From: Escherichia phage vB_EcoS-12210III
Sequence record: MK907227.1
Strand: one strand, 5' to 3'
Length of the DNA stretch: 44,219 bases
Shown here: in pieces, positions 1-44,219 of the stretch
Numbering within the stretch: the stretch's first letter is position 1
Layout: every line of letters starts with the position of its first letter
Made by a program: the position numbers and the translations under genes
Notes under the pieces: generated by a model
Database searches by the model: none
Told to the model about the DNA's origin: nothing
The model's input: only the letters and a program-made list of their open reading frames with translations

Positions 1-127
1 CGAAGTGATAGCCAGCGCAAAGCGGTAGATGAGATTCGCGCACAGATTAATAATCAGCAATTCGACGTCAGTGACTTCGAATCATCACGCCAGTACGAGG
101 CGCTTATCGTTAATGCCGCATACCTCA
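1..127. repeat. Terminal exact overlap: positions 1-127 are identical to 44093-44219 (circular or circularly permuted genome, linearised arbitrarily)
   Basis: Direct comparison of the first and last 127 nt of the window; the same open reading frame runs from 44021 across the junction to the stop at 154-156. Confidence 0.9.
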
Positions 128-156
128 CTAACTTGGATAAGGCGACTAAGAAATGA
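1..156 (+). CDS. 3' portion of a hypothetical early protein (same gene as 44021..44219 across the wrap point; about 76 aa in total)
   Basis: In-frame continuation of the 44021 ORF through the 127-bp overlap; stop TGA at 154-156. Confidence 0.5.
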   Translation, partial: RSDSQRKAVDEIRAQINNQQFDVSDFESSRQYEALIVNAAYLTNLDKATKK

Positions 157-296
157 TTTACATCCATACGTACTACACTGGTAAGTTTAATAGCGTTAAG
201 CATGTTCGAGTGTGCGAGGGGTTTCATAAAGCATTTGATCAGCAGAGGGTTCTTGGGGGAACTATTAAGTGGTGTGAAGTTGTCAAAGAATGCTAA
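153..296 (+). CDS. Small hypothetical protein (47 aa), start overlaps the upstream stop (ATGA)
   Basis: ATG 153 overlapping TGA 154-156; ORF to TAA 294-296; below the size cutoff of the ORF track. Coding status uncertain. Confidence 0.3.
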   Translation: MIYIHTYYTGKFNSVKHVRVCEGFHKAFDQQRVLGGTIKWCEVVKEC

Positions 297-340
297 ATAG
301 CACGAATTCCTAAAACAGTATTGGGGTAATTTATTATAGT
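297..340 (+). promoter_or_regulatory. Conserved phage promoter unit: palindrome ATAGCACGAATTCCTAA (297-313), 22-nt spacer, -10-like TATAGT (335-340), leader CCGAAACGAG
   Basis: Member of a repeated motif family read directly from the sequence; lies upstream of the gene at 372. Confidence 0.5.
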
Positions 341-371
341 TACCCTACCGAAACGAGATGAGGTTACAATA

Positions 372-815
372 ATGACTAAGTTTATTTGCACAGGAAGTTA
401 CACTGATTCAGTTTCTATTGGTCAGGTAGTATATGGCCTCGCCTCTGAAGATGGGGAGTTTATTATAACCAAAGACACCAACGATTGCCCTTCTAATGAT
501 GGTGAGCCAAAGTTTAAGGTTGGAGAACGAGTTCCATTAAATGGTATACTTTGGCAATGGAAAGAGGTTAAAGAGATGGATAAAGATCCAACATTTGACA
601 TGATGATGAGTCAGTGCAAGGCGAGAGCTGAGTCACTTCGATTCTCCCAATCAGAGCCAAAGCTCCAGGCCAACCACTTTGACGGCTACGCAACATTCAT
701 CATTGCCCAGGCGTGCGGGATGCGCGAAGAGCCACAGGTTCACACCATTCACTTAACCGAAGAGCAGGCCAGAGAGCTAGCATACGAAATTCTTGAGCAA
801 TTGAATAAGATTTAA
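372..815 (+). CDS. Hypothetical early protein (147 aa)
   Basis: ORF with RBS-like GAGG upstream; preceded by a conserved promoter unit; no recognisable domain. Confidence 0.6.
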   Translation: MTKFICTGSYTDSVSIGQVVYGLASEDGEFIITKDTNDCPSNDGEPKFKVGERVPLNGILWQWKEVKEMDKDPTFDMMMSQCKARAESLRFSQSEPKLQANHFDGYATFIIAQACGMREEPQVHTIHLTEEQARELAYEILEQLNKI

Positions 816-866
816 CGCGCCTAAAACGCATTCTAACGAACGATAATTTAAGCAAGGTGATTCATC

Positions 867-992
867 ATGGAAGCACAAGAAAGCCCAGCAGAGTGGTGCA
901 AGCGAATGCAGGACGAAGCTAAAACTAGCGAAGAGGTGATGGCTTACTACGAGCTTGCGCAAATTTGGATGCAACGGGAGGAGAAACAATGA
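867..992 (+). CDS. Small hypothetical protein (41 aa)
   Basis: ATG 867 preceded by AAGGTGA; ends TGA 990-992 overlapping the next ATG (ATGA). Confidence 0.3.
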   Translation: MEAQESPAEWCKRMQDEAKTSEEVMAYYELAQIWMQREEKQ

Positions 993-1132
993 GCTTCACT
1001 GAATACGTAATCGCATGTGAAAGACTGGTCTTTGATATGAAAACATTCAACCGGTTCATCATTAAGGATTTAATTAAGCCTTACAAACAAGGTGTGACGC
1101 CAGAGGCTTTTGTTAAGTCATTCTATAAATAG
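989..1132 (+). CDS. Small hypothetical protein (47 aa)
   Basis: ATG 989 overlapping the previous stop; stop TAG 1130-1132. Confidence 0.3.
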   Translation: MSFTEYVIACERLVFDMKTFNRFIIKDLIKPYKQGVTPEAFVKSFYK

Positions 1133-1172
1133 CACGAATTGCTCAACGCAGTCGCCATGGATGGCATATAAT
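1129..1172 (+). promoter_or_regulatory. Conserved phage promoter unit: palindrome ATAGCACGAATTGCTCA (1129-1145), 22-nt spacer, TATAAT (1167-1172)
   Basis: Same architecture as the other copies; implies that the TTG-initiated extension of the track ORF (1110) is not coding. Confidence 0.5.
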
Positions 1173-1205
1173 CACCATATCAACACAACTAGAGAGATAG
1201 AGAAA

Positions 1206-1409
1206 ATGAACAACAAATCAAATGAAGTGACCAAAGTTAAATCACATATCGCAGAAAATAATTATGATGAGTCTTTGGGTTTAGGTTTAGGTTTGAATTC
1301 AAGAAAAGTAGTTGTTAACGGAATCACGGGTTTTCATTCTCGCTGCGTTATAGCTAAACCAGTTATTGGTTTTGAGTCTCGCTGCGTCTTTGTTGGTGGA
1401 GTCTTATAA
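1206..1409 (+). CDS. Hypothetical protein (67 aa); start trimmed to ATG 1206 downstream of the promoter
   Basis: In frame with track ORF 1110..1409, whose 5' part overlaps the promoter palindrome; AGAGAGATAGAG precedes ATG 1206. Confidence 0.4.
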   Translation: MNNKSNEVTKVKSHIAENNYDESLGLGLGLNSRKVVVNGITGFHSRCVIAKPVIGFESRCVFVGGVL

Positions 1410-1648
1410 TGTTCGGATTATCAGAAGCACACTTCAACGCAGTTAAACGTCAGGCCGCAAAGTTGAACGAAGAGTACAGCAAGCTATCGCCAAAGCAGCG
1501 TAAGGACGATAAGCATGTTGCGACGTTGATTTCTAAGATGTGGGAGCCAGTTTTTACAATCATTAGTCGAGATCGCTTTGTTTGGACTAGTGGATATCTT
1601 AAGGGTCGTGTGGGTCATGACGAGAATGGGAATAGTCTTTATGAGTGA
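1409..1648 (+). CDS. Hypothetical protein (79 aa)
   Basis: ORF; start overlaps upstream stop (TAATG). Confidence 0.5.
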   Translation: MFGLSEAHFNAVKRQAAKLNEEYSKLSPKQRKDDKHVATLISKMWEPVFTIISRDRFVWTSGYLKGRVGHDENGNSLYE

Positions 1649-1922
1649 ATTTACTATCTGGTTTATCGCGGGACTGATTGCTTGGGGTTGCTTTTTAATC
1701 GTTTAGATGGAGGTTGTAAAAAAGAGCTTGCATCACTGACCGGAATTATCTAACATTAACCACGTAGGCAATCGAGCCATCCAAGATGGAACGGCGCACG
1801 GAGCGCAGCTAATAAGTCCGTTGCTCATTAGGTAGCGTATACGGCATTAAGACCTAGCGCAAATAGGCAGATTAACCGGCTGTATCAGGCAGCCCCGGAG
1901 CCGTAACCGGGACTCATTCAAG

Positions 1923-1997
1923 GCTCTGCTAGCTCAATAGGATAGTAGCAACGACCTTCTAAGTCGTAGGTTACTGGTTCGAATCCAGTGCGGAGCG
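1923..1997 (+). tRNA. tRNA-Arg, anticodon UCU (reads AGA); CCA encoded at 1998-2000
   Basis: Manual fold: acceptor GCTCTGC/GCGGAGC (one G-U pair), U8, D-arm with GG, anticodon stem ACGAC/GTCGT, loop CTTCTAA (U33, anticodon TCT), 5-nt variable loop, T-arm ACTGG-TTCGAAT-CCAGT, discriminator G. Confidence 0.7.
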
Positions 1998-2015
1998 CCA
2001 ATAAAGGAGTTCATT

Positions 2016-2198
2016 ATGTGGGATGTGAAGTTGTCCATTCGCTTAATGGGCCGCAGTTGCAAGAATTGCTCTCAAGATTACATCGCGTCAGTTGCCGCAA
2101 TCAGCGCTGAGGATGCGGTAGCGAAAGTAAAAGAGATGTCAGGTGCTGACCCTGACACTCACAAATTCCTTGTAGCTTACGTTCGTGAGCGAAAGTAA
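2016..2198 (+). CDS. Hypothetical protein (60 aa)
   Basis: ORF immediately after the tRNA with RBS AAAGGAG. Confidence 0.5.
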   Translation: MWDVKLSIRLMGRSCKNCSQDYIASVAAISAEDAVAKVKEMSGADPDTHKFLVAYVRERK

Positions 2199-2242
2199 AA
2201 AGTGTTATACCCTTGTAAAGTTTCGTTTCTCTCGTTGTTTTT

Positions 2243-2266
2243 AGCCCTCGCTTGAGGGCTTTTTTT
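2243..2266 (+). terminator. Intrinsic terminator (stem AGCCCTC/GAGGGCT, T-run), followed by a TATAAT at 2281-2286 upstream of the small terminase gene
   Basis: GC-rich hairpin plus T6 read from sequence. Confidence 0.6.
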
Positions 2267-2309
2267 CGTCTCCAATATGGTATAATCTGACCTCAACAAA
2301 GGAGGATTT

Positions 2310-2816
2310 ATGAGTAAAGCAGCACTAAAGATGGGTGAGGGAAATTTCAAGGCGCTATACAACAAGAAGTATGGCGATATTGCCATGGTGGCAATCAACC
2401 GCAAGTACACACCAGAGGAGGTCTTCAATTTCGCCGTTCGATACTTCTCCTGGGCAGAGAGTGAGGCAATTAAGGCAATTGAGACAGCAGCTTTCCAGGG
2501 CGTTGTTAGTGAAAACCTTGTACACAAGCCGCGCGTGTTCACATTAACCGGGTTGGCGCTCTTCATGGGTGTCAACATCAATAGATTCGCACGCTGGCGT
2601 ACTGAGGCTGGGTACTCTGATGTGATGGAATTTATTGATAACGTAATCTACGAGCAGAAGTATCAGCTTGGCGTTGCGGGTATCATCAACTCCACAATCG
2701 TTGGTAAAGAACTTGGCATTGATAAGCCGCAGGAGATTAAGATTAGCAACAACTCCACAGCTAACGACGTTGATAGTATGAAGGAGGCGCTGGAGTCCGT
2801 GATTAGCAAGTTATAA
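2310..2816 (+). CDS. Terminase small subunit (putative)
   Basis: 168-aa ORF with strong RBS (AAAGGAGG) immediately upstream of the large terminase gene; assignment mainly by position and size. Confidence 0.55.
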   Translation: MSKAALKMGEGNFKALYNKKYGDIAMVAINRKYTPEEVFNFAVRYFSWAESEAIKAIETAAFQGVVSENLVHKPRVFTLTGLALFMGVNINRFARWRTEAGYSDVMEFIDNVIYEQKYQLGVAGIINSTIVGKELGIDKPQEIKISNNSTANDVDSMKEALESVISKL

Positions 2817-2834
2817 CAATAAGAGGGTATAACA

Positions 2835-4409
2835 ATGAGTGATGTTTTAGTTTGGGAGGAGCTATCCCAATCAGAAAAGCAAGCCATCAGGCTTCTTTCC
2901 ACGCATAACTTCGAGACATTCCTTCGGGTATGGTTCAGCCTGACACAGGGCCAGAAGTACATCATGAACTGGCATCACAGGTATCTTTGCAGGATAGTTG
3001 ACGAGATTATTAGCGGAGATCGAAAGGATACAATCATAAACGTATCGCCTGGCGCCGGTAAAACCGAGATCACATCCATCCACTTTCCAGTTTATAGCTA
3101 TCTAAAACTACCAAAAGTGCGAAATCTTAGCCTTTCGTTCTCTGATAGCCTGGTTAAGCGAAACTCTAAGCGAGTGCGCGACCTAATTAAGTGCAAGGAG
3201 TTTCAGGAGCTATTCCCTAGCAAGTTTGGCACGTGCAAGGATGATGAGATTCAGGTTCTCGATGAGTCAGGCAAGGTTCGCTTTGAGTCGATATCAAAAG
3301 CTATCGGAGGCCAGATTACAGGTTCACGTGGCGGCTACATTACTGACACCTATAGTGGTTGCCTTATGCTGGATGATGTAGATAAGGTTGATGACATGTT
3401 TAGCAAGGTTCGCCGAGAGTCGGTTCATATGCTCCTGAAGAACACCATTCGCTCTCGTAGGGCTAGCTCGGTCAAGGGTAAGGCCACACCAATTATTTCC
3501 ATACAGCAGCGATTGCATGTTAACGACTCAAGTTGGTTCATGGCTGAATCTGGAGGTATGGGGATAGACTTCGATGTGGTGAAGATTCCGGCGATAGTTA
3601 CTGAGGATTACATCGACACACTTCCTGACTGGTTAAAACCACACTTCGAGGCTGACGTTCTATCTAGTGAGTACATCGAGCGAGATGGTGTTAAGTACTA
3701 CAGCTACTACCCACAAAAGGAATCCATTCATGATTTAATGGCTATGCAAGACGCAGACCCATACACGTTCGCAAGTCAATATATGCAAAGCCCCATAGCT
3801 CTAGGTGGCAACATGGTGGATACGGATTGGTTTATACGTTACGGTGGAGATTTGCGAGCGCCATTGAAGTATGATTACCGATTTATTACTGCGGATACCG
3901 CGCTTACCACGAAGTCGTACAGTGACTTTAGTGTATTCCAGCTGTGGGGAGTAAAAGACAGAAAGCTATACCTTCTTGATATGGTTAGGGGTAAGTATGA
4001 AGCGCCCGAGCTTGAGGCTACCTTGCTAGAGTTTGAATCCAATGCGAGAAAGACTAATCGGGAGGAGGGTATTCTTCGGAAGGTAATCATCGAGAAGAAA
4101 GCATCTGGTATCGGTCTGATTCAATCTGCAAGCAGGGTTATGCGTACACCTATTGAGCCATTTATACCAGATACAGATAAAGTTACCAGAGTGCTGTCAG
4201 CAATGCCTCAGATTAAGGCTGGAAATGTAATGATTCCAGAATCGGCGCCGTGGATGAGTGCATTCATCTCTGAGTTTTCAGCATTTACAGCAGACATGAG
4301 CCACCGCCATGATGACATTGTAGATACAACAACAATGGCAATAAACTGCGAGCTAAACCTTGCAGATGACCCTAAATCGCGGATGTTACGCCTCGCAGGA
4401 ATTAAATAA
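2835..4409 (+). CDS. Terminase large subunit
   Basis: 524 aa; N-terminal P-loop (VSPGAGKTE), C-terminal nuclease-like region with conserved acidic residues; canonical position before the portal gene. Confidence 0.85.
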   Translation: MSDVLVWEELSQSEKQAIRLLSTHNFETFLRVWFSLTQGQKYIMNWHHRYLCRIVDEIISGDRKDTIINVSPGAGKTEITSIHFPVYSYLKLPKVRNLSLSFSDSLVKRNSKRVRDLIKCKEFQELFPSKFGTCKDDEIQVLDESGKVRFESISKAIGGQITGSRGGYITDTYSGCLMLDDVDKVDDMFSKVRRESVHMLLKNTIRSRRASSVKGKATPIISIQQRLHVNDSSWFMAESGGMGIDFDVVKIPAIVTEDYIDTLPDWLKPHFEADVLSSEYIERDGVKYYSYYPQKESIHDLMAMQDADPYTFASQYMQSPIALGGNMVDTDWFIRYGGDLRAPLKYDYRFITADTALTTKSYSDFSVFQLWGVKDRKLYLLDMVRGKYEAPELEATLLEFESNARKTNREEGILRKVIIEKKASGIGLIQSASRVMRTPIEPFIPDTDKVTRVLSAMPQIKAGNVMIPESAPWMSAFISEFSAFTADMSHRHDDIVDTTTMAINCELNLADDPKSRMLRLAGIK

Positions 4410-4421
4410 GCGTGATAAACT

Positions 4422-4445
4422 AGCCCCGTGTATGGGGCTTTTTTA
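4422..4445 (+). terminator. Terminator-like hairpin (AGCCCC-GTGTAT-GGGGCT, T-run) between the terminase and portal genes
   Basis: Hairpin plus T6; overlaps the GTG-initiated extension of the portal ORF in the track. Confidence 0.5.
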
Positions 4446-4457
4446 TTGGAGAAAAAC

Positions 4458-5726
4458 ATGGTCAAGACAGACAGCTACGCCAATATCTTTCTAGGCGGCA
4501 GTGATGGTAGTGAGATTTACGGGAGCTTGCAGAGCCAAGCCCCTACAATTCTAGCTTCGCTTTATGCGGATAATGCGCTGGTGCGTCGAATAATCGACAC
4601 AATCCCGGAAACAGCATTAGCGGCAGGATTCCACATTGATGGAATTGATGATGAGCCTGCATTCTGGTCGCGCTGGGACTACCTAGAACTAACAAAGCAC
4701 ATCAATGAAGCCTGGTCATGGGCGAGATTGTTCGGCGGTTCTGCCATTGTCGCTATCGTTAAGGACAATAGGGCGCTAACAAGTCCGGTCAGAGAAGGCG
4801 CTGAACTTGAAACTGTTCGCGTTTACGACCGTACGCAGGTAAAAGTCCAGACTCGCGAGGAGAACCCACGCAACGCGCGTTTTGGTAAGCCACTAACCTA
4901 TCGCATCACAACTAATGAGAGCGATATGTTCTATGATGTGCACTACAGCCGCATTCACATCATTGACGGAGAGCGAATTCCTAACGTAATGCGTCGGCAG
5001 AATGATGGCTGGGGCCGCAGCGTTCTCTCCAGTGACATTCTTGACTCAATTAAGGATTACACCAACTGCGAACTACTTGCTACGCAGTTACTGAAGCGCA
5101 AGCAGCAGGCGGTGTGGAAAGCCAAGGGTCTTGCTGAATTGTGTGATGATAGCGAAGGATTTGGCGCTGCAAGATTGCGCCTAGCTCAGGTTGATAACAA
5201 TAGTGGCGTTGGTCAGGCAATTGGCATTGACGCAGAGTCTGAAGAATACAGTGTTCTGAACTCTGATATTGGCGGGATTGATGCGTTCCTGGATAAGAAG
5301 TTCGACAGAATCGTTGCGCTGAGCGGTATTCATGAGATTATCCTGAAGAACAAGAACGTTGGCGGCGTATCATCAAGTCAGAACACCGCATTGGAGACAT
5401 TCCATAAGCTAGTCGATCGCAAGCGTAACGCTGAACTACTGCCGATTCTCGGGTTCCTGATTCCGTTCATTTCAGACGAGCAAGAATGGTCAGTGGAGTT
5501 TAATCCCCTAGCGCAGGAATCAAGTAAGGATAAGGCCGAGATTCTTGAGAAGAACGTAAACAGCATCGCGACGCTAATTGCATCTGGCGCTATGGATATT
5601 GACGAAGCGAGAGATACATTGCGCGCAATCGCTCCAGAGGTTAAGATTAGTGACGGTTCAGTAGAGACAGAGGTGACGATTAGTGAAACCAGTAACGACC
5701 CGCTGGAAGTATCCGCAGATAATTGA
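4458..5726 (+). CDS. Portal protein
   Basis: About 422 aa directly after the large terminase; start set to ATG 4458 (RBS GGAG) rather than GTG 4428, which lies inside the hairpin. Confidence 0.75.
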   Translation: MVKTDSYANIFLGGSDGSEIYGSLQSQAPTILASLYADNALVRRIIDTIPETALAAGFHIDGIDDEPAFWSRWDYLELTKHINEAWSWARLFGGSAIVAIVKDNRALTSPVREGAELETVRVYDRTQVKVQTREENPRNARFGKPLTYRITTNESDMFYDVHYSRIHIIDGERIPNVMRRQNDGWGRSVLSSDILDSIKDYTNCELLATQLLKRKQQAVWKAKGLAELCDDSEGFGAARLRLAQVDNNSGVGQAIGIDAESEEYSVLNSDIGGIDAFLDKKFDRIVALSGIHEIILKNKNVGGVSSSQNTALETFHKLVDRKRNAELLPILGFLIPFISDEQEWSVEFNPLAQESSKDKAEILEKNVNSIATLIASGAMDIDEARDTLRAIAPEVKISDGSVETEVTISETSNDPLEVSADN

Positions 5727-6411
5727 GAGCAAGGTTAACCGCAATCTCAGCATTGCGGTAACTGAGTTAATTTCAGCAATGAAGGATTCAGCAACAAGGC
5801 TTAGAATTGATACTGCAGAGGAGCTAGGGGAGGAGGATGGATATCTTGAGGGGATAATTTCTGCATTGGTGGCGTCATTTATATCAACCATCCCGGCTAT
5901 AGGGGCGGCGATATACAGATACAATAGCTCGCAATTTCTTGTGCTTGCAATAAAGACCGGAGGAAGGTCCAATCCTAGCGTTCTGAACCTTGAGGTTAAC
6001 GGCATCAATGGTGGTGAGCCGTGGTATAATGATGACCTTAATCAGTGGATTTACACCACGGATAAGTCAGCCAGGAAGCTGCTAAATAACATCAAGGATG
6101 ATTTCTTACAGGCGGCTGCAACAATACAGAATGGTGACTACGTTAAGTTATCCGATAGGTACAAAACATACAGGAAGCGAACGGCAAATATTGCATCTGG
6201 AATTGTCTCTAGTCTCAACTCGACACTGATGAGGCGTAGGCTTGAGGATGCTGGTGTTAGCCGTTACATCTGGCATGGCATGTTAGATGATAGGGAGCGT
6301 CAGTCTCACATAGCAAGAGAAGGTCTTAGCTTTAAACTTGGTGGTAACGATATATTTCCAGGTCAAGAATACGGCTGTCGTTGCTGGTCGGTTCCAGATT
6401 GGGAATCATAA
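5683..6411 (+). CDS. Head morphogenesis protein (Mu F / SPP1 gp7-like minor head protein)
   Basis: 242 aa after the portal, overlapping its 3' end; C-terminal motif region (WHGMLDDRERQSH...CRCW) typical of MuF-like proteins; position. Confidence 0.6.
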   Translation: MKPVTTRWKYPQIIESKVNRNLSIAVTELISAMKDSATRLRIDTAEELGEEDGYLEGIISALVASFISTIPAIGAAIYRYNSSQFLVLAIKTGGRSNPSVLNLEVNGINGGEPWYNDDLNQWIYTTDKSARKLLNNIKDDFLQAAATIQNGDYVKLSDRYKTYRKRTANIASGIVSSLNSTLMRRRLEDAGVSRYIWHGMLDDRERQSHIAREGLSFKLGGNDIFPGQEYGCRCWSVPDWES

Positions 6412-6423
6412 TAGGAGAATTAA

Positions 6424-7512
6424 ATGAGCAAAATCCGCTATGACAGCGCAAAGTTCAAGGCGACAATCGACGAGAATGGATTTCTAGTCGACACACCAGT
6501 AGTCGCACGCCTAGGCGTGCAAGTCTACTACATGGAAGACGGTCGAACGGTTCGAGAGTTTCGCCCAGCCGAGGAAGTCTTCAAGGATGAATCCCTCGCT
6601 AGTTACCAGGGTAAGCCAATGACTCTTGATCATGTTTTCGTTAACTCAGAGAACGCTAAAGAGGTAGTGGTAGGTTCCGTTACTGGCAAAGCTGAGCCAT
6701 TGGGTAGCTCAGTGGTTGCTCCGATTGTTGTTTACGATAACACAGCCATTCAGGAAGCTATGGCAGGTAACGCCAAGGAGTTATCCGTTGGTTACTATGC
6801 AATTCTTGACGAAACCCCTGGCTGGGGCGACCCCATTACTGGCGAGTACGTCCTTAAATCTGATGGTGATCAATTCGATGCGCCAGAAGGATGGCAGGAG
6901 TTCGACGCAATTCAGCGTGACATTAAAGTGAACCATCTCGCAATGGTGTATAGAGGTCGCGCAGGTATTGCCAAATTGAATATGGACGGTGAGCAGGAAA
7001 ACCCGTATACTACTGACGTTGATATCAATAAAGAGGATAAACATGAAATGACAGTTAAAATTAAACTCGACGGCGCGCAGGAATTTGAGGTCGCCCCGGA
7101 AATCGCCTCTCACATCGAAGCACTGAACGCAAAGGCTGACACCGCAATCGCTGAGCGCGATGCACTGAAAGCCAAGGTAGATGCAATGCCTGCTGAAATC
7201 GAAGCTGCCGTGGCTAAAGCGAAAGCTGACGCTGATGCCCTTGCCGCCCTGGTTGCTGTTGCTGCTGAAGCTGGTGTTAAGGCTGACGGTATGGATGCTA
7301 AAGGCATTAAAGTTGCTTACGTTAAAGAAGTCTCCGGCCTTGATGTTTCCGAGAAGTCTGACGCATACATCGACGCAGCGTTCGACATTGCCAAAGAATC
7401 TGATAAAATGGCTGAAATACGTAAAGCGACTACCGCTTCCGACAAATATGACAGCGCCGATGAGCCTAAGAAATTAGACCCGCGTGCTCGTTTAGCTAAA
7501 ATTAAGAAATAA
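6424..7512 (+). CDS. Scaffolding / prohead core protein
   Basis: 362 aa; C-terminal Ala/Lys/Glu-rich predicted coiled coil (AEIEAAVAKAKADADALAAL); sits between the MuF-like and capsid genes. Confidence 0.55.
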   Translation: MSKIRYDSAKFKATIDENGFLVDTPVVARLGVQVYYMEDGRTVREFRPAEEVFKDESLASYQGKPMTLDHVFVNSENAKEVVVGSVTGKAEPLGSSVVAPIVVYDNTAIQEAMAGNAKELSVGYYAILDETPGWGDPITGEYVLKSDGDQFDAPEGWQEFDAIQRDIKVNHLAMVYRGRAGIAKLNMDGEQENPYTTDVDINKEDKHEMTVKIKLDGAQEFEVAPEIASHIEALNAKADTAIAERDALKAKVDAMPAEIEAAVAKAKADADALAALVAVAAEAGVKADGMDAKGIKVAYVKEVSGLDVSEKSDAYIDAAFDIAKESDKMAEIRKATTASDKYDSADEPKKLDPRARLAKIKK

Positions 7513-7524
7513 GGAGTTATAAAC

Positions 7525-8034
7525 ATGGCAATTCGTTCCGTAGCACTGGCTGGTATGATTTCTGATACTTCGCTCTATAACATCGACGGTGCTTGTGTGG
7601 TTGGCGGTGCAGCACCAATTCCGGTTGGCACTTTTGTTGGCGTTACATCCGCTCAGCCTGTAGATGGTCACAAGGTTGTTGGACTCCCAGCTGTAACTGG
7701 CTCGCCAGTTAAACCTTATGGTGTTGTTGTTAAATCTCATTACGAGACTCCAGATGGCACAGCTCGCGTAAATGAAGCGGTTAACGTAATGACTCATGGT
7801 CGAATCTGGGTTCGTACAAATCTAGCGGCTGCGCCAGCTTTTGGTGGCAAGGTTTTCGTAAACGCGAGTGGCGTTGTTGTTGCAGAAGCGGCAGGTTCTA
7901 CTTGGGAGACTGGTTTTACATTTGCTGGTGGTTACATCAAAAAAACGGGCACAGACCCGCAAGACCTAAGCGTTGATGGCGCACTAGTTGAAGTTCAGCT
8001 TATTCAATCCGCAGACTCAACTGTTGCAGCTTAA
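7525..8034 (+). CDS. Head-associated structural protein (possible decoration or minor capsid protein)
   Basis: 169 aa, Gly/Val/Thr-rich, strong RBS (AAGGAG); placement between scaffold and capsid genes. Function uncertain. Confidence 0.4.
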   Translation: MAIRSVALAGMISDTSLYNIDGACVVGGAAPIPVGTFVGVTSAQPVDGHKVVGLPAVTGSPVKPYGVVVKSHYETPDGTARVNEAVNVMTHGRIWVRTNLAAAPAFGGKVFVNASGVVVAEAAGSTWETGFTFAGGYIKKTGTDPQDLSVDGALVEVQLIQSADSTVAA

Positions 8035-8050
8035 TAATTAAGATATATAA

Positions 8051-8075
8051 AGCCTCCTTCGGGAGGTTTTTTTTA
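8051..8075 (+). terminator. Intrinsic terminator (CCTCC-TTCG-GGAGG, T8), followed by a sigma70-like promoter (TTGCGT 8081-8086, TATAAT 8103-8108) upstream of the capsid gene
   Basis: Read from sequence. Confidence 0.6.
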
Positions 8076-8146
8076 TGTCATTGCGTGGGCTAAAAACTCG
8101 TGTATAATGAATCCGTAAACACATAACTGAAAAGGAACAATAAAGA

Positions 8147-9091
8147 ATGGCCATTAAATTTGATGCAGAACAAGCAAAAATCACCGCTCACCTCGAGCAA
8201 ATGGGCGTAGAAAAAGCTGATGCCGCTGGTATCTGGACTGTTAGCCAGCTTACCGCTGCTCTGAACCGTGCTTACGAAAAAGAATACGCAGAAAACTCAG
8301 TTGTTAATATCTTCCCTGTAACAAATGAAATTCCTGGTCACGCGAAGTATTTCGAGTACCCAGAATTTGATGGTGCTGGCATTGCTCAGATTATCGCTGA
8401 TTACTCTGACGACTTGCCGCTGGTTGATGCGTTTATGAACGAGAAACAAGGCAAAGTGTTCCGTTTCGGTAACGCATTCCTGATTTCTATTGATGAAATT
8501 AAAGCTGGCGCCGCAACTGGTCAGTCCCTGTCAACTCGCAAGCAAGCCCTGGCTTTCGAAGCGCACGACAACCTGCTGGATAAACTGGTGTGGTCTGGTT
8601 CCGCCCCGCACGGCATCGTGAGCGTATTCGACCAGCCGAACATCAACAACGTTGTTGCAACTCCAAGTTGGAATATTCCGGACAACGCAATCGGTGATAT
8701 CACCGAGATGATTGACGCAGTTGAGACTTCAACACAGGGCCTCCATCATGTGACTGACATTCTGCTTCCGGCCTCTGCTCGTCGAATTATGCAGCAACTG
8801 GTTCCGCAGACAAATTTGAGCTACGGTGAACTGTTCACTCGTAACAACCCAGGTTTGACCATTCGTTTCTTGCAGTTCCTGGACAACTACGATGGTGCGA
8901 ATGGTAAGGCTGCTCTGGCGTTTGAGAAGAGTCCACTCAATATGTCTATCGAGATTCCGGAAGCTACCAACGTTCTTCCAGGACAACCTAAGGACTTGCA
9001 CTTTAAGTACCCTGTAACATCAAAAGCTACAGGTTTGATCGTTTATCGCCCTCTGACGATGGCCGTAATCAAAGGTATTACCTTAATCTAA
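8147..9091 (+). CDS. Major capsid protein
   Basis: 314 aa with its own promoter and terminators either side (high-expression unit) in the head module. Confidence 0.7.
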   Translation: MAIKFDAEQAKITAHLEQMGVEKADAAGIWTVSQLTAALNRAYEKEYAENSVVNIFPVTNEIPGHAKYFEYPEFDGAGIAQIIADYSDDLPLVDAFMNEKQGKVFRFGNAFLISIDEIKAGAATGQSLSTRKQALAFEAHDNLLDKLVWSGSAPHGIVSVFDQPNINNVVATPSWNIPDNAIGDITEMIDAVETSTQGLHHVTDILLPASARRIMQQLVPQTNLSYGELFTRNNPGLTIRFLQFLDNYDGANGKAALAFEKSPLNMSIEIPEATNVLPGQPKDLHFKYPVTSKATGLIVYRPLTMAVIKGITLI

Positions 9092-9097
9092 TAAATG

Positions 9098-9120
9098 GCC
9101 CTCTTCGGAGGGCTTTTTTT
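9098..9120 (+). terminator. Intrinsic terminator (GCCCTC-TTCG-GAGGGC, T7) after the capsid gene
   Basis: Read from sequence. Confidence 0.65.
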
Positions 9121-9184
9121 ACGTCTGTACCAAATGGATTTGTTGGGTTATAATCACTCAATCAGATAAACAAAGGAGACAAAA

Positions 9185-9430
9185 ATGATTCGTTTAGAAC
9201 ACACTGGCGCTTGCCTTATCGTTTACAAGGGTGAGAAATATTTGCCTGGTGACACTTTTGAGGTTGATGTAATTTGCGACGGACTCAAGCGTTTAATCGC
9301 AGAGGGTAAACTCACTATTGAAGGTGACGCTAAAGCAACCAAGCAAATCGCGCAAGAAATTGTTAGCAAGAAAAAGCGCAAAGAACCGAAAACTATCTCC
9401 GAAGCTGAGACTGGCAACGAGTACAAATAA
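9185..9430 (+). CDS. Hypothetical head/neck protein (81 aa)
   Basis: ORF with RBS AAAGGAG. Confidence 0.5.
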   Translation: MIRLEHTGACLIVYKGEKYLPGDTFEVDVICDGLKRLIAEGKLTIEGDAKATKQIAQEIVSKKKRKEPKTISEAETGNEYK

Positions 9431-9471
9431 CAAACAGGGCGCTTCGGCGTCCTTTATTGTATGGAGCTAAT

Positions 9472-9873
9472 ATGAATGATGCAATTTTGGCGTTTATGCG
9501 CTCGCTTGTTCCGGCGCTCAAAGCGGTGGATGACGAATCAATTAATGTATGGATTGATTTGGCACGCCTATACGTATGCGAAAGTAAATTTGGAGCAGAC
9601 AAAGATAAGGCAGTAGGACTTTACGCGCTACACCTGATGATTGCTGATGGCGCGTTTAAGGGTGAGAATGAAGGGCTGGAAACATACAGCCGTAGGATGG
9701 CAAGTTATGCACTGAGCGGTGAATTCTCTATCACTTATGATACCCAATCAGCAGCATCTGGCGACTTATCATCTTCTCAATTCGGCCGTATGTACAAAGC
9801 ACTGCTCCGCAAGAAAGGCGGCGGCTTCGGTTTAATTACTTCCGCTGGTGGCGGTGGGTGTGGTTGCCGATGA
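9472..9873 (+). CDS. Head-tail connector / head completion protein (putative)
   Basis: Position in the neck gene series; start set to ATG 9472 (RBS GGAG). Confidence 0.45.
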   Translation: MNDAILAFMRSLVPALKAVDDESINVWIDLARLYVCESKFGADKDKAVGLYALHLMIADGAFKGENEGLETYSRRMASYALSGEFSITYDTQSAASGDLSSSQFGRMYKALLRKKGGGFGLITSAGGGGCGCR

Positions 9874-10241
9874 ACTACAGTGAAATTGAATCAATCACTC
9901 GCTCTGGCATTAACTTCTTTAGTGATGCCAATGGCGTTTATGAAATGAGTACTGGTGATGGATATGTTGAAATTGCTAACGGCGTTGAAGTTGAAGTTCC
10001 TTCGCAAACATTTCAGCTAAAAGGCTTGGTGCGAGAAATCAAGACGCGCGATATAGATGGTGAGTTTATCCAGTTTGGCGATAAGCGCGGAATATTCACG
10101 GCGCAGGTTGAAATTAAGCAGGGTTATCAGATTAAAGTCAATGGCGACACTTTTGTTGTTGTTGACCCGAGACCTGTTAAACCAACTGGTACAGTTGTTG
10201 GCTACAGGCCAATTCTTCGTAGGGTGGCTACTTATGGCTAG
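9870..10241 (+). CDS. Head-tail joining protein (putative)
   Basis: ATGA overlap with the upstream gene; position. Confidence 0.45.
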   Translation: MNYSEIESITRSGINFFSDANGVYEMSTGDGYVEIANGVEVEVPSQTFQLKGLVREIKTRDIDGEFIQFGDKRGIFTAQVEIKQGYQIKVNGDTFVVVDPRPVKPTGTVVGYRPILRRVATYG

Positions 10242-10683
10242 TTTTATACCGAAGGCCAATGGCGGGGTTATTGAATTTACCCGCTCCATTTCTGAATGGA
10301 TAGATAAGGTTGAATCTGGAGTTGATGAGGTTGTTGCAGGAACCATTATCAAGACAGCTAATGGCCTGGTAGATCAGTCACCAGTTGACACCGGTAGATT
10401 TAAAGCCAACTGGCAAATAACAGCAAACTCCCCGGCTCAGCAGTCAGTAATTGACTATGATAAACTTGGAACAGAGACCAAAAGAGCACTCGCAAGACAA
10501 GCAAGGGCGGTAGCCAGAGCAAAGGGAACAAAGGTCATTTACATAACAAACAGGCTTGATTACTCAATTCACCTTGAGTATGGCGGTTCGGGTCAGGCGC
10601 CAAACGGCATTATTAGGATTGTTCAGATGCGGCTTGGTCGATACTTCCAGGAAGCAGTAGAGGAGGCTAAACGTGCACTATGA
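10234..10683 (+). CDS. Neck / tail completion protein (HK97 gp10-like, putative)
   Basis: About 149 aa; start ATG 10234 overlapping the upstream stop; position. Confidence 0.45.
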   Translation: MASFIPKANGGVIEFTRSISEWIDKVESGVDEVVAGTIIKTANGLVDQSPVDTGRFKANWQITANSPAQQSVIDYDKLGTETKRALARQARAVARAKGTKVIYITNRLDYSIHLEYGGSGQAPNGIIRIVQMRLGRYFQEAVEEAKRAL

Positions 10684-11074
10684 ATTGTCTATAGCTGCCA
10701 GGAAATATGTTAATGATTTGCTGGTGAAAAACTTCCCAGTCAGATATCCAGTATCTTGGGAAAACGTTGCTTTCACTCCTCCAGCAGATGGTTCTATCTG
10801 GCTAAAGTATGACTACATCGAGGTTGACACCGTAACATACGGGCTGAGCAGGAAGTGCAAATACTATGTAGGGATGGTGCAGGTTTCTGTCTTCTTCAGT
10901 CCAGGTACTGGCATTGATAAGCCTAGACAAATCGCTAATCAATTGGCAGAATCTATCGTTGATGGTACAATGCTTGACACCGGGACCATTTACGAGTCTG
11001 GAGTTGTTAACCCGGTTATCAAATCCAAGTCTGGGTGGTTTATCCCGGTTCATTTTTATGTTCGTCTAGACTAA
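10673..11074 (+). CDS. Tail terminator / tail completion protein (putative)
   Basis: 133 aa, GTG start after RBS GAGGAGG; immediately upstream of the major tail protein gene. Confidence 0.45.
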   Translation: MHYELSIAARKYVNDLLVKNFPVRYPVSWENVAFTPPADGSIWLKYDYIEVDTVTYGLSRKCKYYVGMVQVSVFFSPGTGIDKPRQIANQLAESIVDGTMLDTGTIYESGVVNPVIKSKSGWFIPVHFYVRLD

Positions 11075-11089
11075 CAAAAGGAAAAATAC

Positions 11090-11746
11090 ATGGCTCATTT
11101 ATCAAATGGCACGCAGGTCTTCGTAGAAGGAACTCGCGGAACTCCAATTAACGTAACTAAAATCTCTAACGCAACTAAACCAGTTTTAACCGTATCTAGC
11201 GCATCTGGCCTGGCTAAGGGTGACTACCTTCTGTTTACCGCCTCCAGCTCAACCCTACTTAGCGACAAACAGGTGCGAGTAACTGAAGTTTCTGGCACTT
11301 CGGTAACAGTTGAAGGTATTGATACCTCCGACGCCACTAAGTTCCCTGCTGGCTTAACTGGTGAGGTTGTTAAGATTAATTCATGGATCGAAGTCCCGTG
11401 TGTTCAGGACGTATCTACTGACGGCGGCGAACAGCAGTTTGTTAACTTCCAGTGCCTTTCTGACGAACGCGAACAGCAGATTCCGACTTATAAATCTGCG
11501 GTAACAAACACCTTCACCTTTGCTCACGAGTACACCAACCCGGTCTATCCGGTTCTGCGTAAATACGATGAGTCTGGCCAGGTTGTTGCGATTCGTCTGT
11601 TCGTACCTCGCGCTCAGGAAATGCGCTTGCAGTCCGGCACTATCTCTTTCAATGACATCCCTGCCATTGGTGTCAACGAAATCGAAACGGTATCCATGGC
11701 GGTATCCATTCGTGGTCGACTGTCCTCCGTGGCAGCTAAAGTTTAA
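11090..11746 (+). CDS. Major tail (tube) protein
   Basis: 218 aa; strong RBS; terminator downstream; precedes the chaperone and tape-measure genes. Confidence 0.7.
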   Translation: MAHLSNGTQVFVEGTRGTPINVTKISNATKPVLTVSSASGLAKGDYLLFTASSSTLLSDKQVRVTEVSGTSVTVEGIDTSDATKFPAGLTGEVVKINSWIEVPCVQDVSTDGGEQQFVNFQCLSDEREQQIPTYKSAVTNTFTFAHEYTNPVYPVLRKYDESGQVVAIRLFVPRAQEMRLQSGTISFNDIPAIGVNEIETVSMAVSIRGRLSSVAAKV

Positions 11747-11754
11747 AACACAAA

Positions 11755-11774
11755 CCCTCTTCGGAGGGTTTTTT
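11755..11774 (+). terminator. Intrinsic terminator (CCCTC-TTCG-GAGGG, T6)
   Basis: Read from sequence. Confidence 0.6.
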
Positions 11775-11779
11775 ATTGC

Positions 11780-11823
11780 ATGGCACTTTTTGCTAAAGAG
11801 TTAATCCAATCTTCCTGTATAGT
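11780..11823 (+). promoter_or_regulatory. Conserved phage promoter unit inside the tail module: palindrome variant ATGGCACTTTTTGCTAA (11780-11796), 22-nt spacer, TATAGT (11818-11823), leader CATCGAAACGA (11829-11839)
   Basis: Same geometry as the early-region copies. Confidence 0.5.
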
Positions 11824-11856
11824 TAACTCATCGAAACGAAATGAGAGATTAATTAA

Positions 11857-12105
11857 ATGAATAACGTTAAAAACATCATCAAACTTACTGCGGTTCTGGT
11901 TGCTTTTTATGCGGTAGTTAAGATTGTTAACCCAACTGGCGAGACTTATGCCAATGCAAAGGCAAGCGAATATAACTTTGAGTTTGCTAAGGCCGAGCGA
12001 GTTTGCAAGGGTTTGGTAGGTGGTAAAGTTGACCAAATCATGAAATATGGTAGCGAGATTTGCAAGGATACCGCTGCTAAGATTGCAAAAGAAAACACTA
12101 AGTAA
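11857..12105 (+). CDS. Small exported/membrane protein (82 aa) inserted in the tail module (moron-like)
   Basis: Own promoter unit; N-terminal hydrophobic segment (IIKLTAVLVAFYAVVKIV); two Cys; interrupts the major tail to chaperone gene order. Confidence 0.5.
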   Translation: MNNVKNIIKLTAVLVAFYAVVKIVNPTGETYANAKASEYNFEFAKAERVCKGLVGGKVDQIMKYGSEICKDTAAKIAKENTK

Positions 12106-12143
12106 TAGAATACACACTCACAAACAATAAGAGGATTAACAAA

Positions 12144-12458
12144 ATGGCAAAGTTCAAACTTTCACTGGCAGCACTCCCTGACTTTAAGTTGCCTGTAAAA
12201 TTTAAGCTGGCTAACGACCAGGATGTAGAGGTTATCTTTACAGTCAAACATAAGAAAACATCTGAGTTGCAGGAATTACTTAGAAAGGAAGACTTGAGCA
12301 CCAAAGAGCTTATTATGGCAATTGCCTCTGACTGGGACTTGGAAGAGGAATACAACGAGGATAACGTTAATGAGTTCTGTGACCTATTCCCTGCTTCAAC
12401 CGTTGCGCTAACTACCGCCTATATGCAAGCACTGGCTGGTCAGCGTGTAAAAAACTAA
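12144..12458 (+). CDS. Tail assembly chaperone (lambda G-like)
   Basis: 104 aa directly upstream of the tape-measure gene; slippery heptamer A_AAA_AAC at 12449-12455 just before its stop. Confidence 0.7.
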   Translation: MAKFKLSLAALPDFKLPVKFKLANDQDVEVIFTVKHKKTSELQELLRKEDLSTKELIMAIASDWDLEEEYNEDNVNEFCDLFPASTVALTTAYMQALAGQRVKN

Positions 12459-12778
12459 AACGAGCGGTGTATCTACAGTACCAGTCAGAACCAACTGATG
12501 CCGAACTGGAAGCTATTGGGATGCGCCGCTCTGATTACGAAGACGAAGAGCCTGAAGTTTTGCACTTCGACGATAACATGATGAAGGCGTGGGACATTTA
12601 TTGTTCAATGGCTACACAGTGGCGAGTCGGAGCTAATGGAGTAACAGGTCTTGATTACAACGTGCTAAATTTCCTCTTTAGAGTGTATAATGTTTCTGAA
12701 GAAGAATTGGTGCTCAGTGATTTACGCATCCTTGAAGCTAAAGCTCTTGAGATGATGGACAACCTGAGAAAAAAATAA
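12144..12778 (+). CDS. Tail assembly chaperone frameshift fusion (lambda GT-like): 12144..12455 joined by -1 frameshift at 12449-12455 to the -1 frame running to 12778
   Basis: The downstream ORF (track 12467..12778) has no ATG and is in the -1 frame relative to the G-like ORF; heptamer A AAA AAC lies in the correct register (codons GTA AAA AAC TAA). Confidence 0.6.
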
Positions 12779-12796
12779 CCCGCTTCGGCGGGTTTT
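12779..12796 (+). terminator. Hairpin (CCCGC-TTCG-GCGGG) with short T-run; weak terminator or RNA stability element
   Basis: Read from sequence. Confidence 0.4.
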
Positions 12797-12813
12797 CTAT
12801 TATGGAGGCTTAG

Positions 12814-15789
12814 ATGGCAACAAATGAATTAGCCGGAATCACACTAGCCGTAGACGTATCGCAAGTAGACAGGGGTACGCAGTCCCTACAAAAGTTCAGG
12901 CAGGCAAACCAGCAGGCTGCTTCCGGTATTAGTGAGTTCGTCAACGCTGAGCAGGTTGCTAAAAACCAGGCTAGAGACACGGCTCGCGCACTTGCTGAAC
13001 AGCAAGCATCTTTGGCTAAATTGCAAACGGCTATTGACCCAACTGCGGCAAAGTTCCGTAAGCTGCAAGAGGCAGCGGTAGGTCTTGATAAGGCATTCGC
13101 GGCTGGCGTAGTTCCTGATGAGGAGTTTTTCCGCTTAGGTGAGGCGCTTGAAACGCAGAACGCAAAACTTGCTCGTTCACGTGCGGCACTAACTGAAGAG
13201 GGTAGAGCGGCAGCGCAAGCTGCAAAGGATAAGGCAAAGGCAAAGGCTGAAGCGGATAGATTCATTGCATCACTTGAGCGTCAGGCTCAAGCGGCAACAT
13301 TGACGCGTGAGGAGTACTTAAAATTACAGGCTGCTCAGCTTGGCGTAAGTTCTCAGGCAGCGCCTATTATTGACAGAATCGCCGATGCATCACAGAAGGC
13401 AAACACCCAGCTAATTGCTCAGAGCAAGGCCTTTCAACGCTCTGGCTTAAGCGCAGGCCAATACAAGGCTGCAATCTCTCAATTGCCAGCGCAGATTACA
13501 GATATTGGGACATCACTTGCTGGCGGCATTCCGATTTGGCTTATTGCAATTCAGCAAGGCGGACAAATTAAGGATGCATTTGGAGGTATTGGTAACACCT
13601 TTAGATTCGCGCTTGCAGCCTTAAATCCATTCAATGTTGCTGTTGGGGTTTTGGGTGGCGCGCTTGTTGCTCTAGGTATCGGTGCTGCCCAGGCAGAGAG
13701 TGAATTCAGAGCATTAAATTCTGCCATTGCGTTCTCAAACAACTCCACAATCGCATCAATCTCGCAGGTTAGAGAGTTGGTTAGCTCTGTTTCTGATGCT
13801 ACTGGTGCAACCAGAGGACTTGTGACTAGCATCGCAACAAGCCTTATTGAGCAAGGGAACCTTACGCTGACGCAGATTGACAAGATTACTAAATCTACCG
13901 CCAGATGGGCGCAGTTGACAGGTAAGGATGCAAAGGAAATTACTGGTTACTATAACCAGATTGCGAGCGACCCAATTCAAGGACTTGCTGATTTAGACAA
14001 GAGGTTTAACTTCCTTACTCAGGGGCAGTTAACAACAATTGAAAGATTGAGAGAGACTAGGGGTGAGGTTGAAGCCGTAACTGCTGCTATTGATATATTT
14101 AGCAAATCACAGGAAGCAAACCTTAACGATATTGCAGCCCAGCTTACTCCTCTTGAATTGGCCTGGAATGACTTCAGGAAGTACATATCTGATGTATGGG
14201 ATGCGATTAGTCGCAGAACGGTTGGGGCGCTAAACCTGTTTGTTGATGTAATAGCCGGGACAATTGAACAGATTAAGGTCTTCATTAACCAAGGTGACGC
14301 GCTGATTGGTGAGTTTGTAATTAGTGCAACTCAGGCATTGCAGAATATCCCAGGCCTTGATGGTGTCGGTGATGATGTAATCAAGAGTCAGCAGAAGATT
14401 ATCGATGCCGCCAAGAAGCAAAACCTTGAGCTAGAGAAGTCTATCAGGGAGAGAGATGCCAGAATCAGAGAGGGAGAACTTGGTTACGTTACACGCAGGG
14501 AAAATCAGAATTCCAATGAGCAATCAGGTACTGATGAGGAGTTTGCAAAAAGGAAGAAGGCGCTTCAGGATGAACTTGATGCGATCAAGAAGAGCAGGAA
14601 AGAAGAAAATGGTAGGGTTAAAGAGCAAAGAGACCTTACAATTGGTTACGAATCTGGCGTGTTGGCGCTCCAGGCTCAGCTCAAGGTTCTTCAGGAAAAC
14701 AGGGATATCGGCGCGGTAATAAGCAATGAGCGCAAGCAGTATCTTCAGGAGGTTGCCAAATTCCAGATTCTTGAGCAGAGGCAACTTGATGGCTCAATTA
14801 CCAAAGAGCAAGCAAGACTTCTCATTGAAAAGGATAAAGTTCTTGAGCTGGCAAGACAGAAGGCTGAGCTAGGTGATCAGATTGCTTTGCAGGAGCGAGC
14901 TAATAAGTTGGCTGAAGATAACCGCAAGAAGATTCTTCAGATTAACAATGAGGCAAGCAATATTAATTTGGGTACTGGACTATCATCTCGTGAACTGCAA
15001 AGAGCCAAAGAGATTCAGGCTCTTCAGTCCAATCAGGTCAATGCTGGTGGCTCTCTTGATGATGTTGATTTTCAGCAATTGCTGGAAGCAAGAAAGGAAT
15101 ACTACAAGCAAGAGGATAATCTTAGGTCAGACTGGCAATCCGGTGTAATATCCACTCTCGCTGACTTGACAGATAAGTACACTGACTACAACCAGATTGC
15201 TAAGGACTTAACCGTTGCGGCATTTGACGGGATAACAGAGCAAATTACAAACCTTGTAACCACTGGTGAGACCAATTTTAGGGAGTTCACAGCAAGCATC
15301 CTCAAAATGATTGCCAAGATTGCAACTCAGCTTCTTATTGTCAAGGCTATTGAGTCCAGTTTAAGTAGCTTCGGCGGTACTGGCGGCGCCTTTGGTTCAA
15401 TTGCTTCTGGCCTGGGTTTTGCTGGTGGCGGCTATACTGGCAATGGTGGTAAGTATCAGCCAGCAGGAACGGTGCACCGCGGTGAGTTTGTATTCACAAA
15501 AGAAGCGACTAGCAGAATTGGTGTTAAGAACCTTTACGCACTAATGAAGGGTTACGCAAATGGCGGTGTTGTTGGTGGCCCTTCTGGTTATGCAAATGGT
15601 GGTTTGGTTTCTGGTGGAGCAGATGTTAATGTTAGTGGTATCACTGTTAACGTAAACTCGGGTGTAGGTAGCGACCCAGAACAAGCTAAGGCACTGCAAA
15701 GCGGAGTCAAGGCTATCGTAGCCGAAGAGATTGCTCAGTCCTTCCAGCAGGGTGGTAGGGCGTATGCCTACCTTCGTGGATTCAACTAA
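12814..15789 (+). CDS. Tail tape measure protein
   Basis: 991 aa, long Ala/Gln/Glu-rich predicted helical region, C-terminal Gly-rich repeats (GYANGGVVGG / GYANGGLVSGG); follows the chaperone pair. Confidence 0.9.
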   Translation: MATNELAGITLAVDVSQVDRGTQSLQKFRQANQQAASGISEFVNAEQVAKNQARDTARALAEQQASLAKLQTAIDPTAAKFRKLQEAAVGLDKAFAAGVVPDEEFFRLGEALETQNAKLARSRAALTEEGRAAAQAAKDKAKAKAEADRFIASLERQAQAATLTREEYLKLQAAQLGVSSQAAPIIDRIADASQKANTQLIAQSKAFQRSGLSAGQYKAAISQLPAQITDIGTSLAGGIPIWLIAIQQGGQIKDAFGGIGNTFRFALAALNPFNVAVGVLGGALVALGIGAAQAESEFRALNSAIAFSNNSTIASISQVRELVSSVSDATGATRGLVTSIATSLIEQGNLTLTQIDKITKSTARWAQLTGKDAKEITGYYNQIASDPIQGLADLDKRFNFLTQGQLTTIERLRETRGEVEAVTAAIDIFSKSQEANLNDIAAQLTPLELAWNDFRKYISDVWDAISRRTVGALNLFVDVIAGTIEQIKVFINQGDALIGEFVISATQALQNIPGLDGVGDDVIKSQQKIIDAAKKQNLELEKSIRERDARIREGELGYVTRRENQNSNEQSGTDEEFAKRKKALQDELDAIKKSRKEENGRVKEQRDLTIGYESGVLALQAQLKVLQENRDIGAVISNERKQYLQEVAKFQILEQRQLDGSITKEQARLLIEKDKVLELARQKAELGDQIALQERANKLAEDNRKKILQINNEASNINLGTGLSSRELQRAKEIQALQSNQVNAGGSLDDVDFQQLLEARKEYYKQEDNLRSDWQSGVISTLADLTDKYTDYNQIAKDLTVAAFDGITEQITNLVTTGETNFREFTASILKMIAKIATQLLIVKAIESSLSSFGGTGGAFGSIASGLGFAGGGYTGNGGKYQPAGTVHRGEFVFTKEATSRIGVKNLYALMKGYANGGVVGGPSGYANGGLVSGGADVNVSGITVNVNSGVGSDPEQAKALQSGVKAIVAEEIAQSFQQGGRAYAYLRGFN

Positions 15790-15819
15790 TTAACGGGGCT
15801 TCGGCCCCTAAGGATTTTT

Positions 15820-16170
15820 ATGGCTATTGATAAATTTACCTGGTGCACTCAAATCCAAAATGGAGGCGGCTCGTTCTCTAACACGAACAATGTGCGAATA
15901 GTTAGCTTCGGCAATGGTTACACCCAAAGGGGTACTGGTGGATACAGGAGCAACACCAGAAGCTACCAGATGACATATACCAACAAGGACTGGCGAGATG
16001 TCATGGATTTCTGCTTCAACCACATCATTACCCCGTTCTTCTGGACTACGCCGCAGGGCGACACATCCATGTTTGTTATTCAGCAGGATAGTATTAGCGT
16101 CACACCAGTCAGTAAGGAAGTTCAGACTGTAAGCATGCAATTCGTAGAAGTATTTAGTTCAATGCGTTAA
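15820..16170 (+). CDS. Minor tail protein (lambda M-like, distal tail)
   Basis: 116 aa directly after the tape measure, in the conserved M-L-K-I-J order. Confidence 0.55.
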   Translation: MAIDKFTWCTQIQNGGGSFSNTNNVRIVSFGNGYTQRGTGGYRSNTRSYQMTYTNKDWRDVMDFCFNHIITPFFWTTPQGDTSMFVIQQDSISVTPVSKEVQTVSMQFVEVFSSMR

Positions 16171-16175
16171 ACTAA

Positions 16176-16196
16176 GCCCCTATGCGGGGCTTTTTT
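16176..16196 (+). terminator. Terminator-like hairpin (GCCCC-TATGC-GGGGC, T6) inside the tail operon
   Basis: Read from sequence. Confidence 0.5.
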
Positions 16197-16209
16197 ATTG
16201 GAGAAATAT

Positions 16210-16965
16210 ATGCTAAGTCCAAAGTTTGAAAATCAGTTGCAAAGCCTTTTCCCTGGCGAGATTGTGACACTAATCCAGGTTGACGGAACCTCCTTCGGAA
16301 GTCTCGTTTACAACTTCCACAATGAGAATATTTCATACACGCCAGAAGAGATCATGCTGGCCCAGATGAATGGCGAGCCACTACCAGAGAAAACCATCAC
16401 CTTCCGCGGTGAAGAGTACGGACCTAGACCTTTCGGTATCTCGGGTATCAATATGACTTCTGACGGCAAGGCTAACAAGGTTACGTTAACGGTATCAAAC
16501 GTGGACCAGCGCATTAGCGCACTTATCCGCACATACAACGGATTGGTTAAGGCTAAGGTTACTATCTGGATTACTACGCGAGACAACATCAATGAAGACG
16601 GAAGCATTGCTGATGGGGACTATCGCAGATTCGTTTACTTCATTGAGCGACCTAAGCAGGTTGATTATAAAACCGCATCATTTGAGCTAAGTAGCCCGAT
16701 GGATATGGATGGTATTTATATCCCCGCAAGACTTGTTCAGTCTGTTTGCTACTGGGCTTCTAGGGGTTGGTATCGTAGCGGTAATGGGTGTACTTATGAT
16801 GGAAATAGATACTTTAATAAGGATGATAAGCCAGTTGATGACCCGTCTTTAGACTTCTGTGCAGGAACTGTTAACAGTTGCAAACTTAGATTTGGTGAGA
16901 ATAATCAGTTAGATTTCGGCGGCTGCGCTGCAGCAAGCCTTCAAGCTAAAGCCAACCAGAGTTAA
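16210..16965 (+). CDS. Minor tail protein (lambda L-like)
   Basis: Start set to ATG 16210 (RBS GGAG); four C-terminal cysteines (CYWAS...C...C...C) as in L-like proteins; position. Confidence 0.65.
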   Translation: MLSPKFENQLQSLFPGEIVTLIQVDGTSFGSLVYNFHNENISYTPEEIMLAQMNGEPLPEKTITFRGEEYGPRPFGISGINMTSDGKANKVTLTVSNVDQRISALIRTYNGLVKAKVTIWITTRDNINEDGSIADGDYRRFVYFIERPKQVDYKTASFELSSPMDMDGIYIPARLVQSVCYWASRGWYRSGNGCTYDGNRYFNKDDKPVDDPSLDFCAGTVNSCKLRFGENNQLDFGGCAAASLQAKANQS

Positions 16966-16975
16966 GGAGAAATAA

Positions 16976-17734
16976 ATGTTAACACCAAAAGTTAAACTTG
17001 AAATCTTTCAGCACGCAAAAGAGGATTACCCGCATGAATGCTGCGGAGTTGTCACACAAAAGGGTCGCGCTCAGAAGTATCACAGAATCACCAACGCCAG
17101 CAAAGACCCAGAGAATGAATTCCTCCTTGATTCAAATGAGTATGCTAGTGTCGCATTCAACCTAGCGGATAATGAGTCCATTGTTTACGTAGTTCACTCC
17201 CACACGGGCGATGGAGCAACAACAAGACCAAGCCCAGCGGATATCTGTAGCTGCAATGAGTGCGAGATTCCGTATGTTATTGTAAGCATCCCGGAGGGAG
17301 ATATGCGTATTCTTGAGCCATCAACGATGCCACTGATTGGTCGCCCGTGGGGGCTTGGTAGCTTTGATTGCTGGGAGTTGGTAATGGCATTCCATAAGAA
17401 ATACGGCGTCAAACTGAATGACTACCGCGTTAATTACCCGTGGTGGGAGAAGCGGTACAATGAAAATATCTATGATGACAACTGGATTAAGGAAGGATTT
17501 GAGCTGGTAAAAACTTCAGATATTCCGATTGGTTCCATGATTATGATGCAGGTGCAAAGTGAGGTGACAAACCACGCCGGAATCTACATTGGCAATAACA
17601 GATTCATTCATCACCTTTATGGTAAAATGAGTTCCGTTGATATCTACTCCGATTACTGGAGGGAGCGCACTGTGCGAATTGTTCGCCACAAGGATTTACC
17701 AGAGGATGTAATTTATGACTCAGAAGCTGATTGA
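16976..17734 (+). CDS. Tail assembly protein (lambda K-like: JAB/MPN metalloprotease plus NlpC/P60-like domain)
   Basis: N-terminal E...HSH...D motif (HECCG..., VVHSHTGD) of the JAMM type; C-terminal Cys/His region; position between the L-like and I-like genes. Confidence 0.7.
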   Translation: MLTPKVKLEIFQHAKEDYPHECCGVVTQKGRAQKYHRITNASKDPENEFLLDSNEYASVAFNLADNESIVYVVHSHTGDGATTRPSPADICSCNECEIPYVIVSIPEGDMRILEPSTMPLIGRPWGLGSFDCWELVMAFHKKYGVKLNDYRVNYPWWEKRYNENIYDDNWIKEGFELVKTSDIPIGSMIMMQVQSEVTNHAGIYIGNNRFIHHLYGKMSSVDIYSDYWRERTVRIVRHKDLPEDVIYDSEAD

Positions 17735-18287
17735 CATTAAGTTGGGCCTGTCACTAGGCCGCAGGTTTGGAAAGATTCACCAGATGGCGGTGAGTAGCGT
17801 GCCTGAAGCTATGCGGGCACTTTGCTCACAGATCCCTGCGTTCAAGGAGTTCATGAATAGCCATGTAGGTCAAAACACCAGATATGCTATTTTTGTGGAT
17901 GGTAAAAATGTGAACGAGCATCGAATAGCTGATTTTAGTGCCGTTCAGGAGATACGCATCTTACCAATCCCTCAAGGCCGTAAGTCTGGCGGGCTTTTTC
18001 AGACTATTTTAGGCGCCGCTCTTATCACGGTTGGCATCTTTACCGGGCAGATTTATCTTGTTGGCGCTGGTGTTTCTCTGGCTGCTGGCGGTATTGCCCA
18101 GCTACTTTCACCTCAAGCAACTGGATTAAAGACGCAGGACAACCAAACAAGCAACCGCGCCTCTTACGCATTTGGCTCAGCTGTAAACACTGTAGCCGCT
18201 GGTTATCCTGTTTGCCTACCTTATGGTTATCGAACGGTTGGCGGTTCGGTATTTAGTGCTGGCAGTTATTCCGAAGACATTGCTTAA
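17715..18287 (+). CDS. Tail assembly protein (lambda I-like)
   Basis: 190 aa with hydrophobic C-terminal half; overlaps the K-like gene end; position before the J-like gene. Confidence 0.55.
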   Translation: MTQKLIDIKLGLSLGRRFGKIHQMAVSSVPEAMRALCSQIPAFKEFMNSHVGQNTRYAIFVDGKNVNEHRIADFSAVQEIRILPIPQGRKSGGLFQTILGAALITVGIFTGQIYLVGAGVSLAAGGIAQLLSPQATGLKTQDNQTSNRASYAFGSAVNTVAAGYPVCLPYGYRTVGGSVFSAGSYSEDIA

Positions 18288-18295
18288 ACATCATA

Positions 18296-18316
18296 CCCGC
18301 CTAGTGCGGGTTTTTT
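18296..18316 (+). terminator. Terminator-like hairpin (CCCGC-CTAGT-GCGGG, T6) before the J-like gene
   Basis: Read from sequence. Confidence 0.5.
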
Positions 18317-18367
18317 ATTTAGTGTAGAATGGCACAAATGATCAAAACAAACATGAGGCTTTGTGAT

Positions 18368-21300
18368 ATGGCTGAAGATATTAAGATTTATGGTGCTAAA
18401 GGTGGTAGCCAGAAGCAGCATCAACCAGTTGAGCAGGAAGACAACCTTATTTCATTAAACAAGGTTAAGGTGTTGCTTGCGGTTGCTGACGGAGAGGTGG
18501 ATTCAAACTTCTCAATGAAGGATTTATACCTTGCTGACGTTCCGGTACAAAATCAGGATGGTAGTTACAACTATGAAGGTGTTCGCGCTGAGTTCCGTGC
18601 TGGCACGCAGTATCAGGACTATATCGCTGGCCTTGATGGTGCCAACTCAGAAATTCAGGTATCAAGGGAAATCAAAAACGATACCCCGCACATCATTGCG
18701 GTTAACAATAATCAGCTATCAGCGATTCGTGTAAAGCTATATTGGCCCAGACTGGTTAAGCAAGAGAGTAACGGTGACCTGAACGGGACAACCTGCGAGT
18801 ATGCAATTGACCTTTCTGTTAATGGTGGAGCTTACCAGGAATACACTCGAGGAGTTGCTAACGGGAAGACAACAACTGGTTACGACCGCAGCATTCGTGT
18901 AAATCTTCCTGCTGAATTTGATAGCGCATTGGTTCGCATCCGTAAGATCACACCAGACTCAACAAGTAGCACCCTGGTTAACGGAATGCAGATCACAACC
19001 TATCAGGAGGTAATCGACGCTAAATTCCGATATCCGCTTACGGCCCTGGTTTATGTTGAGTTCGGCTCTGACCTTTTCCCTAACGGGATTCCAACAATCT
19101 CAATCAAGAAGAGGTGGAAGCTGATTCAGGTCCCAACTAACTACGACCCTGAAACCAGAACTTACAGCGGGACATGGAACGGTTTGTTCAAGATGGCATG
19201 GTCAAATAACCCAGCGTGGGTTCTTTATGACTTGGTGACAAACCGCCGATATGGTCTTGACCAGCGAGAGCTAGGTGTAGAGATTGATAAATGGGGGCTG
19301 TACGAAGCCGCGCAATTCTGCGACCAGATGGTTCCTGATGGTAAGGGTGGTTTAGAGCCTCGTTATCTTTGCGATATGGTTGTCCAGAATAAAGCTGAGG
19401 CTTACACGCTAATTCGTGATATCTGTTCAATCTTCCGTGGCCTAACCTTCTATGACGGTGAAAAGATTGGCGTCGTGGTTGATAAGCCTCGTAATCCATC
19501 TTACATCTTCACGAATGATAACGTTGTTAATGGATTGTTCAGTCGCACATTTGCCAGCGATAAGAGCCTTTACACTACTGCTAACGTCCAGTTTGATGAT
19601 GTAGAGAACAACTATCAACAAGATGTAGAGCCGGTATTTGAATTAGAGGCAACTCGTCGTTTTGGATTTAACCCTGTAGATTTAACTGCGATTGGCTGTA
19701 CTCGCAGAAGTGAAGCAAACAGACGTGGTAGGTGGCTCCTTAAAACCAATCTGAGAAGCGAAACTATTAGCTTCACTACCGGGTTGGAAGGCATGATTCC
19801 GATGATTGGAGAGGTTATTGCGGTTAATGACGCAGCATGGTCGAGCAACTATCAGTTAAACCTTTCCGGTCGCATTGAGTCAGTTCAGGGATTGCAGGTT
19901 TTTACCCCGTTTAAAGTTGACGCAGCTCCAGGTGACAGAATTCTTCTGAACAAACCCGACGGAAGCCCGGAGGCAAGAACTATTGCAAGCGTATCTGAGG
20001 ATGGTATGACGATTAACCTGAACACGGCTTTCAGCTTTGTAGCTCAGCCTGACACTGTATTCGCAATCGATAAGGATAATCTGGCGCTTCAGCAGTATGT
20101 TGTGACCGGGATTCAAAAAGCGGATTCTGATGGTTCGGATTCATTCCAGTACACGATTACCGCAGTAGAGTATGACCCGAACAAGTATGACGAGATTGAC
20201 TACGGCGTTAACATCGTTGATCGTCCGACTTCAATCGTAGAGCCTGACAGATTGTCGCCGCCTGAGAATTTAACAGTGTCAAGCTACAGTAAGGTTGTTC
20301 AGGGCTTGTCAGTCGAGACGATGGTAATTGGCTGGGACAAGGCTCCATATGCTAAAACCTACAATGTTCAGTGGAGAAAAGAGAATGGCAACTGGATTAA
20401 CGTACCCAGAACAGCTAGCGCAGAGGTTGATATCGAAGGTATTTACGCAGGAATCTATGACGTTAGGGTTCGCAGCGTATCAGATACTGAAAACGTGTCT
20501 GCCTGGTCTGACATTGTAACTGTATCGCTAACTGGTAAGATTGGCCGCCCGTCTGCGCCTACAGTTATCACTGCATCAACTGATGAAGTATTTGGCATCC
20601 GTGTTAAATGGGGATTTCCTGAAGGATCTGGTGATACTGCTTACACTGAACTTCAGCAGGTTCCTGATAATGGTGACGGTACTTATAATCCTGATAACGC
20701 AAGTTTGCTGACTTTACTGCCTTATCCAGCCTATGAATACTGGCACACACCAATTCAGCCAGGAAAGGTTATCTGGTATCGCGCAAGATTGATTGACAGA
20801 ATCGGTAACACATCTGATTGGTCTAATTTCGCAAGAGGCATGAGTACTGACGACGCCAATATTATCAATGATTACATCAAGGTTGATATTGAGGGCTCGG
20901 AAGGATTCAAATACCTCGAGCAGAATGCGATTCAAAAGAATCAGGACATTCAGAACCAGGCAGAATCAATCCTTCAGAACGCATTGGCTAATGACACTGA
21001 TGTTCGTCGTATGACTAAGGAGAACGGCAAACGTAAGGCTGAATATGTTCAGGCTGTTAATCTCATAGCCGATGAAACTCAGGCGCGCGTAGAGGCTCTC
21101 ACACAGCTTAAGGCGCAGATAGATGATGAAGTTGTAGCGTCGATTACTGAAGTTCAGACTGCATTAGCCACAGAGACAGAAGCAAGGACTACAGCAGACA
21201 CGGCTCTATCAGCAAGGCTCGGTGAAAACGAGGCGGCTCTAAACCAGAAATTAGACGCATTCTCTAATGCCACATCAACTGGAGTGCAGTACGGAATTAG

Positions 21301-21739
21301 CCTTGGCCTGAAATACAATGGGCAGACTTATTCATCCGGCATGAGTATGGAGCTTGTTGGCACTGGTGGTAATGTTCGTAGTCAATTCATTTTTGACGCA
21401 AACAGATTCGCAATCAGTAACGGCATTGGTTCTGGTTCCGGTCAGTGGCAACTCCCCTTCGTTGTAGAGAACGGAAACGTAATCATCCAAAGTGCGGTAA
21501 TTGGCGATGGCTCAATTACTAACGCGAAGATTGGTGACTTTATTCAGTCCAGCAACTACGTAGCAGGAAGCACAGGCTGGAGGATTGATAAGTCTGGTAA
21601 CGCTGAGATTCGCGGTAAACTGTACGCCAACAGTGGTGAGTTCGCATTCAACGGAATAAATAATACGGTACAGATTAACGGAAACGGAATCACGGTTAAC
21701 TTACCTGGAGGGGGAAGAGTTGTGGTAGGTACGTTCTAA
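18368..21739 (+). CDS. Central tail fiber / tip attachment protein (lambda J-like host-specificity protein)
   Basis: Clear similarity to lambda J over the N-terminal and central regions as I recall them (e.g. IQVPTNYDPETRTYSGTWNG / DKWGLYEAAQFCDQMVPDGKGG / AIGCTRRSEANRRGRWLLKT); about 1123 aa from ATG 18368 (alternative start ATG 18329). Confidence 0.9.
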   Translation: MAEDIKIYGAKGGSQKQHQPVEQEDNLISLNKVKVLLAVADGEVDSNFSMKDLYLADVPVQNQDGSYNYEGVRAEFRAGTQYQDYIAGLDGANSEIQVSREIKNDTPHIIAVNNNQLSAIRVKLYWPRLVKQESNGDLNGTTCEYAIDLSVNGGAYQEYTRGVANGKTTTGYDRSIRVNLPAEFDSALVRIRKITPDSTSSTLVNGMQITTYQEVIDAKFRYPLTALVYVEFGSDLFPNGIPTISIKKRWKLIQVPTNYDPETRTYSGTWNGLFKMAWSNNPAWVLYDLVTNRRYGLDQRELGVEIDKWGLYEAAQFCDQMVPDGKGGLEPRYLCDMVVQNKAEAYTLIRDICSIFRGLTFYDGEKIGVVVDKPRNPSYIFTNDNVVNGLFSRTFASDKSLYTTANVQFDDVENNYQQDVEPVFELEATRRFGFNPVDLTAIGCTRRSEANRRGRWLLKTNLRSETISFTTGLEGMIPMIGEVIAVNDAAWSSNYQLNLSGRIESVQGLQVFTPFKVDAAPGDRILLNKPDGSPEARTIASVSEDGMTINLNTAFSFVAQPDTVFAIDKDNLALQQYVVTGIQKADSDGSDSFQYTITAVEYDPNKYDEIDYGVNIVDRPTSIVEPDRLSPPENLTVSSYSKVVQGLSVETMVIGWDKAPYAKTYNVQWRKENGNWINVPRTASAEVDIEGIYAGIYDVRVRSVSDTENVSAWSDIVTVSLTGKIGRPSAPTVITASTDEVFGIRVKWGFPEGSGDTAYTELQQVPDNGDGTYNPDNASLLTLLPYPAYEYWHTPIQPGKVIWYRARLIDRIGNTSDWSNFARGMSTDDANIINDYIKVDIEGSEGFKYLEQNAIQKNQDIQNQAESILQNALANDTDVRRMTKENGKRKAEYVQAVNLIADETQARVEALTQLKAQIDDEVVASITEVQTALATETEARTTADTALSARLGENEAALNQKLDAFSNATSTGVQYGISLGLKYNGQTYSSGMSMELVGTGGNVRSQFIFDANRFAISNGIGSGSGQWQLPFVVENGNVIIQSAVIGDGSITNAKIGDFIQSSNYVAGSTGWRIDKSGNAEIRGKLYANSGEFAFNGINNTVQINGNGITVNLPGGGRVVVGTF

Positions 21740-21743
21740 AACA

Positions 21744-21763
21744 AAAGCCCCGAAAGGGGCTTT
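21744..21763. terminator. Bidirectional terminator hairpin (AGCCCC-GAAA-GGGGCT) between convergent genes
   Basis: Perfect hairpin flanked by A-run and T-rich sequence. Confidence 0.6.
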
Positions 21764-21767
21764 ATAT

Positions 21768-22703
21768 TTAATACATATCAGGAAGGTAAGGAAGTGGCAT
21801 TGATATTGTTACGTCAGGCCTATTTCCTATCTCGTATCTGACAATCCTTGAGCCGGTGCCAGATCTAACATACCCATTGCTCATTACGATTCCTTTGTTT
21901 CTCAACTCCTTATATGCTCGTATTGCCCTTGTGTTAAACCCACATCTGAGTATTGGGAAGTAAGATTCGCCAATGTACTGATTGCTACCTGATAGGTTTA
22001 TGAATCCAGAAACAACCAATGGCCTAGTTACGGTCGACAGCGTACAAACACCATTTGAATTAAATATGTTTAATCCAGGACCTGGCGTTGGTGCTACCAT
22101 CTGAAATATAAGAAGGTCCATAGTTACACTTCCTGGAGTGTCACCAGTATCTTCCGTATTTATGTTTGTGCATACCAGCTGGTTACTACCATTGTATTCA
22201 ACTGATACGCCGGAGTTGTTCCACTTTCCAAACGGTATACCATAAATTGGCAGTGTGTATGTGTTGGTGAAAGATATTCTCTGAGCAAACTTGCATACTA
22301 ATAGCCTGTCAGTGGTGGTTATAGAAGTAAAGTCAGTACTGTCAGAAACGTAAATACCCTGGCCTGTAGATGCTCTTAGTACCTCAACAACAGTACCAGA
22401 AAATTGAGTTATACGGTCGGAATATCCATTCTCATAGCCAATCGATATCGTTCCTCTTGATGCAGTTGATGAGAATCCATTTATGTAGTAAATCTCAACA
22501 CCTCTATCAAGTTCGAATGAGTAAGCTCCATTGTTAGGGATAAGGAACCTTGATGCCCCTTCATTTCCCTGGATTGAGAACGTCTTACTAAATCCACCAC
22601 TAGAAACGTTGAAGTTTCCAGCAAAGTTCAAGGCTCGCATGCCTGCGGTAATTGTCATTGGATTCCTTCCATCATTAAGATCTATGTATATACCTTGAGT
22701 CAT
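21768..22703 (-). CDS. Tail-associated protein, candidate receptor-binding protein (about 311 aa)
   Basis: Gly/Ser/Thr/Asn-rich; convergent with the J-like gene and co-transcribed downstream of a small lipoprotein gene; start taken at ATG 22703 (TAATG overlap) rather than GTG 22712. Function inferred from context only. Confidence 0.35.
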   Translation of the reverse strand: MTQGIYIDLNDGRNPMTITAGMRALNFAGNFNVSSGGFSKTFSIQGNEGASRFLIPNNGAYSFELDRGVEIYYINGFSSTASRGTISIGYENGYSDRITQFSGTVVEVLRASTGQGIYVSDSTDFTSITTTDRLLVCKFAQRISFTNTYTLPIYGIPFGKWNNSGVSVEYNGSNQLVCTNINTEDTGDTPGSVTMDLLIFQMVAPTPGPGLNIFNSNGVCTLSTVTRPLVVSGFINLSGSNQYIGESYFPILRCGFNTRAIRAYKELRNKGIVMSNGYVRSGTGSRIVRYEIGNRPDVTISMPLPYLPDMY

Positions 22704-22933
22704 TAATTCCACTCCTTAGAGCCATAATCACGAACGGAGCCACTGGAGCCTTTAATTCCATCGTAGCGAATGTCAATTTCACCAGCCGGAACAACTACGC
22801 CACCTTTCCATTTAGCTACGCACACGCCGTTTGAGGACGTTGCACACCAACCATCAGGACGAGGACCAGAAGAACAACCAACTGCCATGATTACTGCTGC
22901 TGCGATGATTGCTGATTTGATGAAGTTATTCAT
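22703..22933 (-). CDS. Small lipoprotein (76 aa), candidate superinfection-exclusion lipoprotein (Cor/Llp-like role)
   Basis: Signal peptide ending in a lipobox-like AVGC ([22 protein letters not shown]); own promoter unit; start ATG 22933 with RBS AAGGA. Confidence 0.55.
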
Positions 22934-22968
22934 TTTGTATTCCTTGGTAATTTCGTTTCGATGGAGTA

Positions 22969-23012
22969 ATAGTATCGCATCCTTGCGATCAGTGTTTAGC
23001 AATTAGTGCTAT
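22969..23012 (-). promoter_or_regulatory. Conserved phage promoter unit (minus): palindrome at 22996-23012, 22-nt spacer, -10 TACTAT (22969-22974), leader CATCGAAACGA
   Basis: Reverse complement matches the family consensus; overlaps the 3' end of the Rha-like gene. Confidence 0.5.
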
Positions 23013-23656
23013 TTCTTTTCCAGCAGCAGCTTAATGTCAATTCCGAGATTATTCTCAATCAATCCAGTCAGCGCATCATTCTTTTCTTTAAGGGCGAAGC
23101 ATTGGGCTTCATACTTAAATCTTTCCTCCATCTCATCAGAACGACTAGCCCAACACTGGCGAGCCTCACAAGCCAGCATGTCTAGTTTTTCATCGGTACT
23201 CTTATCCATGAGTAAGATCTCATTTATTCTTTGCTCTGCAACAATGCGCTGGCTCAGGTGTGCATTCTGCGCATTAGCCACACCAAGCATCATTCGAACC
23301 TCTTTAAGTTCATTAATGCTTACCATCTGGCTGATTACTTCTGCTTGTTTTTTAACTAACGCCTCAAGCTCATGAAGTCGACGGATAACTCTGTGACGAA
23401 GAATGACGCTGTAGCCAGTTATTAGCGTTTCTGTAAGTTCCTTGTTAAGTAAAATCTCTGATGTATAGCCTAAATTATCTGTAAGTACTTGATAATCCTC
23501 ACTCCTTAAGTATGAGGAGTTGTTATAATGTATCAAATCATTGATCATTTCCTTGGCATCACGAATTACCTTATTATGTTCTTTACCAGTTAACCCCGCG
23601 ATCTCTTTGGTGCTCATCATGGCAACGTTGGTATCTTTAAATGGCTTGATATTCAT
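23009..23656 (-). CDS. Rha-family phage regulatory protein (putative)
   Basis: N-terminal motif STKEIAGLTGKEHNKVIRDAKEMI resembles the Rha signature (GK.H..V.RD); start taken at ATG 23656. Confidence 0.5.
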   Translation of the reverse strand: MNIKPFKDTNVAMMSTKEIAGLTGKEHNKVIRDAKEMINDLIHYNNSSYLRSEDYQVLTDNLGYTSEILLNKELTETLITGYSVILRHRVIRRLHELEALVKKQAEVISQMVSINELKEVRMMLGVANAQNAHLSQRIVAEQRINEILLMDKSTDEKLDMLACEARQCWASRSDEMEERFKYEAQCFALKEKNDALTGLIENNLGIDIKLLLEKK

Positions 23657-23657
23657 T

Positions 23658-23987
23658 TTAACCGCCAAAAATTTTATTAATCAATTTATCAGCATCATCC
23701 TGAGACAGCTTCAATCTCTCTATTGGCTCTGGTTTTTTGCCTGTAACATTCCATCCTGTACATTTTCTTTTTATGTCAATACGCCTTGAGACTGAGTAGT
23801 AAGAGGCAACTTCAACCCTTTCAACAACCCCATAAGATTCAAGTTCAAGCAAGGTCCTCCTTGCGTTAGCCCTTTGGATTCCTGTCAATCTAGATACATC
23901 ATCCGCGGTAGGGCTGTACCTATCGCATCCTTCAGTGCAGTGTAGTATGCAATCAATTACCTTTTTTCTTGTGCTTGTCATTCTCAT
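23658..23987 (-). CDS. Winged-helix DNA-binding transcriptional regulator (putative)
   Basis: 109 aa; HTH-like segment (DVSRLTGIQRANARRTLLELESYGVVERVE); strong RBS GGGAGG; leader contains a palindromic half-site array. Confidence 0.5.
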   Translation of the reverse strand: MRMTSTRKKVIDCILHCTEGCDRYSPTADDVSRLTGIQRANARRTLLELESYGVVERVEVASYYSVSRRIDIKRKCTGWNVTGKKPEPIERLKLSQDDADKLINKIFGG

Positions 23988-24035
23988 CTTTCATCCTCCC
24001 GTTATGTATGCGATGAATATACTCGTTAACTCATA

Positions 24036-24101
24036 TGTAGTCAATATTGCTGACTACATTTTATTGCAGTCACTTCAAATGACTACATTTAATTGTAGTC
24101 A
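24036..24101. promoter_or_regulatory. Array of five 8-bp half-sites in alternating orientation: TGTAGTCA (24036), TGACTACA (24051), TGCAGTCA (24066), TGACTACA (24080), TGTAGTCA (24094)
   Basis: Read from sequence; spacing 15, 15, 14, 14 bp; lies between the -10 of the regulator gene promoter and its start codon. Confidence 0.6.
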
Positions 24102-24152
24102 CTTAAACAAAATTGCCATCCAAAAAGTAAAGTAAAAACCTCGCTCCCTGAG

Positions 24153-24196
24153 TTAATAAATGAAATTATCAGAATGTCTTTAGCAATTAGTGCTAT
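24153..24196 (-). promoter_or_regulatory. Conserved phage promoter unit (minus): palindrome 24180-24196, 22-nt spacer, -10 TATTAA (24153-24158)
   Basis: Reverse complement matches the family; drives the winged-helix regulator gene. Confidence 0.5.
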
Positions 24197-24318
24197 TTAT
24201 CGCCAATTTCACCACAAATCACGGTTACACGTAACCGATGTAACTCGATGTATGCAATCTCATCCGCGAAAAATGATATACGCGCTGTTACGCCAATTTA
24301 CGCATTAGTTACATTAAA

Positions 24319-24388
24319 ATATCTATATATATCAACCTTTTACTCTTATTATTATTATTATATATATTACTGTGTATATCATGTAACT
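24319..24388. repeat. AT-rich ~70-bp repeat, copy A (ATATCTATATATATCAACCTTTTACT...(TTA)n...TATATAT...TACTGTGTATA)
   Basis: 26-bp exact match plus microsatellite-containing tail shared with copy B at 41355-41425. Confidence 0.8.
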
Positions 24389-24549
24389 ACTTCTATAGAG
24401 TGTTCCGGTTATAATTTTAATATCATGTGGATTTATACAGTATTGCGCGACAGCTATACCAATGCACCATTAGCAATAAATGATATACACGATATACACG
24501 ATGGTTACATTGAGCTATGGCTGGGCTGAGATGCCAAGAAACGTAACTA

Positions 24550-24879
24550 GTGGTAATACCTACACGGGATTACAAAGGATTCACGCGTAAGTTTAAATCA
24601 ACGATTGGTGAAACCAATTGGACTGGCTACAGTGCCGAATATATAGTTAACTCATCGAAAGCAAACAACCAGAGAGATGCAGAAATGACCTACTACATTA
24701 TCAAAGAGAAAAACAACGCACTGTTCGGCGACTGCTATTTTGGTGGCCCAGCTGGATACACCACGAATAAGAGCGAGGCTGACAGATTCGAGACTAAAGA
24801 GGAAGCTAGGGATGTACTGAACGGATACTTCACTGAAGAAGATTTGAAGTCTGTTAAAGTAGTTAAGGTTAAGGAGTAA
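24550..24879 (+). CDS. Hypothetical protein (start uncertain; internal ATG at 24676)
   Basis: ORF from the track; no clear RBS at either candidate start. Confidence 0.4.
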   Translation: MVIPTRDYKGFTRKFKSTIGETNWTGYSAEYIVNSSKANNQRDAEMTYYIIKEKNNALFGDCYFGGPAGYTTNKSEADRFETKEEARDVLNGYFTEEDLKSVKVVKVKE

Positions 24880-24883
24880 AAAT

Positions 24884-25081
24884 ATGAAGGCTTTTATAGA
24901 CATAAATAAGTCACCATACAACGACGAATCAGATCCAGAGGTAAGAATAAGGATAAAATTTGAAACTGGAAGAGAGATAAACATAACAACAACATGCTCT
25001 GGTATATCAAAGGCTATTATGGGATGCAGTGAAATCCCTGTAGATGTATCACTTAGAAACGTAGAGGTTAAGATAAAATGA
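24884..25081 (+). CDS. Hypothetical protein (65 aa)
   Basis: RBS AAGGAG; ATGA overlap with the next gene. Confidence 0.5.
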   Translation: MKAFIDINKSPYNDESDPEVRIRIKFETGREINITTTCSGISKAIMGCSEIPVDVSLRNVEVKIK

Positions 25082-26043
25082 CTTTCAGAGTTTACACACG
25101 AGAGGAACTAAGCAATGAGTCTTACCACTCCGAGACTGAACACATCTCCGGTAGCTCACTTGTCGAGATTATCCAAGGATCACCAGCAAAGTGGAAATTC
25201 AAGCAGCGTAACAGCGATAGCAAGGCACTTAAATTCGGAACGCTTAGTCACACGTACATCCTGGAAGGTGACATGTTTGATAAAGAATACCTTCGAGCTA
25301 CAGACCTTGACGCGATTGAAGGCTTAATTACAAGCCAGGCAGGTTTAGCTTCAGCACTTAAAAAAGTTGGCGTGGCTGGCACTTCCGGGAAGGGTTATAG
25401 CGAGCTCGTAGAGATGATGTATCGATCTGGTGAGGACTGGCCCGTTAAATGGCTAATTGAGCAGCTGGAAAGCGCTCAGGCGCTCGTGGAGGGTAAGGAG
25501 CTGGTTAGCGCAGCAGACTACGACAAAGTGGTAGCGATGCGCGAGGTTCTTTGCAATATTCCAGCATATAATGCAATCGTGAACAGCGAAACGGCGCAGA
25601 AAGAGCTATCAATCTTTGGTGAGATTCTCGGTGTCGGAGTTAAGATTCGAATAGACCACGTTGATGTTGTTGATGGTGTAGTTCGGATCACAGATTATAA
25701 AACTACCGCAGACGCAAGCCCGGAAGGATTTGGTAAGTCGGCGTTTAATCACGGCTACCTTGCAAAAATGGCGCTTCAGAGAGATCTGTTTGTGAAGGCA
25801 TTTAACGAGAAGCGAAAGGTTGTTGTAGGGTTGTTGGCTCAGGAGAAGGTGGAGCCATACTTACCAATGCTGTACACCCTAACTGACGAGCAACTTCGAA
25901 TTGGTCGCCTTCAGTACCTTGAGGCGCTCGCCACTTACAAGAAGTGCAAGGAGCTGGATATCTGGCCTGGGTACTCTAATGGCATTACAGAGCAAGAGTT
26001 GATGATTCCTGACTGGGCAATTAAGCAGTATAAAGAAATTTAA
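25078..26043 (+). CDS. PD-(D/E)XK family exonuclease (putative recombination exonuclease)
   Basis: 321 aa; motifs consistent with the PD-(D/E)XK fold (..IDHVD.. and ..ITDYKT..); precedes the ERF-like and SSB genes. Confidence 0.6.
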   Translation: MTFRVYTREELSNESYHSETEHISGSSLVEIIQGSPAKWKFKQRNSDSKALKFGTLSHTYILEGDMFDKEYLRATDLDAIEGLITSQAGLASALKKVGVAGTSGKGYSELVEMMYRSGEDWPVKWLIEQLESAQALVEGKELVSAADYDKVVAMREVLCNIPAYNAIVNSETAQKELSIFGEILGVGVKIRIDHVDVVDGVVRITDYKTTADASPEGFGKSAFNHGYLAKMALQRDLFVKAFNEKRKVVVGLLAQEKVEPYLPMLYTLTDEQLRIGRLQYLEALATYKKCKELDIWPGYSNGITEQELMIPDWAIKQYKEI

Positions 26044-26087
26044 ATAGCACGAATTGCTAAATAAAAAATTAAAAGGTGGAGTATGAT
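26044..26087 (+). promoter_or_regulatory. Conserved phage promoter unit: palindrome ATAGCACGAATTGCTAA (26044-26060), 22-nt spacer, TATGAT (26082-26087)
   Basis: Family member; overlaps the GTG-initiated extension of the track ORF. Confidence 0.5.
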
Positions 26088-26117
26088 TACCCCCATCAAC
26101 TACGAACGAGGTTAAAT

Positions 26118-26768
26118 ATGCAAATTTCAGAATCATGCAAATCAATTTTAAACGCGCTACACACTGCCAAATCGCTATTTGCGAAGGCTGAAAAGTCTAA
26201 GCAGAACTCGCACTTAAAGAACAAGTACGCTACCTTAGAAGACGTTTTGGCGGCTGTTGAGCCTGGTTTAGATGAGTGTGGGCTTGTTATGTTCCAGAGT
26301 GTACTTGATGATGAACAAACCAATCGCATGAAGGTTGAGACAAAACTGTTTCATGCTGAATCTGGAGAGTGGGTTAGCTTCTTAATGATCGTCCCAATCA
26401 GTAAGAATGATGCACAGGGCTACGGCTCAGCATTAACATACGCTCGACGTTACGGAATCACAGCTGCATTAGGACTTAGTCAGGCAGATGATGATGGCAA
26501 TCTCGCAGCGAAAGGTGTTAAGGACTTTAAGCGAGAGCTAGAGAAATGCAATACTCTTGATGAGCTTCGCAATGTCTGGAAGGAGGCTAAGCAGTCACTT
26601 GATGCGGCAGGATGGAAGGTTTTCGAACCCCACATCATAGAGCGAAAGGCAGAGATTGAAGCAAATGCAGCAACTGGCTTCAACCCAGCAGCACCAAAGA
26701 AAGTTGCAGAAAAAAGTAGTCCTGAAGAAAAGATTAAAGTAGAATCAAAACAAATCGACACATTCTAA
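26118..26768 (+). CDS. ERF-family single-strand annealing protein (putative)
   Basis: Motifs KYATLEDVLAAVEP and GSALTYARRYGITAALGL resemble the ERF signature as I recall it from P22 Erf; start set to ATG 26118. Confidence 0.6.
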   Translation: MQISESCKSILNALHTAKSLFAKAEKSKQNSHLKNKYATLEDVLAAVEPGLDECGLVMFQSVLDDEQTNRMKVETKLFHAESGEWVSFLMIVPISKNDAQGYGSALTYARRYGITAALGLSQADDDGNLAAKGVKDFKRELEKCNTLDELRNVWKEAKQSLDAAGWKVFEPHIIERKAEIEANAATGFNPAAPKKVAEKSSPEEKIKVESKQIDTF

Positions 26769-26809
26769 TTTAAGAGATGCTTCGGCCCCAACAATAGAGA
26801 GATAAAAAC

Positions 26810-27235
26810 ATGCACGTAATTACTGGTCAGATTCGACGCGCCCCATTCACTAAGGAAGGTCAGAATGCTAATGGTAGCTGGAAAATGTTCGCAGTTGATT
26901 TGAGTGAGCGATATAAGGATAAAGATGGGCAGAATCAGTATAGTAACTATCGCGCCGTCTTCTTCGCTAAAGAATCTATGTTAGATTGGTACAATGATGC
27001 ATTTCAAGAAGGTAAAGTTGTTAGTGTTAGCGCTGAAAGTTTGGCTGTAGATGTTAGGGATAAAGATGGTAAGACTTACGTAACCATTAACATGAACAAT
27101 CCGCGACTTGAGTTTAGTCAGCGTGGTGATTCAGCACCGCAGCAACAGCAACATCAACCTCAGCGGCAACAGCAACCTCAGCGGCAACAGCAACCTCAGC
27201 AGCAACAGAACTTCGAGGACGACATCCCATTCTGA
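26810..27235 (+). CDS. ssb: Single-stranded DNA-binding protein
   Basis: 141 aa; C-terminal acidic tail ending DDIPF (SSB C-terminal tip) preceded by a Gln/Pro-rich linker. Confidence 0.8.
   Translation: MHVITGQIRRAPFTKEGQNANGSWKMFAVDLSERYKDKDGQNQYSNYRAVFFAKESMLDWYNDAFQEGKVVSVSAESLAVDVRDKDGKTYVTINMNNPRLEFSQRGDSAPQQQQHQPQRQQQPQRQQQPQQQQNFEDDIPF
27161..27200 (+). repeat. Tandem 18-bp repeat (CAGCGGCAACAGCAACCT x2 plus partial) encoding the SSB Q/P-rich linker
   Basis: Read from sequence. Confidence 0.8.
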
Positions 27236-27242
27236 TAAAAGA

Positions 27243-27264
27243 TAAAGCCCCTTTCGGGGCTTTT
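27243..27264. terminator. Bidirectional terminator hairpin (GCCCC-TTTC-GGGGC) between convergent SSB and tailspike genes
   Basis: Hairpin flanked by A-run and T-run. Confidence 0.6.
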
Positions 27265-27268
27265 CTTG

Positions 27269-29638
27269 TTAGAAAACTATAACACTAAATGCTTGGTTTA
27301 CAGATACTCCTCCTGTATTTGTTACGCTAACCCTAATCTTGTTGTTATCAACAAACACAAATGAAGATAAACCAATGTAACCATACAAATCAACTGATGC
27401 GCCCGTAATTCCATTTGAATAATCAAGAGTTACAAGGTACGTTCCGTCAGCCTCTCTCTCACATGAAGCCCCCGAGCCTCTAATTACATTACCTTCAGCG
27501 TTTACGAGAATAGAAGTTATTGCGCTTTTTCTTGGTACTGGATTTACAACTCCAGCCGCGGAAACTACGTAATCATACGTTACGCCGTTTGATGCGTTGT
27601 ATGTAATCCTTGATCCAATTGCGCTTCCACTAGCTGTCACAACAGGCATTAAGCTGCCAGATCTCCCAAAACGACCGCCATTAATAACGATGTTGTTTCC
27701 AGGACCAGCAATATAGAAGTCAGATGAGTAGTTTATTCCTGGTATGACTTCAAAGTTAGTAAGGTTGATATCATTGTTAGATCCGAAGCTAACCAATGCA
27801 GGCCCTTGATCTGGTACAGGTAAGCATGAGAATCCACTAACAAAGATATTCTTGTTGTTATCCCTAAATGCAATCGCCGTTCCTGAATTTGCTGTAGTTG
27901 TTCCTGATGCTTCACACCCACATGAAATCATGCTCAACCCCTCACACGCATTGAGTGAATAAGCGGTATTTGTCGTGTGGTCTGAAGTGCAGCTAATCAT
28001 TGTTGAGTACTTCATTCCGGTAAGGTCAAAGGCTCCAGTTCTCTCAGTGTCTGATGATGCAAGCCCGCAGTTAGAAATAACAACCGATGTTCCGTTATCC
28101 AGCCTTATCTTTCCGTCGTTAGAGAAAACGCGGTTAATGCGCGTCTGAAAAATATCCTTTGACCACACTGAATACTTACAGTTAATAGTATCTACGCCAT
28201 CAATTTCAGCAACGCCTGCTTGTAGGATGTAAATCGCTGCCTGATTCTTGCTTGCAGCCGAGTTACCCTCAATTGTTAGATTTTTTATTGTTGTCTTCTG
28301 CGGGTAAACAGAAGCAAAAGGCCACGCTGGGTCCTGGTAAAGAACTGCGTCAACAACCTGACTGCCTGCGTTGGAATCCTGATTTGATAATGTAACTGTA
28401 GAGTTTGAACTTTTCCTTATCGTCTTGTTCTTTCTATAATCAACTCCAATAAAACCAGCCCTAAAGTTTTTATCGCCTGATATTTCAGCAAATGAAGGCA
28501 CCGAAAGCCCATCGGAGATAACCAAGGACTTAGATATAGTTGCCATACCGCTTGATAGCCCTGAAATAACTTCCGCAAGATTAGTTGAATAACCCTCTCT
28601 TGAGTTAATTTCTGACTTTGAGTAAATTTCTGACTTTGAGTAAACATCAAGATTGGTTCTTGCTGTAGCTTTATTTGAAACGTCAGAGAGGTTTAATGAT
28701 TTTTGAAAAGTCTCACTTTTTGAATAAACATCAAGCAAACCCCTTACTCTATTAGCACTTGCGCCACCAGTATTAGAGCCAGAAGCAACATACAGAGCCT
28801 CTCTGGATGAATAGGAGCGCACACCGCCCGCTACAGTCTGGTTTAGGTCAATGACTCTGTATATGTTATCAGATGACGTGTTTGCTGAAATCTGGAAGTT
28901 TTTCTGACCATTGATCCCTCGGTTTGATTTAACTTCAATTATGCAGACTGTCGCAGCTGCGAAGGTTGATGTTATCACCTCCGGGGTGTTGGTCATCGAT
29001 GATACCCGGCACAGGTAACGAGAGCCAGAATTGAAATTAAACGTATCCCAGTCAAGCGATGTTAGAAGTGGCGTTGTTCCGCTAATTCCCATTCCTGCGA
29101 GAGCAACCATAGCCCCCGCGTCTCCAGCGCTATCAATGGCTGCGATAGTTGCATCTCTTGCGGCTGTAGTTATGTCTCTTGCACTAACAGCAGTGGCGGC
29201 GCTCTCTGCTGCGGCAATCTGGCTAGCTAAAGCCTCGGAGGCGCCTGTTACTGACTGGTTGGCTAATTGCTCGAAGCGAGGCCAATCGAAAGTATCTTGC
29301 CCGATAAATTGCAGTAAACTTTCAATAGAAGTCTCCTTTGACTGATAGTATCGCAAAGTCTCCGCAACATCCTGAGCCAAACCCTGAACCGTAATACCAT
29401 CGTGCGCAAGAATCGCATAACCCGTACCAGCCGGAACTGTTTCAGAATTAGGATTGTAAACATTAATCTGCGTATCACTGATGATTTCAGAGATGGTGTA
29501 AATTTTTAGTGGGTTAGTTTTAAAAATGATAGTGGCACCAACCCTGATCAGTGTAAGAGGTGCTTTCCATGTTGTCCCCGCGCCAGTTACCTTGCCATTT
29601 GCGGCCAGCGAGGCGGTTCCTAAGTCATAAATTGCCAT
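27269..29638 (-). CDS. Tailspike / tail fiber protein (probable glycan-binding or depolymerase-type receptor-binding protein)
   Basis: About 789 aa from ATG 29638 (RBS GGAG); Gly/Ser/Thr/Asn-rich body typical of beta-helix tailspikes; internal tandem hexapeptide repeat. Enzymatic specificity not determinable. Confidence 0.7.
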   Translation of the reverse strand: MAIYDLGTASLAANGKVTGAGTTWKAPLTLIRVGATIIFKTNPLKIYTISEIISDTQINVYNPNSETVPAGTGYAILAHDGITVQGLAQDVAETLRYYQSKETSIESLLQFIGQDTFDWPRFEQLANQSVTGASEALASQIAAAESAATAVSARDITTAARDATIAAIDSAGDAGAMVALAGMGISGTTPLLTSLDWDTFNFNSGSRYLCRVSSMTNTPEVITSTFAAATVCIIEVKSNRGINGQKNFQISANTSSDNIYRVIDLNQTVAGGVRSYSSREALYVASGSNTGGASANRVRGLLDVYSKSETFQKSLNLSDVSNKATARTNLDVYSKSEIYSKSEINSREGYSTNLAEVISGLSSGMATISKSLVISDGLSVPSFAEISGDKNFRAGFIGVDYRKNKTIRKSSNSTVTLSNQDSNAGSQVVDAVLYQDPAWPFASVYPQKTTIKNLTIEGNSAASKNQAAIYILQAGVAEIDGVDTINCKYSVWSKDIFQTRINRVFSNDGKIRLDNGTSVVISNCGLASSDTERTGAFDLTGMKYSTMISCTSDHTTNTAYSLNACEGLSMISCGCEASGTTTANSGTAIAFRDNNKNIFVSGFSCLPVPDQGPALVSFGSNNDINLTNFEVIPGINYSSDFYIAGPGNNIVINGGRFGRSGSLMPVVTASGSAIGSRITYNASNGVTYDYVVSAAGVVNPVPRKSAITSILVNAEGNVIRGSGASCEREADGTYLVTLDYSNGITGASVDLYGYIGLSSFVFVDNNKIRVSVTNTGGVSVNQAFSVIVF
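28601..28640 (-). repeat. Tandem 18-bp repeat inside the tailspike gene (encodes SKSEIY-SKSEIN)
   Basis: TGAGTTAATTTCTGACTT / TGAGTAAATTTCTGACTT / partial third copy on the plus strand. Confidence 0.75.
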
Positions 29639-29661
29639 TGTGTAAAGTCTCCATTTGTAAA

Positions 29662-29678
29662 ATAGCACTAATTGATAA
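29662..29678 (+). promoter_or_regulatory. Copy of the promoter palindrome (ATAGCACTAATTGATAA) with no matching -10 in either direction, between the primase terminator and the tailspike start
   Basis: Sequence identical to the palindrome of the primase promoter (30707-30723) but in plus orientation; 22 nt downstream is GGCATA. Confidence 0.4.
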
Positions 29679-29704
29679 GTTGGATTGTATCATCTTTCAG
29701 GCAT

Positions 29705-29725
29705 AAAAAAACCTCCCGAAGGAGG
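29705..29725 (-). terminator. Intrinsic terminator for minus-strand transcription (CCTCC-TTCG-GGAGG followed by T-run on the minus strand)
   Basis: Plus strand shows AAAAAAA-CCTCCCGAAGGAGG. Confidence 0.6.
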
Positions 29726-30658
29726 TTAGTCTAGTAATTCGCTTGCCTTGTATATGCGCTTTCTTATTCCTGACTTGAAAAAATTATCATCATTTGGCAT
29801 TACAACATCAAGATTGCGATCATCAGCAACGGCGAGTAAATCAAAATCGTGGCGAGTACAAGCCACTCTCAGCTTGTGGTTCCTAAGCGCATAAGCAACC
29901 ATCTCCATATTGTAGCTAGAGTGGCAAACAAGTACACAGCGGTTACCAGTAGCAAGATGAACACGAATACCATCAATCCAATTATCCACAAGATAAGCGT
30001 ACTCATCACTTTTAAAGGCACCAATAACAGCGACAGATTGGCGAGTGTAATCTTTTGCAGCATAACTAACATCTCCATCTTCATTTATAAACATTACATT
30101 GCACATTTCTTCCGATATGCCGTCACTATAAGCCATAAAACACGGTATTGCGTGTATTATTTCGCCTGATTTTGTTCTGCCAACATCAAAGCCAAACTCG
30201 CTATAGATACCCTCATATATGCTGAGTGGAGTTGATTCTACCCTCTCCGTCCTTTCCATTATCTCTAAGCATCTTTCATGGTCAATCTGAGCGCCCATTT
30301 TGTATGGTGATGTACGAGATGCTCTTTTGTTTGCTTTTGATATAACCTCTACTGGAACGAGATTTAGCCAATCACCAAGCGTATCTATTGTTTCACTATA
30401 ACTCATTCCGGAACACTTCATGACCCAACCAACACCAGAATCATTGCCGCACTGGTTGCATATTGCTGCTCCATTTCCCTTTTCTTGACCTAACTCATCA
30501 GTGAATCTAAACCTATCACGACCTCCACAATTCGGGCATGGCCCATGCTTCTTGCTAAGATTTTCTCTGGTCCATCCCAAATGAGACAAGTAGAACTCAC
30601 CCCACATCCCTTTCATTTTAGCTATCACTTCATTTTTGTCATGATAATTCATATACAC
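29726..30658 (-). CDS. DNA primase (zinc-ribbon plus TOPRIM-like)
   Basis: 310 aa; N-terminal CPNCGGRDRFRF zinc-ribbon motif and a second Cys pair (CNQCG); acidic motifs downstream. Confidence 0.65.
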   Translation of the reverse strand: MYMNYHDKNEVIAKMKGMWGEFYLSHLGWTRENLSKKHGPCPNCGGRDRFRFTDELGQEKGNGAAICNQCGNDSGVGWVMKCSGMSYSETIDTLGDWLNLVPVEVISKANKRASRTSPYKMGAQIDHERCLEIMERTERVESTPLSIYEGIYSEFGFDVGRTKSGEIIHAIPCFMAYSDGISEEMCNVMFINEDGDVSYAAKDYTRQSVAVIGAFKSDEYAYLVDNWIDGIRVHLATGNRCVLVCHSSYNMEMVAYALRNHKLRVACTRHDFDLLAVADDRNLDVVMPNDDNFFKSGIRKRIYKASELLD

Positions 30659-30678
30659 CCTCCATAAACAATAAAGGC

Positions 30679-30723
30679 ACTATACACAATGCATAGCGCC
30701 ACTGTTTATCAATTAGTGCTATT
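30679..30723 (-). promoter_or_regulatory. Conserved phage promoter unit (minus): palindrome 30707-30723, 22-nt spacer, -10 TATAGT (30679-30684)
   Basis: Family member upstream of the primase gene. Confidence 0.5.
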
Positions 30724-30727
30724 TCCC

Positions 30728-31201
30728 TTACTCTTTAGCTTTCCGTGCTGCTTCGTTAGCGGCCTTAATTTTGCGCCAGGACCGACACTCTGGCTTGGTG
30801 GCTAATTCAGCCTCGGTAACCACGCGAAGCATGTGGCGTTTTTTGCACCGAAGTGTCAGCGGCTTGCCGTTGCCGTCGAATTGCAAGTCTGGTCGGCAGA
30901 ATGTTGCGCGAAAACCTTCTCCATTTCGCTTATAGTAGTTGTGCGAAAGCTGAGCACCACGCGCCGACATCATGCCGCGCTTAAACCATTCTTCTACAGC
31001 CTGTGGTGTTACCTTTAATTGCTTTGCCATATTTGCCTTTGTGCCGAAGAAATCAAGAACAATTTCCAGCCGCGCACGTAAACCCGCTCTTACTTCATCT
31101 TTTAAAACGTAGTAACCTGAAGGTCGTTTTCGCTGCTTTTTATCTTCAGTGCGGATGGTTCCGTTATTGCCGTTAATGGTTCGCTTGTCTACTGCATTCA
31201 T
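30728..31201 (-). CDS. HTH DNA-binding protein (Cro/CI-like, putative regulator)
   Basis: 157 aa; HTH-like segment KANMAKQLKVTPQAVEEWFKRG; basic N-terminus; divergent from the helicase gene. Confidence 0.5.
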   Translation of the reverse strand: MNAVDKRTINGNNGTIRTEDKKQRKRPSGYYVLKDEVRAGLRARLEIVLDFFGTKANMAKQLKVTPQAVEEWFKRGMMSARGAQLSHNYYKRNGEGFRATFCRPDLQFDGNGKPLTLRCKKRHMLRVVTEAELATKPECRSWRKIKAANEAARKAKE

Positions 31202-31302
31202 TTCATTACCTCAATAGCATTTTTTGTTAAAAGTCATACTGATTTGATGGTATTATTGTACTCAATTAAACGCTACAAGACAATTTTTATAGGAATTTAG
31301 AT

Positions 31303-33297
31303 ATGTTGCCTATCGAGAAGCTGGTTGCAAACTTCGATAAAGAAAGAATCAAGCAGATTCAGAAAGATTACCAGTTTGGCGAGATAACCCCTTACGAATT
31401 CCAGTGCGTTACATTTGACGCAATTGGGAAGGCTATTGGCAAGTATGAGGCGCCATTTATCGCAGACCTTTCCGTATCGGCTGGTAAGACAATCATTCTC
31501 GCTATGATTGGTAAGCGTATGGAGCAGCTTGGTCTTCCTTATATGGTGCTTTCTCGCCAGTCAGAGATAATCAGCCAGAACTCAGAAGAGCTTCGCAATC
31601 TTGGCATCCGTAATAGCGTCTATTGCGCCGGGCTTAACGTTAAATCAGTTTATTACCCAACCATAGTTGCCAGTGAGGGCACGGCAGCTAACGGCTTATT
31701 TAAGGGGCTTGGTGACTATGTTCCGGCTGTTATCGCAATCGATGAGTGTCACATGGTCGATCACATGGATATCGTGGAAGCCGAAGAGAATGAAGAAACA
31801 TTTGAGCAAATGAGCACAAAGAAAGGCGAGATGGTTTTTAAGGATGGCGTTAATACTGGATTGCTTGGTACTGGTCGTGCGCAGTACACGCTAATAATCA
31901 CTGAGATGAAGCGTCGCTGCCGTGAAAAATACGGGCGGGAGCTTCGTATATTCGGCCTTACTGGTAGCCCTTATCGAAACAATGATCATATCGTCGTTAG
32001 CAATCCAAATATCCGTGGGTTCTGGCGAAAAACTGTGATTCAGGTTCCAACAAATTACCTTGTTGATTTGGGATTCGTGGTTCCTACTGTTTATGGCGAG
32101 GTTGGCGATTTGGGTTATGACCTTAGCGAGTTTGTTCCAGACGGTAGTGATGGCGTGAAAGACTTTAGCAGAAAAGAAATGGATGCAATGGCCGCAAAGA
32201 TTCACGACAACCAAACCATGACACAAAAGATAATGCAGTTTGTCGTCAAAATACTGGAGACTCGCAACGCCGCATTGGTCACCTGCGCTGGAAAACTCCA
32301 TTGTGATGAGGCTGCTGCGGCATTGCCGGATGGATACCCTTACGCCATTATCACCGATTCTACCGGAGAGAGGAGGCGCAGAGAGATTCTTGCAGATTGC
32401 CAGACTGGAAAGTACAAGATTATCTTTCAGATTGGATGTCTAACCACGGGCGTAAACCAACCGCTGTGGGATACTAGCGTCATACTACGCAAGATTGGCA
32501 GTCTAACCTTAATGATTCAGCTTCTTGGTCGTGGCATGCGAAAACTAAAAAAGGCGCACATAGATGCTGGGTTCAAGAAGGAGGACCACTTGGTATTAGA
32601 CTTTGCCGGAGCGCTTGATGACATGGCAGAGCTTTACTTTGACCCAATAATTGAGGAGATTCAGGCTGAGAAGTTTAAATCCTCAAGAAAAGGTGGTGAT
32701 GAGGTTCGCCAGTGTCCGCAATGTGGATATGAGAACTCGCCATTTGCTAGACGCTGTAGCAATAAGATTAATGGCGTTAGATGCGATCACTTTTTCCAGT
32801 TCACAACATGTGATGATATTACCGACCAACAAACAAAGGCGGTAATCAAGAAAGGTTGTGGAACTAAAAATGACATAGCAGCAAAAGTTTGTCGTGAATG
32901 CGGAGAAATGCTTAAAGACCCAAACGCTAACCTGACTGGAAAGATGTATCGTCGCGGAGACTATTTGCGGGTTTATGATTTTCAAGTTGGTTTAAGCAAG
33001 AATCAAACGGGCATTGTAGTTAAGTACAATATCATGGCCCACAACGGAGAAAGATTTAACGCTTGGGAGTTCTTCAATCCAGAATCTGACCATAGGGTTT
33101 GTAGTGTGCTTTGGAAAAACTTTTGCCTTGCTCACATTGAAAATCGCGCTGAAGCAGCACGAATTGGCAGACTGAAGAATGCAAGAATGATTATGACTAA
33201 CGCAGATAAGTTTCGTGCGCCAGTCCAGGTGACACACCGCAAGAATGGCAAAGGAAAGGATATAATAGCTTTTAAGAATTTTGGAGAATTGTTATGA
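31303..33297 (+). CDS. Superfamily-2 DNA helicase with C-terminal zinc-ribbon region
   Basis: 664 aa; Walker A (SVSAGKT), DEAH-like motif (IDECH), C-terminal Cys clusters (CPQCG...C...C; CRECG). Confidence 0.75.
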   Translation: MLPIEKLVANFDKERIKQIQKDYQFGEITPYEFQCVTFDAIGKAIGKYEAPFIADLSVSAGKTIILAMIGKRMEQLGLPYMVLSRQSEIISQNSEELRNLGIRNSVYCAGLNVKSVYYPTIVASEGTAANGLFKGLGDYVPAVIAIDECHMVDHMDIVEAEENEETFEQMSTKKGEMVFKDGVNTGLLGTGRAQYTLIITEMKRRCREKYGRELRIFGLTGSPYRNNDHIVVSNPNIRGFWRKTVIQVPTNYLVDLGFVVPTVYGEVGDLGYDLSEFVPDGSDGVKDFSRKEMDAMAAKIHDNQTMTQKIMQFVVKILETRNAALVTCAGKLHCDEAAAALPDGYPYAIITDSTGERRRREILADCQTGKYKIIFQIGCLTTGVNQPLWDTSVILRKIGSLTLMIQLLGRGMRKLKKAHIDAGFKKEDHLVLDFAGALDDMAELYFDPIIEEIQAEKFKSSRKGGDEVRQCPQCGYENSPFARRCSNKINGVRCDHFFQFTTCDDITDQQTKAVIKKGCGTKNDIAAKVCRECGEMLKDPNANLTGKMYRRGDYLRVYDFQVGLSKNQTGIVVKYNIMAHNGERFNAWEFFNPESDHRVCSVLWKNFCLAHIENRAEAARIGRLKNARMIMTNADKFRAPVQVTHRKNGKGKDIIAFKNFGELL

Positions 33298-33713
33298 ACA
33301 TTACAGACAAATTTGATTACATTGAGTTTTACTCTGGACCGGTTAAGTCGTGTCCGAAAGAGGATGACGAACAAATCTTTTGCTCTGATTGGGTTAAGTA
33401 TAACTATCCAGAGATGGTATTTTTCCACTGCGTGAATGAGGGCAAAAAAACCATTGGTCAAGCAAGAAAGGACCAGGCTAAAGGGCTTCTCAAAGGCGTA
33501 TCAGACTGTATGTTTCTTATTCCCGAATCTATCAGAGGAAAGTACCCTTTCGGAGCCATAGAGCTAAAGAGGGCAGGAAAAACCCAGGCTAGTCCAGTCA
33601 GTAACGAGCAGAAGTCCTTCCTTAAAAGCGTAAGAGAGTCAGGCGGCTTCGCTGCCGTGGCGTACGGTCGCGAGGGTTTTCTTGCTGCATTTAGAGAAAT
33701 GATTTCAAAATAG
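33294..33713 (+). CDS. VRR-NUC-like nuclease (putative)
   Basis: 139 aa; C-terminal region with D...ELK-type motif (GAIELKRAG) and overall VRR-NUC-like pattern; ATGA overlap with the helicase gene. Confidence 0.45.
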   Translation: MNITDKFDYIEFYSGPVKSCPKEDDEQIFCSDWVKYNYPEMVFFHCVNEGKKTIGQARKDQAKGLLKGVSDCMFLIPESIRGKYPFGAIELKRAGKTQASPVSNEQKSFLKSVRESGGFAAVAYGREGFLAAFREMISK

Positions 33714-33753
33714 CACTAATTGCTAAAGATGAATCGGTGGGGTGGTGTATTAT
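33710..33753 (+). promoter_or_regulatory. Conserved phage promoter unit: palindrome ATAGCACTAATTGCTAA (33710-33726), 22-nt spacer, TATTAT (33748-33753), leader CATCGAAACGA
   Basis: Family member. Confidence 0.5.
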
Positions 33754-33789
33754 CACCTCATCGAAACGAAACGAAGAGAGAGAAACAAA

Positions 33790-33984
33790 ATGGCTACTAT
33801 CTACACTGGCAAAATGTACGAATCACGCAAGACTGGTTACGAATATGAATTAGTAATTACAGCTGACGGTTATGTTCTTGATGATGGAGATGGTTACGCA
33901 TTCGAAGTTAGCCCGACATACAAAGATGATTTAGAAACTGTTAAAAACGCATTTGGCGAAAAATTTGATGAGGTATCGGAATAA
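33790..33984 (+). CDS. Hypothetical protein (64 aa)
   Basis: Start set to ATG 33790 downstream of the promoter and leader. Confidence 0.4.
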   Translation: MATIYTGKMYESRKTGYEYELVITADGYVLDDGDGYAFEVSPTYKDDLETVKNAFGEKFDEVSE

Positions 33985-34205
33985 TGGCAATTTTTACATT
34001 TGAGCACCAATGGGAAGTATTTAAGTTAATGGCAGTTCAGGAGCTAAATAAATCTGGATATAACAAAAACCCTTGGGGCTTAGCATTTTGCCTGGACATG
34101 AGTTTTGAAGAAGATTACCTGAACACAGATATCGAAACATGGCGTGACCGTATTGTTGCAGACATTGCGGAAATGAAAAAAGATTGCCCGGAGGATTTTG
34201 AATAA
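33984..34205 (+). CDS. Hypothetical protein (73 aa)
   Basis: ORF with start/stop overlap. Confidence 0.4.
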   Translation: MAIFTFEHQWEVFKLMAVQELNKSGYNKNPWGLAFCLDMSFEEDYLNTDIETWRDRIVADIAEMKKDCPEDFE

Positions 34206-34330
34206 TGAAAATTGTAGACAAAGAGATGTTCGAAATTTCACAGACTTATGCAAAAGACGCAGTTAAAACCGGCTCAGAATATTGCTGGATGTGTGCTAAA
34301 GAGTACATAAAAATGGCATACGGCTTGTGA
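34205..34330 (+). CDS. Small hypothetical protein (41 aa)
   Basis: ATG overlapping the upstream stop; ends overlapping the next start (GTGA). Confidence 0.25.
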   Translation: MKIVDKEMFEISQTYAKDAVKTGSEYCWMCAKEYIKMAYGL

Positions 34331-34575
34331 TAGTTGAAACCGGACGCGCCGCAGTATGGGCGCATTGTGGGGAGGCGGGGTTGCAGGATGACATTAAGCA
34401 GATATCCCGCTTCTTTGACATAAAAGATATTAGCGTTGTCTTTAATGGTAAATTTTCTTACATGGATGAACGCCCAAGAAAATACGCAAGAGTTAAGCCA
34501 GGTGTTAGAATTGATGTTAACGAGTTCCTTAAATCTGAGGGATTAAAGTTTAAGATAACGAAGCATAAGGATTAA
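34327..34575 (+). CDS. Hypothetical protein (82 aa, GTG start)
   Basis: ORF from the track. Confidence 0.4.
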   Translation: MIVETGRAAVWAHCGEAGLQDDIKQISRFFDIKDISVVFNGKFSYMDERPRKYARVKPGVRIDVNEFLKSEGLKFKITKHKD

Positions 34576-34577
34576 GT

Positions 34578-34829
34578 ATGTTAGGTTTAGATTTTCAGCC
34601 AGGGCATTACGATTTAGTGCATGGGCAAAGCGGTGCAAAGTTTAGAGCGATACCTATTTCTGACTGGTTTCCTCCAGATTATGTGGATGTGAACGCAAAA
34701 ACTAAAGAAGGAAAGTGGGTGCAGATTTACTACTCTCCGGCATGCGGAAACCTTTGCATGACTGACCTTGGTCATAAGTTAACAATTAGTGCTGATTTGA
34801 TTGACTACTGGTTGAAAGAAGTTGAATGA
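34578..34829 (+). CDS. Hypothetical protein (83 aa)
   Basis: ORF from the track. Confidence 0.4.
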   Translation: MLGLDFQPGHYDLVHGQSGAKFRAIPISDWFPPDYVDVNAKTKEGKWVQIYYSPACGNLCMTDLGHKLTISADLIDYWLKEVE

Positions 34830-34911
34830 AGATCCTAATACTAGTAGCATTAGTCCCACTATTTAGCTTTACTATCTTATACTTTATCGTAATGAATTAA
34901 GGAACTTATAA

Positions 34912-36042
34912 ATGGCAACTGCAAAAATTACCAACGAAGAACTGCGCGAAGAGCTGGCTAATGGCATGACAAACAAGGCAATCGCAGAGAAGTACGGAAT
35001 GAACATTCGCAACGTTGAATTGCGTCGTAGTAAATTAGCTAAGCAAGGTGAGGGGCATGGCCGTGATGTTAGCAACCTAATTCCTCAAGGTTACGCTGTC
35101 AAAGGTGTGTCTAGCTTAATTGGTGCCGACGGTGAGATTAAGCAACAGTGGGTTAAATCTGACATCGACAAAGAGAAGCAAGAAGAAATGATGCTTCAGG
35201 CAATTCAGGCCCTAACTGATGAGTTGCCACGCGAGAAACCAAAGCCGCTCAGTAAGTCATCATTTGAGGATACCTTAAGCCTGTACCCCGTATTCGACTT
35301 ACACATTGGCGCAATGGCTCACCATGCCGAGTGTGGTGAGAACTACAGCACTGAAATTGCAGAGCGCATTCTTAATAGCTACTTTGATTACGCGGTTGCA
35401 AAGGCTCCTAACTCAAAGAAGGCTGTATTGCTGATTGGTGGTGACTTCCTTCACTCTGACGGAATGGAAGCGGTAACTCCAACGAGTCGTCATATTCTTG
35501 ACCAAGATAGCCGTTATCACAAATTGGTTTACGTAGCAGTACGAGCAACCCGCAGAGCAATTAGCCGGATGCTTGATAAGCACGCTGAGATTGAGGTTCA
35601 GATTATCCCTGGAAACCACGACCTCTCAGGTATGATTTGGCTTCGTGCTGCAATGGCGGCGTTCTATATGGATGAGCCTCGAGTTAATGTTGACGCATCT
35701 CCTGCAGCGCTTCACGTAACGCAGTTTGGAAAGACGCTGCTTGGTTACTGTCATGGACATGAACTCAAAAAGCCTGATACCAGACTATCAACACTGGCTC
35801 GTGACCATCGTAAGGCTTTTGGTGAGTCTGAGTATGTTTACACTCATAGTGGCCATTACCACCATCAAACGATTACAGAGGGTAACTTAGGTATCGATGA
35901 GTCTCATGGTCAGCTTGGTTGCAAGGATGCGTACAGTGCCAACGGTGGTTATCGCTCTTATCGCCAGGCGTCGGTAATCATCTACAGCCCTAAATTCGGA
36001 GAGATTGGTCGATTCACTTGCCGTCCCGAAATGTTTAGTTAA
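34912..36042 (+). CDS. Metallophosphoesterase (calcineurin-like) with N-terminal HTH-like segment
   Basis: Motifs DLH, GGDFLH, GNHD, GH, GHYHH in the canonical order; N-terminal TNKAIAEKYGMNIRNVELRR is HTH-like. Confidence 0.6.
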   Translation: MATAKITNEELREELANGMTNKAIAEKYGMNIRNVELRRSKLAKQGEGHGRDVSNLIPQGYAVKGVSSLIGADGEIKQQWVKSDIDKEKQEEMMLQAIQALTDELPREKPKPLSKSSFEDTLSLYPVFDLHIGAMAHHAECGENYSTEIAERILNSYFDYAVAKAPNSKKAVLLIGGDFLHSDGMEAVTPTSRHILDQDSRYHKLVYVAVRATRRAISRMLDKHAEIEVQIIPGNHDLSGMIWLRAAMAAFYMDEPRVNVDASPAALHVTQFGKTLLGYCHGHELKKPDTRLSTLARDHRKAFGESEYVYTHSGHYHHQTITEGNLGIDESHGQLGCKDAYSANGGYRSYRQASVIIYSPKFGEIGRFTCRPEMFS

Positions 36043-36085
36043 TAGCACTTTTTGCCTAAGTAATGCCGTAGAAATGCGGCATAAT
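36042..36085 (+). promoter_or_regulatory. Conserved phage promoter unit: palindrome ATAGCACTTTTTGCCTA (36042-36058), 22-nt spacer, CATAAT (36080-36085), leader CATCGAAACGA
   Basis: Family member. Confidence 0.5.
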
Positions 36086-36126
36086 CACCACATCGAAACG
36101 AGATGAGCTAAACAAGGAAGCACAAA

Positions 36127-36303
36127 ATGACTAAAGTGATTTATTGCACCAAGAACAACTCAAAGACACTGCCATTTACAGTTAACCAGCCGTACAATGC
36201 AGAGTACCAGGGTGATGGATATTACAAGATTTACGGCGATGACATGACTCACATTTTAGCGCCGATTGATGGTTCGTTAGTTGAATTTATTATCGCTGAC
36301 TAG
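36127..36303 (+). CDS. Small hypothetical protein (58 aa)
   Basis: ATG 36127 downstream of the promoter and leader; terminator-like hairpin follows. Confidence 0.35.
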   Translation: MTKVIYCTKNNSKTLPFTVNQPYNAEYQGDGYYKIYGDDMTHILAPIDGSLVEFIIAD

Positions 36304-36330
36304 CGCAGAAAAAACATAGCTTTACAAGCG

Positions 36331-36354
36331 GGGGGCCTTTGGCTCCCTTTTTTT
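36331..36354 (+). terminator. Terminator (GGGGGCC-TTT-GGCTCCC with one G-U pair, T7)
   Basis: Read from sequence. Confidence 0.5.
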
Positions 36355-36432
36355 ATGCTTCTTTTCCGAGCGGTGCTAATGTATCATTCTTTTATTAACT
36401 TAAGCATTGACAAATACATAAAGGTGGATCAC

Positions 36433-36648
36433 ATGAGAGAAGTAATTAACGCCGCTACAGCATCAACTGGCGGTGCTGCGTTTACTGGTGCGGCAACTGG
36501 TCAAATGACTATAGCAATAATCAGCCTTATCGCTCTAATCATTTTCGGAGCCTGGGGTGCTTACTGGAAGTATAAGGATAGTCAAGCTATCAGGCGGGCG
36601 CTTGAATCTGGAGACTTGAAAACAGCAATCAATATAAGGAGCAAATAA
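36433..36648 (+). CDS. Holin (putative, single transmembrane segment)
   Basis: 71 aa from ATG 36433 (RBS AAGGTGGA); hydrophobic segment MTIAIISLIALIIFGAWGAY with charged C-terminus; directly upstream of the endolysin gene. Confidence 0.55.
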   Translation: MREVINAATASTGGAAFTGAATGQMTIAIISLIALIIFGAWGAYWKYKDSQAIRRALESGDLKTAINIRSK

Positions 36649-37134
36649 ATGAAGCAGAAGCTGCTAATTACCGCGGCTACGGCTGCGGCGATATACATCG
36701 CAGCTCCGCTTATTGAGCTCGTGGAAGGTGTGGAGAACAAGCCGTACATGGACATTGCCGGAATCCCTACAGTTTGTTCCGGTATTACTGGTCCTGATGT
36801 TGTTTGGGGTAAGACTTACAGCAATAGGGAGTGCCGGAACCTGCTGGAGAAACATATCCAGATTCATGCTAAGTATGTTCAGGATGCAGTTACCTACCCA
36901 ATCGCACCGCAGACAAGGGGGGCGTTAATCAGCTTTAGCTATAATGTTGGCGGCTCAGCGATGAGGAAGTCCACGGCTGTAAGGCTAATTAACCAGGGTA
37001 AGATTGAGCAAGGTTGCAAGGCTCTCGGGATGTGGAACAAGGCTCGAGTTAACGGGAAACTGAAGGTAGTTAAAGGCCTTGTTAACAGGAGAAATGAGGA
37101 GATTAAGCTATGCTTAAGTGGATTGCAGCGTTAG
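36649..37134 (+). CDS. SAR endolysin (T4 lysozyme-like muramidase with N-terminal signal-anchor-release segment)
   Basis: N-terminal weakly hydrophobic Ala/Gly-rich segment (LLITAATAAAIYIAAPLIELVEG) followed by an E-x8-D-x5-T catalytic triad pattern (E...D...T in ELVEGVENKPYMDIAGIPT). Confidence 0.8.
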   Translation: MKQKLLITAATAAAIYIAAPLIELVEGVENKPYMDIAGIPTVCSGITGPDVVWGKTYSNRECRNLLEKHIQIHAKYVQDAVTYPIAPQTRGALISFSYNVGGSAMRKSTAVRLINQGKIEQGCKALGMWNKARVNGKLKVVKGLVNRRNEEIKLCLSGLQR

Positions 37135-37499
37135 TAATGTGCGTAGCTTTATCTGGATGTTCGGCAACGTCTGCGCTGACTGGTTTAATTGGCAGTAAGC
37201 CAGAGATTAGCGCTCAAGCTGGTACAGAGAACAATAAGGTTGGTGTCGGGTTAACGAACAAGGTTGACTCAAGTAACTCCAGTGAAGCCACAGTTAAAGA
37301 TTCTAAGGTTGGGTCACTTGATAGCTCGAGCGGAAAAAAGACTGCTGACAATTCGATTAAGGCCTCAACAATCACTGCTGAAAAGATTGAGATCACCAAT
37401 AACGAATCATCCGCACTGCCGTGGATTGGAACGGGAGCGATGGGTCTGCTGGTTTTAATTCTCATGGCATTAATCTTAAGACGCAAAAAAGCCTCATAG
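37110..37499 (+). CDS. Unimolecular spanin (u-spanin; N-terminal lipoprotein signal plus C-terminal transmembrane segment)
   Basis: Lipobox LSGC near the N-terminus and C-terminal TMD (WIGTGAMGLLVLILMALIL) followed by RRKKAS; this architecture matches the T1 gp11-type spanin. Confidence 0.75.
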   Translation: MLKWIAALVMCVALSGCSATSALTGLIGSKPEISAQAGTENNKVGVGLTNKVDSSNSSEATVKDSKVGSLDSSSGKKTADNSIKASTITAEKIEITNNESSALPWIGTGAMGLLVLILMALILRRKKAS

Positions 37500-37514
37500 T
37501 GGAGGCTATTTCTG

Positions 37515-37607
37515 TTACTTAATTCTAACTTCAACGTCGATATCGTACCGCATAGCTAATGGATGGGCCTTTCCATTAACTTGGCTCATCTTCATAATAT
37601 TATCCAT
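37515..37607 (-). CDS. Small hypothetical peptide (30 aa)
   Basis: ATG preceded by AAAGAGGA and a promoter unit; coding status uncertain. Confidence 0.25.
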   Translation of the reverse strand: MDNIMKMSQVNGKAHPLAMRYDIDVEVRIK

Positions 37608-37637
37608 TTTAAAATCCTCTTTGTTTTCTATGAAGTA

Positions 37638-37681
37638 ACTATGCTCTTTTTGTTTTTCTTTTATTTAGCAATTTGTGCTAT
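37638..37681 (-). promoter_or_regulatory. Conserved phage promoter unit (minus): palindrome 37665-37681, 22-nt spacer, -10 CATAGT (37638-37643)
   Basis: Family member. Confidence 0.45.
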
Positions 37682-37758
37682 CAGTACACGCCAAGATAAA
37701 TAGCTACGTTATCCATGATTGCAACAGCAGTCAGCATACCAGCGAAGAACTTAACCAT
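37681..37758 (-). CDS. Small hydrophobic peptide (25 aa; MVKFFAGMLTAVAIMDNVAIYLGVY)
   Basis: ATG downstream of a promoter unit and CATCGAAACGA leader; coding status uncertain. Confidence 0.2.
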   Translation of the reverse strand: MVKFFAGMLTAVAIMDNVAIYLGVY

Positions 37759-37795
37759 TTTGTTTTCCTTTCCTGTCTATCGTTTCGATGAATTA

Positions 37796-37839
37796 ATAAT
37801 AACAAAAGCCCACAAGGGGCTTTTAACAAAAAGTGCTAT
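37796..37839 (-). promoter_or_regulatory. Conserved phage promoter unit (minus): palindrome variant 37823-37839, 22-nt spacer, -10 TATTAT (37796-37801), leader CATCGAAACGA; overlaps a terminator hairpin (37805-37822)
   Basis: Family member with the first half-site degenerated (TTAACAA). Confidence 0.4.
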
Positions 37840-38175
37840 TTAAGAAAATAACTCCTCGTCAGTCATTGTTCCTATGTTCATCATCTCTTTTATGTACTTG
37901 CTCTCATACCCGCTAAGCGCATCGAAATTGAAATCAAACGGCCTCTTCAGGCTACCCTTGCTAACAAACTCACCACACTTACCATCAATGTATCCAGCAG
38001 TTAACATCTTTGCGCAAAACTCCTTTGAAGCAGCGCTGCAAAATTCCCTATGCGACAAACCTGCTGCTTTGCTGAATCTCTGAGAGTCCTTATGTTGGTA
38101 GATGAATCGCGCCAAATGCTGGCGCGTGAAGTATGAATACGACTCGCAGAAGCGGTACAAATCCAAAATAAACAC
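37840..38175 (-). CDS. Hypothetical protein (111 aa, GTG start)
   Basis: ORF from the track; GGGGTGA upstream of GTG. Confidence 0.4.
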   Translation of the reverse strand: MFILDLYRFCESYSYFTRQHLARFIYQHKDSQRFSKAAGLSHREFCSAASKEFCAKMLTAGYIDGKCGEFVSKGSLKRPFDFNFDALSGYESKYIKEMMNIGTMTDEELFS

Positions 38176-38178
38176 TCA

Positions 38179-39762
38179 TCACCCCAATAGTCGTGGATTA
38201 ATGTAAACTTTATCACCAATCAGGCACGTGTAGTTTTTCTCATCAAGCATTGGCAGCAAGTGGTCTTTAATCTTCGTCATTACTCCCGCTTGAGCCTCGA
38301 ACGGCTTAACCTTGCGAGCCGCTTCATATAGCGAACGAATACCTACTACTCCTTTCCCGTTTTTGCCTTGCTTAATCAGGATATCAATCAGCTTATTCAT
38401 CTCTGCATTGTCGCCAGCGTGACCCGCGGCGTTAGCGGATGACAAATAAGTCTTGCTAAGTTCCTGGAACATAATTACAGCTTCCTGCATTGTATCAAGC
38501 TCAATTTCTCTCGACTTCTGAGGGCTACCGCCATTTGGGTTGAACCAGTTACGCACAGTGTGAAGAACCGCCGCAATCCTGATTGCCTGCTTATCGAACT
38601 TACCCAACGCGCCTCGCAACATTGTGTGTGAATACTTCCCGCCGTCAGCAAGGTGCGGTTCCATCTCCTGACGCGCGCGGTTGAGATATTTCATTGCTGA
38701 ATTACTAACTGTCAACTTAACTTCTTGTTCATTCATGATTTCATGAACCAGACGGAAGTAGTTAGCCTTAAGCTCACCATCTATCGGTTCGTAAGTTGAC
38801 TCACCATTTTCATCAACAAACACACGCTCGCCCAGGAATGACTTTTCACGTACAAGCAGGAAACGTTCAGATACACCGATACCACGCGCGCCAGCGTTCA
38901 TGATCGCATTGATTGTTTCATCCTGTGCAATTACAGAGATGCAACCCATAGCAACAAAGCTCATATTGTTTTCTGCGTTAGCACGCGCAATTGACACGTT
39001 ACCAGCATCCCAGGCCTTCAGCACAAGCTCGCTGTTCGTTTTCTTCGAACCATCACCATAGGTCATACCAAGCAGTGAGTTGACGCTGGTTGCTTCATCT
39101 GATATTACAGCAAAGCTGCCCTGGCGGTTGTTTATTCGCGCAAGTCCTTCCGGTGTGGTATCTGACACAGGGAAAACGATATCACATAGTTTCTCGAGTT
39201 TTTCCTCTAGTTCCTCTTTCTCCTCAAAAAGTGAAGCCATCTCTGACGGAGATTTTTCCTGCTTCATCTCTTTGGATAATTCAGATAGTTTTGCCATAAT
39301 TTTCTTGCGCTCACGCTTTCTCACTTTATTTAGTCGCTCAGTCTCAGCAATCATTGGAGCAATTGAAAGTGAGTTGATTGCTGATTTACCCGTCGATGGT
39401 GGCTGACTCGTTACGACGTACAGCGAAGTCGGTTGCTGCGTTCCGTGATACTCAACAGTAAATCGACCCAGCATTGCAGCGGAAATACACCCCAGGAAGT
39501 GCATGTAAGCTGACGACTCAGGGAACTGAACAGAACGGGCAATATTAGCTGACAGCTTACCAACAACATCAATGTCATTACCTAGTGAGATTACTGGATA
39601 CTTGTCATTAGCTGCATCAATCTCGACTGGTGCTTTCCAGAATGATTGAGACTGGCGATAGCCATTAGCATTAATGGCGACGCGCAGGGGCGGGAGGTTT
39701 TCTGCGGCAGCAATTGCCATAACCTGTTCAACAGATAGTTTATCTTCGTTGAAATCGAACAT
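38179..39762 (-). CDS. P-loop NTPase, DUF3987-like (putative replication/primase-associated ATPase)
   Basis: 527 aa; Walker A-like SQPPSTGKS and Walker B-like AVISDEAT; its N- and C-terminal segments are paralogous to the protein at 42248..42670. Confidence 0.6.
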   Translation of the reverse strand: MFDFNEDKLSVEQVMAIAAAENLPPLRVAINANGYRQSQSFWKAPVEIDAANDKYPVISLGNDIDVVGKLSANIARSVQFPESSAYMHFLGCISAAMLGRFTVEYHGTQQPTSLYVVTSQPPSTGKSAINSLSIAPMIAETERLNKVRKRERKKIMAKLSELSKEMKQEKSPSEMASLFEEKEELEEKLEKLCDIVFPVSDTTPEGLARINNRQGSFAVISDEATSVNSLLGMTYGDGSKKTNSELVLKAWDAGNVSIARANAENNMSFVAMGCISVIAQDETINAIMNAGARGIGVSERFLLVREKSFLGERVFVDENGESTYEPIDGELKANYFRLVHEIMNEQEVKLTVSNSAMKYLNRARQEMEPHLADGGKYSHTMLRGALGKFDKQAIRIAAVLHTVRNWFNPNGGSPQKSREIELDTMQEAVIMFQELSKTYLSSANAAGHAGDNAEMNKLIDILIKQGKNGKGVVGIRSLYEAARKVKPFEAQAGVMTKIKDHLLPMLDEKNYTCLIGDKVYINPRLLG

Positions 39763-39792
39763 TACTTGTCTCCGTATTGTTTCTGAGCGGCC

Positions 39793-39836
39793 ATTATATC
39801 AACGACCGCTTATAATTCATTGTCAATTTGTGCTTA
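39793..39836 (-). promoter_or_regulatory. Conserved phage promoter unit (minus): palindrome variant 39820-39836 (hexamer TTGACA), 22-nt spacer, -10 TATAAT (39793-39798)
   Basis: Family member upstream of the NTPase gene. Confidence 0.5.
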
Positions 39837-40190
39837 TTATCGGTATTGAGCCTCAAAGCGGTAGTCGCCGCAAACTGTAACAAAGCCAACATCTTCGTCA
39901 CGATATAGCTGCCATGCGCTGCCCTCTTTATCGTAAATGTATCCAGCGAACTGACCAAGTCCAGCATGGAGATCTACTTGATATCTCTTCCCTTCAGTGA
40001 AGTATTTACGAATGGATGATCGATGATTAACATTTGTGCAGTAAATGGTCTTTGTCTTGATGTACTTGCCGCGCTCTTCAATGTTAATCCATTTTCCATC
40101 TTTCTTGATTTGCTCTACGCCATCTTTTACTCTGGCTTTGTATAATACGTTTTCGTTACTGATCCAGTTTTTGGTAATCGTAGTTGTCAT
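39837..40190 (-). CDS. Hypothetical protein (117 aa)
   Basis: ORF from the track; ATGA overlap with the upstream small ORF. Confidence 0.5.
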   Translation of the reverse strand: MTTTITKNWISNENVLYKARVKDGVEQIKKDGKWINIEERGKYIKTKTIYCTNVNHRSSIRKYFTEGKRYQVDLHAGLGQFAGYIYDKEGSAWQLYRDEDVGFVTVCGDYRFEAQYR

Positions 40191-40351
40191 TTTGTTACTC
40201 TCTTAGTTGTCCACATGAATTTGTTAGGTACTGATTTGCGCACGATTCGCACAACAATCTTGTCAACCTTCTGAACTAAACCGTAAATCTTCCCATCAAG
40301 TGACGCGCGGTACAATGCCTCTTCTATCGCGTCATGAAAGTTGTCGAACAT
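40187..40351 (-). CDS. Small hypothetical protein (54 aa)
   Basis: ATG 40351 downstream of a promoter unit and leader (RBS GGGAG). Confidence 0.3.
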   Translation of the reverse strand: MFDNFHDAIEEALYRASLDGKIYGLVQKVDKIVVRIVRKSVPNKFMWTTKRVTK

Positions 40352-40377
40352 TTCTTATCTCCCGTTTCGATGTAAAG

Positions 40378-40421
40378 ATAATACCGCATCCTTGCGATTT
40401 CGTTTTAGCAATTCGTGCTAT
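40378..40421 (-). promoter_or_regulatory. Conserved phage promoter unit (minus): palindrome 40405-40421, 22-nt spacer, -10 TATTAT (40378-40383), leader CATCGAAACGG
   Basis: Family member. Confidence 0.5.
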
Positions 40422-40569
40422 TTCGTGCTTTTTCTATCGCCTTGAGCATAATCTCGTGAGAATCCAGTAGGTCCTCATTAAACCAGTCACCGCAAGGCCA
40501 ACCCTTGCCGCTGTAGGCACTTATGACCTCAAGATCGAAATAATTTATCTCAGATGGTAATAGCATCAT
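40405..40569 (-). CDS. Small hypothetical protein (54 aa)
   Basis: ATG overlapping the upstream stop; 3' end overlaps the promoter palindrome. Confidence 0.3.
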   Translation of the reverse strand: MMLLPSEINYFDLEVISAYSGKGWPCGDWFNEDLLDSHEIMLKAIEKARNSTNC

Positions 40570-40805
40570 TTCACCTCGTCAAAAGTTGCAATTCCAGGGA
40601 TAAACATCACAACATTCCAGCCTGCAATGGCAATCCAGCCAGAATCGTTCTTGTGCGGTCGCTCAGCGCCATTAATCAACCACTCGTTCGGGATTGCCTT
40701 GCCGTTAATGATTAGTGGCTCAGCGTTGTATACAGAGCCCTTTACGAACGGTGTCAAAATCTTCTTGTCCGTGCTGGTGATACAGTTAGTGCAGCGAATT
40801 TTCAT
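40566..40805 (-). CDS. Hypothetical protein (79 aa)
   Basis: ORF from the track. Confidence 0.45.
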   Translation of the reverse strand: MKIRCTNCITSTDKKILTPFVKGSVYNAEPLIINGKAIPNEWLINGAERPHKNDSGWIAIAGWNVVMFIPGIATFDEVK

Positions 40806-40815
40806 ATCTCAATCT

Positions 40816-40995
40816 TCAAATAAATGGTAAACATTCAACGCATCCAAGTCCATCACAGCACAGGAATTCATCCTCTGACTGGAATTGCTTAGCCAAGTTA
40901 ATGTCCAACTTTCCGCGCAACACAAGGTCTGTGTAATCTTCGTTAAGCCCAATCAGTGCGCATTCGTTACGAAGTTCATCTTTATCAATCTTCAT
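40816..40995 (-). CDS. Small Cys-containing hypothetical protein (59 aa)
   Basis: ATG 40995 with RBS GAGGAG downstream of a promoter unit; C-terminal CCDGLGCVEC. Confidence 0.35.
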   Translation of the reverse strand: MKIDKDELRNECALIGLNEDYTDLVLRGKLDINLAKQFQSEDEFLCCDGLGCVECLPFI

Positions 40996-41022
40996 TTCTA
41001 TCTCCTCGTTTTTGATGAGCTA

Positions 41023-41067
41023 ACTATAGCCTCGCTAACTCATAATGTCTTTAGCAAAAAGCGCTAT
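41023..41067 (-). promoter_or_regulatory. Conserved phage promoter unit (minus): palindrome variant 41051-41067, 23-nt spacer, -10 TATAGT (41023-41028)
   Basis: Family member. Confidence 0.45.
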
Positions 41068-41354
41068 TCGTCAGATTTATGCATTGTTGCAGATATTGCA
41101 ATGATTCACATGATTATTGCACATACAGCAATATTGCTTCTGATGCAATGATGTTTTTGATTGTTGCGAAAAGTGAAATGAAGTGGTGGGTGAGTGAATG
41201 AAAGATGGATTGACTACCATACAAGTTGATTTTCATTCTTGGTGAGCCATTCTTGAGATATACGAGTAACCATCGTATACCAAGTGTCGTCACAAAAGTT
41301 AGTTACCACTAACCTACGTTTTTTACGCGAGATATACGCACGATATACAATATA

Positions 41355-41425
41355 ATATCTATATATATCAACCTTTTACTTTATTATTATTATTATTATT
41401 ATATATATGTATACTGTGTATACCG
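41355..41425. repeat. AT-rich ~70-bp repeat, copy B (with (TTA)6 microsatellite), inside a 540-bp non-coding AT-rich region
   Basis: Matches copy A at 24319-24388. Confidence 0.8.
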
Positions 41426-41699
41426 ATAATTGATTGGATAATTGATATGTTCCGCGCAGATATTCTGACACTTGTCAGAATGGGATGACATTGTAGGAAT
41501 AAAAAGGCGCATATATAGGAAAGCACTCCCAAAAACGGTACACAGGGGATACGGCACGTTTACAACCAGTGCTGACGCTGCCTTGGAGGCCGAAAAAACG
41601 TATCCGCGATGGAATAGACATAAAAATACGTTGACCGACACGTAAACAAGTGGCAAGATGGCAATCACTGAAACGAAGTAAACGAAACGAGGTATCAAC

Positions 41700-42248
41700 A
41701 TGCAGAAAGTAACACTTGGCGAAGTTATCCGTGAGATGGTGCGTAACGCAATGGCGTCTGAGAACGGCGAGTTCAAAGTTCCGGTAAGCCAGATATTCAA
41801 ACTTGTTCGCGGCAAGCCATATCCAGAAATGGAGTATGACGAAGAGACTGACGAGATCCTAAACCTGGCAGACAGGGCGATGCCTGAACTCAAGAACTCG
41901 TACATCTACAATACCGTGTCGCGAATGACTGAACTACGAGACGCCAACAAGCGAGCGCGCTACAAGTTCATCTGGATTGACGATGAAGGCGAGCAAACCA
42001 GGCCGGGTAATTTCGACGGCGATGGTGCTGATAAATACCTGGTAATTTATATTGAGAACGGCTCTCACTGGACTGGCAATCGTGAGAAGAAGAAGCAGGA
42101 AGCAGAGAAAGAGGTCGCCATCATTGAAAGGTTCAAGGCTCGGTTACTCAAGATCACACCTAACGTTATCGACCTGCAAGGCGAGCAGAAAGAGGGCGCT
42201 CTCATTGCCCTGGCCCGTTACTATGAAATGATTAAGGAGACTAACTGA
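41700..42248 (+). CDS. Hypothetical protein (182 aa)
   Basis: ORF from the track; leader contains AAACGAAACGAG. Confidence 0.55.
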   Translation: MQKVTLGEVIREMVRNAMASENGEFKVPVSQIFKLVRGKPYPEMEYDEETDEILNLADRAMPELKNSYIYNTVSRMTELRDANKRARYKFIWIDDEGEQTRPGNFDGDGADKYLVIYIENGSHWTGNREKKKQEAEKEVAIIERFKARLLKITPNVIDLQGEQKEGALIALARYYEMIKETN

Positions 42249-42670
42249 TGTTTAATTTCGATGAAGAGAAACTGACGGACGAGCAGATTATGAATATTGC
42301 TATCCAAGATGGGCTGCCACCGCTACTGGTTGCAATCAATGCTAACGGGTATCGACAAACGCAAGGCTTCTGGGGTCATCCCGATGCGTCAGAAGTATAC
42401 AAAGATGAAGCGCTTGGCGTTCTGATTAATATTATTAGGAAAATGGCAAAGAACGGCAAGGGCGTGCTTGGTATCAGGTCTTTATACGAAGGCGCTCGCA
42501 GGGCGAAAAGAATTAAGGGTGGCAATGACAGGCTAATGGCGCGCATTAAGGATGAGTTTATCCCAGCCCTAGAGAGTATGAATCTAGCTTGCCTCATTGG
42601 AGATAAGATTTATGTTCATCCGGCAATCCTCGAGGAGAGCTGGGAGCCTAACTTCAAAGTATACGAATGA
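42248..42670 (+). CDS. Mini-paralog of the DUF3987-like NTPase termini (140 aa; lacks the ATPase core)
   Basis: N-terminus MFNFDEEKLTDEQIMNIA...LPPLLVAINANGYRQTQGFW matches the NTPase N-terminus; C-terminus KNGKGVLGIRSLYEGAR...CLIGDKIYVHP matches the NTPase C-terminus. Confidence 0.6.
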   Translation: MFNFDEEKLTDEQIMNIAIQDGLPPLLVAINANGYRQTQGFWGHPDASEVYKDEALGVLINIIRKMAKNGKGVLGIRSLYEGARRAKRIKGGNDRLMARIKDEFIPALESMNLACLIGDKIYVHPAILEESWEPNFKVYE

Positions 42671-42777
42671 GAGCATCCTAGTAGACTACCATACCACTTC
42701 CGGTACAGTGATGAGGAGGTGAAGGCGGGGATTGAGTTCTACTGGAAAGCGAAAGCTCTCCTGAACGGTGAATATTA

Positions 42778-42993
42778 ATGCTTATAAAATGTGTGTATGT
42801 AAGGCAAGCCAATCACCACAACCTTTCAGTTGTAAATGGCGGGATATACGTGGCTAAGCCGATACCTTGTTTTAATGGCTCATACTACATCAAGGTTGAT
42901 GGTAATGGGTACATAGTTAAGACGATAGGTGAATCCCTTATGATAAAAAGCCTTGGCGTCATAATGGCTAAGTTCGAAATAGTTCGCAAATAG
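42778..42993 (+). CDS. Hypothetical protein (71 aa)
   Basis: ORF from the track. Confidence 0.4.
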   Translation: MLIKCVYVRQANHHNLSVVNGGIYVAKPIPCFNGSYYIKVDGNGYIVKTIGESLMIKSLGVIMAKFEIVRK

Positions 42994-43033
42994 CACGAAT
43001 TGCTAAACAATGGATCGGGTAGTCAGCTATGAT
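42990..43033 (+). promoter_or_regulatory. Conserved phage promoter unit: palindrome ATAGCACGAATTGCTAA (42990-43006), 22-nt spacer, TATGAT (43028-43033), leader CATCGAAAACAAAGAGG
   Basis: Family member. Confidence 0.5.
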
Positions 43034-43063
43034 TACCCCATCGAAAACAAAGAGGAAATGAAT

Positions 43064-43267
43064 ATGGAAGCTGTTCGAGTAGAAGATCAGTGCTTTGATC
43101 AGGCCGAGGTAAGTATAGGTAGCGGCGCTCAAGGAACGTTTGTGTATCTGGATTTCGATCCTGACGACAATGGAGACAGCCAGGCGATTATGCGATACAG
43201 CTCTGATCAAGCCCGCAAACTGGCGGCGGCATTAATCCTGGCAGCAGACGAGGCGGAGAGGCAATGA
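43064..43267 (+). CDS. Hypothetical acidic protein (67 aa)
   Basis: Start set to ATG 43064 (RBS AGAGGA); the track start at 43010 lies inside the promoter. Confidence 0.4.
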   Translation: MEAVRVEDQCFDQAEVSIGSGAQGTFVYLDFDPDDNGDSQAIMRYSSDQARKLAAALILAADEAERQ

Positions 43268-43280
43268 AGGAGAAATTATA

Positions 43281-43499
43281 ATGCAGGTATATACGAATAG
43301 TAATGGTGTCGAGTTTTGTGTGGTTTCCGGAGTGGTTCTTCGCACTGTTGGCGGTCTCGGGATCATCAACATTTCAGGGATCAAGCCTGAATCGCTGGTT
43401 AAGGGTGTCCAGGCCGGAATCTTCACCTTTCACTCAACGCTGACGGCTAAGCAGTATGTTACCCTCGCCAACGCGGTTAAGTACGGGGTTATCAGATAG
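43281..43499 (+). CDS. Hypothetical protein (72 aa)
   Basis: ORF from the track; RBS-like AAGGAGA upstream. Confidence 0.45.
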   Translation: MQVYTNSNGVEFCVVSGVVLRTVGGLGIINISGIKPESLVKGVQAGIFTFHSTLTAKQYVTLANAVKYGVIR

Positions 43500-43539
43500 C
43501 ACTTTTTGCTAAAATGGGATTCATCCTGACTGGTATAAT
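43496..43539 (+). promoter_or_regulatory. Conserved phage promoter unit: palindrome ATAGCACTTTTTGCTAA (43496-43512), 22-nt spacer, TATAAT (43534-43539)
   Basis: Family member. Confidence 0.5.
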
Positions 43540-43611
43540 CCCCACACCAACCACGCGAGTGTAAGTTAAGTGACGATATACGAACATAAATTCAGCAGCA
43601 GGGGTATTGAT

Positions 43612-43695
43612 ATGCTCCTGCACTATGTAGACGAAAAGTACGCAAAGCTCATGCTTAAGACGCATGGCGGCACAATAACGAGGATTGATATATGA
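43612..43695 (+). CDS. Small hypothetical peptide (27 aa)
   Basis: ATG with RBS-like AGGGG; ATGA overlap with the next gene; coding status uncertain. Confidence 0.25.
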   Translation: MLLHYVDEKYAKLMLKTHGGTITRIDI

Positions 43696-43952
43696 GTAAG
43701 TACAATCGTGAAATTATTGGCATTGATGGCACGGTAACAACAGTGGATGTTTATCGCGTTCTTGATGCGTTTGGTGTATCTGACCCAGCAACGCAGCATG
43801 CAATAAAGAAGATGCTTTGCACTGGTCTGCGTGGTCACAAAGATTACCTTACTGATCTTAATGACTCGATTGATTCATTGCGGAGGGCTAAAGAGCTTTA
43901 CGGGCAGAAGATGATTCATGAATCGTCTAAATCAATTCAGGTTGGTAAATAG
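43692..43952 (+). CDS. Hypothetical protein (86 aa)
   Basis: ORF from the track. Confidence 0.45.
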   Translation: MSKYNREIIGIDGTVTTVDVYRVLDAFGVSDPATQHAIKKMLCTGLRGHKDYLTDLNDSIDSLRRAKELYGQKMIHESSKSIQVGK

Positions 43953-43992
43953 CACTTTTTGCCTAACCAGCTACGGCGGGTTTTGTTATAGT
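43949..43992 (+). promoter_or_regulatory. Conserved phage promoter unit: palindrome ATAGCACTTTTTGCCTA (43949-43965), 22-nt spacer, TATAGT (43987-43992)
   Basis: Family member upstream of the gene that wraps across the window ends. Confidence 0.5.
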
Positions 43993-44020
43993 TGGTTCAC
44001 ACAAAGCGAGAGGATAGAAA

Positions 44021-44219
44021 ATGATTACTATTAACCTGTCAGACAAGCAAGCAGCAGAACTGAAGTCGATGATTAATTCATTCATGCCAACACGAAGTGA
44101 TAGCCAGCGCAAAGCGGTAGATGAGATTCGCGCACAGATTAATAATCAGCAATTCGACGTCAGTGACTTCGAATCATCACGCCAGTACGAGGCGCTTATC
44201 GTTAATGCCGCATACCTCA
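44021..44219 (+). CDS. 5' portion of the hypothetical early protein that continues at 1..156 across the wrap point
   Basis: ATG 44021 with RBS GAGAGGA; reading frame continuous through the 127-bp overlap. Confidence 0.5.
   Translation, partial: MITINLSDKQAAELKSMINSFMPTRSDSQRKAVDEIRAQINNQQFDVSDFESSRQYEALIVNAAYL

Follow-up and report, generated by a model that had tools for sequence, protein, structure and literature searches.

A marbox-like promoter family in Escherichia phage vB_EcoS-12210III points to probable use of the host activators Rob, MarA or SoxS

Results and discussion

The T1-like Escherichia phage vB_EcoS-12210III (MK907227.1; the whole stretch of 44,219 nucleotides is referred to here as the window) carries a repeated element that agrees with the binding consensus of MarA, SoxS and Rob, the marbox, in about nineteen promoters. 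Because these copies have the right place and orientation for activation, the host activators are probably borrowed; we put the probability at roughly 0.68 that the repeats are class II marbox promoters driven by host Rob, MarA or SoxS together with sigma70 RNA polymerase. If so, most non-structural phage genes would be turned on by borrowed activators of the host antibiotic and stress response. The repeat itself had already been published for phage TLS. Our literature search found no paper tying this phage repeat to the marbox.

Identity and enrichment of the repeat

All 18 copies listed in a previous sequence-only reading were found in the window, with one coordinate shifted by 1 (the copy placed at 30707 spans 30706-30722). 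A leave-in position weight matrix (PWM) scan added a 19th, weaker copy on the plus strand at 31214 (ATAGCATTTTTTGTTAAAA), 5' of the helicase gene. The phage consensus is an asymmetric conserved 20-mer, ATAGCACnnWTTGYTAAAn, which agrees at all specified positions with the published marbox/soxbox/robbox consensus AYNGCACNNWNNRYYAAAYN (PMC2064960) and is, as ATAGCAC-nnW-TTGYTAAA, also compatible with the later short form GCAHWWWWTGYYAAA (as given in PMC6900184). The motif had been described as phage-specific and as matching no known operator. Neither description holds, since this repeat had been described in TLS, with mention of T1, Rtp and Rogue1 (PMC11447400), and the E. coli consensus fits throughout (PMC2064960, PMC6900184). 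The match was recognised post hoc, by comparison with host factor motifs. The 15-mer marbox was perfect in 9/19 sites, and the phage set was more uniform and of higher information content than chromosomal marboxes. The conservation here of A3, T11 and T12, which the consensus leaves free, might be due to some other protein binding instead or as well.

Allowing up to one mismatch, the marbox consensus had 14 matches in the window compared with 0.91 ± 0.95 expected, a count equalled in none of 100 shuffles. Enrichment was also apparent in T1 (21 matches vs 0.96 expected) and in the Klebsiella phage Call (Webervirus; 17 vs 0.94), and the same scan of lambda gave 0 matches. The symmetric form TAGCA-N5-TGCTA, at up to two mismatches, occurred 45 times in the window (24.9 ± 5.1 expected).

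The element had been read as a palindrome, which is right for positions ±3 to ±7 around the centre; the rest of its conserved positions are asymmetric. Positions ±2, ±8 and ±9 are equally conserved, yet complementary in at most 1/19 copies (C/T, A/A, A/A), and A1, C7 and A17-18 are conserved without symmetry. Position 14 is variable (24 C, 9 T) and its dyad partner G4 invariant. In a leave-one-out PWM analysis, sites scored 26.5 forward and -2.1 as the reverse complement, the forward score being far better in 19/19. As judged from these sequences, site variation is tracking the marbox and not the dyad, and the strictly directional conservation does not fit the CRP/FNR-type dimer palindrome that had been envisaged.

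Promoter architecture

The proposal of a promoter family was borne out: a -10 follows the upstream element at constant spacing, the element points the same way as the gene it precedes (18/19 boxes), and a usable -35 is lacking. A -10-like hexamer follows the box in 17 of the 18 originally listed copies, the one at 29662 having none, and in 18/19 at fixed distance once 31214 is counted; the variants were TATAAT, TATAGT, TATTAT, TATGAT, CATAAT, TACTAT and TATTAA. The spacer, given previously as 22 nt, has that length only when counted from TTGCTA; counting from the last base of the 17-mer gives 21 nt, and from that of the 20-bp box 18 nt. Measured in this last way it is 18 bp at 16 sites, with single sites at 19 bp (41051) and 17 bp (31214), and among T1-like contigs the best -10 lay at 18 bp in 186/268 unique copies (about 70%). 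The box spans about -50 to -31, occupying the place of the -35, with its centre near -41, as the suggested class II geometry has it. Agreement of the phage promoters with TTGACA is only about 1.2/6 positions.

Canonical sigma70 promoter matches were not enriched in the window (45 vs 42.1 ± 6.5), and only three such promoters were found by the authors of the TLS study (PMC11447400). Beyond box and -10, the sites share a conserved start region, tACCcCATCGAAACGA, and a covarying inverted repeat, through which either the -10 comes to lie in a hairpin loop or the spacer comes to contain a nested terminator-like hairpin. At most sites the start codon is 20-40 nt past the predicted +1; it is more distant at 24180, 43496, 37823 and 42990, and at 37823 and 42990 the annotation is probably incomplete or wrong.

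Candidate promoters across the genome

The family is, as noted previously, nearly confined to non-structural regions, with only the 11780 copy inside the structural module and the 1129 copy upstream of it. Three plus-strand candidates come first in coordinate order. The first (297..347) has box ATAGCACGAATTCCTAAAAC (297-316), -10 TATAGT within a GGGGTAA/TTACCC hairpin and a predicted +1 at about 347, ahead of the gp61 start at 372. At 1129..1179, box ATAGCACGAATTGCTCAACG (its internal TAG is the gp63 stop codon) and TATAAT precede the gp64 start at 1206. The sole structural-module promoter (11780..11830; ATGGCACTTTTTGCTAAAGA, TATAGT) lies between the terminator that follows the major tail gene and a gene at 11857.

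Further along, the minus-strand copy 22996 (22962..23012) combines the perfect box ATAGCACTAATTGCTAAACA with TACTAT ahead of a lipoprotein gene (start codon 22933). Copy 24180 (24146..24196, minus), whose -10 TATTAA is weak and whose leader is long, serves genes for a winged-HTH protein (start 23987) and a Rha-like protein. The plus-strand promoter at 26044..26094 (perfect box ATAGCACGAATTGCTAAATA, TATGAT) serves an ERF recombinase gene, 26118-26768, that is absent from the RefSeq annotation. Around the replication genes, copy 30706 (30672..30722, minus; ATAGCACTAATTGATAAACA) has TATAGT in a long hairpin before the primase start at 30652. The 19th member (31214..31263, plus; ATAGCATTTTTTGTTAAAAG, TATTAT after 17 bp) faces the helicase gene at 31303 and overlaps a divergent, canonical-type gp34 promoter, TTGTCT-17-TACAAT (31283-31255, minus strand).

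Two more plus-strand promoters follow, at 33710..33760 (ATAGCACTAATTGCTAAAGA, TATTAT; gp37 start 33790) and at 36042..36092 (ATAGCACTTTTTGCCTAAGT, CATAAT), the latter serving gp43 (36127). Beyond gp43 come a terminator-like hairpin (36330-36348) and then the lysis genes. The early programme that the family had been thought to define is not established: the 36042 promoter is upstream of lysis genes, even though the hairpin separates it from the holin, and marbox copies also adjoin late genes in this phage and in T1.

The remaining minus-strand members are copy 37665 (37631..37681; perfect box ATAGCACAAATTGCTAAATA, CATAGT; gp47 start 37607), copy 37823 (37789..37839; ATAGCACTTTTTGTTAAAAG, TATTAT), which serves a small unannotated ORF and has a terminator-type hairpin within its spacer, copy 39820 (39786..39836), whose box TAAGCACAAATTGACAATGA is the most degenerate and whose TATAAT sits in a hairpin loop ahead of the DNA helicase gp49 gene (start 39762), copy 40405 (40371..40421; ATAGCACGAATTGCTAAAAC, TATTAT; gp51 start 40351) and copy 41051 (41016..41067; ATAGCGCTTTTTGCTAAAGA, TATAGT after 19 bp; gp53 start 40995). 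Three plus-strand promoters close the genome: 42990..43040 (perfect box ATAGCACGAATTGCTAAACA, TATGAT), serving gp56, whose real start is probably 43064 and not 43010; 43496..43546 (ATAGCACTTTTTGCTAAAAT, TATAAT preceded by TG; gp58 start 43692); and 43949..43999 (ATAGCACTTTTTGCCTAACC, TATAGT; gene start about 44004).

Two elements depart from this layout. The box at 29662-29681 reads on the plus strand, reversed relative to a leftward (minus-strand) tail-fibre promoter (29662..29692) with an extended -10, TGaTACAAT (29692-29684), directly 3' of the primase terminator and ahead of the tail-fibre ATG at 29638. The reversed box covers about -4 to +16 of that promoter. Since T1 has the same reversed-box layout at its tail-fibre promoter, the 29662 box is probably an occlusion site. 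Marboxes overlapping core promoters, e.g. at pbpG, are treated as repressive (PMC12052159), and the 29662 box falls in that zone; here, in distinction from pbpG, the effect is only predicted, and the arrangement is conserved in T1. The second element, a marbox-like 20-mer (ATGGCACAAATGATCAAAAC; 18329..18348, plus), has no -10 at 18 bp and is of uncertain status. It lies 3' of a terminator, overlaps a TAGAAT hexamer and ends 20 nt before a large tail gene (18368), and in T1 a marbox stands immediately 5' of the homologue of this gene.

Host activators and competing explanations

Under the reading we favour, the element would be an asymmetric near-consensus 20-bp marbox, a site for the monomeric two-HTH AraC-family proteins MarA, SoxS and Rob. 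The bound activator would grip the GCAC and TAAA elements, displace sigma70 region 4 from the -35 position and contact both region 4 and the alpha C-terminal domain, recruiting host sigma70 RNA polymerase. The polymerase would then read the -10 and initiate at the conserved A of CATCGAAACGA, leaving a short leader of 20-35 nt ahead of the ribosome-binding site. This would be the mechanism described for micF: the PWM from the phage sites recovers the known E. coli micF marbox, which is followed after exactly 18 bp by the -10 TAGAAT, the same gap as in the phage promoters. The activator would be of host origin because the phage encodes no such protein; phmmer searches of all six-frame ORFs with MarA and SoxS probes gave a best E-value of 0.25, and Pfam identified no AraC-family domain in 30 non-structural phage proteins. 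Rob, being constitutive and abundant, would be the likeliest activator in unstressed cells; under stress, MarA or SoxS would take its place or add to its effect.

Some background weighs against host activators. Unstressed cells contain little MarA and SoxS, both of which turn over quickly. Without inducers, most Rob is reported to be sequestered and kept away from DNA (PMC2787020). Both points argue against ready activation of about 19 promoters as infection begins. Classical T1-resistance selections give tonA/fhuA and tonB mutants and, to our knowledge, no rob mutants, so dependence on Rob alone cannot be absolute.

We consider it unlikely that a phage regulator dimer binds TAGCA-N5-TGCTA and activates, or later shuts off, the promoters from the class II position, as the sequence-only reading had it. 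Its candidates were Cro-like gp34 (30728-31201, minus), the winged-HTH protein (23658-23987, minus) and the Rha-like protein, none of which belongs to the AraC family. The 5+5 dyad is present in 14-18/19 copies, the boxes are more uniform than host marboxes, and gp34, which has weak Cro/HTH matches and its own box-independent, canonical-type promoter, has homologues at the same position in T1 and Call; a Cro-like HTH that could bind the dyad occurs in all Drexlerviridae examined (gp34 here, ST23 in T1). However, A1, C7 and AAA17-19 are conserved and never dyad-symmetric, all sites score forwards only, and the right arm has become TGTTA in roughly one third to one half of T1/Klebsiella copies, the left arm staying constant. 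A match to a 19-position consensus of the host, correctly oriented and at the exact micF spacing, would have to be coincidence, and if nearly all promoters depend on it, an activator made by the phage could not launch the programme.

Less probable still is a mainly negative or titrating role, in which the boxes would work as stoperators do, or would soak up Rob, MarA and SoxS as decoys and so dampen the stress response of the host. A comparison with stoperators was drawn for TLS (PMC11447400), replicating phage DNA would multiply about 20 sites of predicted high affinity, and no -10 stands at the activating distance from 29662, 18329 or the T1 copies beside start codons; against this, the 18-bp distance kept in about 70% of 268 copies would be purposeless for a decoy or roadblock, and the annotated record holds no phage repressor or integrase. 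Only marginally behind it, we place direct reading by host RNA polymerase, the element serving as a UP-like or displaced -35-like enhancer. TTGCTA resembles TTGACA at 4/6 positions, the -10 hexamers are good and UP or enhancer elements were suggested by the TLS authors (PMC11447400), but 22 bp from TTGCTA to the -10 is beyond the reach of sigma70 region 4, the GCAC core is not A/T-rich as a UP element would be, and the invariant ATAGCAC half is left without explanation.

It is very improbable that another host protein with a similar consensus, either sigma54 (TGGCAC-N5-TTGC) or Lrp, binds. TAGCAC...TTGC does resemble a sigma54 promoter, with TGGCAC in the 11780 copy, but the spacing between the elements is 2 bp short (N3 instead of N5), GG is replaced by AG in 18/19 copies and a -10 at constant distance downstream would serve no purpose. 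The arms TAGCA and TGCTA agree with the outer parts of the Lrp consensus, YAGHAWATTWTDCTR; Lrp binding would not account for the invariant C7, A1 and AAA tail, and strict directionality would be unexpected.

Comparison with known systems

The closest parallel is with class II MarA/SoxS/Rob (RamA) promoters of the micF type, which share the 20-bp asymmetric forward marbox with GCAC and YAAA elements, replacement of the -35 by a box centred near -41 and 18 bp before a canonical -10, and lack of a -35 match. The phage differs in carrying about 19 near-uniform copies per 44 kb on a virulent genome, whereas chromosomal marboxes are degenerate; it alone adds the conserved start region and the covarying inverted repeat, and its activator binding is predicted. 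The 21-nt direct repeat of TLS (aaATAGCACnnnTTGnTAAAA), noted also in T1, Rtp and Rogue1, is the same element, being co-oriented with transcription about 76 nt before start codons and having the same central subtypes AAA, TTT and GAA (PMC11447400). Its function was left open there, with stoperator, enhancer site and UP element as options; the marbox match, fixed -10 distance and hairpins described here were not reported in that paper (PMC11447400).

T4 middle promoters (MotA box plus AsiA) are alike in that a box replaces the -35, sigma70 region 4 is diverted and the -10 is read normally, and TGCTTtA superficially resembles TTGCTAA. However, the MotA box is centred at -30 and read by phage-encoded MotA with AsiA, whereas the box here lies near -41, is a host activator site by consensus, and no phage-encoded activator was found in our searches. 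CRP/FNR class II promoters likewise have a site centred near -41.5 that overlaps the -35, but their sites are symmetric and dimer-bound, in contrast to the asymmetric, directional phage box.

The repeat and its distribution

The window is a circular permutation of vB_EcoS-2004V and near-identical siblings, the RefSeq phage vB_EcoS-12210I among them, and falls within the genus Veterinaerplatzvirus, subfamily Braunvirinae, family Drexlerviridae. This membership identifies a virulent T1-like siphovirus of E. coli. Gene coordinates were obtained by transferring the RefSeq gene list onto window positions. All 18 copies of the ATAGCAC-N3-TTGCTAA repeat listed in the sequence-only reading were present, although the copy placed at 30707 actually occupies 30706-30722. 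A position weight matrix (PWM) scan recovered these 18 sites, named here by their coordinates, together with one weaker member, 31214 (+ strand; ATAGCATTTTTTGTTAAAA), ahead of the helicase gene. The correct spacing of the arms is N5, and a search for TAGCA-N7-TGCTA gave no match. The aligned consensus reads aAATAGCAC-nnW-TTGCTAAA, 18 nt, TATaAT and tACCcCAtcGAAAcga, followed by a ribosome-binding site (RBS) and start codon. As previously proposed, the family is almost missing from the structural module.

The phage box, taken as the 17-mer plus the conserved AAA, was compared with the published 20-bp marbox/soxbox consensus, AYNGCACNNWNNRYYAAAYN (PMC2064960), and the family consensus agreed with it at all specified positions. 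Agreement also extended to a shorter marbox form, GCAHWWWWTGYYAAA (PMC6900184), with the 15-mer perfect in 9/19 sites. Matches to the published 20-bp consensus with no more than one mismatch numbered 14 in the window, 4 of them perfect, against 0.91 expected from shuffles, so that motif density was far beyond chance. Phage T1 (21 matches, 0.96 expected) and the Klebsiella phage vB_KpnS_Call, a Webervirus (17 matches, 0.94 expected), behaved alike, and lambda had 0 matches. When IMG/VR was scanned with the strict motif, multi-copy occurrence was confined to T1-like contigs of 42-52 kb.

The repeat itself is not new, because a 2024 re-annotation of the T1-like phage TLS described aaATAGCACnnnTTGnTAAAA, a direct repeat of 21 nt present at 21 positions and running along the direction of transcription ~76 nt ahead of start codons, with subtypes distinguished by a central AAA, TTT or GAA (PMC11447400). 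Its authors, who found only three sigma70-like promoters in TLS, suggested a stoperator, an enhancer-binding site or an UP element, and noted the repeat in T1, Rtp and Rogue1 as well (PMC11447400). The earlier description of the element as phage-specific therefore had to be given up, as the same repeat occurs in TLS, T1, Rtp and Rogue1 and marbox matches are enriched in T1 and Call. In the searchable literature, we found no link of the marbox to phage, or of Drexlerviridae or T1-like phages to Rob, MarA or SoxS.

Direction of the box and its distance to the -10

The box had been read as a palindrome at the position of a class II activator site. Complementarity was, however, restricted to positions +/-3 to +/-7 around the centre, and the equally conserved +/-2 (C/T), +/-8 and +/-9 (A/A) positions were complementary in at most 1/19 copies. 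Leave-one-out PWM scoring of every site gave a mean of 26.5 in the forward orientation versus -2.1 for the reverse complement. In T1 and the Klebsiella relative, the right arm was frequently TGTTA and the left arm invariant. This forward preference, combined with drift of the right arm only, demonstrates that the element is directional. Box direction was always that of the -10 and downstream gene, with 18/19 boxes reading towards both. A CRP/FNR-type class II dimer site was rejected, since the two-fold symmetric, undirected conservation it implies was not seen.

A -10-like hexamer accompanied 17/18 of the listed copies, the exception being 29662. Sixteen sites had 18 bp between box and -10, whereas 41051 had 19 bp and 31214 had 17 bp. 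Measured from the end of the 17-mer the gap is 21 nt, equivalent to 22 nt from TTGCTA, and the previously reported 22 nt holds only on the latter count. If transcription is taken to begin 7 nt past the -10, the box is centred near -41 and overlaps the -35 region. At the 17-bp position the match to TTGACA was 0 to 4 (mean ~1.2) of 6, and the -10 hexamers matched at 4-6 of 6 positions. The fixed -10 distance, the orientation and the lack of a recognisable -35 uphold the proposal of a promoter family with class II geometry. The same spacing recurred in 268 unique related copies from IMG/VR, where the distance to the best -10 was 18 bp for 186 copies, 19 bp for 20 and 17 bp for 8, and two copies read directly in the Klebsiella phage had an identical layout. 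In an independent test, the phage-site PWM was run over the 600 bp surrounding E. coli micF, and its top match was the known micF box, ACAGCACTGAATGTCAAAAC, which lies exactly 18 bp from the -10 TAGAAT. The box of the mar promoter, read on the reverse strand (ATGCCACGTTTTGCTAAATC), had 16/19 positions in common with the T-type phage box. Hence the operator that had gone unrecognised in the sequence-only reading finds its place among class II marbox promoters and, judged by sequence, orientation and spacing, is an element of that kind.

Candidate binders and competing explanations

The simplest reading of these features is that host MarA, SoxS or Rob, activators of the AraC family, would serve the phage marbox promoters, a reading to which we assign a probability of roughly two in three. 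No phage-encoded MarA-like protein was found: phmmer searches of all six-frame ORFs returned no MarA/SoxS-like ORF (best E-value 0.25), and AraC-family Pfam domains were found in 0/30 non-structural proteins. The MarA and SoxS probes matched each other (E ~1e-28), which indicates that they behave as real homologues. Canonical sigma70 promoter matches were not enriched in window 22000-41999 (45 vs 42.1 +/- 6.5). Several points count against a host activator. Little MarA or SoxS is present when cells are not stressed. Mutations that confer T1 resistance map to fhuA and tonB and are not known to fall in rob, so any dependence on the activator would be redundant or partial. At the Pfam level the annotated regulator gp34 (30728-31201, -) has a weak Cro-like HTH match, 23658-23987 (-) has a weak winged-HTH match and 23009-23656 is Rha-like; the partial dyad could be a binding site for the conserved Cro-like protein, possibly in the role of a competitor. 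Rob, described in the cited literature as constitutive and abundant, is therefore a natural candidate at the start of infection; it is, however, reported to be mostly sequestered absent inducers (PMC2787020).

Several other regulators and promoter elements were compared with the box. A sigma54 promoter (-24/-12; TGGCAC-N5-TTGC) was rejected as the spacing here is N3, 2 bp short, and GG occurs in 1/19 copies; an UP element, A/T-rich at -40 to -60 and contacted by the alpha C-terminal domain, does not accommodate the invariant core GCAC...TTGC. The CCCCAT following the -10 resembles a sigma32 -10, and sigma32 was rejected because inspection of the alignment revealed no conserved -35 13-15 bp upstream. 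The outer arms of the box fit the Lrp consensus, YAGHAWATTWTDCTR; the asymmetric conserved flanks of the box do not, nor does the C that is invariant at its first central position. The OxyR motif, the T4 MotA box and the AraC half-site were rejected, OxyR for its spacing, MotA for its position and AraC because two direct half-sites are needed.

Reversed and overlapping boxes

The 29662 box lies on the plus strand and its neighbouring genes run leftward. Read along the minus strand, the order at the tail-fibre promoter is primase stop and terminator, the extended -10 TGaTACAAT (29692-29684), 5 nt, the reversed box (29681-29662), a GGAG RBS and ATG 29638. The T1 counterpart has the same order: terminator, TGaTAAAAT, four nt, reversed box, AAGGAG and ATG. 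From this order, the box covers ~-4 to +16 of a separate promoter, a zone in which marboxes are treated as repressive (PMC12052159). On this arrangement it is reasonable that the same activator would occlude the tail-fibre promoter; that occlusion is relieved through titration of the activator as phage DNA replicates is speculation.

A further marbox-like 20-mer, at 18329, likewise overlaps a hexamer, TAGAAT; it follows a terminator and precedes the large tail gene. In T1, marboxes directly adjoin the starts of the small terminase and large tail genes (8362, 25021) without room for a -10, and intergenic reversed boxes of the late region (15068-15086 and 18832-18850, both -) have an antisense-pointing -10-like hexamer 18 bp off. 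Within the divergent overlap at 31202-31302, a canonical-type promoter, TTGTCT-17-TACAAT (31283-31255, -), serves gp34. Its -10 overlaps that of the helicase marbox promoter, and the gp34 transcript would cross the 31214 box. This divergent pair could be a switch.

Spacer hairpins and the start region

In most copies, the 18-nt spacer forms an inverted repeat, for which there are two arrangements (for example at 314-345, 33727-33758 and 39788-39819 (-) in the window, and also at T1 and IMG/VR loci). Either the hairpin lies inside the spacer and is trailed by the T/A-rich -10, or the spacer pairs with the discriminator and the -10 hexamer sits in the loop. Stems differ between sites and covary, including GGGGTAA/TTACCC, GAGTTAA/TTAACTC and AGCGGTC/GGCCGCT in the window and AAGGCC/GGCCTT and ATGAGGTG/CACCTCAT in T1. 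Spacer structure had a mean z-score of -2.25 across the window sites. Across 198 related copies, mean folding energy was -9.7 versus -4.3 in shuffles, 87% being stabler than their own shuffles (p = 5e-30), and the 20 nt directly upstream of the box had no excess structure.

Several such hairpins are labelled terminators in the T1 GenBank record, and terminator-like hairpins in window 22000-41999 were about twice as numerous as in shuffles (32 vs 16.5). A role as mere terminators of the upstream gene explains only part of the pattern: a hairpin is missing at two promoters that have no co-oriented gene upstream, yet one is present at 41051, and a U-tract is lacking in most hairpins. They may be nested terminators or 3' stabilisers of the upstream mRNA, or may act at the DNA level at the -10. 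Beyond the hairpins, a start region, CATCGAAACGA, is conserved at the phage promoters. This conserved stretch (tACCcCATCGAAACGA; for example 11829-11840, 33759-33770 and 36091-36102) lies ~6 to 20 nt after each -10, combines a discriminator rich in C with a 20-35 nt leader rich in A and C, and is common to T1 and the Klebsiella relatives. Possible roles include promoter escape, mRNA stability or a translation signal.

Gene starts and unannotated genes

The promoter model was of practical use in correcting gene starts and finding unannotated genes. The annotated start of gp56 (43010-43267, +), 43010, falls within its own promoter, between box and -10. A better fit to the promoter model is the ATG at 43064, which is in frame and has AGAGGA ahead of it. 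An ORF of 216 aa with a strong ERF-superfamily match (26118-26768, +; E = 7.7e-28), served by the 26044 promoter, occupies a gap in the RefSeq annotation of the identical phage. A small ORF beginning MVKFFAGMLTAVAIM (37680-37790, -), with an RBS and ATG after the 37823 promoter, is also absent from the RefSeq annotation. That annotation places tRNA-Arg(TCT) at 1923-2000 (+), upstream of the terminase genes. The upstream stop codon often lies inside the box (TAG of ATAGCAC) or in its A-rich flank (TAA just ahead), as at 294-299, 1130-1132, 26041-26043, 33711-33713, 43497-43499, 43950-43952 and 23009-23011; the promoter thus begins at the extreme end of the preceding gene.

Implications for T1-like phages

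T1-like phages lack genes for an RNA polymerase or a sigma factor and have almost no canonical sigma70 promoters; the class II marbox reading of the repeat offers a concrete hypothesis for how they are transcribed. If true, this would be an unusual virulent phage, one whose promoters mostly rely on a host stress regulon. Infection would be tied to the mar/sox/rob system behind intrinsic and clinical multidrug resistance, with a bearing on the combined use of phages and antibiotics and on which hosts are favourable to T1-like phages. The receptor of TLS, a member of the family, is TolC, itself a MarA/SoxS/Rob-regulated protein.

We consider it unlikely that the full combination holds, namely that Drexlerviridae have handed their promoter set almost wholly to host antibiotic/oxidative-stress activators, with timing through titration and a novel hairpin. 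Were it so, salicylate, redox drugs, bile and the mar/sox-constitutive mutations of multidrug resistance would all tune the development of the phage. Replicating phage DNA could titrate the activator, set the timing and eventually free promoters under reversed or overlapping marboxes such as 29662. The covarying hairpin with the -10 in its loop could be a family-specific new promoter element or nested terminator.

Comparison with known systems

Like the mycobacteriophage stoperator, which is asymmetric and bound by the immunity repressor of the phage, the boxes described here are asymmetric and co-oriented with transcription. In contrast to that system, the annotated phage record contains no repressor or integrase, and the fixed -10 distance in the related copies argues for activation. 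In class II marbox promoters, a forward box lies over the -35, centred near -41, with a canonical -10 and no recognisable -35, and the activator moves sigma70 region 4 off the -35 and makes contact with this region as well as with the alpha C-terminal domain (PMC12052159, PMC10268841, PMC8811837, PMC9178005). The marbox binders MarA, SoxS, Rob and RamA are monomers, giving complexes of defined orientation (PMC6900184). The phage promoters agree with this class in the forward box, its overlap with the -35 region, the missing -35 and the canonical -10, and the quality of their -35 and -10 elements is comparable to that of the Salmonella class II marbox set. With micF, the type example of the class, most of them also share the same 18-bp distance from box to -10.

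Follow-up and report, generated by a model that had tools for sequence, protein, structure and literature searches.

The window analysed here is the complete 44,219-bp genome of an Rtp/T1-like phage (Veterinaerplatzvirus, Drexlerviridae). It contains 18 copies of a cassette of about 60 bp, Table 1, composed of a 21-nt box aaATAGCACnnnTTGnTAAAA, a variable 20-nt spacer that usually contains one arm of a hairpin, a -10 hexamer, mostly of the extended TGn type, at predicted positions -12 to -7, a C-rich discriminator of 5 nt, and finally C(-1)A(+1)TCGAAACGA. The conserved box aaATAGCACnnnTTGnTAAAAc is located at -52 to -31 relative to the predicted start, and holds a palindrome, TAGCA-N5-TGCTA, whose centre is at -42. 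No usable -35 was found in the cassettes. As the searchable literature yielded no 5'-end data for T1-like phages, +1 is a predicted position throughout.

Table 1. Cassettes and copies of the start motif in the window. Start sites (+1) are predicted.
Feature	Positions	Strand	Box	-10	Start motif or region	Remarks
Cassette, degenerate motif	297-356	+	297-314	TATAGT 335-340	TACCGAAACGA 346-356	+1 at 347; gene start 372; wrap-type hairpin GGGGTAATT/AGTTACCCT, -11.8 kcal/mol
Cassette without motif	1129-1188	+	1129-1146	TATAAT 1167-1172	TATCAACACAA	
One-mismatch copy of CATCGAAACGA	1699-1709	-				not in any cassette; probably chance
Cassette, exact motif	11780-11839	+	11780-11797	TATAGT 11818-11823	CATCGAAACGA 11829-11839	+1 at 11830; gene start 11857
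Cassette, exact motif	22953-23012	-	22995-23012	TACTAT 22969-22974	CATCGAAACGA 22953-22963	+1 at 22962; start codon 22933 (Rtp45/cor-like lipoprotein position)
Box with poor -10, without motif	24137-24196	-	24179-24196	TATTAA		
Cassette, start region shifted and diverged	26044-26103	+	26044-26061	TATGAT 26082-26087	CCATCAACTACGAACGAGG	
Box-only copy	29662-29727	+	29662-29679	none		terminator-like hairpin 29710-29727; antisense to flanking primase and tail-fibre genes; same arrangement in T1 and Rtp
Cassette without motif	30663-30722	-	30705-30722	TATAGT 30679-30684	T-rich	-10 within terminator-like hairpin 30676-30700; drives primase gene
Cassette without motif	31214-31272	+	31214-31231	TATTAT 31251-31256		spacing 1 shorter; helicase gene start 31303
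Cassette, exact motif	33710-33769	+	33710-33727	TATTAT 33748-33753	CATCGAAACGA 33759-33769	+1 at 33760; start codon 33790; hairpin -18.8 kcal/mol, extends into CATCG
Cassette, exact motif	36042-36101	+	36042-36059	CATAAT 36080-36085	CATCGAAACGA 36091-36101	+1 at 36092
Cassette, loose motif	37622-37681	-	37664-37681	CATAGT 37638-37643	CATAGAAAACA 37622-37632	
Cassette, exact motif	37780-37839	-	37822-37839	TATTAT 37796-37801	CATCGAAACGA 37780-37790	terminator-like spacer hairpin 37803-37825; +1 at 37789
Cassette, one-mismatch motif	40362-40421	-	40404-40421	TATTAT 40378-40383	CATCGAAACGG 40362-40372	spacer hairpin 40383-40398
Cassette, degenerate motif	41007-41067	-	41050-41067	TATAGT 41023-41028	CATCAAAAACG 41007-41017	spacing 1 longer
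Cassette, two-mismatch motif	42990-43049	+	42990-43007	TATGAT 43028-43033	CATCGAAAACA 43039-43049	wrap-type hairpin, -16.1 kcal/mol
Cassette without motif	43496-43555	+	43496-43513	TGgTATAAT	CACCAACCACG	
Cassette without motif	43949-44008	+	43949-43966	TGtTATAGT	CACACAAAGCG	

The 3' end of the cassette is the motif CATCGAAACGA, which occurs in the window in five exact and two one-mismatch copies. These seven copies compare with 0.65 +/- 0.82 expected, and seven are reached in 0 of 100 shuffles, i.e. the conserved leader element claimed in a first-pass annotation is real and highly non-random. Ten of the 18 cassettes carry the motif (5 exact, 1 one-mismatch, 2 two-mismatch and 2 looser), in agreement with the "about half" proposed there. 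The copies it listed exist, but the one placed at 349-359 lies at 346-356, a register shift of 3 nt, the other coordinates deviate by 0-3 nt, and the loose copy at 37622-37632 was missing. The location after the -10, at the predicted 5' end of the mRNA and ahead of a purine-rich ribosome binding site, fits the sequence. The distance from the -10, given as 4-8 nt, is in fact constant: 5 nt separate the hexamer from the motif's C. In a wider set of 1,057,476 bases (~1.06 Mb) of Drexlerviridae DNA we found 78 exact copies versus 0.5 expected, and all 78 follow a box on the same strand, at 49-50 nt from its start.

Base frequencies were calculated from 517 unique cassettes, 354 of which had not been used for seeding the search. 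G(-14) has a frequency of 0.78, and A at position 2 and T at position 6 of the -10 hexamer both reach 0.87. The best-conserved portion of the motif is C(-1)A(+1), with 0.68 and 0.79. The consensus from +1 to +12 is ATCGAAACGAAA (6.2 bits), and the motif is the consensus for -1 to +10 across the whole family; the 354 non-seed cassettes show the same picture, 5.35 bits versus 0.87 in a control stretch. The motif is purine-rich and has no T beyond +2. In the cassette set the T frequency is 0.10 over +3 to +19 versus 0.23 farther downstream; at the single positions from +3 to +12 it is 0.04-0.10 nearly throughout, with 0.21 at +3.

Among the five exact cassettes of the window the spacers are only 27-35% identical and the 11 nt past the motif 38%; these cassettes do not originate from a recent duplication. 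In pairwise comparisons within 20 orthologous groups of cassettes the motif differs by 0.058 (C-1 0.02, A+1 0.00), the discriminator by 0.157 and the spacer by 0.16-0.18, showing that the motif is under purifying selection. Exact 11-mers are also kept in paralogous cassettes whose flanks have randomised. This persistence is tighter than a purely physical optimum for promoter escape requires, which hints at sequence-specific recognition.

Most cassettes contain a co-varying, strand-specific hairpin around the -10. The mean folding energy is -9.2 kcal/mol for the sense strand, -7.1 for the antisense strand and -4.1 for shuffled sequences, and the mismatches are 52 G.T versus 5 A.C. In the wrap layout the 3' arm finishes at -1 or +3, so that the motif starts at the foot of the stem. 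The element of the first-pass annotation is one end of a larger cassette, which also comprises this hairpin and the 21-nt Drexlerviridae repeat.

Promoters that depend on an activator, such as class II CRP/FNR promoters and those of the Mu Mor/C type, have no -35 and a dyad near -42. The cassettes resemble them in the position of the box palindrome, the fixed -10 spacing and the lack of a -35. The box arms match the E. coli Lrp consensus yAGhAwATTwTdCTr, which makes Lrp a candidate binder. In the Rtp genome paper of 2006 Wietzorrek reportedly proposed that the regulator Rtp52 has its site in the inverted repeat. The 21-nt sequence has been published as an intergenic direct repeat of phage TLS, also present in T1, Rtp and Rogue1, with its function left open (PMC11447400). 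It is the box of every cassette, which agrees with it in consensus, in orientation relative to transcription and in the distance of about 76 nt to the start codon. The published description covers the 21-mer only; it mentions neither the -10 hexamer that follows after a constant 20 nt, nor the start motif, nor the hairpin (PMC11447400). The TLS authors found just three canonical promoters (PMC11447400), and in the window a generic -35/-10 scan likewise gives no excess, 35 versus 30 expected, making the cassettes the obvious missing promoters.

Our best explanation, with a probability of roughly 0.6, is that CATCGAAACGA comprises the transcription start, C(-1)A(+1), and the initial ten bases transcribed from a repeated promoter cassette for host sigma-70. 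The analysis establishes how the cassette is built, that its spacing is fixed, that the motif is tied exclusively to the box, that the consensus holds across the family and that the motif is under purifying selection. Most likely the motif is a part of the promoter and not a separate RNA control site. This is the best supported of the functions offered earlier because the motif is locked to the -10 while its distance to the start codon varies between 10 and 25 nt, because the C(-1)A(+1) pair is most conserved, because the avoidance of T matches published fast-escape initial transcribed sequences, and because the motif resembles two mapped starts of phage T7.

That the first ~10 bases control escape, and so form part of the promoter, is known from T5 N25 and from libraries of initial transcribed sequences (PMC5961368, PMC12464699). 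In a screen of 262,144 variants, slow escape was linked to T's, and to TG, within the initial ~7 nt, and fast escape to high RNA/DNA stability and stacking (PMC5961368). The motif, T-free from +3 and purine-rich, fits these rules. However, the library studies found no single conserved optimum, whereas in the Drexlerviridae cassettes one 11-mer is the modal class of the family. Against an escape function counts that T at +2 slowed lacUV5 escape (PMC5961368). Against the promoter reading also count the exact 11-mers kept between randomised flanks, the bimodal mismatch distances, with 118 of 517 cassettes at most one mismatch from the motif and the bulk at 4-5, and the half of the cassettes, including most of those in T1, that dispense with the exact motif.

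For the major T7 early promoters A1 and A3, used by E. coli RNA polymerase, the starts have been mapped experimentally to nt 498 and 750 of V01146. A1 starts gcc/ATCGAGAGGG (CC/ATCGA) and A3 cac/ATGAAACGACAG (C/ATGAAACGA), compared with ccc/ATCGAAACGAAA in the cassettes. All share C(-1), A(+1), T(+2) and then a T-free purine-rich run. Unlike the cassettes, A1 and A3 have good -35 hexamers and long leaders, and lack the upstream box and the hairpin; the likeness spans 5-7 bases and could be convergence. Sigma-70-dependent promoter-proximal pause elements (lambda PR' AACGAT, Q loading) are likewise conserved phage initial transcribed sequences, and the exact motif cassette at 37780-37790 contains AACGAT. 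However, a -10-like pause hexamer requires a final T, and since T is scarce from +3 to +12 such an element is avoided in the cassettes, not conserved.

It is possible, though we consider it unlikely, that a phage or host factor recognises, at the RNA level, the ten nucleotides with which the mRNA begins (AUCGAAACGA). Such a factor could repress or activate translation, cut the RNA as an endoribonuclease or protect it from 5'-end-dependent decay, and it would mark or co-regulate this group of messages. The exact 11-mers between randomised flanks would fit such a tag, the bimodal distances suggest a discrete class, the motif is at the extreme predicted 5' end of an unstructured, U-poor leader, and small accessory genes mostly follow motif-bearing cassettes. 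However, the distance to the Shine-Dalgarno sequence and ATG is not fixed, the motif by itself forms no stable structure (only 3 bp from UCG/CGA), and no RNA-binding candidate was found among the scanned proteins. Complementarity to 16S rRNA is a single 7-mer, at chance level, and there is no Rfam match. Further, the T7 A1 and A3 transcripts start alike although their 5' ends are far upstream, ~430 and ~180 nt, of the first gene, 0.3, which starts at nt 925. The RNA-binding regulator, endonuclease site and translational operator of the first-pass annotation are not supported and are less likely, given the missing structure, the loose distance to the ribosome binding site and the lack of a candidate factor; its interpretation is partly supported overall.

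We find it improbable that the promoter-embedded hairpin and the single-stranded motif act jointly in RNA read through from the upstream gene, as a pause, processing or 3'-end-stabilising signal or as a nut-like site at which an antitermination factor loads. The hairpin is stable, co-varying and stronger on the sense strand, the wrap layout places the motif at the stem foot, and T1-like late regions have many internal terminators. However, the geometry is not fixed: the hairpin has its 3' end anywhere from position 30 to 61 in the 66 cassettes with an exact motif, 13 of which fold only weakly, and in the window cassettes at 23012, 36042, 37839 and 40421 the hairpin stops before the -10. Neither a U tract after the hairpin nor a -10-like or consensus pause element was found in the cassettes.

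The box and motif might also be alike mainly by recombination between cassettes, as a linker that shuffles small gene cassettes and in which the motif has no function; a similar role has been proposed for the PeSL elements of T4-like phages (PMC4122927). The cassettes and the PeSLs are both repeated intergenic units of an early promoter plus a hairpin, ahead of small variable genes and at points of indels or exchange. However, PeSLs have a canonical -35/N17/-10 promoter and a separate stem-loop (PMC4122927), whereas the cassettes have no -35, a family-specific box at -42 and a -10 often enclosed by the hairpin. Twelve of 44 break points in homology between the window and Rtp are at most 30 nt from a cassette (~2 expected), rtp71 of Rtp is inserted precisely between motif and next ATG, and RecE-like and Erf-like recombination proteins are among the gene products of the phage. 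Still, break points are expected at gene boundaries in any case, a stretch of 11 bp offers very little length for homologous exchange, gene conversion would also homogenise the spacer and discriminator, which are at random-level identity, and within orthologues the motif is more constrained than its immediate neighbours. We regard this as improbable. Least probable of all is a DNA operator for late shut-off, in which a phage repressor binds the near-palindrome TCG-AAA-CGA (+2 to +10): the overlap with +1 is a classical operator position, the 3+3 inverted repeat is lengthened to ATCGAAACGAT at 37780-37790 and at least one phage gene product is a helix-turn-helix protein, but the arms are just 3 bp, their spacing is altered in the common variant CATCGACAACG, and at position 61, where a T would lengthen the palindrome, T is rare (0.04).

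As part of the promoter, the motif would act at initiation. The cassette would be read by the host sigma-70 RNA polymerase, with the motif fixing the start at a pyrimidine-purine step 7 nt past the -10 and ATP as the first nucleotide. The purine-rich, T-free initial transcript may then cause fewer initiation pauses and less abortive release, and the polymerase would thereby leave a promoter without a -35 quickly, giving each such mRNA an unstructured, U-poor 5' leader as a by-product. T1-like phages would use these cassettes chiefly for early genes, replication genes and small accessory genes.

The genome is a complete one of an Rtp/T1-like siphovirus (Drexlerviridae, Braunvirinae, Veterinaerplatzvirus), and its deposited annotation calls nearly every gene product a 'hypothetical protein'. 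The 11-mer CATCGAAACGA, which the first-pass annotation had described as a recurring leader element, is indeed repeated in the window. Five exact copies and two with one mismatch were found, i.e. 7 matches against 0.65 expected, and none of 100 shuffles reaches 7. The looser copies that had been listed also exist, with coordinates that were 0-3 nt off; the one placed at 349-359 is located at 346-356 and reads TACCGAAACGA. Chance and base composition are ruled out as the source of the copies by these counts and by those in 1.06 Mb of family DNA, where 78 exact copies are found with 0.5 expected. All 78 are on the same strand as a box, the conserved upstream part of the repeated unit, and 49-50 nt after it.

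All copies of the motif in the window, except the one at 1699-1709 (minus strand), close a repeated unit on its 3' side, and the spacing within this unit is fixed. In order, the unit consists of a ATAGCACNNNTTGCTAAA box, a spacer of 20 nt, a -10-like hexamer (TATAGT, TATTAT, TATAAT and alike), a discriminator of 5 nt and CATCGAAACGA. The box has 19 matches in the window, with 1.95 expected; the match at 24469-24486 looks like a chance one, leaving 18 units; the motif, or a variant of it that can still be recognised, is present in ten. The one-mismatch copy at 1699-1709 was rejected as an antisense partner, as it is isolated and its frequency is that of chance. It is found in a stretch (1650-2000, plus strand) with about 270 nt of non-coding DNA upstream of tRNA-Arg(tct) (1923-2000), together with a promoter-like TTGCAT-N17-TAACAT near 1719-1747.

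Positions of the exact motif copies, of the hairpins in the cassettes and of the insertion next to a motif.
Feature	Coordinates	Strand	Source
Exact CATCGAAACGA	11829-11839	+	window scan
Exact CATCGAAACGA	33759-33769	+	window scan
Exact CATCGAAACGA	36091-36101	+	window scan
Exact CATCGAAACGA	22953-22963	-	window scan
Exact CATCGAAACGA	37780-37790	-	window scan
Cassette hairpin	323-348	+	folding
Cassette hairpin	33735-33763	+	folding
Cassette hairpin	43014-43044	+	folding
Terminator-like spacer hairpin	30676-30700	-	terminator scan
Terminator-like spacer hairpin	37803-37825	-	terminator scan
Terminator-like spacer hairpin	40383-40398	-	terminator scan
rtp71 insertion	window 40352-40363; Rtp (L003) 44714-44908		window-Rtp comparison

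The upstream half of the cassette has been published before, as a repeat for which there was no explanation. The box is the Drexlerviridae 21-nt direct repeat aaATAGCACnnnTTGnTAAAA, which is intergenic, is oriented with transcription, lies about 76 nt 5' of the start codon, and has 23 copies in T1, 20 in Rtp and 18 in the window. This repeat is known from a description of phage TLS, with T1, Rtp and Rogue1 noted as further carriers; the TLS authors reported only three sigma-70-like promoters and left open what the repeat does (PMC11447400). In the literature searched (the T1 and Rtp genome papers lay outside the search) we found no published description of the sequence 3' of the box and no transcript mapping in Drexlerviridae.

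Scanning IMG/VR with the box and the -10 gave matches only on contigs of 7-53 kb, mostly of 40-53 kb, which is the range of T1-like genomes. The IMG/VR loci, T1, Rtp and the window together provided 517 unique units, numbered here from the A of ATAGCAC as position 1. In the resulting profile, the box covers positions 0-20, the hexamer positions 39-44 (A 0.87 at its position 2, T 0.87 at its position 6) and a C-rich stretch positions 45-50. The start follows with C at position 50 (0.68) and A at position 51 (0.79), and the consensus of positions 51-62, ATCGAAACGAAA, contains 6.2 bits. The 354 units outside the search seed give the same profile, with A 0.82 and T 0.81 in the hexamer and 5.35 bits at positions 50-62 against 0.87 in a control stretch, and the profile is therefore not an artefact of seeding or ascertainment. 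In both sets G is frequent at position 37 (-14; 0.78-0.79) and is preceded by T (-15) at 0.41-0.45; among the window cassettes, only about half have the G at -14.

According to the profile, the unit is built like an extended -10 sigma-70 promoter whose predicted start is position 51. In the window the predicted +1 falls on the A of CATCG, at 11830, 33760 and 36092 on the plus strand and at 22962, 37789 and 40371 on the minus strand. The C(-1)A(+1) step sits 7 nt after the hexamer and agrees, at the level of sequence, with the 6-8 nt window in which sigma-70 promoters start on a purine. None of the cassettes has a canonical -35 at 16-18 bp from the -10; instead TTGCTA is found 22 bp upstream of the hexamer, and this is too distant for a -35 role. 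A generic -35/-10 scan of the window, which called 35 sites with 30 expected, did not call the cassettes. TGCTAAAAC (box positions 12-20; 33721-33729 in the window, for example) is an extended -10 but for its last base, and was rejected as a real one because the final T is missing. The rarity of T at position 20 (0.03 of the 517 units) suggests that a second start, about 24 nt upstream, is selected against.

From -1 to +10 the family consensus is CATCGAAACGA. This sequence is also the modal class, exact at the canonical position in 66 of 517 units (72 if a shift of 1 nt is allowed), and the next commonest variants are CATCGACAACG (24) and CAACGAAACGA (12). The motif is also under purifying selection, as seen in 20 orthologous groups defined by the similarity of the downstream coding sequence. 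Within these groups, the motif differs pairwise by 0.058 (0.02 at C-1 and 0.00 at A+1), the discriminator next to it by 0.157, the spacer by 0.16-0.18, the -10 by 0.082 and the box by 0.038. Recent block duplication is ruled out by the flanks of the motif, which are at random-level identity: the five exact units of the window share 27-35% of the spacer and 38% of the 11 nt after the motif, so the 11-mer is not a duplication remnant.

The gap between the motif and the -10 is fixed at 5 nt, while that between the motif and the start codon is 10-25 nt, which argues against an operator tied to the ribosome binding site and for an element anchored at the start point. T has a frequency of 0.10 between +3 and about +19, compared with 0.23 further downstream; among the 517 units it is 0.04-0.10 nearly everywhere between +3 and +12, with 0.21 at +3, and the consensus initial transcript of the family contains no TG. 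In three cassettes (357-374, 11840-11859 and 36102-36110, plus strand) the motif is followed directly by (A/G)ATGAG, opening mini-ORFs of 2-4 codons: MRLQ, with a stop codon that overlaps the true ATG at 372, MRD, which ends just 5' of the ATG at 11857, and MS. These are probably just the AT+GAGG context of a Shine-Dalgarno sequence.

We propose, with a probability of about 0.6, that the motif is the start site and initial transcribed sequence (ITS) of a promoter cassette read by the host polymerase. Among the options offered in the first-pass annotation, this is the one that made the element part of the promoter itself, and it has the best support. The motif would fix the start through its pyrimidine-purine step 7 nt past the -10, with initiation by ATP, and the T-free, purine-rich initial transcript would allow the polymerase to leave a -35-less promoter efficiently. 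When all 262,144 variants of the +2 to +10 stretch were screened, ITSs with slow escape had two or three T's within the first ~7 bases, often as TG, fast-escaping ones had more stable RNA/DNA hybrids and stronger stacking, and the authors argued that the ITS should be counted within the promoter (PMC5961368). The T depletion of the motif and its missing TG are in line with these published correlates of escape.

Similar starts are found in the T7 early promoters, for which experimentally mapped starts are annotated: A1 begins with ATCGAGAGGG after gcc and has CCATCGA in common with the family consensus, and A3 begins with ATGAAACGACAG after cac and has GAAACGA in common with it. Taking nt 925 as the start of T7 gene 0.3, the A1 and A3 starts lie ~430 and 180 nt upstream of the first gene, and so the resemblance is easier to explain by initiation than by a function in translation or in the leader. 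A C-rich discriminator with an A start is also reminiscent of the kinetics of rRNA-type promoters. On this reading, the motif is a family-specific new example of a conserved ITS in strong phage promoters read by the host polymerase. A sigma-70-dependent pause element of the lambda PR' type was rejected; it needs a -10-like hexamer (A at position 2, T at position 6) within the first ~10 transcribed bases, and T is avoided from +3.

A second reading, which we regard as unlikely, is that the motif is recognised at the 5' end of the mRNA as a tag or an operator. The tight modal class and the bimodal distance distribution in the 517 units speak for a tag, but no structural, positional or protein feature points to it. 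Three more specific RNA candidates were discarded. For a structured operator of the boxB/MS2 type only a 3-bp UCG/CGA stem is possible (the control stretch 54-86 folds at -1.6 kcal/mol), the mini-hairpin UCG-AAA-CGA is too weak and a common variant alters its loop, and pairing to 16S rRNA is limited to a single 7-mer (nt 960-966), at chance level. An Rfam scan of the window gave no match at the motif, only the tRNA-Arg and a sub-threshold Trp operon leader, both elsewhere. The latter (18233-18319, plus strand; 29.4 bits, where the gathering score is 41; E = 0.046) sits just 5' of a 1136-aa tail-fibre gene and is likely a terminator-like hairpin.

Most cassettes themselves contain a stable hairpin, between the box and +1. 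Positions 21-53 have a mean folding energy of -9.2 kcal/mol in the sense and -7.1 in the antisense direction, compared with -4.1 for shuffled sequences and -1.6 to -3.5 for control regions, and 62% of the units reach -8 kcal/mol or lower, against 1.5% of the shuffles. In the commonest layout the hairpin wraps the -10: the 5' arm at 27-35 is followed by a TGnTAT loop, enclosing TGn and the first half of the -10, and by a 3' arm at 42-50, formed by the second half of the -10 and the discriminator and ending at -1. A perfect stem of at least 5 bp between a unit's own spacer and discriminator is found in 37% of the units, against 7.6 +/- 1.1% with shuffled partners; the arms form 162 distinct pairs, the units being partly related and the events not independent. 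In a fixed register, pairing and co-variation in 101 units lie above all 500 shuffles and all slid registers. Internal arm mismatches, with related units included, are G.T in 52 cases and A.C in 5, and this excess, together with the energy gap between the strands, points to a structure on the sense strand, which would most simply form in read-through RNA. In other units the hairpin lies in the spacer and precedes a T-rich -10, an arrangement that the scanner calls terminator-like in three window units. The wrap-type hairpins are directly followed by ATCGAAACGA, without the T run of an intrinsic terminator. The hairpin may act as an insulator or stabiliser between cistrons or, alternatively, as a partial terminator. 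Cassette hairpins are also present in T1 and Rtp units.

It is conceivable, though quite improbable, that the whole unit is also read as RNA, as a recognition module that marks, processes, stabilises or antiterminates messages. Such a module would consist of the co-varying, sense-specific hairpin, whose loop UGnUAU is conserved, and of single-stranded AUCGAAACGA behind it; it would be placed at the 5' ends of primary transcripts and within read-through transcripts, and be used by a phage or host factor. If true, the unit would represent a nut-like or 'self-tag' system with ~20 copies per genome. A signal in the read-through RNA, in which the motif acts together with the hairpin, is more doubtful still, as a fixed hairpin-to-motif geometry was looked for among the units and not found.

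At the DNA level, conservation of the motif through recombination of cassettes is very improbable. When the window is compared with Rtp, 12 of 44 HSP ends lie within 30 nt of a cassette, against ~2 expected, although gene boundaries are break points anyway, and in Rtp the insertion of the gene rtp71 falls precisely into the gap that separates CATCGAAACGA from the following start codon. However, conversion would homogenise the neighbouring positions too, and these differ. As module junctions the cassettes recall the promoter/stem-loop (PeSL) elements of T4-like phages, likewise repeated intergenic promoters with a hairpin, but the promoter type differs (PMC4122927). The least probable alternative is a DNA operator at +1, as the arm spacing varies among the variants.

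The palindrome of the box, TAGCA-N5-TGCTA, is centred at -42. Both its 5-bp arms and their spacing match the E. coli Lrp consensus yAGhAwATTwTdCTr, with 11-13 of 15 positions fitting, which makes the box a candidate Lrp site by consensus fit. Among the phage proteins, one of 157 aa (30728-31201, minus strand) weakly matches a P22-Cro-type helix-turn-helix. We take Rtp52 to be its homologue, and the Rtp genome paper reportedly proposed that Rtp52 binds ten inverted repeats located 5' of Rtp genes. Binding of the box by the Rtp52 homologue would fit a class II-type activator at -42. At 30728-31303, the Cro-like gene (minus strand) and a helicase gene (plus strand) diverge from a 100-bp region with a box at 31214-31231 and a sigma-70-like promoter at 31283-31255 on the minus strand. 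The box would lie 3' of this minus-strand start, a layout that hints at autoregulation of the candidate helix-turn-helix gene.

Two other readings of the box were rejected. As an RNA hairpin, its single-side changes give mismatches about as frequently as wobbles, except C/T at position 14; as a sigma-54 promoter, TAGCAC-N3-TTGC is 2 bp too short compared with TGGCAC-N5-TTGC and has AG for GG. One box without a -10 (29662-29727, plus strand) sits where a tail-fibre gene has its 5' end, in antisense orientation to the primase gene, and has a bidirectional terminator-like hairpin on its 3' side. It has counterparts in T1 (L002, 34902-34919) and Rtp (L003, 33762-33779), so that the arrangement is kept across three genera; its role may be purely that of a protein-binding site, or it may act as an antisense promoter.

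The structural region, 2.3-21.7 kb, contains a single box cassette (11780). At 2236-2310 (plus strand), adjoining the small terminase gene on its 5' side, there is a terminator, AGCCCTCgcttGAGGGC with a T run; after it come an extended -10 that lacks a box, TGgTATAAT (2273-2281), and then a CAACAAAGGAGG leader. This -10 is a candidate late promoter of another class.

T1-like phages count among the commonest coliphages and are notorious for contaminating fermentations. The fixed-spaced, usually TGn-extended -10, the C-rich discriminator and the T7-A1/A3-like start turn the repeat into a testable promoter model, giving a predicted +1 for ~18 transcription units of the window. The cassettes could yield compact, strong, -35-independent promoter parts. 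The motif is a natural case of one ITS kept by selection across a virus family, and it bears on the argument for including the first ~10 transcribed bases in the definition of the promoter.

Follow-up and report, generated by a model that had tools for sequence, protein, structure and literature searches.

Terminator-like hairpins, some with putative promoters behind them, appear to partition the structural-gene operon of a T1-like coliphage

Some ten hairpins that look like genuine terminators break the structural-gene operon of Escherichia phage vB_EcoS-12210III into modules, and several have putative promoters of their own on the 3′ side. The window analysed here is the complete genome (MK907227.1, 44,219 nt) of this T1-like coliphage of the Drexlerviridae (Veterinaerplatzvirus, near Rtp), and it is 100% identical in sequence to vB_EcoS-2004V/12210I of the same family. 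As judged from its sequence, the terminator-punctuated layout is genuine but ordinary, because it is conserved across the phage family and annotated in relatives. The architecture was previously known, since the public records of T1, AHP42 and SU57 carry these terminators; regulatory features are absent from the 40-odd GenBank records of this phage.

A sequence-only reading had listed hairpins along this region. Every one of them is present and folds as described (ViennaRNA), with stem coordinates shifted by 1-3 nt, and an additional hairpin absent from that list lies at 9436-9453, 3′ of gp22. Each of the 11 folds as a single hairpin. Minimum free energies range from -9.7 to -14.4 kcal/mol, and z-scores from -2.9 to -4.75 except at 15795-15808 (z -1.75). 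The loop is TTCG closed by C-G in 6/11 and GAAA in one, the rest being GCTT, GTGTAT, TATGC and CTAGT. A U-tract (at least 5 T in 8) stands at the 3′ foot of the stem in 10/11, 15795-15808 being the one without, and is interrupted in the hairpins at 9436 and 12777. The features are as follows.

2243..2266, plus strand: terminator before terS (stem 2243-2260); AGCCCTC, loop GCTT, GAGGGCT, T7; -12.5 kcal/mol
2267..2271, plus strand: CGTCT, local form of the RYGYCYG box, directly 3′ of the T-run
2278..2286, plus strand: extended -10 TGGTATAAT for terS/terL, unchanged in alignments
4413-4421, plus strand: extended -10-like TGATAAACT, abutting the 5′ side of the terL hairpin stem
4422..4444, plus strand: terminator after terL (stem 4422-4439); AGCCCC GTGTAT GGGGCT, T6, into the portal RBS GGAG (4448-4451)
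8049..8074, plus strand: terminator after gp24, decoration/scaffold-like (stem 8049-8070); AAAGCCTCC TTCG GGAGGTTTT, T-run of 8, z -4.4
8081..8108, plus strand: putative MCP promoter TTGCGT-N16-TATAAT, TATAAT at 8103-8108
9097..9120, plus strand: terminator after the major capsid gene (stem 9097-9114); GGCCCTC TTCG GAGGGCT, T7, z -4.15
9121..9127, plus strand: ACGTCTG box (RYGYCYG), directly 3′ of the T-run
9149..9154, plus strand: TATAAT -10, putative promoter for gp22 and downstream genes
9436..9462, plus strand: terminator/attenuator after gp22; AGGGCGC TTCG GCGTCCT, weak tail TTTATTGTA, then the gp21 RBS
11752..11774, plus strand: terminator after the major tail gene (stem 11752-11771); AAACCCTC TTCG GAGGGTTT, T6, z -4.75
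11780..11839, plus strand: putative promoter cassette for gp16 and the chaperones; direct repeat ATGGCACTTTTTGCTAAAG (11780-11798), -10 TATAGT (11818-11823), leader box CATCGAAACGA (11829-11839)
12777..12802, plus strand: terminator/attenuator overlapping the chaperone stop (stem 12777-12794); AACCCGC TTCG GCGGGTT, tail TTCTATTAT, then the TMP RBS
15795..15808, plus strand: hairpin between the TMP stop and the M RBS; GGGGC TTCG GCCCC, no T-tract
16174..16196, plus strand: terminator after M (stem 16174-16192); AAGCCCC TATGC GGGGCTT, T6, then the L RBS GGAG
18295..18330, plus strand: terminator after I and -10 for J (stem 18295-18311); ACCCGC CTAGT GCGGGT, T6; TAGAAT at 18325-18330
21744..21763, both strands: bidirectional terminator between convergent J and gp07; AAAGCCCC GAAA GGGGCTTT, -14.4 kcal/mol

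On the plus strand of positions 2000-22000, elements with ΔG ≤ -8 and at least 5 T in 8 number 10, against 1.31 ± 1.33 (maximum 5) in 100 dinucleotide shuffles; a looser terminator scan gave 34 against 16.2 ± 5.4. All 10 elements are intergenic in a region of which about 4% is intergenic, lie 0-45 nt 3′ of a stop codon and are co-oriented with the genes. A G+C-rich stem-loop of about 5-10 bp with a short loop, a U-tract (10/11) and co-oriented placement after a stop codon are the sequence marks of intrinsic terminators, and these hairpins carry them. Their stems of 5-9 bp differ from a T7-type RNase III site, with its interrupted double-stranded RNA of about 20 bp or more.

The positions are held across the family while the stems turn over. 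Among 80 IMG/VR loci, gathered by a search around MCP with 10-kb flanks (single-protein searches with major tail, L and terL gave close relatives only), a terminator follows gp24 in 70/76, MCP in 80/80, gp22 in 52/54, major tail in 73/74, the chaperone in 73/73, M in 68/70 and I in 60/62, whereas at seven control gene junctions one is found in 0-1 of about 75 loci. Distinct stem sequences number 5-21 per terminator junction (21 types after gp24, 16 after MCP at 2-22 nt from its stop, 12 after major tail, 13 after M and 5 after the chaperone), vary between clades and show compensatory changes; stem pair 4 after M, for example, is C-G, G-C or A-U depending on the phage (MAFFT alignment, 7 rows). 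The pre-terS terminator, which stands between the small-gene/tRNA block on its upstream side and the packaging and structural genes, is unchanged in 5 close relatives and has at least four different stems family-wide, and other stems occupy the post-terL site in BEK1-1, TR2, AHP42 and T1. The presence of the T-tract is conserved (median T-run 5-7).

It is very improbable that the hairpins have no transcriptional role and are simply palindromes due to chance, or linkers for recombination. Near-identical hairpins do occur at different junctions, those after terL and M sharing AGCCCC..GGGGCTTTTTTATTGGAGAAA and the terL hairpin of BEK1-1 being the same as the M hairpin of SU57, and in relatives several such junctions have gained additional genes, among them genes for HNH endonucleases; the enrichment, the strand bias, the strictly intergenic sites, the sense-side T-tract and the retention of structure over sequence across clades all argue against it.

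Annotated relatives place terminators at the same junctions. T1 belongs to the same family and has the same gene order (GenBank AY216660), and its late modules have been termed "transcriptons" (Roberts, Martin and Kropinski 2004, as summarised in PMC11447400). Terminators are annotated in T1 before terS (L004 8322-8344), after the decoration gene, before and after MCP, and after the gp22 homologue, chaperone, M, I and J; on sequence grounds, terminators are present at the T1-type transcripton junctions of our phage. The T1 record has none after terL or major tail, yet our scan detects hairpins there. T1 has no TMP-M hairpin, unlike this phage, and its post-MCP terminator runs into an RBS where here a restart promoter is predicted. 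The I-J stem of T1 (ACCCGC..GCGGGT) and the next -10 are recognisably homologous to those of this phage. In the Rogunavirus AHP42 (Niu et al. 2014, PMC4070988; NC_024793), terminators are given after terL, gp07, MCP, gp11, major tail, chaperone, M and I, with a bidirectional one after J as here. This set equals that of the sequence-only reading plus the 9436 hairpin, minus the pre-terS terminator (outside the AHP42 locus) and the TMP hairpin (unannotated). The AHP42 post-MCP cassette (AGCCCTC TTCG GAGGGCT T5 ACGTCTG) is nearly identical to ours, whereas its stems differ after M (AAGACCC) and after major tail (AAGCCCCT). Junction by junction, the terminators after gp24, gp22 and the chaperone are annotated in T1 and AHP42, those after terL and major tail in AHP42, and that after MCP in T1, AHP42 and SU57; the SU57 record annotates terminators after MCP and J, the latter on both strands as in AHP42.

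Internal promoters had been suggested as one route to the distal genes, a reading favoured by conserved -10 hexamers 3′ of five terminators. A conserved TATAAT-like -10 accompanies the terminators before terS, before MCP, after MCP, after major tail and after I; these hexamers are often TGn-extended and their flanking sequence is divergent. At terS, TGGTATAAT/TGGTATACT is conserved family-wide and the SU57 record marks a promoter; no -35 is recognisable there because the T-run fills that position. Before MCP, TTGCG-N17-TATAAT is unchanged in 5 Braunvirinae and a promoter is annotated in SU57. The TATAAT at 9149-9154 is the sole spacer block invariant across 7 phages including Rogunavirinae, and SU57 again has a promoter annotated. 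The direct repeat after major tail is one that PMC11447400 reports from TLS, T1 and Rtp; with the -10 and leader box it forms an architecture that recurs elsewhere in the genome, at about 17 sites. In AHP42 an extended -10 directly 3′ of the T-run takes the place of the repeat. After I, a -10-like hexamer is found in 51/51 family sequences, and stem and TA(G/T)AAT are kept as far as T1. The -35 hexamers of these putative promoters are poor, and a sigma-70 scan missed them and gave no enrichment (26 against 30.4 expected).

Read-through, the other route proposed, is upheld after gp22 and the chaperone. After gp22 there is no room for a promoter (gap about 21 nt), a -10 being found family-wide in the spacer in 4/50 and upstream in 0/35; after the chaperone no promoter is seen either (spacer 0/42, just upstream 1/29). 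From hairpin to next start codon the distance is 17-20 nt with no -10, and read-through is therefore obligatory at both junctions. Together with M, where read-through is a logical necessity too, they make up a T-only class in which the terminator leads straight into the next RBS. A bypass -10 just 5′ of the hairpin was rejected as a general alternative: it is frequent solely after terL (18/23 unique family sequences), against 0/35 for gp22 and 1/29 for the chaperone. Weaker T-tracts at T-only junctions were likewise discarded, as the trend is confined to this genome; T-run length does not separate the promoter-plus and T-only classes family-wide.

We consider it probable, if by no means certain, that host-type intrinsic (Rho-independent) terminators divide the late region into nested transcription modules. 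The whole region would be transcribed by the host sigma-70 RNA polymerase. At five junctions, transcription would stop at a terminator and start anew from a -10-dominated promoter 14-47 nt further on, so that the abundant proteins (decoration-like gp24, MCP and major tail) would each end a transcription unit at its 3′ end. At the gp22, chaperone, M and probably terL junctions, the hairpin could act only as a partial terminator (attenuator), and essential genes on its 3′ side would be expressed from the polymerase fraction that reads through. Transcripts terminated in a stable C(UUCG)G hairpin should resist 3′ exonucleases, and dosage would thus be set by termination and stability together. From the arrangement we infer actual termination and its efficiency, promoter activity and a stoichiometric purpose. 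Counting against this proposal are the poor -35 hexamers described above, the hairpin lacking a T-tract at 15795-15808, and the T-only terminators after terL and M (T6, stems of -11 to -12 kcal/mol), which look efficient by sequence and would starve essential genes unless termination were lowered.

One conserved hairpin works differently. The site at 15795-15808 had been called a hairpin only, and rightly so, as the T-tract is absent; judged by sequence, it is not a terminator. Braunvirinae and Rogunavirinae both keep it, TR2 having a G-C pair replaced by U-A in a compensatory manner (GTGGC/GCCAC), and its conservation without a T-tract is what implies a different mode of action for at least this one. 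The 46/66 "hairpin only" count at TMP-M reflects coding-sequence hairpins, because the two genes are not separated by a gap in Tunavirinae or at most other loci. This conserved stem would fit the view that the hairpins are mainly barriers for mRNA 3′-end stability or processing, with near-total read-through, endonuclease cleavage and exonuclease trimming that stops at UUCG, and with mRNA half-life setting stoichiometry. The extra-stable C(UUCG)G loops in 6 of the 11, TTCG being the commonest loop family-wide at three junctions, several weak tails (TTTATTGTA, TTCTATTAT) and the obligatory read-through at several sites also favour it. We nevertheless regard it as unlikely: a pure exonuclease barrier needs no T-tract, which 10/11 hairpins have at the stem and which is kept family-wide, and five restart promoters are sensible only if transcription is substantially stopped.

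A recurring CGTCT box after two of the hairpins had also been pointed out. Both copies of T7(A)CGTCT are present, one at 2260-2271 with its TATAAT at 2281-2286 and the other at 9114-9126 with its TATAAT at 9149-9154, but the pentamer is not the conserved unit. In close relatives its position is taken by CGTAT, CGCCT or CGACT, and across the genome it occurs less often than expected (40 against 62), so a strictly conserved motif was rejected. The -10 lies 14 nt from the T-run in one copy and 28 nt in the other (14 and 27 nt counted from the box), so the spacing is not fixed; with 1 or 8 nt in other subfamilies, a fixed-spacing promoter element was dismissed too. Sigma-E and sigma-54 readings of the box or direct repeat failed on manual inspection, the letters resembling the consensus and the spacings misfitting. 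A third copy, TTTTTGCGTCT, lies on the minus strand at 37489-37479, 3′ of a bidirectional terminator (37507-37490) and within the coding end of the opposite-strand gene.

The conserved entity, as aligned sequences indicate, is a longer degenerate box, RYGYCYG or (A/G)(T/C)G(C/T)C(T/C)G, placed directly 3′ of the T-run family-wide. Its distance is fixed to the hairpin and variable to the -10, and in all subfamilies sampled it is present, in total at three or four junctions and next to no fewer than four unrelated hairpins; the post-MCP form ACGTCTGTAC/ACGCCTGTAC is kept in Braunvirinae and Rogunavirinae. No description of it was found in the literature examined. The elemental pause consensus (G-10 Y-1 G+1) has a G nine bases 5′ of the pyrimidine preceding a G. 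This pattern occurs in 52/61 unique pre-terS cassettes, through five T-run/spacer combinations, and in 19/37 post-I cassettes; in the phage's own post-MCP copy the distance is 10, not 9, and a pause signal as a general terminator feature was unsupported beyond the pre-terS and post-I cassettes. We suggest, speculatively and with more doubt than belief, that RYGYCYG may have a function within a terminator-promoter cassette specific to the Drexlerviridae, either as a pause or termination-position signal or as the site of a putative phage late factor coupling the upstream stop to restart at the adjacent -35-less promoter.

The same box, unexplained and adjoining the first late promoter in all subfamilies, could also be cited for processive antitermination of an unrecognised type, phage-encoded or phage-induced and acting in the manner of lambda Q, HK022 put RNA or P4 Psu, by which efficient terminators would be passed. 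Its appeal is increased by the presence of ten terminators within a single co-oriented block of 19.5 kb, where essential genes lie behind T-only ones, and by about 25 small early proteins without assigned function. Yet no antiterminator (Q, N or Psu-like) was matched when 30 non-structural proteins were compared with PHROGs and 10 of these also with Pfam, in agreement with the earlier failure to identify one, within the reach of profile searches; the sole matches were to Cro/C2-like, Rha-like and wHTH regulators, the other proteins having no assigned function. An Rfam gathering scan of the genome for known antitermination RNAs gave tRNA-Arg as its sole match. Efficient antitermination would moreover make restart promoters redundant, and we think this explanation quite improbable, preferring terminators with restart and partial read-through.

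Such an arrangement has counterparts in other phages. In T7, the partial terminator T-phi lies directly 3′ of capsid gene 10; among late transcripts the capsid mRNA is the most abundant, and genes beyond the terminator depend on read-through. The likeness is a partial terminator right after the major capsid gene, but T7 has its own RNA polymerase, a class I T7 terminator and RNase III processing, whereas this phage looks host-type, with stems of 5-9 bp. The lambda late operon uses a single late promoter and Q-modified polymerase. It shares with our phage one long co-oriented head-tail operon to be transcribed across terminators and the tail gene order (chaperones G/T, tape measure protein H, M, L, K, I, J); unlike lambda, this phage has multiple putative internal promoters, and no Q-like gene or qut-like arrangement was found in it. 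Late genes of the siphophage SPP1 are bounded by intergenic stem-loop terminators, with a canonical -10 and an atypical -35 in the late promoter (PMC6316719). SPP1 differs in its Gram-positive host and unrelated sequences, and its late transcription requires an early phage factor. We know of nothing comparable to this factor for T1-like phages.

A literature search for RNA 3′-end, 5′-end or coverage data on Drexlerviridae phages found none. The chief value of these results is annotation, in that the T1-like terminator/promoter grid is transferable to the late region by synteny. The family counts provide a testable map of which junctions always have a terminator, which have a restart promoter and which force read-through, and this map would be useful for Term-seq or when T1-like or BASEL-type phages are to be engineered. 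Promoters that lack a -35 and abut terminators, together with the RYGYCYG box, pose small questions about how late genes may be timed and dosed by a phage with neither its own polymerase nor a known antiterminator.

Based on Megablast, positions 2000-22000 are 100% identical to about 40 GenBank records of Escherichia phage vB_EcoS-2004V/12210I, each 44,219 bp long and classed as Drexlerviridae, Braunvirinae, Veterinaerplatzvirus. BEK1-1, Rtp, IME253 and SU57 share 85-91% identity with the window, and the Rogunavirinae and T1 are more distant. On this record identity and these relatives, the window is a complete T1-like siphophage genome. With RefSeq names, the genes run in the order small hypothetical gp30, terS, terL, portal, head-morphogenesis protein, protease; gp24 (decoration/scaffold-like), major capsid protein (MCP), gp22, four connector/neck genes; major tail, gp16, two chaperones, tape measure (TMP), M, L, K, I and J. 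On the same strand, gp30 and the first late terminator are closely preceded by a tRNA-Arg(TCT) gene (1923-2000), itself preceded by a 274-bp non-coding stretch (1649-1922). Nucleotides 1-127 are identical to 44093-44219, and a match is seen at no other overlap length. The duplication resembles a k-mer overlap left by an assembler on a circular or permuted contig, which would make the true genome 44,092 bp; the overlap would also account for the 127-nt offset relative to NC_049813 coordinates and for the sister records all being 44,219 bp though differently permuted.

The sequence-only reading had listed terminator-like hairpins throughout the late operon (2243-21764). A tool scan, our own scan using ViennaRNA energies and individual folds recovered all of them, with coordinates within 1-3 nt, and added one after gp22 (9436-9453). 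Ten hairpins have a T-rich tail:

Late-region hairpins with a T-rich tail (start, strand, junction)
2243, +, before terS
4422, +, after terL
8049, +, before MCP
9097, +, after MCP
9436, +, after gp22
11752, +, after major tail
12777, +, after the chaperones
16174, +, after M
18295, +, after I
21744, +, after J

The post-TMP structure at 15795-15808, described as a hairpin only, is a clean GGGGC-UUCG-GCCCC without a T-tract. On the plus strand of 2000-22000, ten elements have dG ≤ -8 kcal/mol and at least 5 T in 8, against a shuffle expectation of 1.31±1.33 and a maximum of 5 (100 dinucleotide-preserving shuffles). All ten are intergenic, in about 4% of the span, and lie 0-45 nt 3′ of a stop codon; the loop is C(UUCG)G in 6/11 hairpins. 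The hairpin set is real and far larger than chance would give. The terL and M terminators (4422-4455; 16174-16207) are near-duplicates that include the following RBS (AGCCCC-loop-GGGGCTTTTTTATTGGAGAAA), and the terL hairpin of BEK1-1 is identical to the M hairpin of SU57, which suggests that terminator units have been copied or exchanged between junctions.

The 20-mer AAAGCCCCGAAAGGGGCTTT of the J terminator (21744-21763, +) recurs at 27263-27244 (-), so that both tail-fibre genes, J and minus-strand gp32, end in it; each copy sits at a convergent gene junction, and the two bidirectional terminators, separated by 5.5 kb, are perfectly inverted copies of each other. A further hairpin at 5738-5759 (ACCGCAAT CTCAGC ATTGCGGT), 12 nt after the portal stop and within the overlapping head-morphogenesis ORF, is kept in Braunvirinae; at this offset AHP42 forms another 9-bp stem. 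A role in translational coupling or regulation is possible.

For the wider family, homologues of 21-23 late proteins were placed in nine annotated phages and in 80 IMG/VR loci fetched by MCP protein with 10-kb flanks (MCP identity 50 to 95%). A terminator was called where a hairpin plus T-tract fell within -15 to +60 nt of the stop codon. Terminators follow gp24 in 70/76 loci, MCP in 80/80, gp22 in 52/54, major tail in 73/74, chaperone T in 73/73, M in 68/70 and I in 60/62; after terL, where extra genes are often inserted, the count is 29/75. None was called after head-morphogenesis (0/71), protease (0/79), gp20 (0/78), tail completion (0/77), chaperone G (0/74) or L (0/67), and one after the tail terminator gene (1/77). 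Each positive junction has 5-21 distinct stem sequences, those after MCP including GCCCTC, AGCACCC, ATAGCGCC, AGAATGGCCC, AAAAAGCGCC, GGGGAATCC, AGGGAACC and AGCCTCAC, among others. Where flanks align unambiguously, compensatory changes could be scored: post-M stem pair 4 is C-G in five phages, G-C in TR2 and A-U in AHP42, and the post-TMP stem GGGGC/GCCCC becomes GTGGC/GCCAC in TR2. In the post-M alignment 98% of cells are paired, versus 61-82% with the partner slid one column. Across these alignments position and structure are kept while sequence turns over, the pattern that marks a functional RNA hairpin. Set beside this pattern, chance or recombination linkers are a highly improbable account of the hairpins.

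The re-annotated T1 record (AY216660) carries 'terminator, rho-independent' features before terS, after the decoration genes, before and after MCP, and after the gp22 homologue, chaperone, M, I and J. The AHP42 RefSeq record has them after terL, gp07, MCP, gp11, major tail, chaperone, M and I, and after J on both strands; this covers the earlier list plus 9436, except for the pre-terS junction, which is outside the AHP42 locus, and the T-tract-less post-TMP hairpin. In the SU57 record MCP and J are followed by terminators, and several terminators by promoters. In TLS, 21 terminators were reported, all intergenic (PMC11447400), and Niu et al. gave 18-21 per genome (PMC4070988). These annotations and counts for T1-like phages are all in silico, and our literature search for transcript mapping found none for any Drexlerviridae phage. 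A terminator-punctuated late region is a conserved, previously annotated T1-like feature, and the phenomenon itself is therefore of low novelty.

At some junctions the terminator is followed by a candidate restart promoter. In this genome the spacers upstream of terS and of MCP, and those following MCP, major tail and I, span 80-112 bp, and each has a -10 hexamer, which alignments and family-wide counts identify as the best-conserved block of the spacer.

Candidate -10 elements (position, strand, description)
2278-2286, +, before terS: TGGTATAAT
8103-8108, +, before MCP: TATAAT, with TTGCGT 16 nt upstream
9149-9154, +, after MCP: TATAAT, invariant in 7 phages despite diverging flanks
11818-11823, +, after major tail: TATAGT, with the family's 19-nt direct repeat 5′ and CATCGAAACGA 3′
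18325-18330, +, after I: TAGAAT (T1: TATAAT)

Family-wide, the spacer holds a -10-like hexamer in 61/73 loci at the major-tail junction, in 56/66 at M and in 51/51 at I. A convincing -35 was found in none of the five candidate promoters, because the T-run or hairpin occupies that position. Since several also have a TGn extension, they resemble promoters of the extended -10 type placed directly against a terminator. T1 differs at MCP: in its record (L004, 15062-15121) an annotated promoter, TTGACG-N17-TATTAT, precedes an annotated terminator hairpin inside the MCP 5′ UTR, whereas in Braunvirinae the terminator comes first and the promoter second. The T1 hairpin could be either an attenuator or a 5′ stabiliser.

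The direct repeat ATAGCACnnnTTGCTAAAn has 19 sites against 1.95 expected, always co-oriented with genes. In TLS, T1 and Rtp it has been described under the name '21-nt direct repeats' (PMC11447400).

Example sites of the direct repeat
297, 1129, 11780, 26044, 33710, 36042, 42990, 43496, +
22994, 24178, 30704, 37663, 37821, 40403, 41049, -

The repeat is followed after 19-22 nt by a -10-like hexamer, 5 nt, and the leader box CATCGAAACGA (5 exact copies), the A of which falls at the expected +1. This layout suggests a phage promoter class in which the distance between upstream element and -10 exceeds that of a normal -35 by about 5 bp. In the minus-strand cassettes 37839-37780 (-) and 30722-30670 (-), a terminator-like hairpin and T-tract lie between repeat and hexamer, so the upstream gene's terminator would be embedded in the next promoter's spacer.

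A recurring CGTCT box had been proposed directly after two of the hairpins. Both copies are real (T7-CGTCT, 2260-2271; T7-A-CGTCT, 9114-9126), but the pentamer is not conserved in relatives. Before terS, five phages with an invariant hairpin and T7 read CGTCT, CGTAT, CGCCT, CGACT and CGTCT, and the post-MCP variants in the same relatives are ACGTCT, ACGCCT and TCGCCT; the conserved unit is a longer degenerate box, RYGYCYG, that begins 0-1 nt past the T-run. T-run + N? + CG[TC]C[TC] occurs in 26/380 unique terminator tails from all loci (background 0.24% per position). These 26 carry unrelated hairpins (AGCCCTC-GCTT, AACCCGC-TTCG, AGCCCC-TTAATT, AACCCGCC-TTGC, AAAAGGGGGC) and span the pre-terS, post-MCP, post-I and post-major-tail junctions. 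Every subfamily has the pre-terS cassette of hairpin, T6-8, (A/G)(T/C)G(C/T)C(T/C)G, YAATNTGG or a single T, and TATAAT; because this spacer varies, the box keeps a constant distance to the hairpin and not to the -10. In IMG/VR the strict form is confined to 46-52 kb Drexlerviridae-like contigs. We regard the box as a genuine, conserved element. The elemental pause consensus is G-10 Y-1 G+1. Of 61 unique pre-terS sequences, 52 place the final G of the stem exactly 9 nt ahead of the first pyrimidine-G step, via five T-run/spacer combinations, a spacing that matches this consensus. A pause signal is one hypothesis only, since the regularity is missing at most other junctions and the window's post-MCP copy gives 10. 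The entire unit GCCCTC-loop-GAGGGC-T7-(A)CGTCT is common to both copies in the window, which hence look like paralogous cassettes. A third CGTCT follows the minus-strand reading of a bidirectional terminator (37507-37490), within the coding end of the opposite gene.

At the other junctions, after gp22, chaperone, M and terL in this phage, the T-tract runs into the next gene's Shine-Dalgarno, for example TTTTTATTGGAGAAA-ATG. Gaps are about 20 nt, and the spacer has a -10 in 0/42 chaperone and 4/50 gp22 family sequences. Essential connector, tail and tape measure genes can be reached only through the gp22 and chaperone hairpins, and on this gene layout read-through there is a logical necessity. 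At terL, the stem is directly preceded by an extended -10-like TGATAAACT (4413-4421; TATAAT in T1), and a hexamer matching at least 5/6 is found there in 18/23 unique family sequences. This element may serve the portal gene as a terminator-bypass promoter: transcripts begun there would start inside the hairpin, could therefore not form it and would escape termination. Such an upstream hexamer was found in 0/35 gp22 and 1/29 chaperone family sequences.

A hidden antitermination system could also carry polymerase through. Among 30 non-structural proteins scanned with PHROGs, ten also with Pfam, no Q-, N- or Psu-like family was matched; the regulator-type matches were a Cro/C2-like regulator (gp34), a Rha-type 'anti-repressor' (gp05) and a winged-helix protein (gp04), alongside replication and recombination enzymes and many small proteins without assigned function. 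For antitermination RNA, Rfam at gathering thresholds returned only tRNA-Arg. The earlier statement that no antiterminator gene was identified agrees with these scans as far as known families go; a novel small antiterminator may exist, though we consider a hidden system unlikely. Stability or processing elements with little termination, a reading to be weighed with the UUCG loops on one side and the T-rich tails and downstream promoters on the other, are somewhat less improbable, though still doubtful. The proposal that distal genes would need read-through, antitermination or internal promoters is supported in part, by putative promoters after terminators, the need for read-through and the lack of a match to known antiterminator families.

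In summary, what is new here is the family-wide quantification, the division of junctions into those with and those without a candidate restart promoter, and the placing of CGTCT within a conserved box adjacent to the T-run. The T1 'transcripton' model is probably the right one for this region: host RNA polymerase would transcribe it in nested modules, with strong terminators and restart promoters isolating terS-terL, the MCP gene, the gp22-to-major-tail block, the chaperone-TMP-tip block and J. Promoter-less partial terminators would lower expression stepwise inside modules, for example from chaperone to TMP and from M to L-K-I, and UUCG hairpins at 3′ ends would stabilise the terminated mRNAs. 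A terminator directly follows each of the genes for the high-copy proteins gp24, MCP and major tail, a placement that would fit a dosage function.

Follow-up and report, generated by a model that had tools for sequence, protein, structure and literature searches.

A promoter-equipped insertion between the tail-tube and chaperone genes of Braunvirinae phages looks like an exchange slot for envelope-directed accessory genes

In a T1-like coliphage of the Braunvirinae, the major tail (tube) protein gene and the tail assembly chaperone genes are separated by an insertion that carries a putative promoter unit and a gene for an 82-aa, probably exported protein. Comparison with relatives suggests a swappable slot for cell-envelope accessory factors, which does not look like a part of the virion. 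What is new here, as judged from the aligned genomes, is a conserved, promoter-equipped site in which the cargo is replaced by unrelated, predicted envelope proteins. We assign a probability of roughly 0.6 to the reading of the 82-aa gene as an accessory, independently promoted, envelope-targeted cargo gene.

The window, by which we mean the whole 44,219-nucleotide stretch analysed (Escherichia phage vB_EcoS-12210III, MK907227.1), belongs to the Drexlerviridae, subfamily Braunvirinae, genus Veterinaerplatzvirus, and is of the vB_EcoS-12210I type. Over 10600-13000 it matches ~40 records, those of Escherichia phage vB_EcoS-12210I and sister isolates, at 100% identity. Drexlerviridae are virulent phages, and no integrase was found among the window's annotated genes. 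In the RefSeq record NC_049813, the 82-aa ORF is H1N77_gp16, a "hypothetical protein" placed between the gene at 11090-11746, annotated as "major tail protein", and two genes labelled "tape measure". Profile matches indicate that the latter two are really a tail assembly chaperone (Phage_TAC_4) and its DUF1799 partner. The features of the locus are as follows.

11090..11746, + strand: gene for the major tail (tube) protein, flanking the slot on its left side (PF08813 Phage_tail_3, E = 6.6e-67; phrog_584)
11752..11777, + strand: intrinsic terminator that ends the tail-tube transcript, at the slot's left border (stem 11752-11771, then a T-run)
11779..12105, + strand: Braunvirinae-specific insertion of ~327 nt (promoter unit and cargo gene), with borders placed by comparison with loci lacking it
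11780..11797, + strand: Drexlerviridae direct-repeat element ATGGCACTTTTTGCTAAA (consensus ATAGCACnnnTTGnTAAA), 19 copies in the window
11818..11823, + strand: -10-like hexamer TATAGT, 22 nt past TTGCTA, with rigid spacing and kept in relatives
11829..11856, + strand: leader with CATCGAAACGA box, GAGAGA ribosome-binding site and mini-ORF, unstructured by prediction (sequence and conservation)
11857..12105, + strand: cargo gene, 82 aa (H1N77_gp16, phrog_22925), supported by dN/dS and conservation
12083..12111, + strand: predicted sigma-70-type promoter of the chaperone genes, TTGCAA-17-TAGAAT, with the -35 inside the 3′ end of the cargo gene
12144..12778, + strand: tail assembly chaperone genes, right flank of the slot (Phage_TAC_4 at 12144-12458; DUF1799 ORF at 12467-12778)

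A sequence-only reading of this DNA had described a terminator behind the major tail gene, a palindrome variant, a 22-nt spacer leading to TATAGT, a leader, and an 82-aa ORF with an N-terminal hydrophobic segment and two cysteines. Each of these elements was recovered in the present analysis, at the positions given above and below.

Borders and distribution of the insertion

The left border is formed by a hairpin (11752-11771) with an 8-bp stem and a UUCG loop (-11.5 kcal/mol, z = -4.8), followed directly by the T-run. This tail-tube terminator is invariant in 8 relatives, and a terminator occupies the equivalent position in other subfamilies. On the right flank, the DUF1799 ORF is reached via a -1 shift at A AAA AAC (12449-12455).

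To place the locus among the Drexlerviridae, 80 IMG/VR loci found by a chaperone profile were surveyed. The tail-tube and chaperone genes are 69-133 nt apart in 72 of them, with no gene between. A forward repeat together with a cargo gene occurs in 7 loci and in no others; all 7 are Braunvirinae, and their gap measures 397-515 nt. The one remaining locus holds an unrelated 445-aa GDSL-like ORF between the two genes. The cargo is likewise absent from all five annotated genomes compared, namely Sadiya (Rogunavirinae), a Klebsiella K50 phage (unclassified), pSf-1 and slyngel (Tempevirinae), and KP36 (Webervirus), where the order is tube gene, terminator, -10-type promoter and chaperone gene, with a gap of 70-100 nt. 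The T1 gene numbering used in the Rtp and KP36 records (gp42, 41, 40, 39) also places the tube gene directly before the chaperone gene. In Tempevirinae-like phages without cargo, the repeat is present in reversed orientation ahead of the chaperone gene. Among 1139 phage records with a related tail-tube gene, the 82-aa protein was found in 81.

The -10 element and leader before the window's chaperone gene match those lying right behind the terminator in uninterrupted loci, and the insertion therefore corresponds to ~11779-12105. Judged by these borders, 11779-12105 is an indel relative to other Drexlerviridae. The sequence-only reading had proposed a comparison of synteny for exactly this question, and had named conservation of the ORF in the structural gene order of all relatives, together with presence in virions, as the outcome that would point to a structural protein instead of a moron; the gene proved to be confined to Braunvirinae. 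The insertion has a G+C content of 37.9%, against ~46% for the structural block, and the ORF falls in the lowest 13% of equal-size windows, which makes it only mildly low.

The 82-aa protein and the exchange of cargo

The cargo gene has 38 homologous clusters down to 55% identity, every one of 82 codons (two are truncated). Its pairwise dN/dS ranges from 0.06 to 0.32, compared with 0.01-0.13 for the adjoining chaperone gene. The 82-aa ORF is a real gene under purifying selection, which is more relaxed than that on its flanks. An antisense ORF at 11773-12117 (114 aa) was rejected because stop codons interrupt it in relatives.

By inspection and a crude scan, residues 1-32 form a putative Sec signal peptide or signal anchor. 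The N-terminus, MNNVKNIIK, carries lysines at K5 and K9 and leads into a hydrophobic core of 15 residues (10-24; Kyte-Doolittle ~2.4), behind which stand an invariant NP and, at residues 30-33, the conserved motif (A/T/S)-x-A|N. The stretch behind the core is long, at 8 residues, which makes an uncleaved signal anchor about as likely as a cleaved signal peptide. The Sec pathway probably either inserts the protein into the inner membrane or carries it across. Residues 33-82 are lysine-rich and predicted to be helical, and they contain two cysteines, Cys50 and Cys69 in alignment numbering, that are invariant across the 38 homologues. An AlphaFold2 model with low confidence (pLDDT 65) consists of three helices, and in a simple hairpin the two cysteines would not face each other. 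The 82-aa protein is not a lipoprotein by lipobox, its first cysteine being at position 50, and it matched neither PF24052 nor LPAM_1.

Searches for relatives returned little beyond the family itself. Among PHROGs, the protein matches only phrog_22925, a family without assigned function; Pfam, NCBIfam, PADLOC and PDB sequence profiles gave no match, and no significant match to known defence or exclusion families was obtained in PADLOC, Pfam, NCBIfam or the functional PHROGs. A search of 5.8 billion proteins yielded 39 clusters, all close relatives, and an exhaustive profile search of 1.84 billion representative proteins found the protein's own family and one spurious match on the hydrophobic segment. 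Foldseek comparison with viral and PDB structures returned nothing below E = 0.5, just generic helical bundles.

Across the Braunvirinae, the left border of the slot (terminator, repeat, -10, leader and ribosome-binding site) is conserved, whereas the gene behind it varies. The terminator, repeat, -10 and leader of phage Rtp are 87-91% identical to those of phages with the 82-aa gene. Rtp and CEB_EC3a resemble each other closely in the tube gene (84%), the terminator-promoter segment (91%) and the chaperone gene (86%), whereas their cargoes share 43% nucleotide identity, which is the chance level. A 128-aa cargo starting MKAIIAIMATLLLAGC is present in Rtp (as rtp34, which the searchable literature does not mention), AugustePiccard, RobRod40 and MM01, and phage TR1 carries a related protein of 126 aa (31% identity, E = 4e-14). 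Rtp34, Bas01_0018 and the TR1 cargo are lipoproteins by lipobox (LLAGC or LTGC). In Rao1, CY1, TR2 and TR3, an extra ORF for a 46-aa membrane peptide with two hydrophobic helices lies between the leader and a diverged 82-aa gene; in the Rao1 clade, the N-terminus of the 82-aa protein contains more Ala and Gly. Exchange is also visible within the 82-aa family: the flanking proteins of ACG-M12 are 88%, 95% and 98% identical to those of the window, whereas its cargo is 44% identical and belongs to the other clade. The alternative slot cargoes are, by their predicted features, all envelope-directed proteins. The records with a tube protein at least 80% identical sum to 81 + 5 + 1 = 87, consistent with a filled slot in every Braunvirinae genome. 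A common origin of the 82-aa protein and the slot lipoprotein, considered because both have a similar D-x-I-M-K..S-E-I-C at the second cysteine (BLASTP E = 0.025), was rejected, as profile comparison gave a homology probability of 0.15%.

The repeat-type promoter unit and its likely transcripts

The element ATGGCACTTTTTGCTAAA at the head of the insertion is an imperfect palindrome, TGGCA-N5-TGCTA (also written TAGCA-N5-TGCTA), with G for A at position 3. Allowing at most 3 mismatches, the 18-nt motif ATAGCACTWWTTGCTAAA matches 19 times in the window, against 0.27 matches expected by chance, and nearly all of the copies point toward a downstream gene. The 22-nt spacing to a -10 hexamer (TAnnnT or CAnnnT) was picked automatically for 13 of the 19 copies and by eye for about 15. 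The CATCGAAACGA box (11829-11839) begins five nucleotides past TATAGT and is one of five exact copies in the window; one further copy has a single mismatch, and every copy sits behind a repeat motif. The ribosome-binding site GAGAGA (11843-11848) stands at a conserved spacing from the cargo ATG at 11857. The leader, which has no predicted structure (11829-11856), also contains a 3-codon mini-ORF, ATGAGAGATTAA (11842-11853). None of this repeat/-10/leader arrangement is due to chance. An RNA element was rejected; the sole Rfam match, to rsmX, was sub-threshold, scoring 18 bits where 56 are required.

From the distance to the -10 element, transcription probably starts at about A11830, and the palindrome centre would then fall near -42, a typical site of class II activators. 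With 22 nt from TTGCTA to the -10 element, the unit departs from a canonical sigma-70 promoter; the repeat may instead serve as an activator site or operator, or act in an UP-like manner. A re-annotation of phage TLS described a 21-nt direct repeat, aaATAGCACnnnTTGnTAAAA, at 21 sites that are co-oriented with transcription and lie ~76 nt upstream of start codons, and reported the repeat in T1, Rtp and Rogue1 too; its authors left the role open between a stoperator, an enhancer-binding site and an UP-like element (PMC11447400). The copy at 11780 matches the TLS repeat at 17 of 18 positions, is in forward orientation, and lies 77 nt from the cargo ATG. The two repeats are thus alike in consensus, orientation, distance to the start codon (~76 versus 77 nt) and abundance (~20 copies per genome). 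What is added here is the rigid 22-nt spacing to the -10 element, the placement of the palindrome centre near -42, and the CATCGAAACGA leader in a subset of copies. Unlike the TLS repeat in general, the copy in the slot between the tail-tube and chaperone genes is Braunvirinae-specific. In the searchable literature we found neither expression data on any T1-like phage nor RNA-seq or transcription-start mapping of Drexlerviridae.

The copy at 11780 is the sole one within the structural block (~1700 to 21700). Elsewhere in the window, the repeat unit heads only non-structural genes and the receptor-binding locus. It stands before genes for replication and recombination, before many small genes, before the block with the holin, endolysin and spanin genes, and before an opposite-strand gene pair downstream of the J-like gene. 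The unit thus goes with genes of the non-structural and host-interaction kinds. As lysis and receptor-binding genes are headed by it as well, "early", the term used in the sequence-only reading, is only a label for the slot promoter. The sequence-only reading had further held that the structural operon is otherwise promoter-free, and this part needs correction: good -10 elements of sigma-70 type (TATAAT), with or without a -35 or TG, stand behind terminators before terS (~2287), the major head gene (~8104) and the next gene (~9140), and TTGCAA-17-TAGAAT precedes the chaperone gene, at a place where the CEB_EC3a record annotates a promoter. The proposed T1 "transcripton" layout, as far as it is quoted in PMC11447400, fits multiple promoters in the structural block. 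As a single copy within a late operon that otherwise appears to use ordinary promoters, the slot offers a clean test case for the Drexlerviridae repeat.

No hairpin or T-run was found behind the cargo ORF in 12095-12150 (-1 kcal/mol), so the cassette lacks its own terminator, a point absent from the sequence-only reading; the first one downstream lies behind the chaperone genes, at 12777-12794. A transcript from the slot promoter would consequently continue through the chaperone genes to 12777-12794. In Rtp and AugustePiccard, the cargo stop codon and the chaperone start are 17-18 nt apart with no -10 between them, which leaves the slot promoter as the only recognisable chaperone promoter in these phages. 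The slot promoter may serve tail assembly as much as it serves the cargo. An explanation built on this point is that the slot promoter mainly drives the chaperone genes, as a booster or temporal switch, and that the ORF is carried as a passenger, or that its product helps tape-measure or tail assembly from the membrane rather than acting as a host-interaction factor. The missing terminator, the dependence of the Rtp and AugustePiccard chaperone genes on the slot promoter, and the reversed repeat at the cargo-free junction of Tempevirinae-like phages, which ties the element to the junction, all favour it. However, most Drexlerviridae use a plain -10-type chaperone promoter without a repeat or an extra gene, and the window itself retains such a promoter behind the cargo. 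The cargo is moreover under purifying selection, and the alternative cargoes all appear envelope-targeted, including lipoproteins that must exit the cytoplasm. Phage tails assemble in the cytoplasm. On balance we regard this explanation as unlikely.

Proposed function, comparable systems and other explanations

For the preferred reading, that of an envelope-targeted accessory gene, we propose the following mechanism. The segment 11779-12105 would be a lineage-specific accessory cassette in a recombination-prone slot that reaches from the tail-tube terminator to the chaperone promoter. The cassette would supply a repeat-type promoter, composed of the ATAGCACnnnTTGnTAAA-type repeat, the 22-nt spacer, the -10 element and the CATCGAAACGA leader, and the cargo would probably be transcribed independently of tail-tube read-through, on a transcript that carries on into the chaperone genes in the absence of a terminator behind the cargo. 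The helical domain of ~50 residues would face the periplasm, the compartment where cysteines get oxidised, and its two invariant cysteines would be oxidisable there. The 82-aa protein would then be an accessory host-interaction factor whose target is the infected cell's envelope.

A more specific role is tentative: the likeliest, though less probable than not, is that the protein provides a second layer of superinfection exclusion, or protects the envelope or guards against loss of progeny, at a step other than receptor block. The argument comes from context, namely the putative own promoter, the fast-evolving and exchangeable envelope gene, its predicted compartment, and a promoter unit in common with a verified type of exclusion gene, and from analogy with Llp, Cor and Rtp45, T4 Imm and Sp, HK97 gp15 and TP-J34 Ltp. 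The first gene of the pair downstream of the J-like gene encodes a protein 84% identical to Rtp45, an exclusion lipoprotein for which cryo-EM shows binding to LptDE (bioRxiv 10.1101/2025.07.07.663478). In Rtp, the repeat and an identical leader stand ahead of rtp45, as they do before the window's Rtp45-like gene. By this similarity, a receptor-level block is already provided by the window's Rtp45-like lipoprotein. Receptor-specific exclusion by the 82-aa protein was rejected on two grounds. The Rtp45-like gene fills that role, and phages shown or predicted to use LptD carry either cargo: Bas01 has the slot lipoprotein and Bas02 the 82-aa gene, and both use LptD (shown or predicted). Besides phages with demonstrated or predicted LptD use, others too carry the 82-aa gene.

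The broadest combination of these ideas would make the slot a dedicated exchange site for envelope effectors and the 82-aa protein a new periplasmic class that blocks the tape-measure-dependent passage of a second genome, complementing the Rtp45-type block. The repeat would be the site, near -42, of a dimeric phage regulator (for example the Cro-like protein encoded at 30728-31201) that sets the temporal class of a gene, and a reversed site would repress late genes. Taken as a whole, this combination is rather improbable.

The sequence-only reading had called the gene moron-like, which we find broadly right. What stands is the insertion, the promoter unit of non-structural type, the exported-looking product and the exchange of envelope cargo: the gene is present where other Drexlerviridae have none (72 of the 80 loci and the five annotated genomes), and a complete, conserved repeat/-10/leader unit provides a putative promoter of its own. 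What does not fit is the lack of an own terminator and the virulent lifestyle, since prophage expression, the usual moron rationale, is inapplicable to a virulent phage. The cassette is not a classical, self-contained moron. Morons of lambdoid phages, reportedly treated by Juhala and Hendrix in 2000 and by Cumby et al. in 2012, are said to include HK97 gp15, a superinfection-exclusion moron in the tail gene cluster. Like these, the window's cargo lies between conserved tail genes in some relatives only, adjoins the chaperone and tape-measure genes, has a putative promoter of its own and encodes a small predicted membrane or envelope protein. Unlike them, it belongs to a virulent phage, lacks a terminator, and is headed by a family-specific repeat unit rather than a host-type promoter. 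No sequence similarity between the 82-aa protein and known moron products was found in the libraries searched (PHROGs, Pfam, NCBIfam and PADLOC).

Two further groups of proteins invite comparison. With Rtp45 (LptDE) and with T5 Llp and T1 Cor (FhuA), the 82-aa protein has in common that it is a small, apparently envelope-targeted protein of a virulent siphophage; the window's Rtp45-like gene uses the promoter-leader unit of the slot, and the Rtp34 and TR1 slot cargoes are likewise lipoproteins. In contrast to Rtp45, Llp and Cor, the 82-aa protein has no lipobox and no PF24052 match, and its gene belongs to the tail module rather than to the receptor-binding locus. T4 Spackle (Sp) and Imm and TP-J34 Ltp are small, helical, exported proteins of an infecting or resident phage that block a post-adsorption step, either the tail lysozyme or tape-measure-mediated genome entry. 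The 82-aa protein resembles them only in size, predicted compartment and helical content, and profile and Foldseek searches gave no sequence or fold match to any of the three. T1-like phages are common laboratory and fermentation contaminants, and they are also candidate therapeutic phages. The exclusion lipoproteins with which they block receptors (Cor, Rtp45) are now structurally understood, whereas their other accessory genes are not. The slot offers a compact family of small, putatively exported proteins and lipoprotein alternatives that can be screened for exclusion or envelope phenotypes, and a natural cargo-swap site with conserved flanks would be useful for engineering T1-like phages. 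Should the 82-aa protein have no phenotype, the locus would remain a documented gene-exchange hot spot.

As an antiholin-like regulator of lysis timing, the 82-aa protein could act on holin, endolysin or spanin through a membrane-tethered or released periplasmic domain. T4 RI has an N-terminal hydrophobic helix and a small helical periplasmic domain, and the 82-aa protein is similar in size and layout; the shared promoter-leader unit also heads the block holding the lysis genes, and the Ala/Gly-richer N-terminus in the Rao1 clade points the same way. Nevertheless, the cargo gene is neither in nor near the lysis cassette, relatives swap in a lipoprotein of different fold, and no homology to any lysis protein emerged from PHROGs, Pfam, NCBIfam, PDB or the 1.84 billion proteins. 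We know of no description of lysis inhibition in T1-like phages, and we consider a lysis role quite improbable. Alternatively, the 82-aa protein might be a minor virion component or an ejection protein that travels in the tail and leaves together with the tape measure, helping to open a channel across the host envelope. The position of its gene, within the tail module and beside those for the chaperone and tape measure, would suit this, and some ejection proteins likewise have a single hydrophobic helix. Against this, nearly all Drexlerviridae whose tails are homologous lack the gene, it is not conserved with the structural gene order, its promoter unit is of non-structural type, and it is replaced by lipobox lipoproteins, which are unable to be cytoplasmic assembly partners. 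The virion proteome consulted for presence in the particle covers only phages without the 82-aa gene and so is uninformative here. On balance, a virion role appears very doubtful.

The envelope-targeted accessory gene thus remains our preferred reading. That the ORF arose by chance within an extended leader of the chaperone operon, with no functional gene at all, would agree with the small size, the lack of homologues beyond the lineage and the lack of a known domain, but it can be dismissed in view of the fixed 82-codon length over 38 clusters to 55% identity, a dN/dS well below 1, the invariant cysteines and the ribosome-binding site at conserved spacing.

Sites and geometry of the repeat

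The family-wide repeat ATAGCACnnnTTGnTAAA was found at 19 sites in the window, most of the copies being separated by a rigid 22-nt spacing from a -10-like hexamer.

Plus-strand copies: 297, 1129, 11780, 26044, 29662, 31214, 33710, 36042, 42990, 43496 and 43949
Minus-strand copies: 22995-23012(-), 24179(-), 24469(-), 30705(-), 37664(-), 37822(-), 40404(-) and 41050(-)

The palindrome within the repeat, TAGCA-N5-TGCTA, is centred near -42 relative to the inferred transcription start, a geometry more in keeping with a class II activator site than with a -35 element. As a putative binder of the repeat, we propose a candidate with a Cro-like helix-turn-helix, the ORF at 30728-31201(-), whose match to P22_Cro (26 bits) lies under the Pfam cut-off.

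The repeat also occurs in reverse orientation. In Tempevirinae-like phages without a cargo gene (in the window, the 82-aa gene), a reverse copy lies in the chaperone-gene leader, as in pSf-1 (L005) and slyngel (L007), at about 2330-2350, and it was found in this leader in 20 of the 80 IMG/VR loci (e.g., L042, L045, L051 and L056). In the window, the copy at 29662-29679(+) runs opposite to the lateral tail fibre gene, which lies on the minus strand (27269-29668), and overlaps its start. Reverse copies upstream of late structural genes might serve as operators, the "stoperator" role suggested in the paper on phage TLS (PMC11447400).

Genes and leaders behind the repeat

Three of the genes concerned are as follows.

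26100-26768(+): ORF of about 220 aa downstream of a repeat-type promoter
22703-22933(-): lipoprotein (PF24052, lipobox AVGC) with 84% identity to phage Rtp's LptDE-binding exclusion protein, Rtp45
21768-22712(-): DUF6453 protein, next after the lipoprotein gene

The first ORF is unannotated in the RefSeq record because it spans the ends of the linear record; it probably encodes the single-strand annealing protein, as judged from its synteny with rtp48 (ERF domain) of Rtp. The DUF6453 protein is likely the receptor-binding protein, given its position adjoining the J-like gene. On the strength of this gene pair, LptD is the predicted terminal receptor of the phage. In both the window and Rtp, the pair sits behind the repeat ATAGCACnnnTTGnTAAA and the CATCGAAACGA leader.

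Three repeat-driven leaders contain tiny upstream ORFs (11842-11853, about 36104-36112 and about 350-370), which start at a conserved GAAACGA(A/G)ATGAG and encode M-R-D-stop, M-S-stop and M-R-L-Q-stop. These may reflect chance, a ribosome-loading feature or merely part of the ribosome-binding region.

The tube/chaperone junction

A slippery heptamer, A AAA AAC, lies at 12449-12455, immediately 5′ of the chaperone stop codon, and a -1 shift there brings reading into the DUF1799 ORF (12467-12778). The predicted shift is of the standard G/GT type, the programmed frameshift known from tail assembly chaperone genes, and phrog_17368 (213 aa) spans both halves.

Other ORFs also occupy the slot between the tail-tube and chaperone genes.

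L065 825-2162: 445-aa ORF without the repeat, in a metagenomic Drexlerviridae relative (IMGVR_UViG_3300048920_000084)
Rao1 (L009) about 1020-1160 and CY1 (L015) about 2280-2420: 46-aa ORF (MILIGMLTAFFYYATGLTFWVSLGAAIG..., phrog_16572)

The 445-aa ORF, which has a weak GDSL-lipase-like match under the cut-off (19.5 bits), shows the junction being used for insertion a second time, independently. The 46-aa product has two hydrophobic helices, and in the Christensenvirus group its ORF is inserted after the slot's leader and ahead of the 82-aa gene. TR1 belongs to the same genus and carries a lipoprotein instead.

What the first reader, a model, noticed from the sequence alone, without database searches (positions are those of the whole stretch)
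21768..23012. Early-promoter-driven lipoprotein gene followed by a tail-associated gene, convergent on the J-like fiber gene: candidate receptor-blocking lipoprotein plus receptor-binding protein pair
A 76-aa lipoprotein (signal peptide and AVGC lipobox) has its own conserved promoter unit and is followed, with a 1-nt overlap, by an approximately 311-aa Gly/Ser/Thr/Asn-rich protein that ends 29 bp from the J-like gene. Established knowledge: in T5-like phages the Llp lipoprotein gene sits beside the receptor-binding protein gene and blocks the receptor (FhuA), and Cor of phi80/N15/T1-type phages is a small outer-membrane lipoprotein with the same role. By analogy the lipoprotein here may be a superinfection-exclusion factor and the downstream protein the distal receptor-binding protein. 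This is inference from architecture; I did not recognise sequence similarity to Llp, Cor or pb5.
Basis: partly seen in the sequence, partly recalled or inferred. Interest (0 to 1): 0.6.

Follow-up and report, generated by a model that had tools for sequence, protein, structure and literature searches.

The report
LptD-type receptor-binding and exclusion gene pair

Summary
On the minus strand, a 76-aa lipoprotein gene (22933-22703) overlaps by one base (TAATG) a 311-aa gene (22703-21768). That gene ends 28 nt from the convergent J-like gene, across a shared terminator hairpin.

The window is a complete Rtp-like Drexlerviridae genome (Veterinaerplatzvirus). The lipoprotein is the ortholog of Rtp45: 84% identity, PDB 9RPS chain D at E 1e-41, with the lipobox cysteine and the Cys30/Cys38 pair conserved. 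Cryo-EM showed that Rtp45 binds the periplasmic face of LptDE and prevents RBP binding.

The 311-aa protein is a DUF6453 receptor-binding protein. It is 86% identical to the TheodorHerzl protein and 80% to the AugustePiccard protein, both from genetically LptD-dependent phages. It is 35% identical to the Oekolampad RBP solved on LptDE, which is the only significant PDB fold match to my model (E 2e-17).

The exchangeable cassette comprises the last ~44 codons of J, the terminator, the RBP and the lipoprotein.

However, the likely receptor is LptD rather than FhuA, the proteins are not relatives of Llp, Cor or pb5, and "early" timing is untested. This is a new member of a known kind and of low interest.

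The parts
22951..23015 (-). Promoter-like unit upstream of the lipoprotein gene. It comprises an imperfect palindrome AAATAGCACTAATTGCTAAA (23015-22995), a spacer containing the inverted repeat ATCGCA/TGCGAT, a -10-like TACTAT (22974-22969), and a conserved CATCGAAACGAAA (22963-22951).
   Evidence: One of 15 copies in the window against 0.19 expected by chance; the copies are shown in register. It is conserved upstream of rtp45 and bas01_0029. The sigma-70 scan does not call it because the spacing is 22 nt.
22703..22933 (-). Superinfection-exclusion lipoprotein gene, the Rtp45 ortholog (76 aa). The signal peptide is aa 1-19, the lipobox is AVGC with Cys20 (codon 22876-22874), Ser is at +2, and Cys30 and Cys38 are conserved.
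   Evidence: PF24052 at E 1.4e-35. PDB 9RPS chain D at E 1.1e-41 over residues 1-76. 84% identity to Rtp45. The family alignment has invariant G19, C20, C30, C38, P49, G51, D54, R56 and W75.
22712..22717 (-). AAGGAG ribosome-binding site for the RBP gene, lying inside the 3' end of the lipoprotein gene. Together with the TAATG stop/start overlap at 22705-22701, it suggests translational coupling.
   Evidence: Read directly from the sequence. The junction is identical in Rtp and AugustePiccard, and the same one-base overlap occurs in an E. coli prophage.
21768..22703 (-). Receptor-binding protein gene (311 aa, DUF6453; ortholog of Rtp44, bas01_0028 and the TheodorHerzl gp25 gene), predicted to bind LptD.
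   Evidence: PF20051 at E 2.6e-118. PDB 9RPT chain C at E 9.7e-39, full length. The AF2 model (pLDDT 85.4, pTM 0.86) matches 9rpt_C at E 2.1e-17 with target-normalised TM 0.88, and that is the only hit below E 1e-3. Identity is 79% to Rtp44, 80% to Bas01 and 86% to TheodorHerzl. No transmembrane segment is present: the maximum Kyte-Doolittle 19-residue mean is 1.28.
21744..21763 (.). Bidirectional intrinsic terminator hairpin (AAAGCCCCGAAAGGGGCTTT) shared by the convergent J and RBP genes.
   Evidence: Called on both strands by the terminator scan. It is conserved in Rtp and AugustePiccard.
21606..21739 (+). The 3' end of the J-like gene, encoding about the last 44 residues (IRGKLYANSGEFAFNG...GGGRVVVGTF). 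This is the probable docking tip for the RBP and part of the exchangeable cassette.
   Evidence: Nucleotide similarity to Dhillonvirus TheodorHerzl is 70-86% from 22940 down to 21606 and at or below about 50% outside that span. The J tips are nearly identical while the rest of J is about 38% identical. The window's tip resembles Oekolampad (62%) more than T1 (28%), although J overall is closer to T1 (61% against 37%).
18329..21739 (+). J-like central tail fibre / tail tip gene (1136 aa), 97% identical to Rtp43.
   Evidence: Pfam FNIII-A_GpJ, Phage-tail_3 and Phage_Tail_Tip; PHROG 31 'central tail fiber J'.

Best explanation
This is the host-recognition and self-exclusion cassette of an Rtp-like T1-family siphophage, of the allele class that targets the LPS translocon LptDE.

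The two genes form a small operon on the minus strand. It has its own promoter-like unit, coupled translation through a TAATG overlap, and a terminator shared with the J gene.

Proposed mechanism:
- The 311-aa DUF6453 protein is a two-beta-sandwich receptor-binding protein. It is carried non-covalently on the C-terminal tip of the J-like central fibre. Its distal loops insert into the extracellular mouth of LptD, giving irreversible adsorption.
- The 76-aa product is exported, lipidated at Cys20 and sorted to the inner leaflet of the outer membrane (Ser at +2).
- There it binds the periplasmic side of LptDE and pushes a hairpin up through the barrel lumen, displacing extracellular loop 4. RBPs of this phage and of other LptD-targeting phages then can no longer bind. 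This protects the infected cell from superinfection and keeps progeny from being wasted on cell debris.

Shown here: gene structure, family membership, near-orthology to characterised proteins, the fold match, cassette boundaries and purifying selection.

Inferred from homologs: LptD as the receptor, virion location, docking on the J tip and the exclusion mechanism.
For: Identity of the phage: the window equals the 44,219-bp vB_EcoS-12210I group (Braunvirinae, Veterinaerplatzvirus).

Lipoprotein: PF24052 at E 1.4e-35. PDB 9RPS_D (Rtp45 in the LptDE complex) at E 1.1e-41 over its full length, 84% identity, with Cys20, Cys30 and Cys38 conserved. The published structure and mechanism are described.

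RBP: DUF6453 at E 2.6e-118. PDB 9RPT_C (Oekolampad RBP on open LptDE) at E 9.7e-39. The AF2 model has pLDDT 85, and its only significant PDB fold match is 9rpt_C (E 2e-17, TM 0.88). It is 86% identical to the TheodorHerzl protein and 80% to the AugustePiccard protein. Spontaneous resistance to both phages maps to lptD (PMC8594841).

Architecture: J, RBP and lipoprotein are arranged identically in Rtp, Bas01, Bas14, Bas18 and an E. coli prophage.

Cassette: the J C-terminal tip travels with the RBP across genera.

Selection: dN/dS is 0.03-0.16, so both genes are under purifying selection. RBP dS is 1.9 against 0.55 for J, which indicates replacement by recombination.
Against: No experiment exists for this particular allele. 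The RBP differs at about 14-21% of residues from the LptD-validated relatives, and loop residues decide specificity.

The structural evidence for RBP-LptD binding comes from a homolog that is only 35% identical.

Virion incorporation of DUF6453 proteins, and their contact with the J tip, are inferred rather than observed in anything I could read.

The promoter-like unit has non-canonical spacing, and its timing and regulator are unknown.

Public annotations call the 311-aa protein a 'membrane protein' (PHROG 1265, RefSeq), although no transmembrane segment supports that label.
Confidence: 0.88

Rival explanations
1. The architecture and roles are the same, but this diverged allele binds a different outer-membrane protein from LptD, or needs a second receptor as AugustePiccard needs NupG. 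The lipoprotein would then block that other receptor.
For: The RBP is only 79-86% identical to the validated LptD binders, with 60 positions differing from both Rtp44 and Bas01 spread along the sequence. A preprint reports that Bas01 needs both NupG and LptD, attributing NupG use to a J segment.
Against: That preprint finds that each RBP family at this locus (defined by more than 30% identity) maps to a single receptor, and LptD binders as distant as 33-39% identity share the receptor. The mature lipoprotein differs from Rtp45 at only 6 of 57 positions. The window's J lacks Bas01's 33-residue insertion and divergent segment, and is 97% identical to Rtp's J.
Confidence: 0.07
2. The lipoprotein's main biological role is not to exclude incoming phages. 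Instead it inactivates receptors on the lysing cell and its debris so that progeny are not lost ('lytic conversion', as argued for T5 Llp). The molecular mechanism is the same; only the selective benefit differs.
For: The phage appears virulent: a T1-like genome, with no integrase noted while scanning ORFs (not searched for specifically). The BASEL follow-up states that Cor and Llp disable receptors to prevent adsorption of offspring to debris, and the LptDE paper names both benefits.
Against: The two roles are not mutually exclusive. The same gene pair also occurs in an E. coli chromosomal prophage, where true superinfection exclusion would matter.
Confidence: 0.4
3. The pair is a Cor/Llp-type FhuA-blocking lipoprotein with a pb5-like or T1-like FhuA-binding protein. 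This is the literal analogy the first reader drew.
For: The general layout is the same, a small lipoprotein next to the RBP near J. BLASTP against T1 Cor gives E 0.001, and one GenBank record labels the neighbouring lipoprotein 'Cor superinfection exclusion protein' (H50).
Against: The Cor match covers only the signal peptide and lipobox. T1 Cor scores 17.7 bits on PF24052, below the 27-bit cut-off. T1's locus has different genes downstream of J, on the same strand as J. Neither protein matches any other PDB chain at E<=1, and pb5 and Llp were solved with FhuA according to PMC9586334. From my own recollection of Wietzorrek et al. 2006, which I could not open, phage Rtp does not need FhuA.
Confidence: 0.01
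4. The 311-aa protein is a host-membrane 'moron' or host-takeover protein, as database labels say, and not a virion component.
For: PHROG 1265 is categorised 'moron, auxiliary metabolic gene and host takeover: membrane protein', and RefSeq names it 'membrane protein'. It is transcribed together with a non-structural lipoprotein from a unit that otherwise mostly precedes non-structural genes.
Against: It has no signal peptide or hydrophobic segment. It is an all-beta protein whose only structural relative is an RBP solved bound to its receptor. The purified Oekolampad homolog binds LptDE in vitro, and receptor specificity tracks this gene across genera.
Confidence: 0.02

Closest known systems
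Rtp44/Rtp45 of phage Rtp and the equivalent pairs of BASEL phages AugustePiccard (Bas01) and TheodorHerzl (Bas14): the LptD-type 'bona fide RBP locus' downstream of gpJ (PMC8594841; bioRxiv 10.1101/2025.07.07.663478)
   Same: The gene order and orientation are the same, as are the TAATG overlap, the terminator and the protein lengths (311 and 76 aa). RBP identity is 79-86% and lipoprotein identity 82-88%. The J C-terminal tip is the same.
   Different: This is a distinct allele: RBP dS against Rtp is about 1.9, compared with 0.55 for J. In this genome a 1.1-kb insert carrying a Rha-like gene and an HTH gene sits just upstream of the lipoprotein promoter unit. No experimental data exist for this allele.
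Oekolampad (Bas18) RBP and its exclusion lipoprotein; PDB 9RPT (RBP on open LptDE)
   Same: Same Pfam families (DUF6453, PF24052), same fold (Foldseek E 2e-17), same locus architecture, and the LptD-type J tip.
   Different: Identity is only about 35%. The Oekolampad RBP is 321 aa with loop insertions. The two genes are separated by 2 nt instead of overlapping. The promoter is lineage-specific (a Dhillonvirus type with TTGCAA, 17 nt, then TAATAC).
T5 pb5 (Oad) and Llp; T1/phi80/N15 Cor
   Same: The functional logic is the same. A dedicated RBP hangs on the central fibre, and a small periplasm-facing outer-membrane lipoprotein encoded next to it disables the same receptor from inside.
   Different: There is no detectable homology. 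The receptor in those systems is FhuA, a TonB-dependent transporter. Llp acts by long-range allostery, whereas Rtp45 physically displaces an LptD loop. In T1 the genes downstream of J are different and co-directional with J.

Membership tests
LptD-type siphophage RBP (Pfam DUF6453 / PF20051; Rtp44, RBP_Oeko) | Full-length match to the DUF6453 profile above the gathering score | tested here: met
   395 bits against a cut-off of 25, covering residues 4-291 of 311.
LptD-type siphophage RBP (Pfam DUF6453 / PF20051; Rtp44, RBP_Oeko) | Sequence and fold homology to the RBP solved in complex with LptDE (PDB 9RPT chain C) | tested here: met
   phmmer E 9.7e-39 over residues 2-311. Foldseek of the AF2 model gives E 2.1e-17, probability 1.00 and TM 0.73/0.88, the only hit below 1e-3.
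LptD-type siphophage RBP (Pfam DUF6453 / PF20051; Rtp44, RBP_Oeko) | Encoded immediately downstream of, and convergent with, the gpJ homolog, with a cognate lipoprotein gene just upstream | tested here: met
   The layout is identical in Rtp, Bas01, Bas14, Bas18 and an E. coli prophage.
LptD-type siphophage RBP (Pfam DUF6453 / PF20051; Rtp44, RBP_Oeko) | J protein carries the matching C-terminal tip that co-occurs with this RBP class | tested here: met
   The last ~44 residues are nearly identical to TheodorHerzl and 62% identical to Oekolampad, but 28% identical to FhuA-type T1. Only a few lineages were compared.
LptD-type siphophage RBP (Pfam DUF6453 / PF20051; Rtp44, RBP_Oeko) | Infection depends on LptD, and the purified protein binds LptDE | not testable with these tools
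   Shown for relatives only: Bas01, Bas14 and Bas18 by genetics and Bas18 by cryo-EM.
LptD-type siphophage RBP (Pfam DUF6453 / PF20051; Rtp44, RBP_Oeko) | Present in the virion at the tail tip | not testable with these tools
   No proteomic or structural data for this phage were accessible.
Rtp45-type superinfection-exclusion lipoprotein (Pfam PF24052 Phage_lipoprotein) | Profile match above the gathering score and near-identity to Rtp45 | tested here: met
   121.6 bits against a cut-off of 27. PDB 9RPS_D at E 1.1e-41. 84% identity overall, with 51 of 57 mature residues identical.
Rtp45-type superinfection-exclusion lipoprotein (Pfam PF24052 Phage_lipoprotein) | Signal peptide with a lipobox cysteine, and no inner-membrane retention signal at +2 | tested here: met
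   The sequence reads ...IMAVG-C20-SSGP. Ser at +2 implies sorting to the outer membrane; this inference rests on the established Lol-avoidance (Asp+2) rule.
Rtp45-type superinfection-exclusion lipoprotein (Pfam PF24052 Phage_lipoprotein) | The Cys30-Cys38 disulphide pair and the conserved VPAGE-D-RY hairpin motif | tested here: met
   These residues are conserved in the window, Rtp, Bas01, Oekolampad and SU10 proteins. The disulphide and hairpin are described.
Rtp45-type superinfection-exclusion lipoprotein (Pfam PF24052 Phage_lipoprotein) | Binds LptDE and confers resistance to the cognate phage | not testable with these tools
   The LptDE-Rtp45 complex was solved for the Rtp protein only.
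Cor family (T1, phi80, N15) | Sequence similarity of the mature protein to Cor | tested here: not met
   The BLASTP alignment to T1 Cor covers only the signal peptide and lipobox (E 0.001). T1 Cor scores below the cut-off on PF24052 (17.7 bits against 27).
Cor family (T1, phi80, N15) | Partnered with a FhuA-type host-recognition locus | tested here: not met
   T1 encodes two unrelated genes downstream of J, on the same strand as J, with no Pfam match. The window instead has a DUF6453 gene on the opposite strand.
T5 Llp / pb5 | Sequence or fold similarity to Llp or pb5 (both solved with FhuA, PMC9586334) | tested here: not met
   PDB sequence searches at E<=1 return only 9RPS_D and 9RPT_C, plus one spurious enzyme hit. 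Apart from 9rpt_C, no chain in the PDB fold search reached E 0.001, and no pb5 entry appears among the 50 matches listed.

The most novel reading that the evidence does not exclude
The roughly 15-20% divergence of this RBP and lipoprotein from the Rtp/Bas01 alleles could mark a separate recognition-and-exclusion group on LptD. For example, the RBP might tolerate Rtp45-type loop displacement or recognise variant LptD loops of non-K-12 hosts, and the lipoprotein might be tuned to exclude it. LptD-targeting phages would then form several mutually non-excluding groups. A related possibility comes from stand-alone Rtp45-like lipoproteins in Kuravirus podophages: LptD blocking may be used across phage morphotypes, either for cross-exclusion or because LptD is an unrecognised terminal receptor of those podophages.
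Probability: 0.12. Interest if true: 0.5.

Novelty: new member of a known kind. Interest (0 to 1): 0.15.

Why it matters
The practical value is in annotation and prediction. In the public records for this phage group these genes are labelled 'hypothetical protein' or 'membrane protein'. The evidence here allows them to be renamed as an LptD-type receptor-binding protein and an Rtp45-like exclusion lipoprotein.

It also predicts that this Veterinaerplatzvirus uses the essential LPS translocon as its terminal receptor. That is relevant to phage-therapy cocktail design, to designing laboratory strains resistant to Rtp-like contaminant phages through lptD loop deletions, and to RBP swapping.

The cassette boundaries measured here (J tip, terminator, RBP, lipoprotein) give a concrete unit for engineering receptor swaps between genera.

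None of this opens a new question. It confirms a published model with one more allele.

Tried and rejected
(1) Canonical sigma-70 promoter upstream of the lipoprotein gene. The scan finds none on the minus strand at 22934-23012. The repeated unit places TTGCTA 22 nt from the -10-like hexamer, so I do not call it a standard promoter, nor an 'early' one.

(2) Adaptive (positive) selection as the cause of the RBP's extra divergence from Rtp. This is rejected: dN/dS is 0.07-0.09 and dS is saturated at about 1.9, against 0.55 in J. That points to allele replacement by recombination.

(3) 'Membrane protein' annotation of the 311-aa product. This is rejected because no hydrophobic segment is present and the fold is an all-beta RBP.

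(4) Cor, Llp or pb5 membership. This is rejected.

(5) NupG co-receptor use, as in Bas01. The window's J lacks Bas01's 33-aa insertion and divergent segment, so this is not predicted. I could not see the preprint's figure to map the exact NupG-specific residues.

(6) NCBIfam gave no family for either protein.

(7) The original Rtp genome paper (PMC1367250) is not held. What I say about it rests on my own recollection and on its citation in other papers.

(8) A literature search for transcript timing in Drexlerviridae returned nothing useful.
Full report
WHAT THE WINDOW IS. The 44,219-base window is a complete phage genome. It is 100% identical across the finding to about 40 deposited isolates of the Escherichia phage vB_EcoS-12210I group, which belong to Drexlerviridae, Braunvirinae, genus Veterinaerplatzvirus. 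These are T1-like siphoviruses closely related to phage Rtp. In the public records the two genes are annotated 'hypothetical protein' or 'membrane protein'.

CHECKING THE OBSERVATION.
- The lipoprotein gene runs from the ATG at 22933 to the TAA at 22705-22703. It encodes 76 residues, [24 protein letters not shown]..., with a hydrophobic signal peptide, an AVGC lipobox (Cys20) and Ser at +2.
- Its stop overlaps the next start by one base (TAATG, sharing base 22703). An AAGGAG ribosome-binding site sits at 22717-22712.
- The second gene (22703-21768) encodes 311 residues, of which 38.9% are Gly, Ser, Thr or Asn.
The gap holds a hairpin that the scan calls as a terminator on both strands (21744-21763).
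- The 'conserved promoter unit' is real. ATAGCACNAATTGCTAAA occurs 15 times against 0.19 expected by chance, with a perfect copy at 23012-22995. In register, the copies share a palindrome-like upstream element, a spacer of about 22 nt, a TATAGT/TATAAT/TACTAT hexamer, a CATCGAAACGA block, a ribosome-binding site and an ATG. The same unit precedes the orthologous genes in Rtp and AugustePiccard.
- Two reservations apply. The spacing is not the 17 nt of a sigma-70 promoter, so the consensus scan does not call it. And the unit also precedes the operon that contains the lateral tail fibre gene (30705 minus strand). 'Early' is therefore unproven.

WHAT THE TWO PROTEINS ARE.

The lipoprotein matches Pfam PF24052 (Phage_lipoprotein) at E 1.4e-35. 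Its only real PDB match is chain D of 9RPS, 'Phage lipoprotein', at E 1.1e-41 over all 76 residues. That chain is Rtp45 of phage Rtp. Identity is 84% overall, and 51 of 57 mature residues are identical. The lipobox cysteine and Cys30/Cys38 are conserved, as is the VPAGE-D-RY motif across the family.

The 311-aa protein matches Pfam DUF6453 over its full length at E 2.6e-118. Its identities to proteins at the same locus are:
- 79% to Rtp44;
- 80% to AugustePiccard/Bas01;
- 86% to TheodorHerzl/Bas14;
- about 35% to the Oekolampad/Bas18 RBP. This is the single PDB sequence hit, 9RPT chain C, at E 9.7e-39 over its full length.

I built a 23-sequence alignment of database homologs and predicted the structure. 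The model has mean pLDDT 85.4 and pTM 0.86 and is all-beta. Foldseek against the PDB returns exactly one match below E 1e-3, namely 9rpt_C, 'open state of Shigella flexneri LptDE bound by the RBP of Oekolampad phage', at E 2.1e-17 with target-normalised TM 0.88. The protein has no hydrophobic segment (maximum 19-residue Kyte-Doolittle mean 1.28). The 'membrane protein' label carried by PHROG 1265 and RefSeq is therefore not supported.

WHAT IS KNOWN ABOUT THESE FAMILIES.
- Maffei et al. 2021 (PMC8594841) showed that small siphoviruses carry 'bona fide RBP loci' directly downstream of gpJ homologs, together with cognate exclusion proteins. One allele class is shared by seven phages, including Bas01, Bas14 and Bas18. 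It is linked to LptD through spontaneous resistance mutations in lptD. They predicted that Rtp (rtp44/rtp45) uses LptD.
- Dunbar et al. (bioRxiv 10.1101/2025.07.07.663478) solved LptDE with the Oekolampad RBP, which inserts deeply into an open LptD barrel. They also solved LptDE with Rtp45. Rtp45 sits on the periplasmic side between LptE and LptM and sends a hairpin up the lumen. It displaces extracellular loop 4 by up to 20 angstroms, which is incompatible with RBP binding.
- Black et al. 2025 (PMC13035648) showed that an RBP only 39% identical to Rtp44 still confers LptD dependence.
- A 2026 preprint (10.64898/2026.04.02.716166) confirms that each RBP family at this locus, defined at more than 30% identity, maps to one receptor.

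The window's pair is therefore a near-ortholog of characterised proteins. Its closest genetically validated relative is at 86% identity.

HOW IT MOST LIKELY WORKS. The steps below are inferred from homologs unless stated otherwise.
- The operon is transcribed from its own promoter-like unit and terminated at the hairpin shared with J. The RBP is probably translationally coupled to the lipoprotein. The gene structure is shown here; the expression behaviour is inferred.
- The RBP docks through its conserved 'base' onto the C-terminal tip of the J fibre. The invariant residues M1, G4, D11, G12, M16, I18, T19, G21 and the C-terminal Y311 agree with the published mapping of conserved residues to the base.
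- The RBP then binds LptD through its distal loops.
- The lipoprotein is lipidated at Cys20, sorted to the outer membrane, and blocks LptD from the periplasmic side.

Against Rtp, the J gene is about 90% identical in DNA and 97% in protein. The RBP gene falls to 67-80% in DNA and the lipoprotein gene to 82-84%. Nei-Gojobori estimates are as follows:

| Gene | dS | dN/dS |
|---|---|---|
| J | 0.55 | 0.03 |
| RBP | 1.9 | 0.085 |
| Lipoprotein | 0.64 | 0.16 |

This pattern indicates purifying selection with an older, recombined RBP allele. It does not indicate accelerated adaptive change.

Against TheodorHerzl, which belongs to a different genus, nucleotide similarity is 70-86% from 22940 down to 21606. 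Outside that span it is at background, about 50% or less. The shared segment is the lipoprotein gene, the RBP gene, the terminator and the last ~44 codons of J. The promoters are lineage-specific.

At protein level, the J tips of the window and TheodorHerzl are nearly identical while the rest of J is about 38% identical. The window's tip is 62% identical to Oekolampad's but only 28% to that of FhuA-dependent T1, even though J overall is closer to T1 (61% against 37%). This fits the J tip being the adaptor for this RBP class, as the 2026 preprint also suggests. My comparison covers only a few lineages.

The same lipoprotein-RBP-J layout, again with the one-base overlap, occurs in an E. coli chromosomal prophage.

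The functional analogy with T5 (pb5 and Llp) and T1/phi80 (Cor) holds, but membership does not.
- Neither window protein finds pb5 or Llp in the PDB at E<=1.
- The BLASTP match to T1 Cor covers only the signal peptide and lipobox.
- T1 Cor scores below threshold on PF24052.
- T1's locus downstream of J is organised differently.
- The mechanism also differs: Llp acts allosterically on a TonB-dependent transporter, whereas Rtp45 displaces a loop physically.

RESIDUAL UNCERTAINTY. No experiment exists for this allele. A receptor other than LptD, or an additional receptor, cannot be formally excluded. Bas01 reportedly also needs NupG through a J segment, but the window's J lacks Bas01's 33-residue insertion and divergent region and matches Rtp's J. 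Virion location and J-tip docking are inferences. The nature and timing of the promoter-like unit are unknown.

VERDICT. This is a further allele of the published LptD-type RBP and exclusion cassette, hence 'new member of a known kind' and of low interest (0.15). The most novel reading still open is that the diverged pair defines a separate recognition-and-exclusion group on LptD, or that Rtp45-like lipoproteins in unrelated podophages point to wider use of LptD. I give this reading about 12% probability.

Noticed in passing
window, 15 sites: 297+, 1129+, 11780+, 22995-, 24179-, 26044+, 29662+, 30705-, 33710+, 37664-, 37822-, 40404-, 41050-, 42990+, 43496+: A repeated promoter-like unit. It consists of an imperfect palindrome AAATAGCAC-N-AATTGCTAAA (TAGCA-N5-TGCTA), a spacer of about 22 nt that often contains a short inverted repeat, a TATAGT/TATAAT-like hexamer, CATCGAAACGA, a ribosome-binding site and an ATG. 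There are 15 copies against 0.19 expected by chance. The palindrome would be centred near -42, a position typical of class II activators, and the spacing does not fit sigma-70. Almost all copies lie outside the head and tail module. The regulator and the timing are unknown.
   Followed up: partly
L005 3926-4207 (Kuravirus SU10, SU10_0104); also ES17, EP335, Bas88 and Bas89: Rtp45-like lipoproteins (PF24052 at E 2.6e-36 for SU10; 50-55% identity to the window's mature protein) are encoded among small early-type ORFs of ~76-kb Gordonclarkvirinae podoviruses. For these phages the one paper consulted (PMC11990801) reports dependence on O-antigen and names no protein receptor. They may block LptD to exclude siphophages, or LptD may play a part in their own entry. 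I did not check whether these genomes also carry a DUF6453 gene.
   Followed up: partly
window 23009-23987 (minus strand): Relative to Rtp, the window has a ~1.1-kb insertion between the AT-rich divergent control region and the lipoprotein promoter unit. It carries a 219-aa Rha/anti-repressor-like gene (PF09669; PHROG 8235) and a 109-aa winged-helix-like gene, preceded by their own copy of the promoter unit at 24179. These are candidate regulators in an otherwise virulent-looking genome.
   Followed up: partly
window 1-127 and 44093-44219: An exact 127-bp direct repeat at the two ends of the window (family D2). It is most simply an assembly overlap of a circularly permuted or terminally redundant genome.
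   Followed up: no
window 24296-24385 and 41332-41429: Two copies of an AT-rich element, with TTATTATTATTATTATATATA... and ATATCTATATATATCAACCTTTTACT (families D11 and D15). The copy at 24.3 kb is conserved in Rtp upstream of rtp45. It may be a divergent control region or an origin-like sequence.
   Followed up: no
L003 6195-9704 (AugustePiccard J) compared with window 18329-21739: AugustePiccard's J protein is 1169 aa and carries a 33-residue insertion plus a divergent stretch (alignment columns ~750-1000, down to 39% identity) that the window and Rtp lack. This region coincides with the part of J that a 2026 preprint links to NupG dependence, so the window phage is not predicted to need NupG.
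   Followed up: partly
L007 5783-10669 (E. coli GCA_015730745.1 contig JADIHZ010000006.1): A chromosomal prophage next to the abg genes carries the same lipoprotein (PF24052), one-base overlap, DUF6453 RBP (63% identical) and convergent J arrangement. The cassette therefore also circulates in integrated (presumably temperate) phages of E. coli. Homologs in Salmonella, Enterobacter and Cronobacter genomes appear.
   Followed up: partly
window 27143-27208: Tandem 18-nt repeats (CAGCGGCAACAGCAACCT) encode a Gln/Pro-rich C-terminal tail in the 141-aa ORF at 26810-27235. By position this ORF corresponds to the SSB gene annotated in Rtp and Bas01.
   Followed up: no
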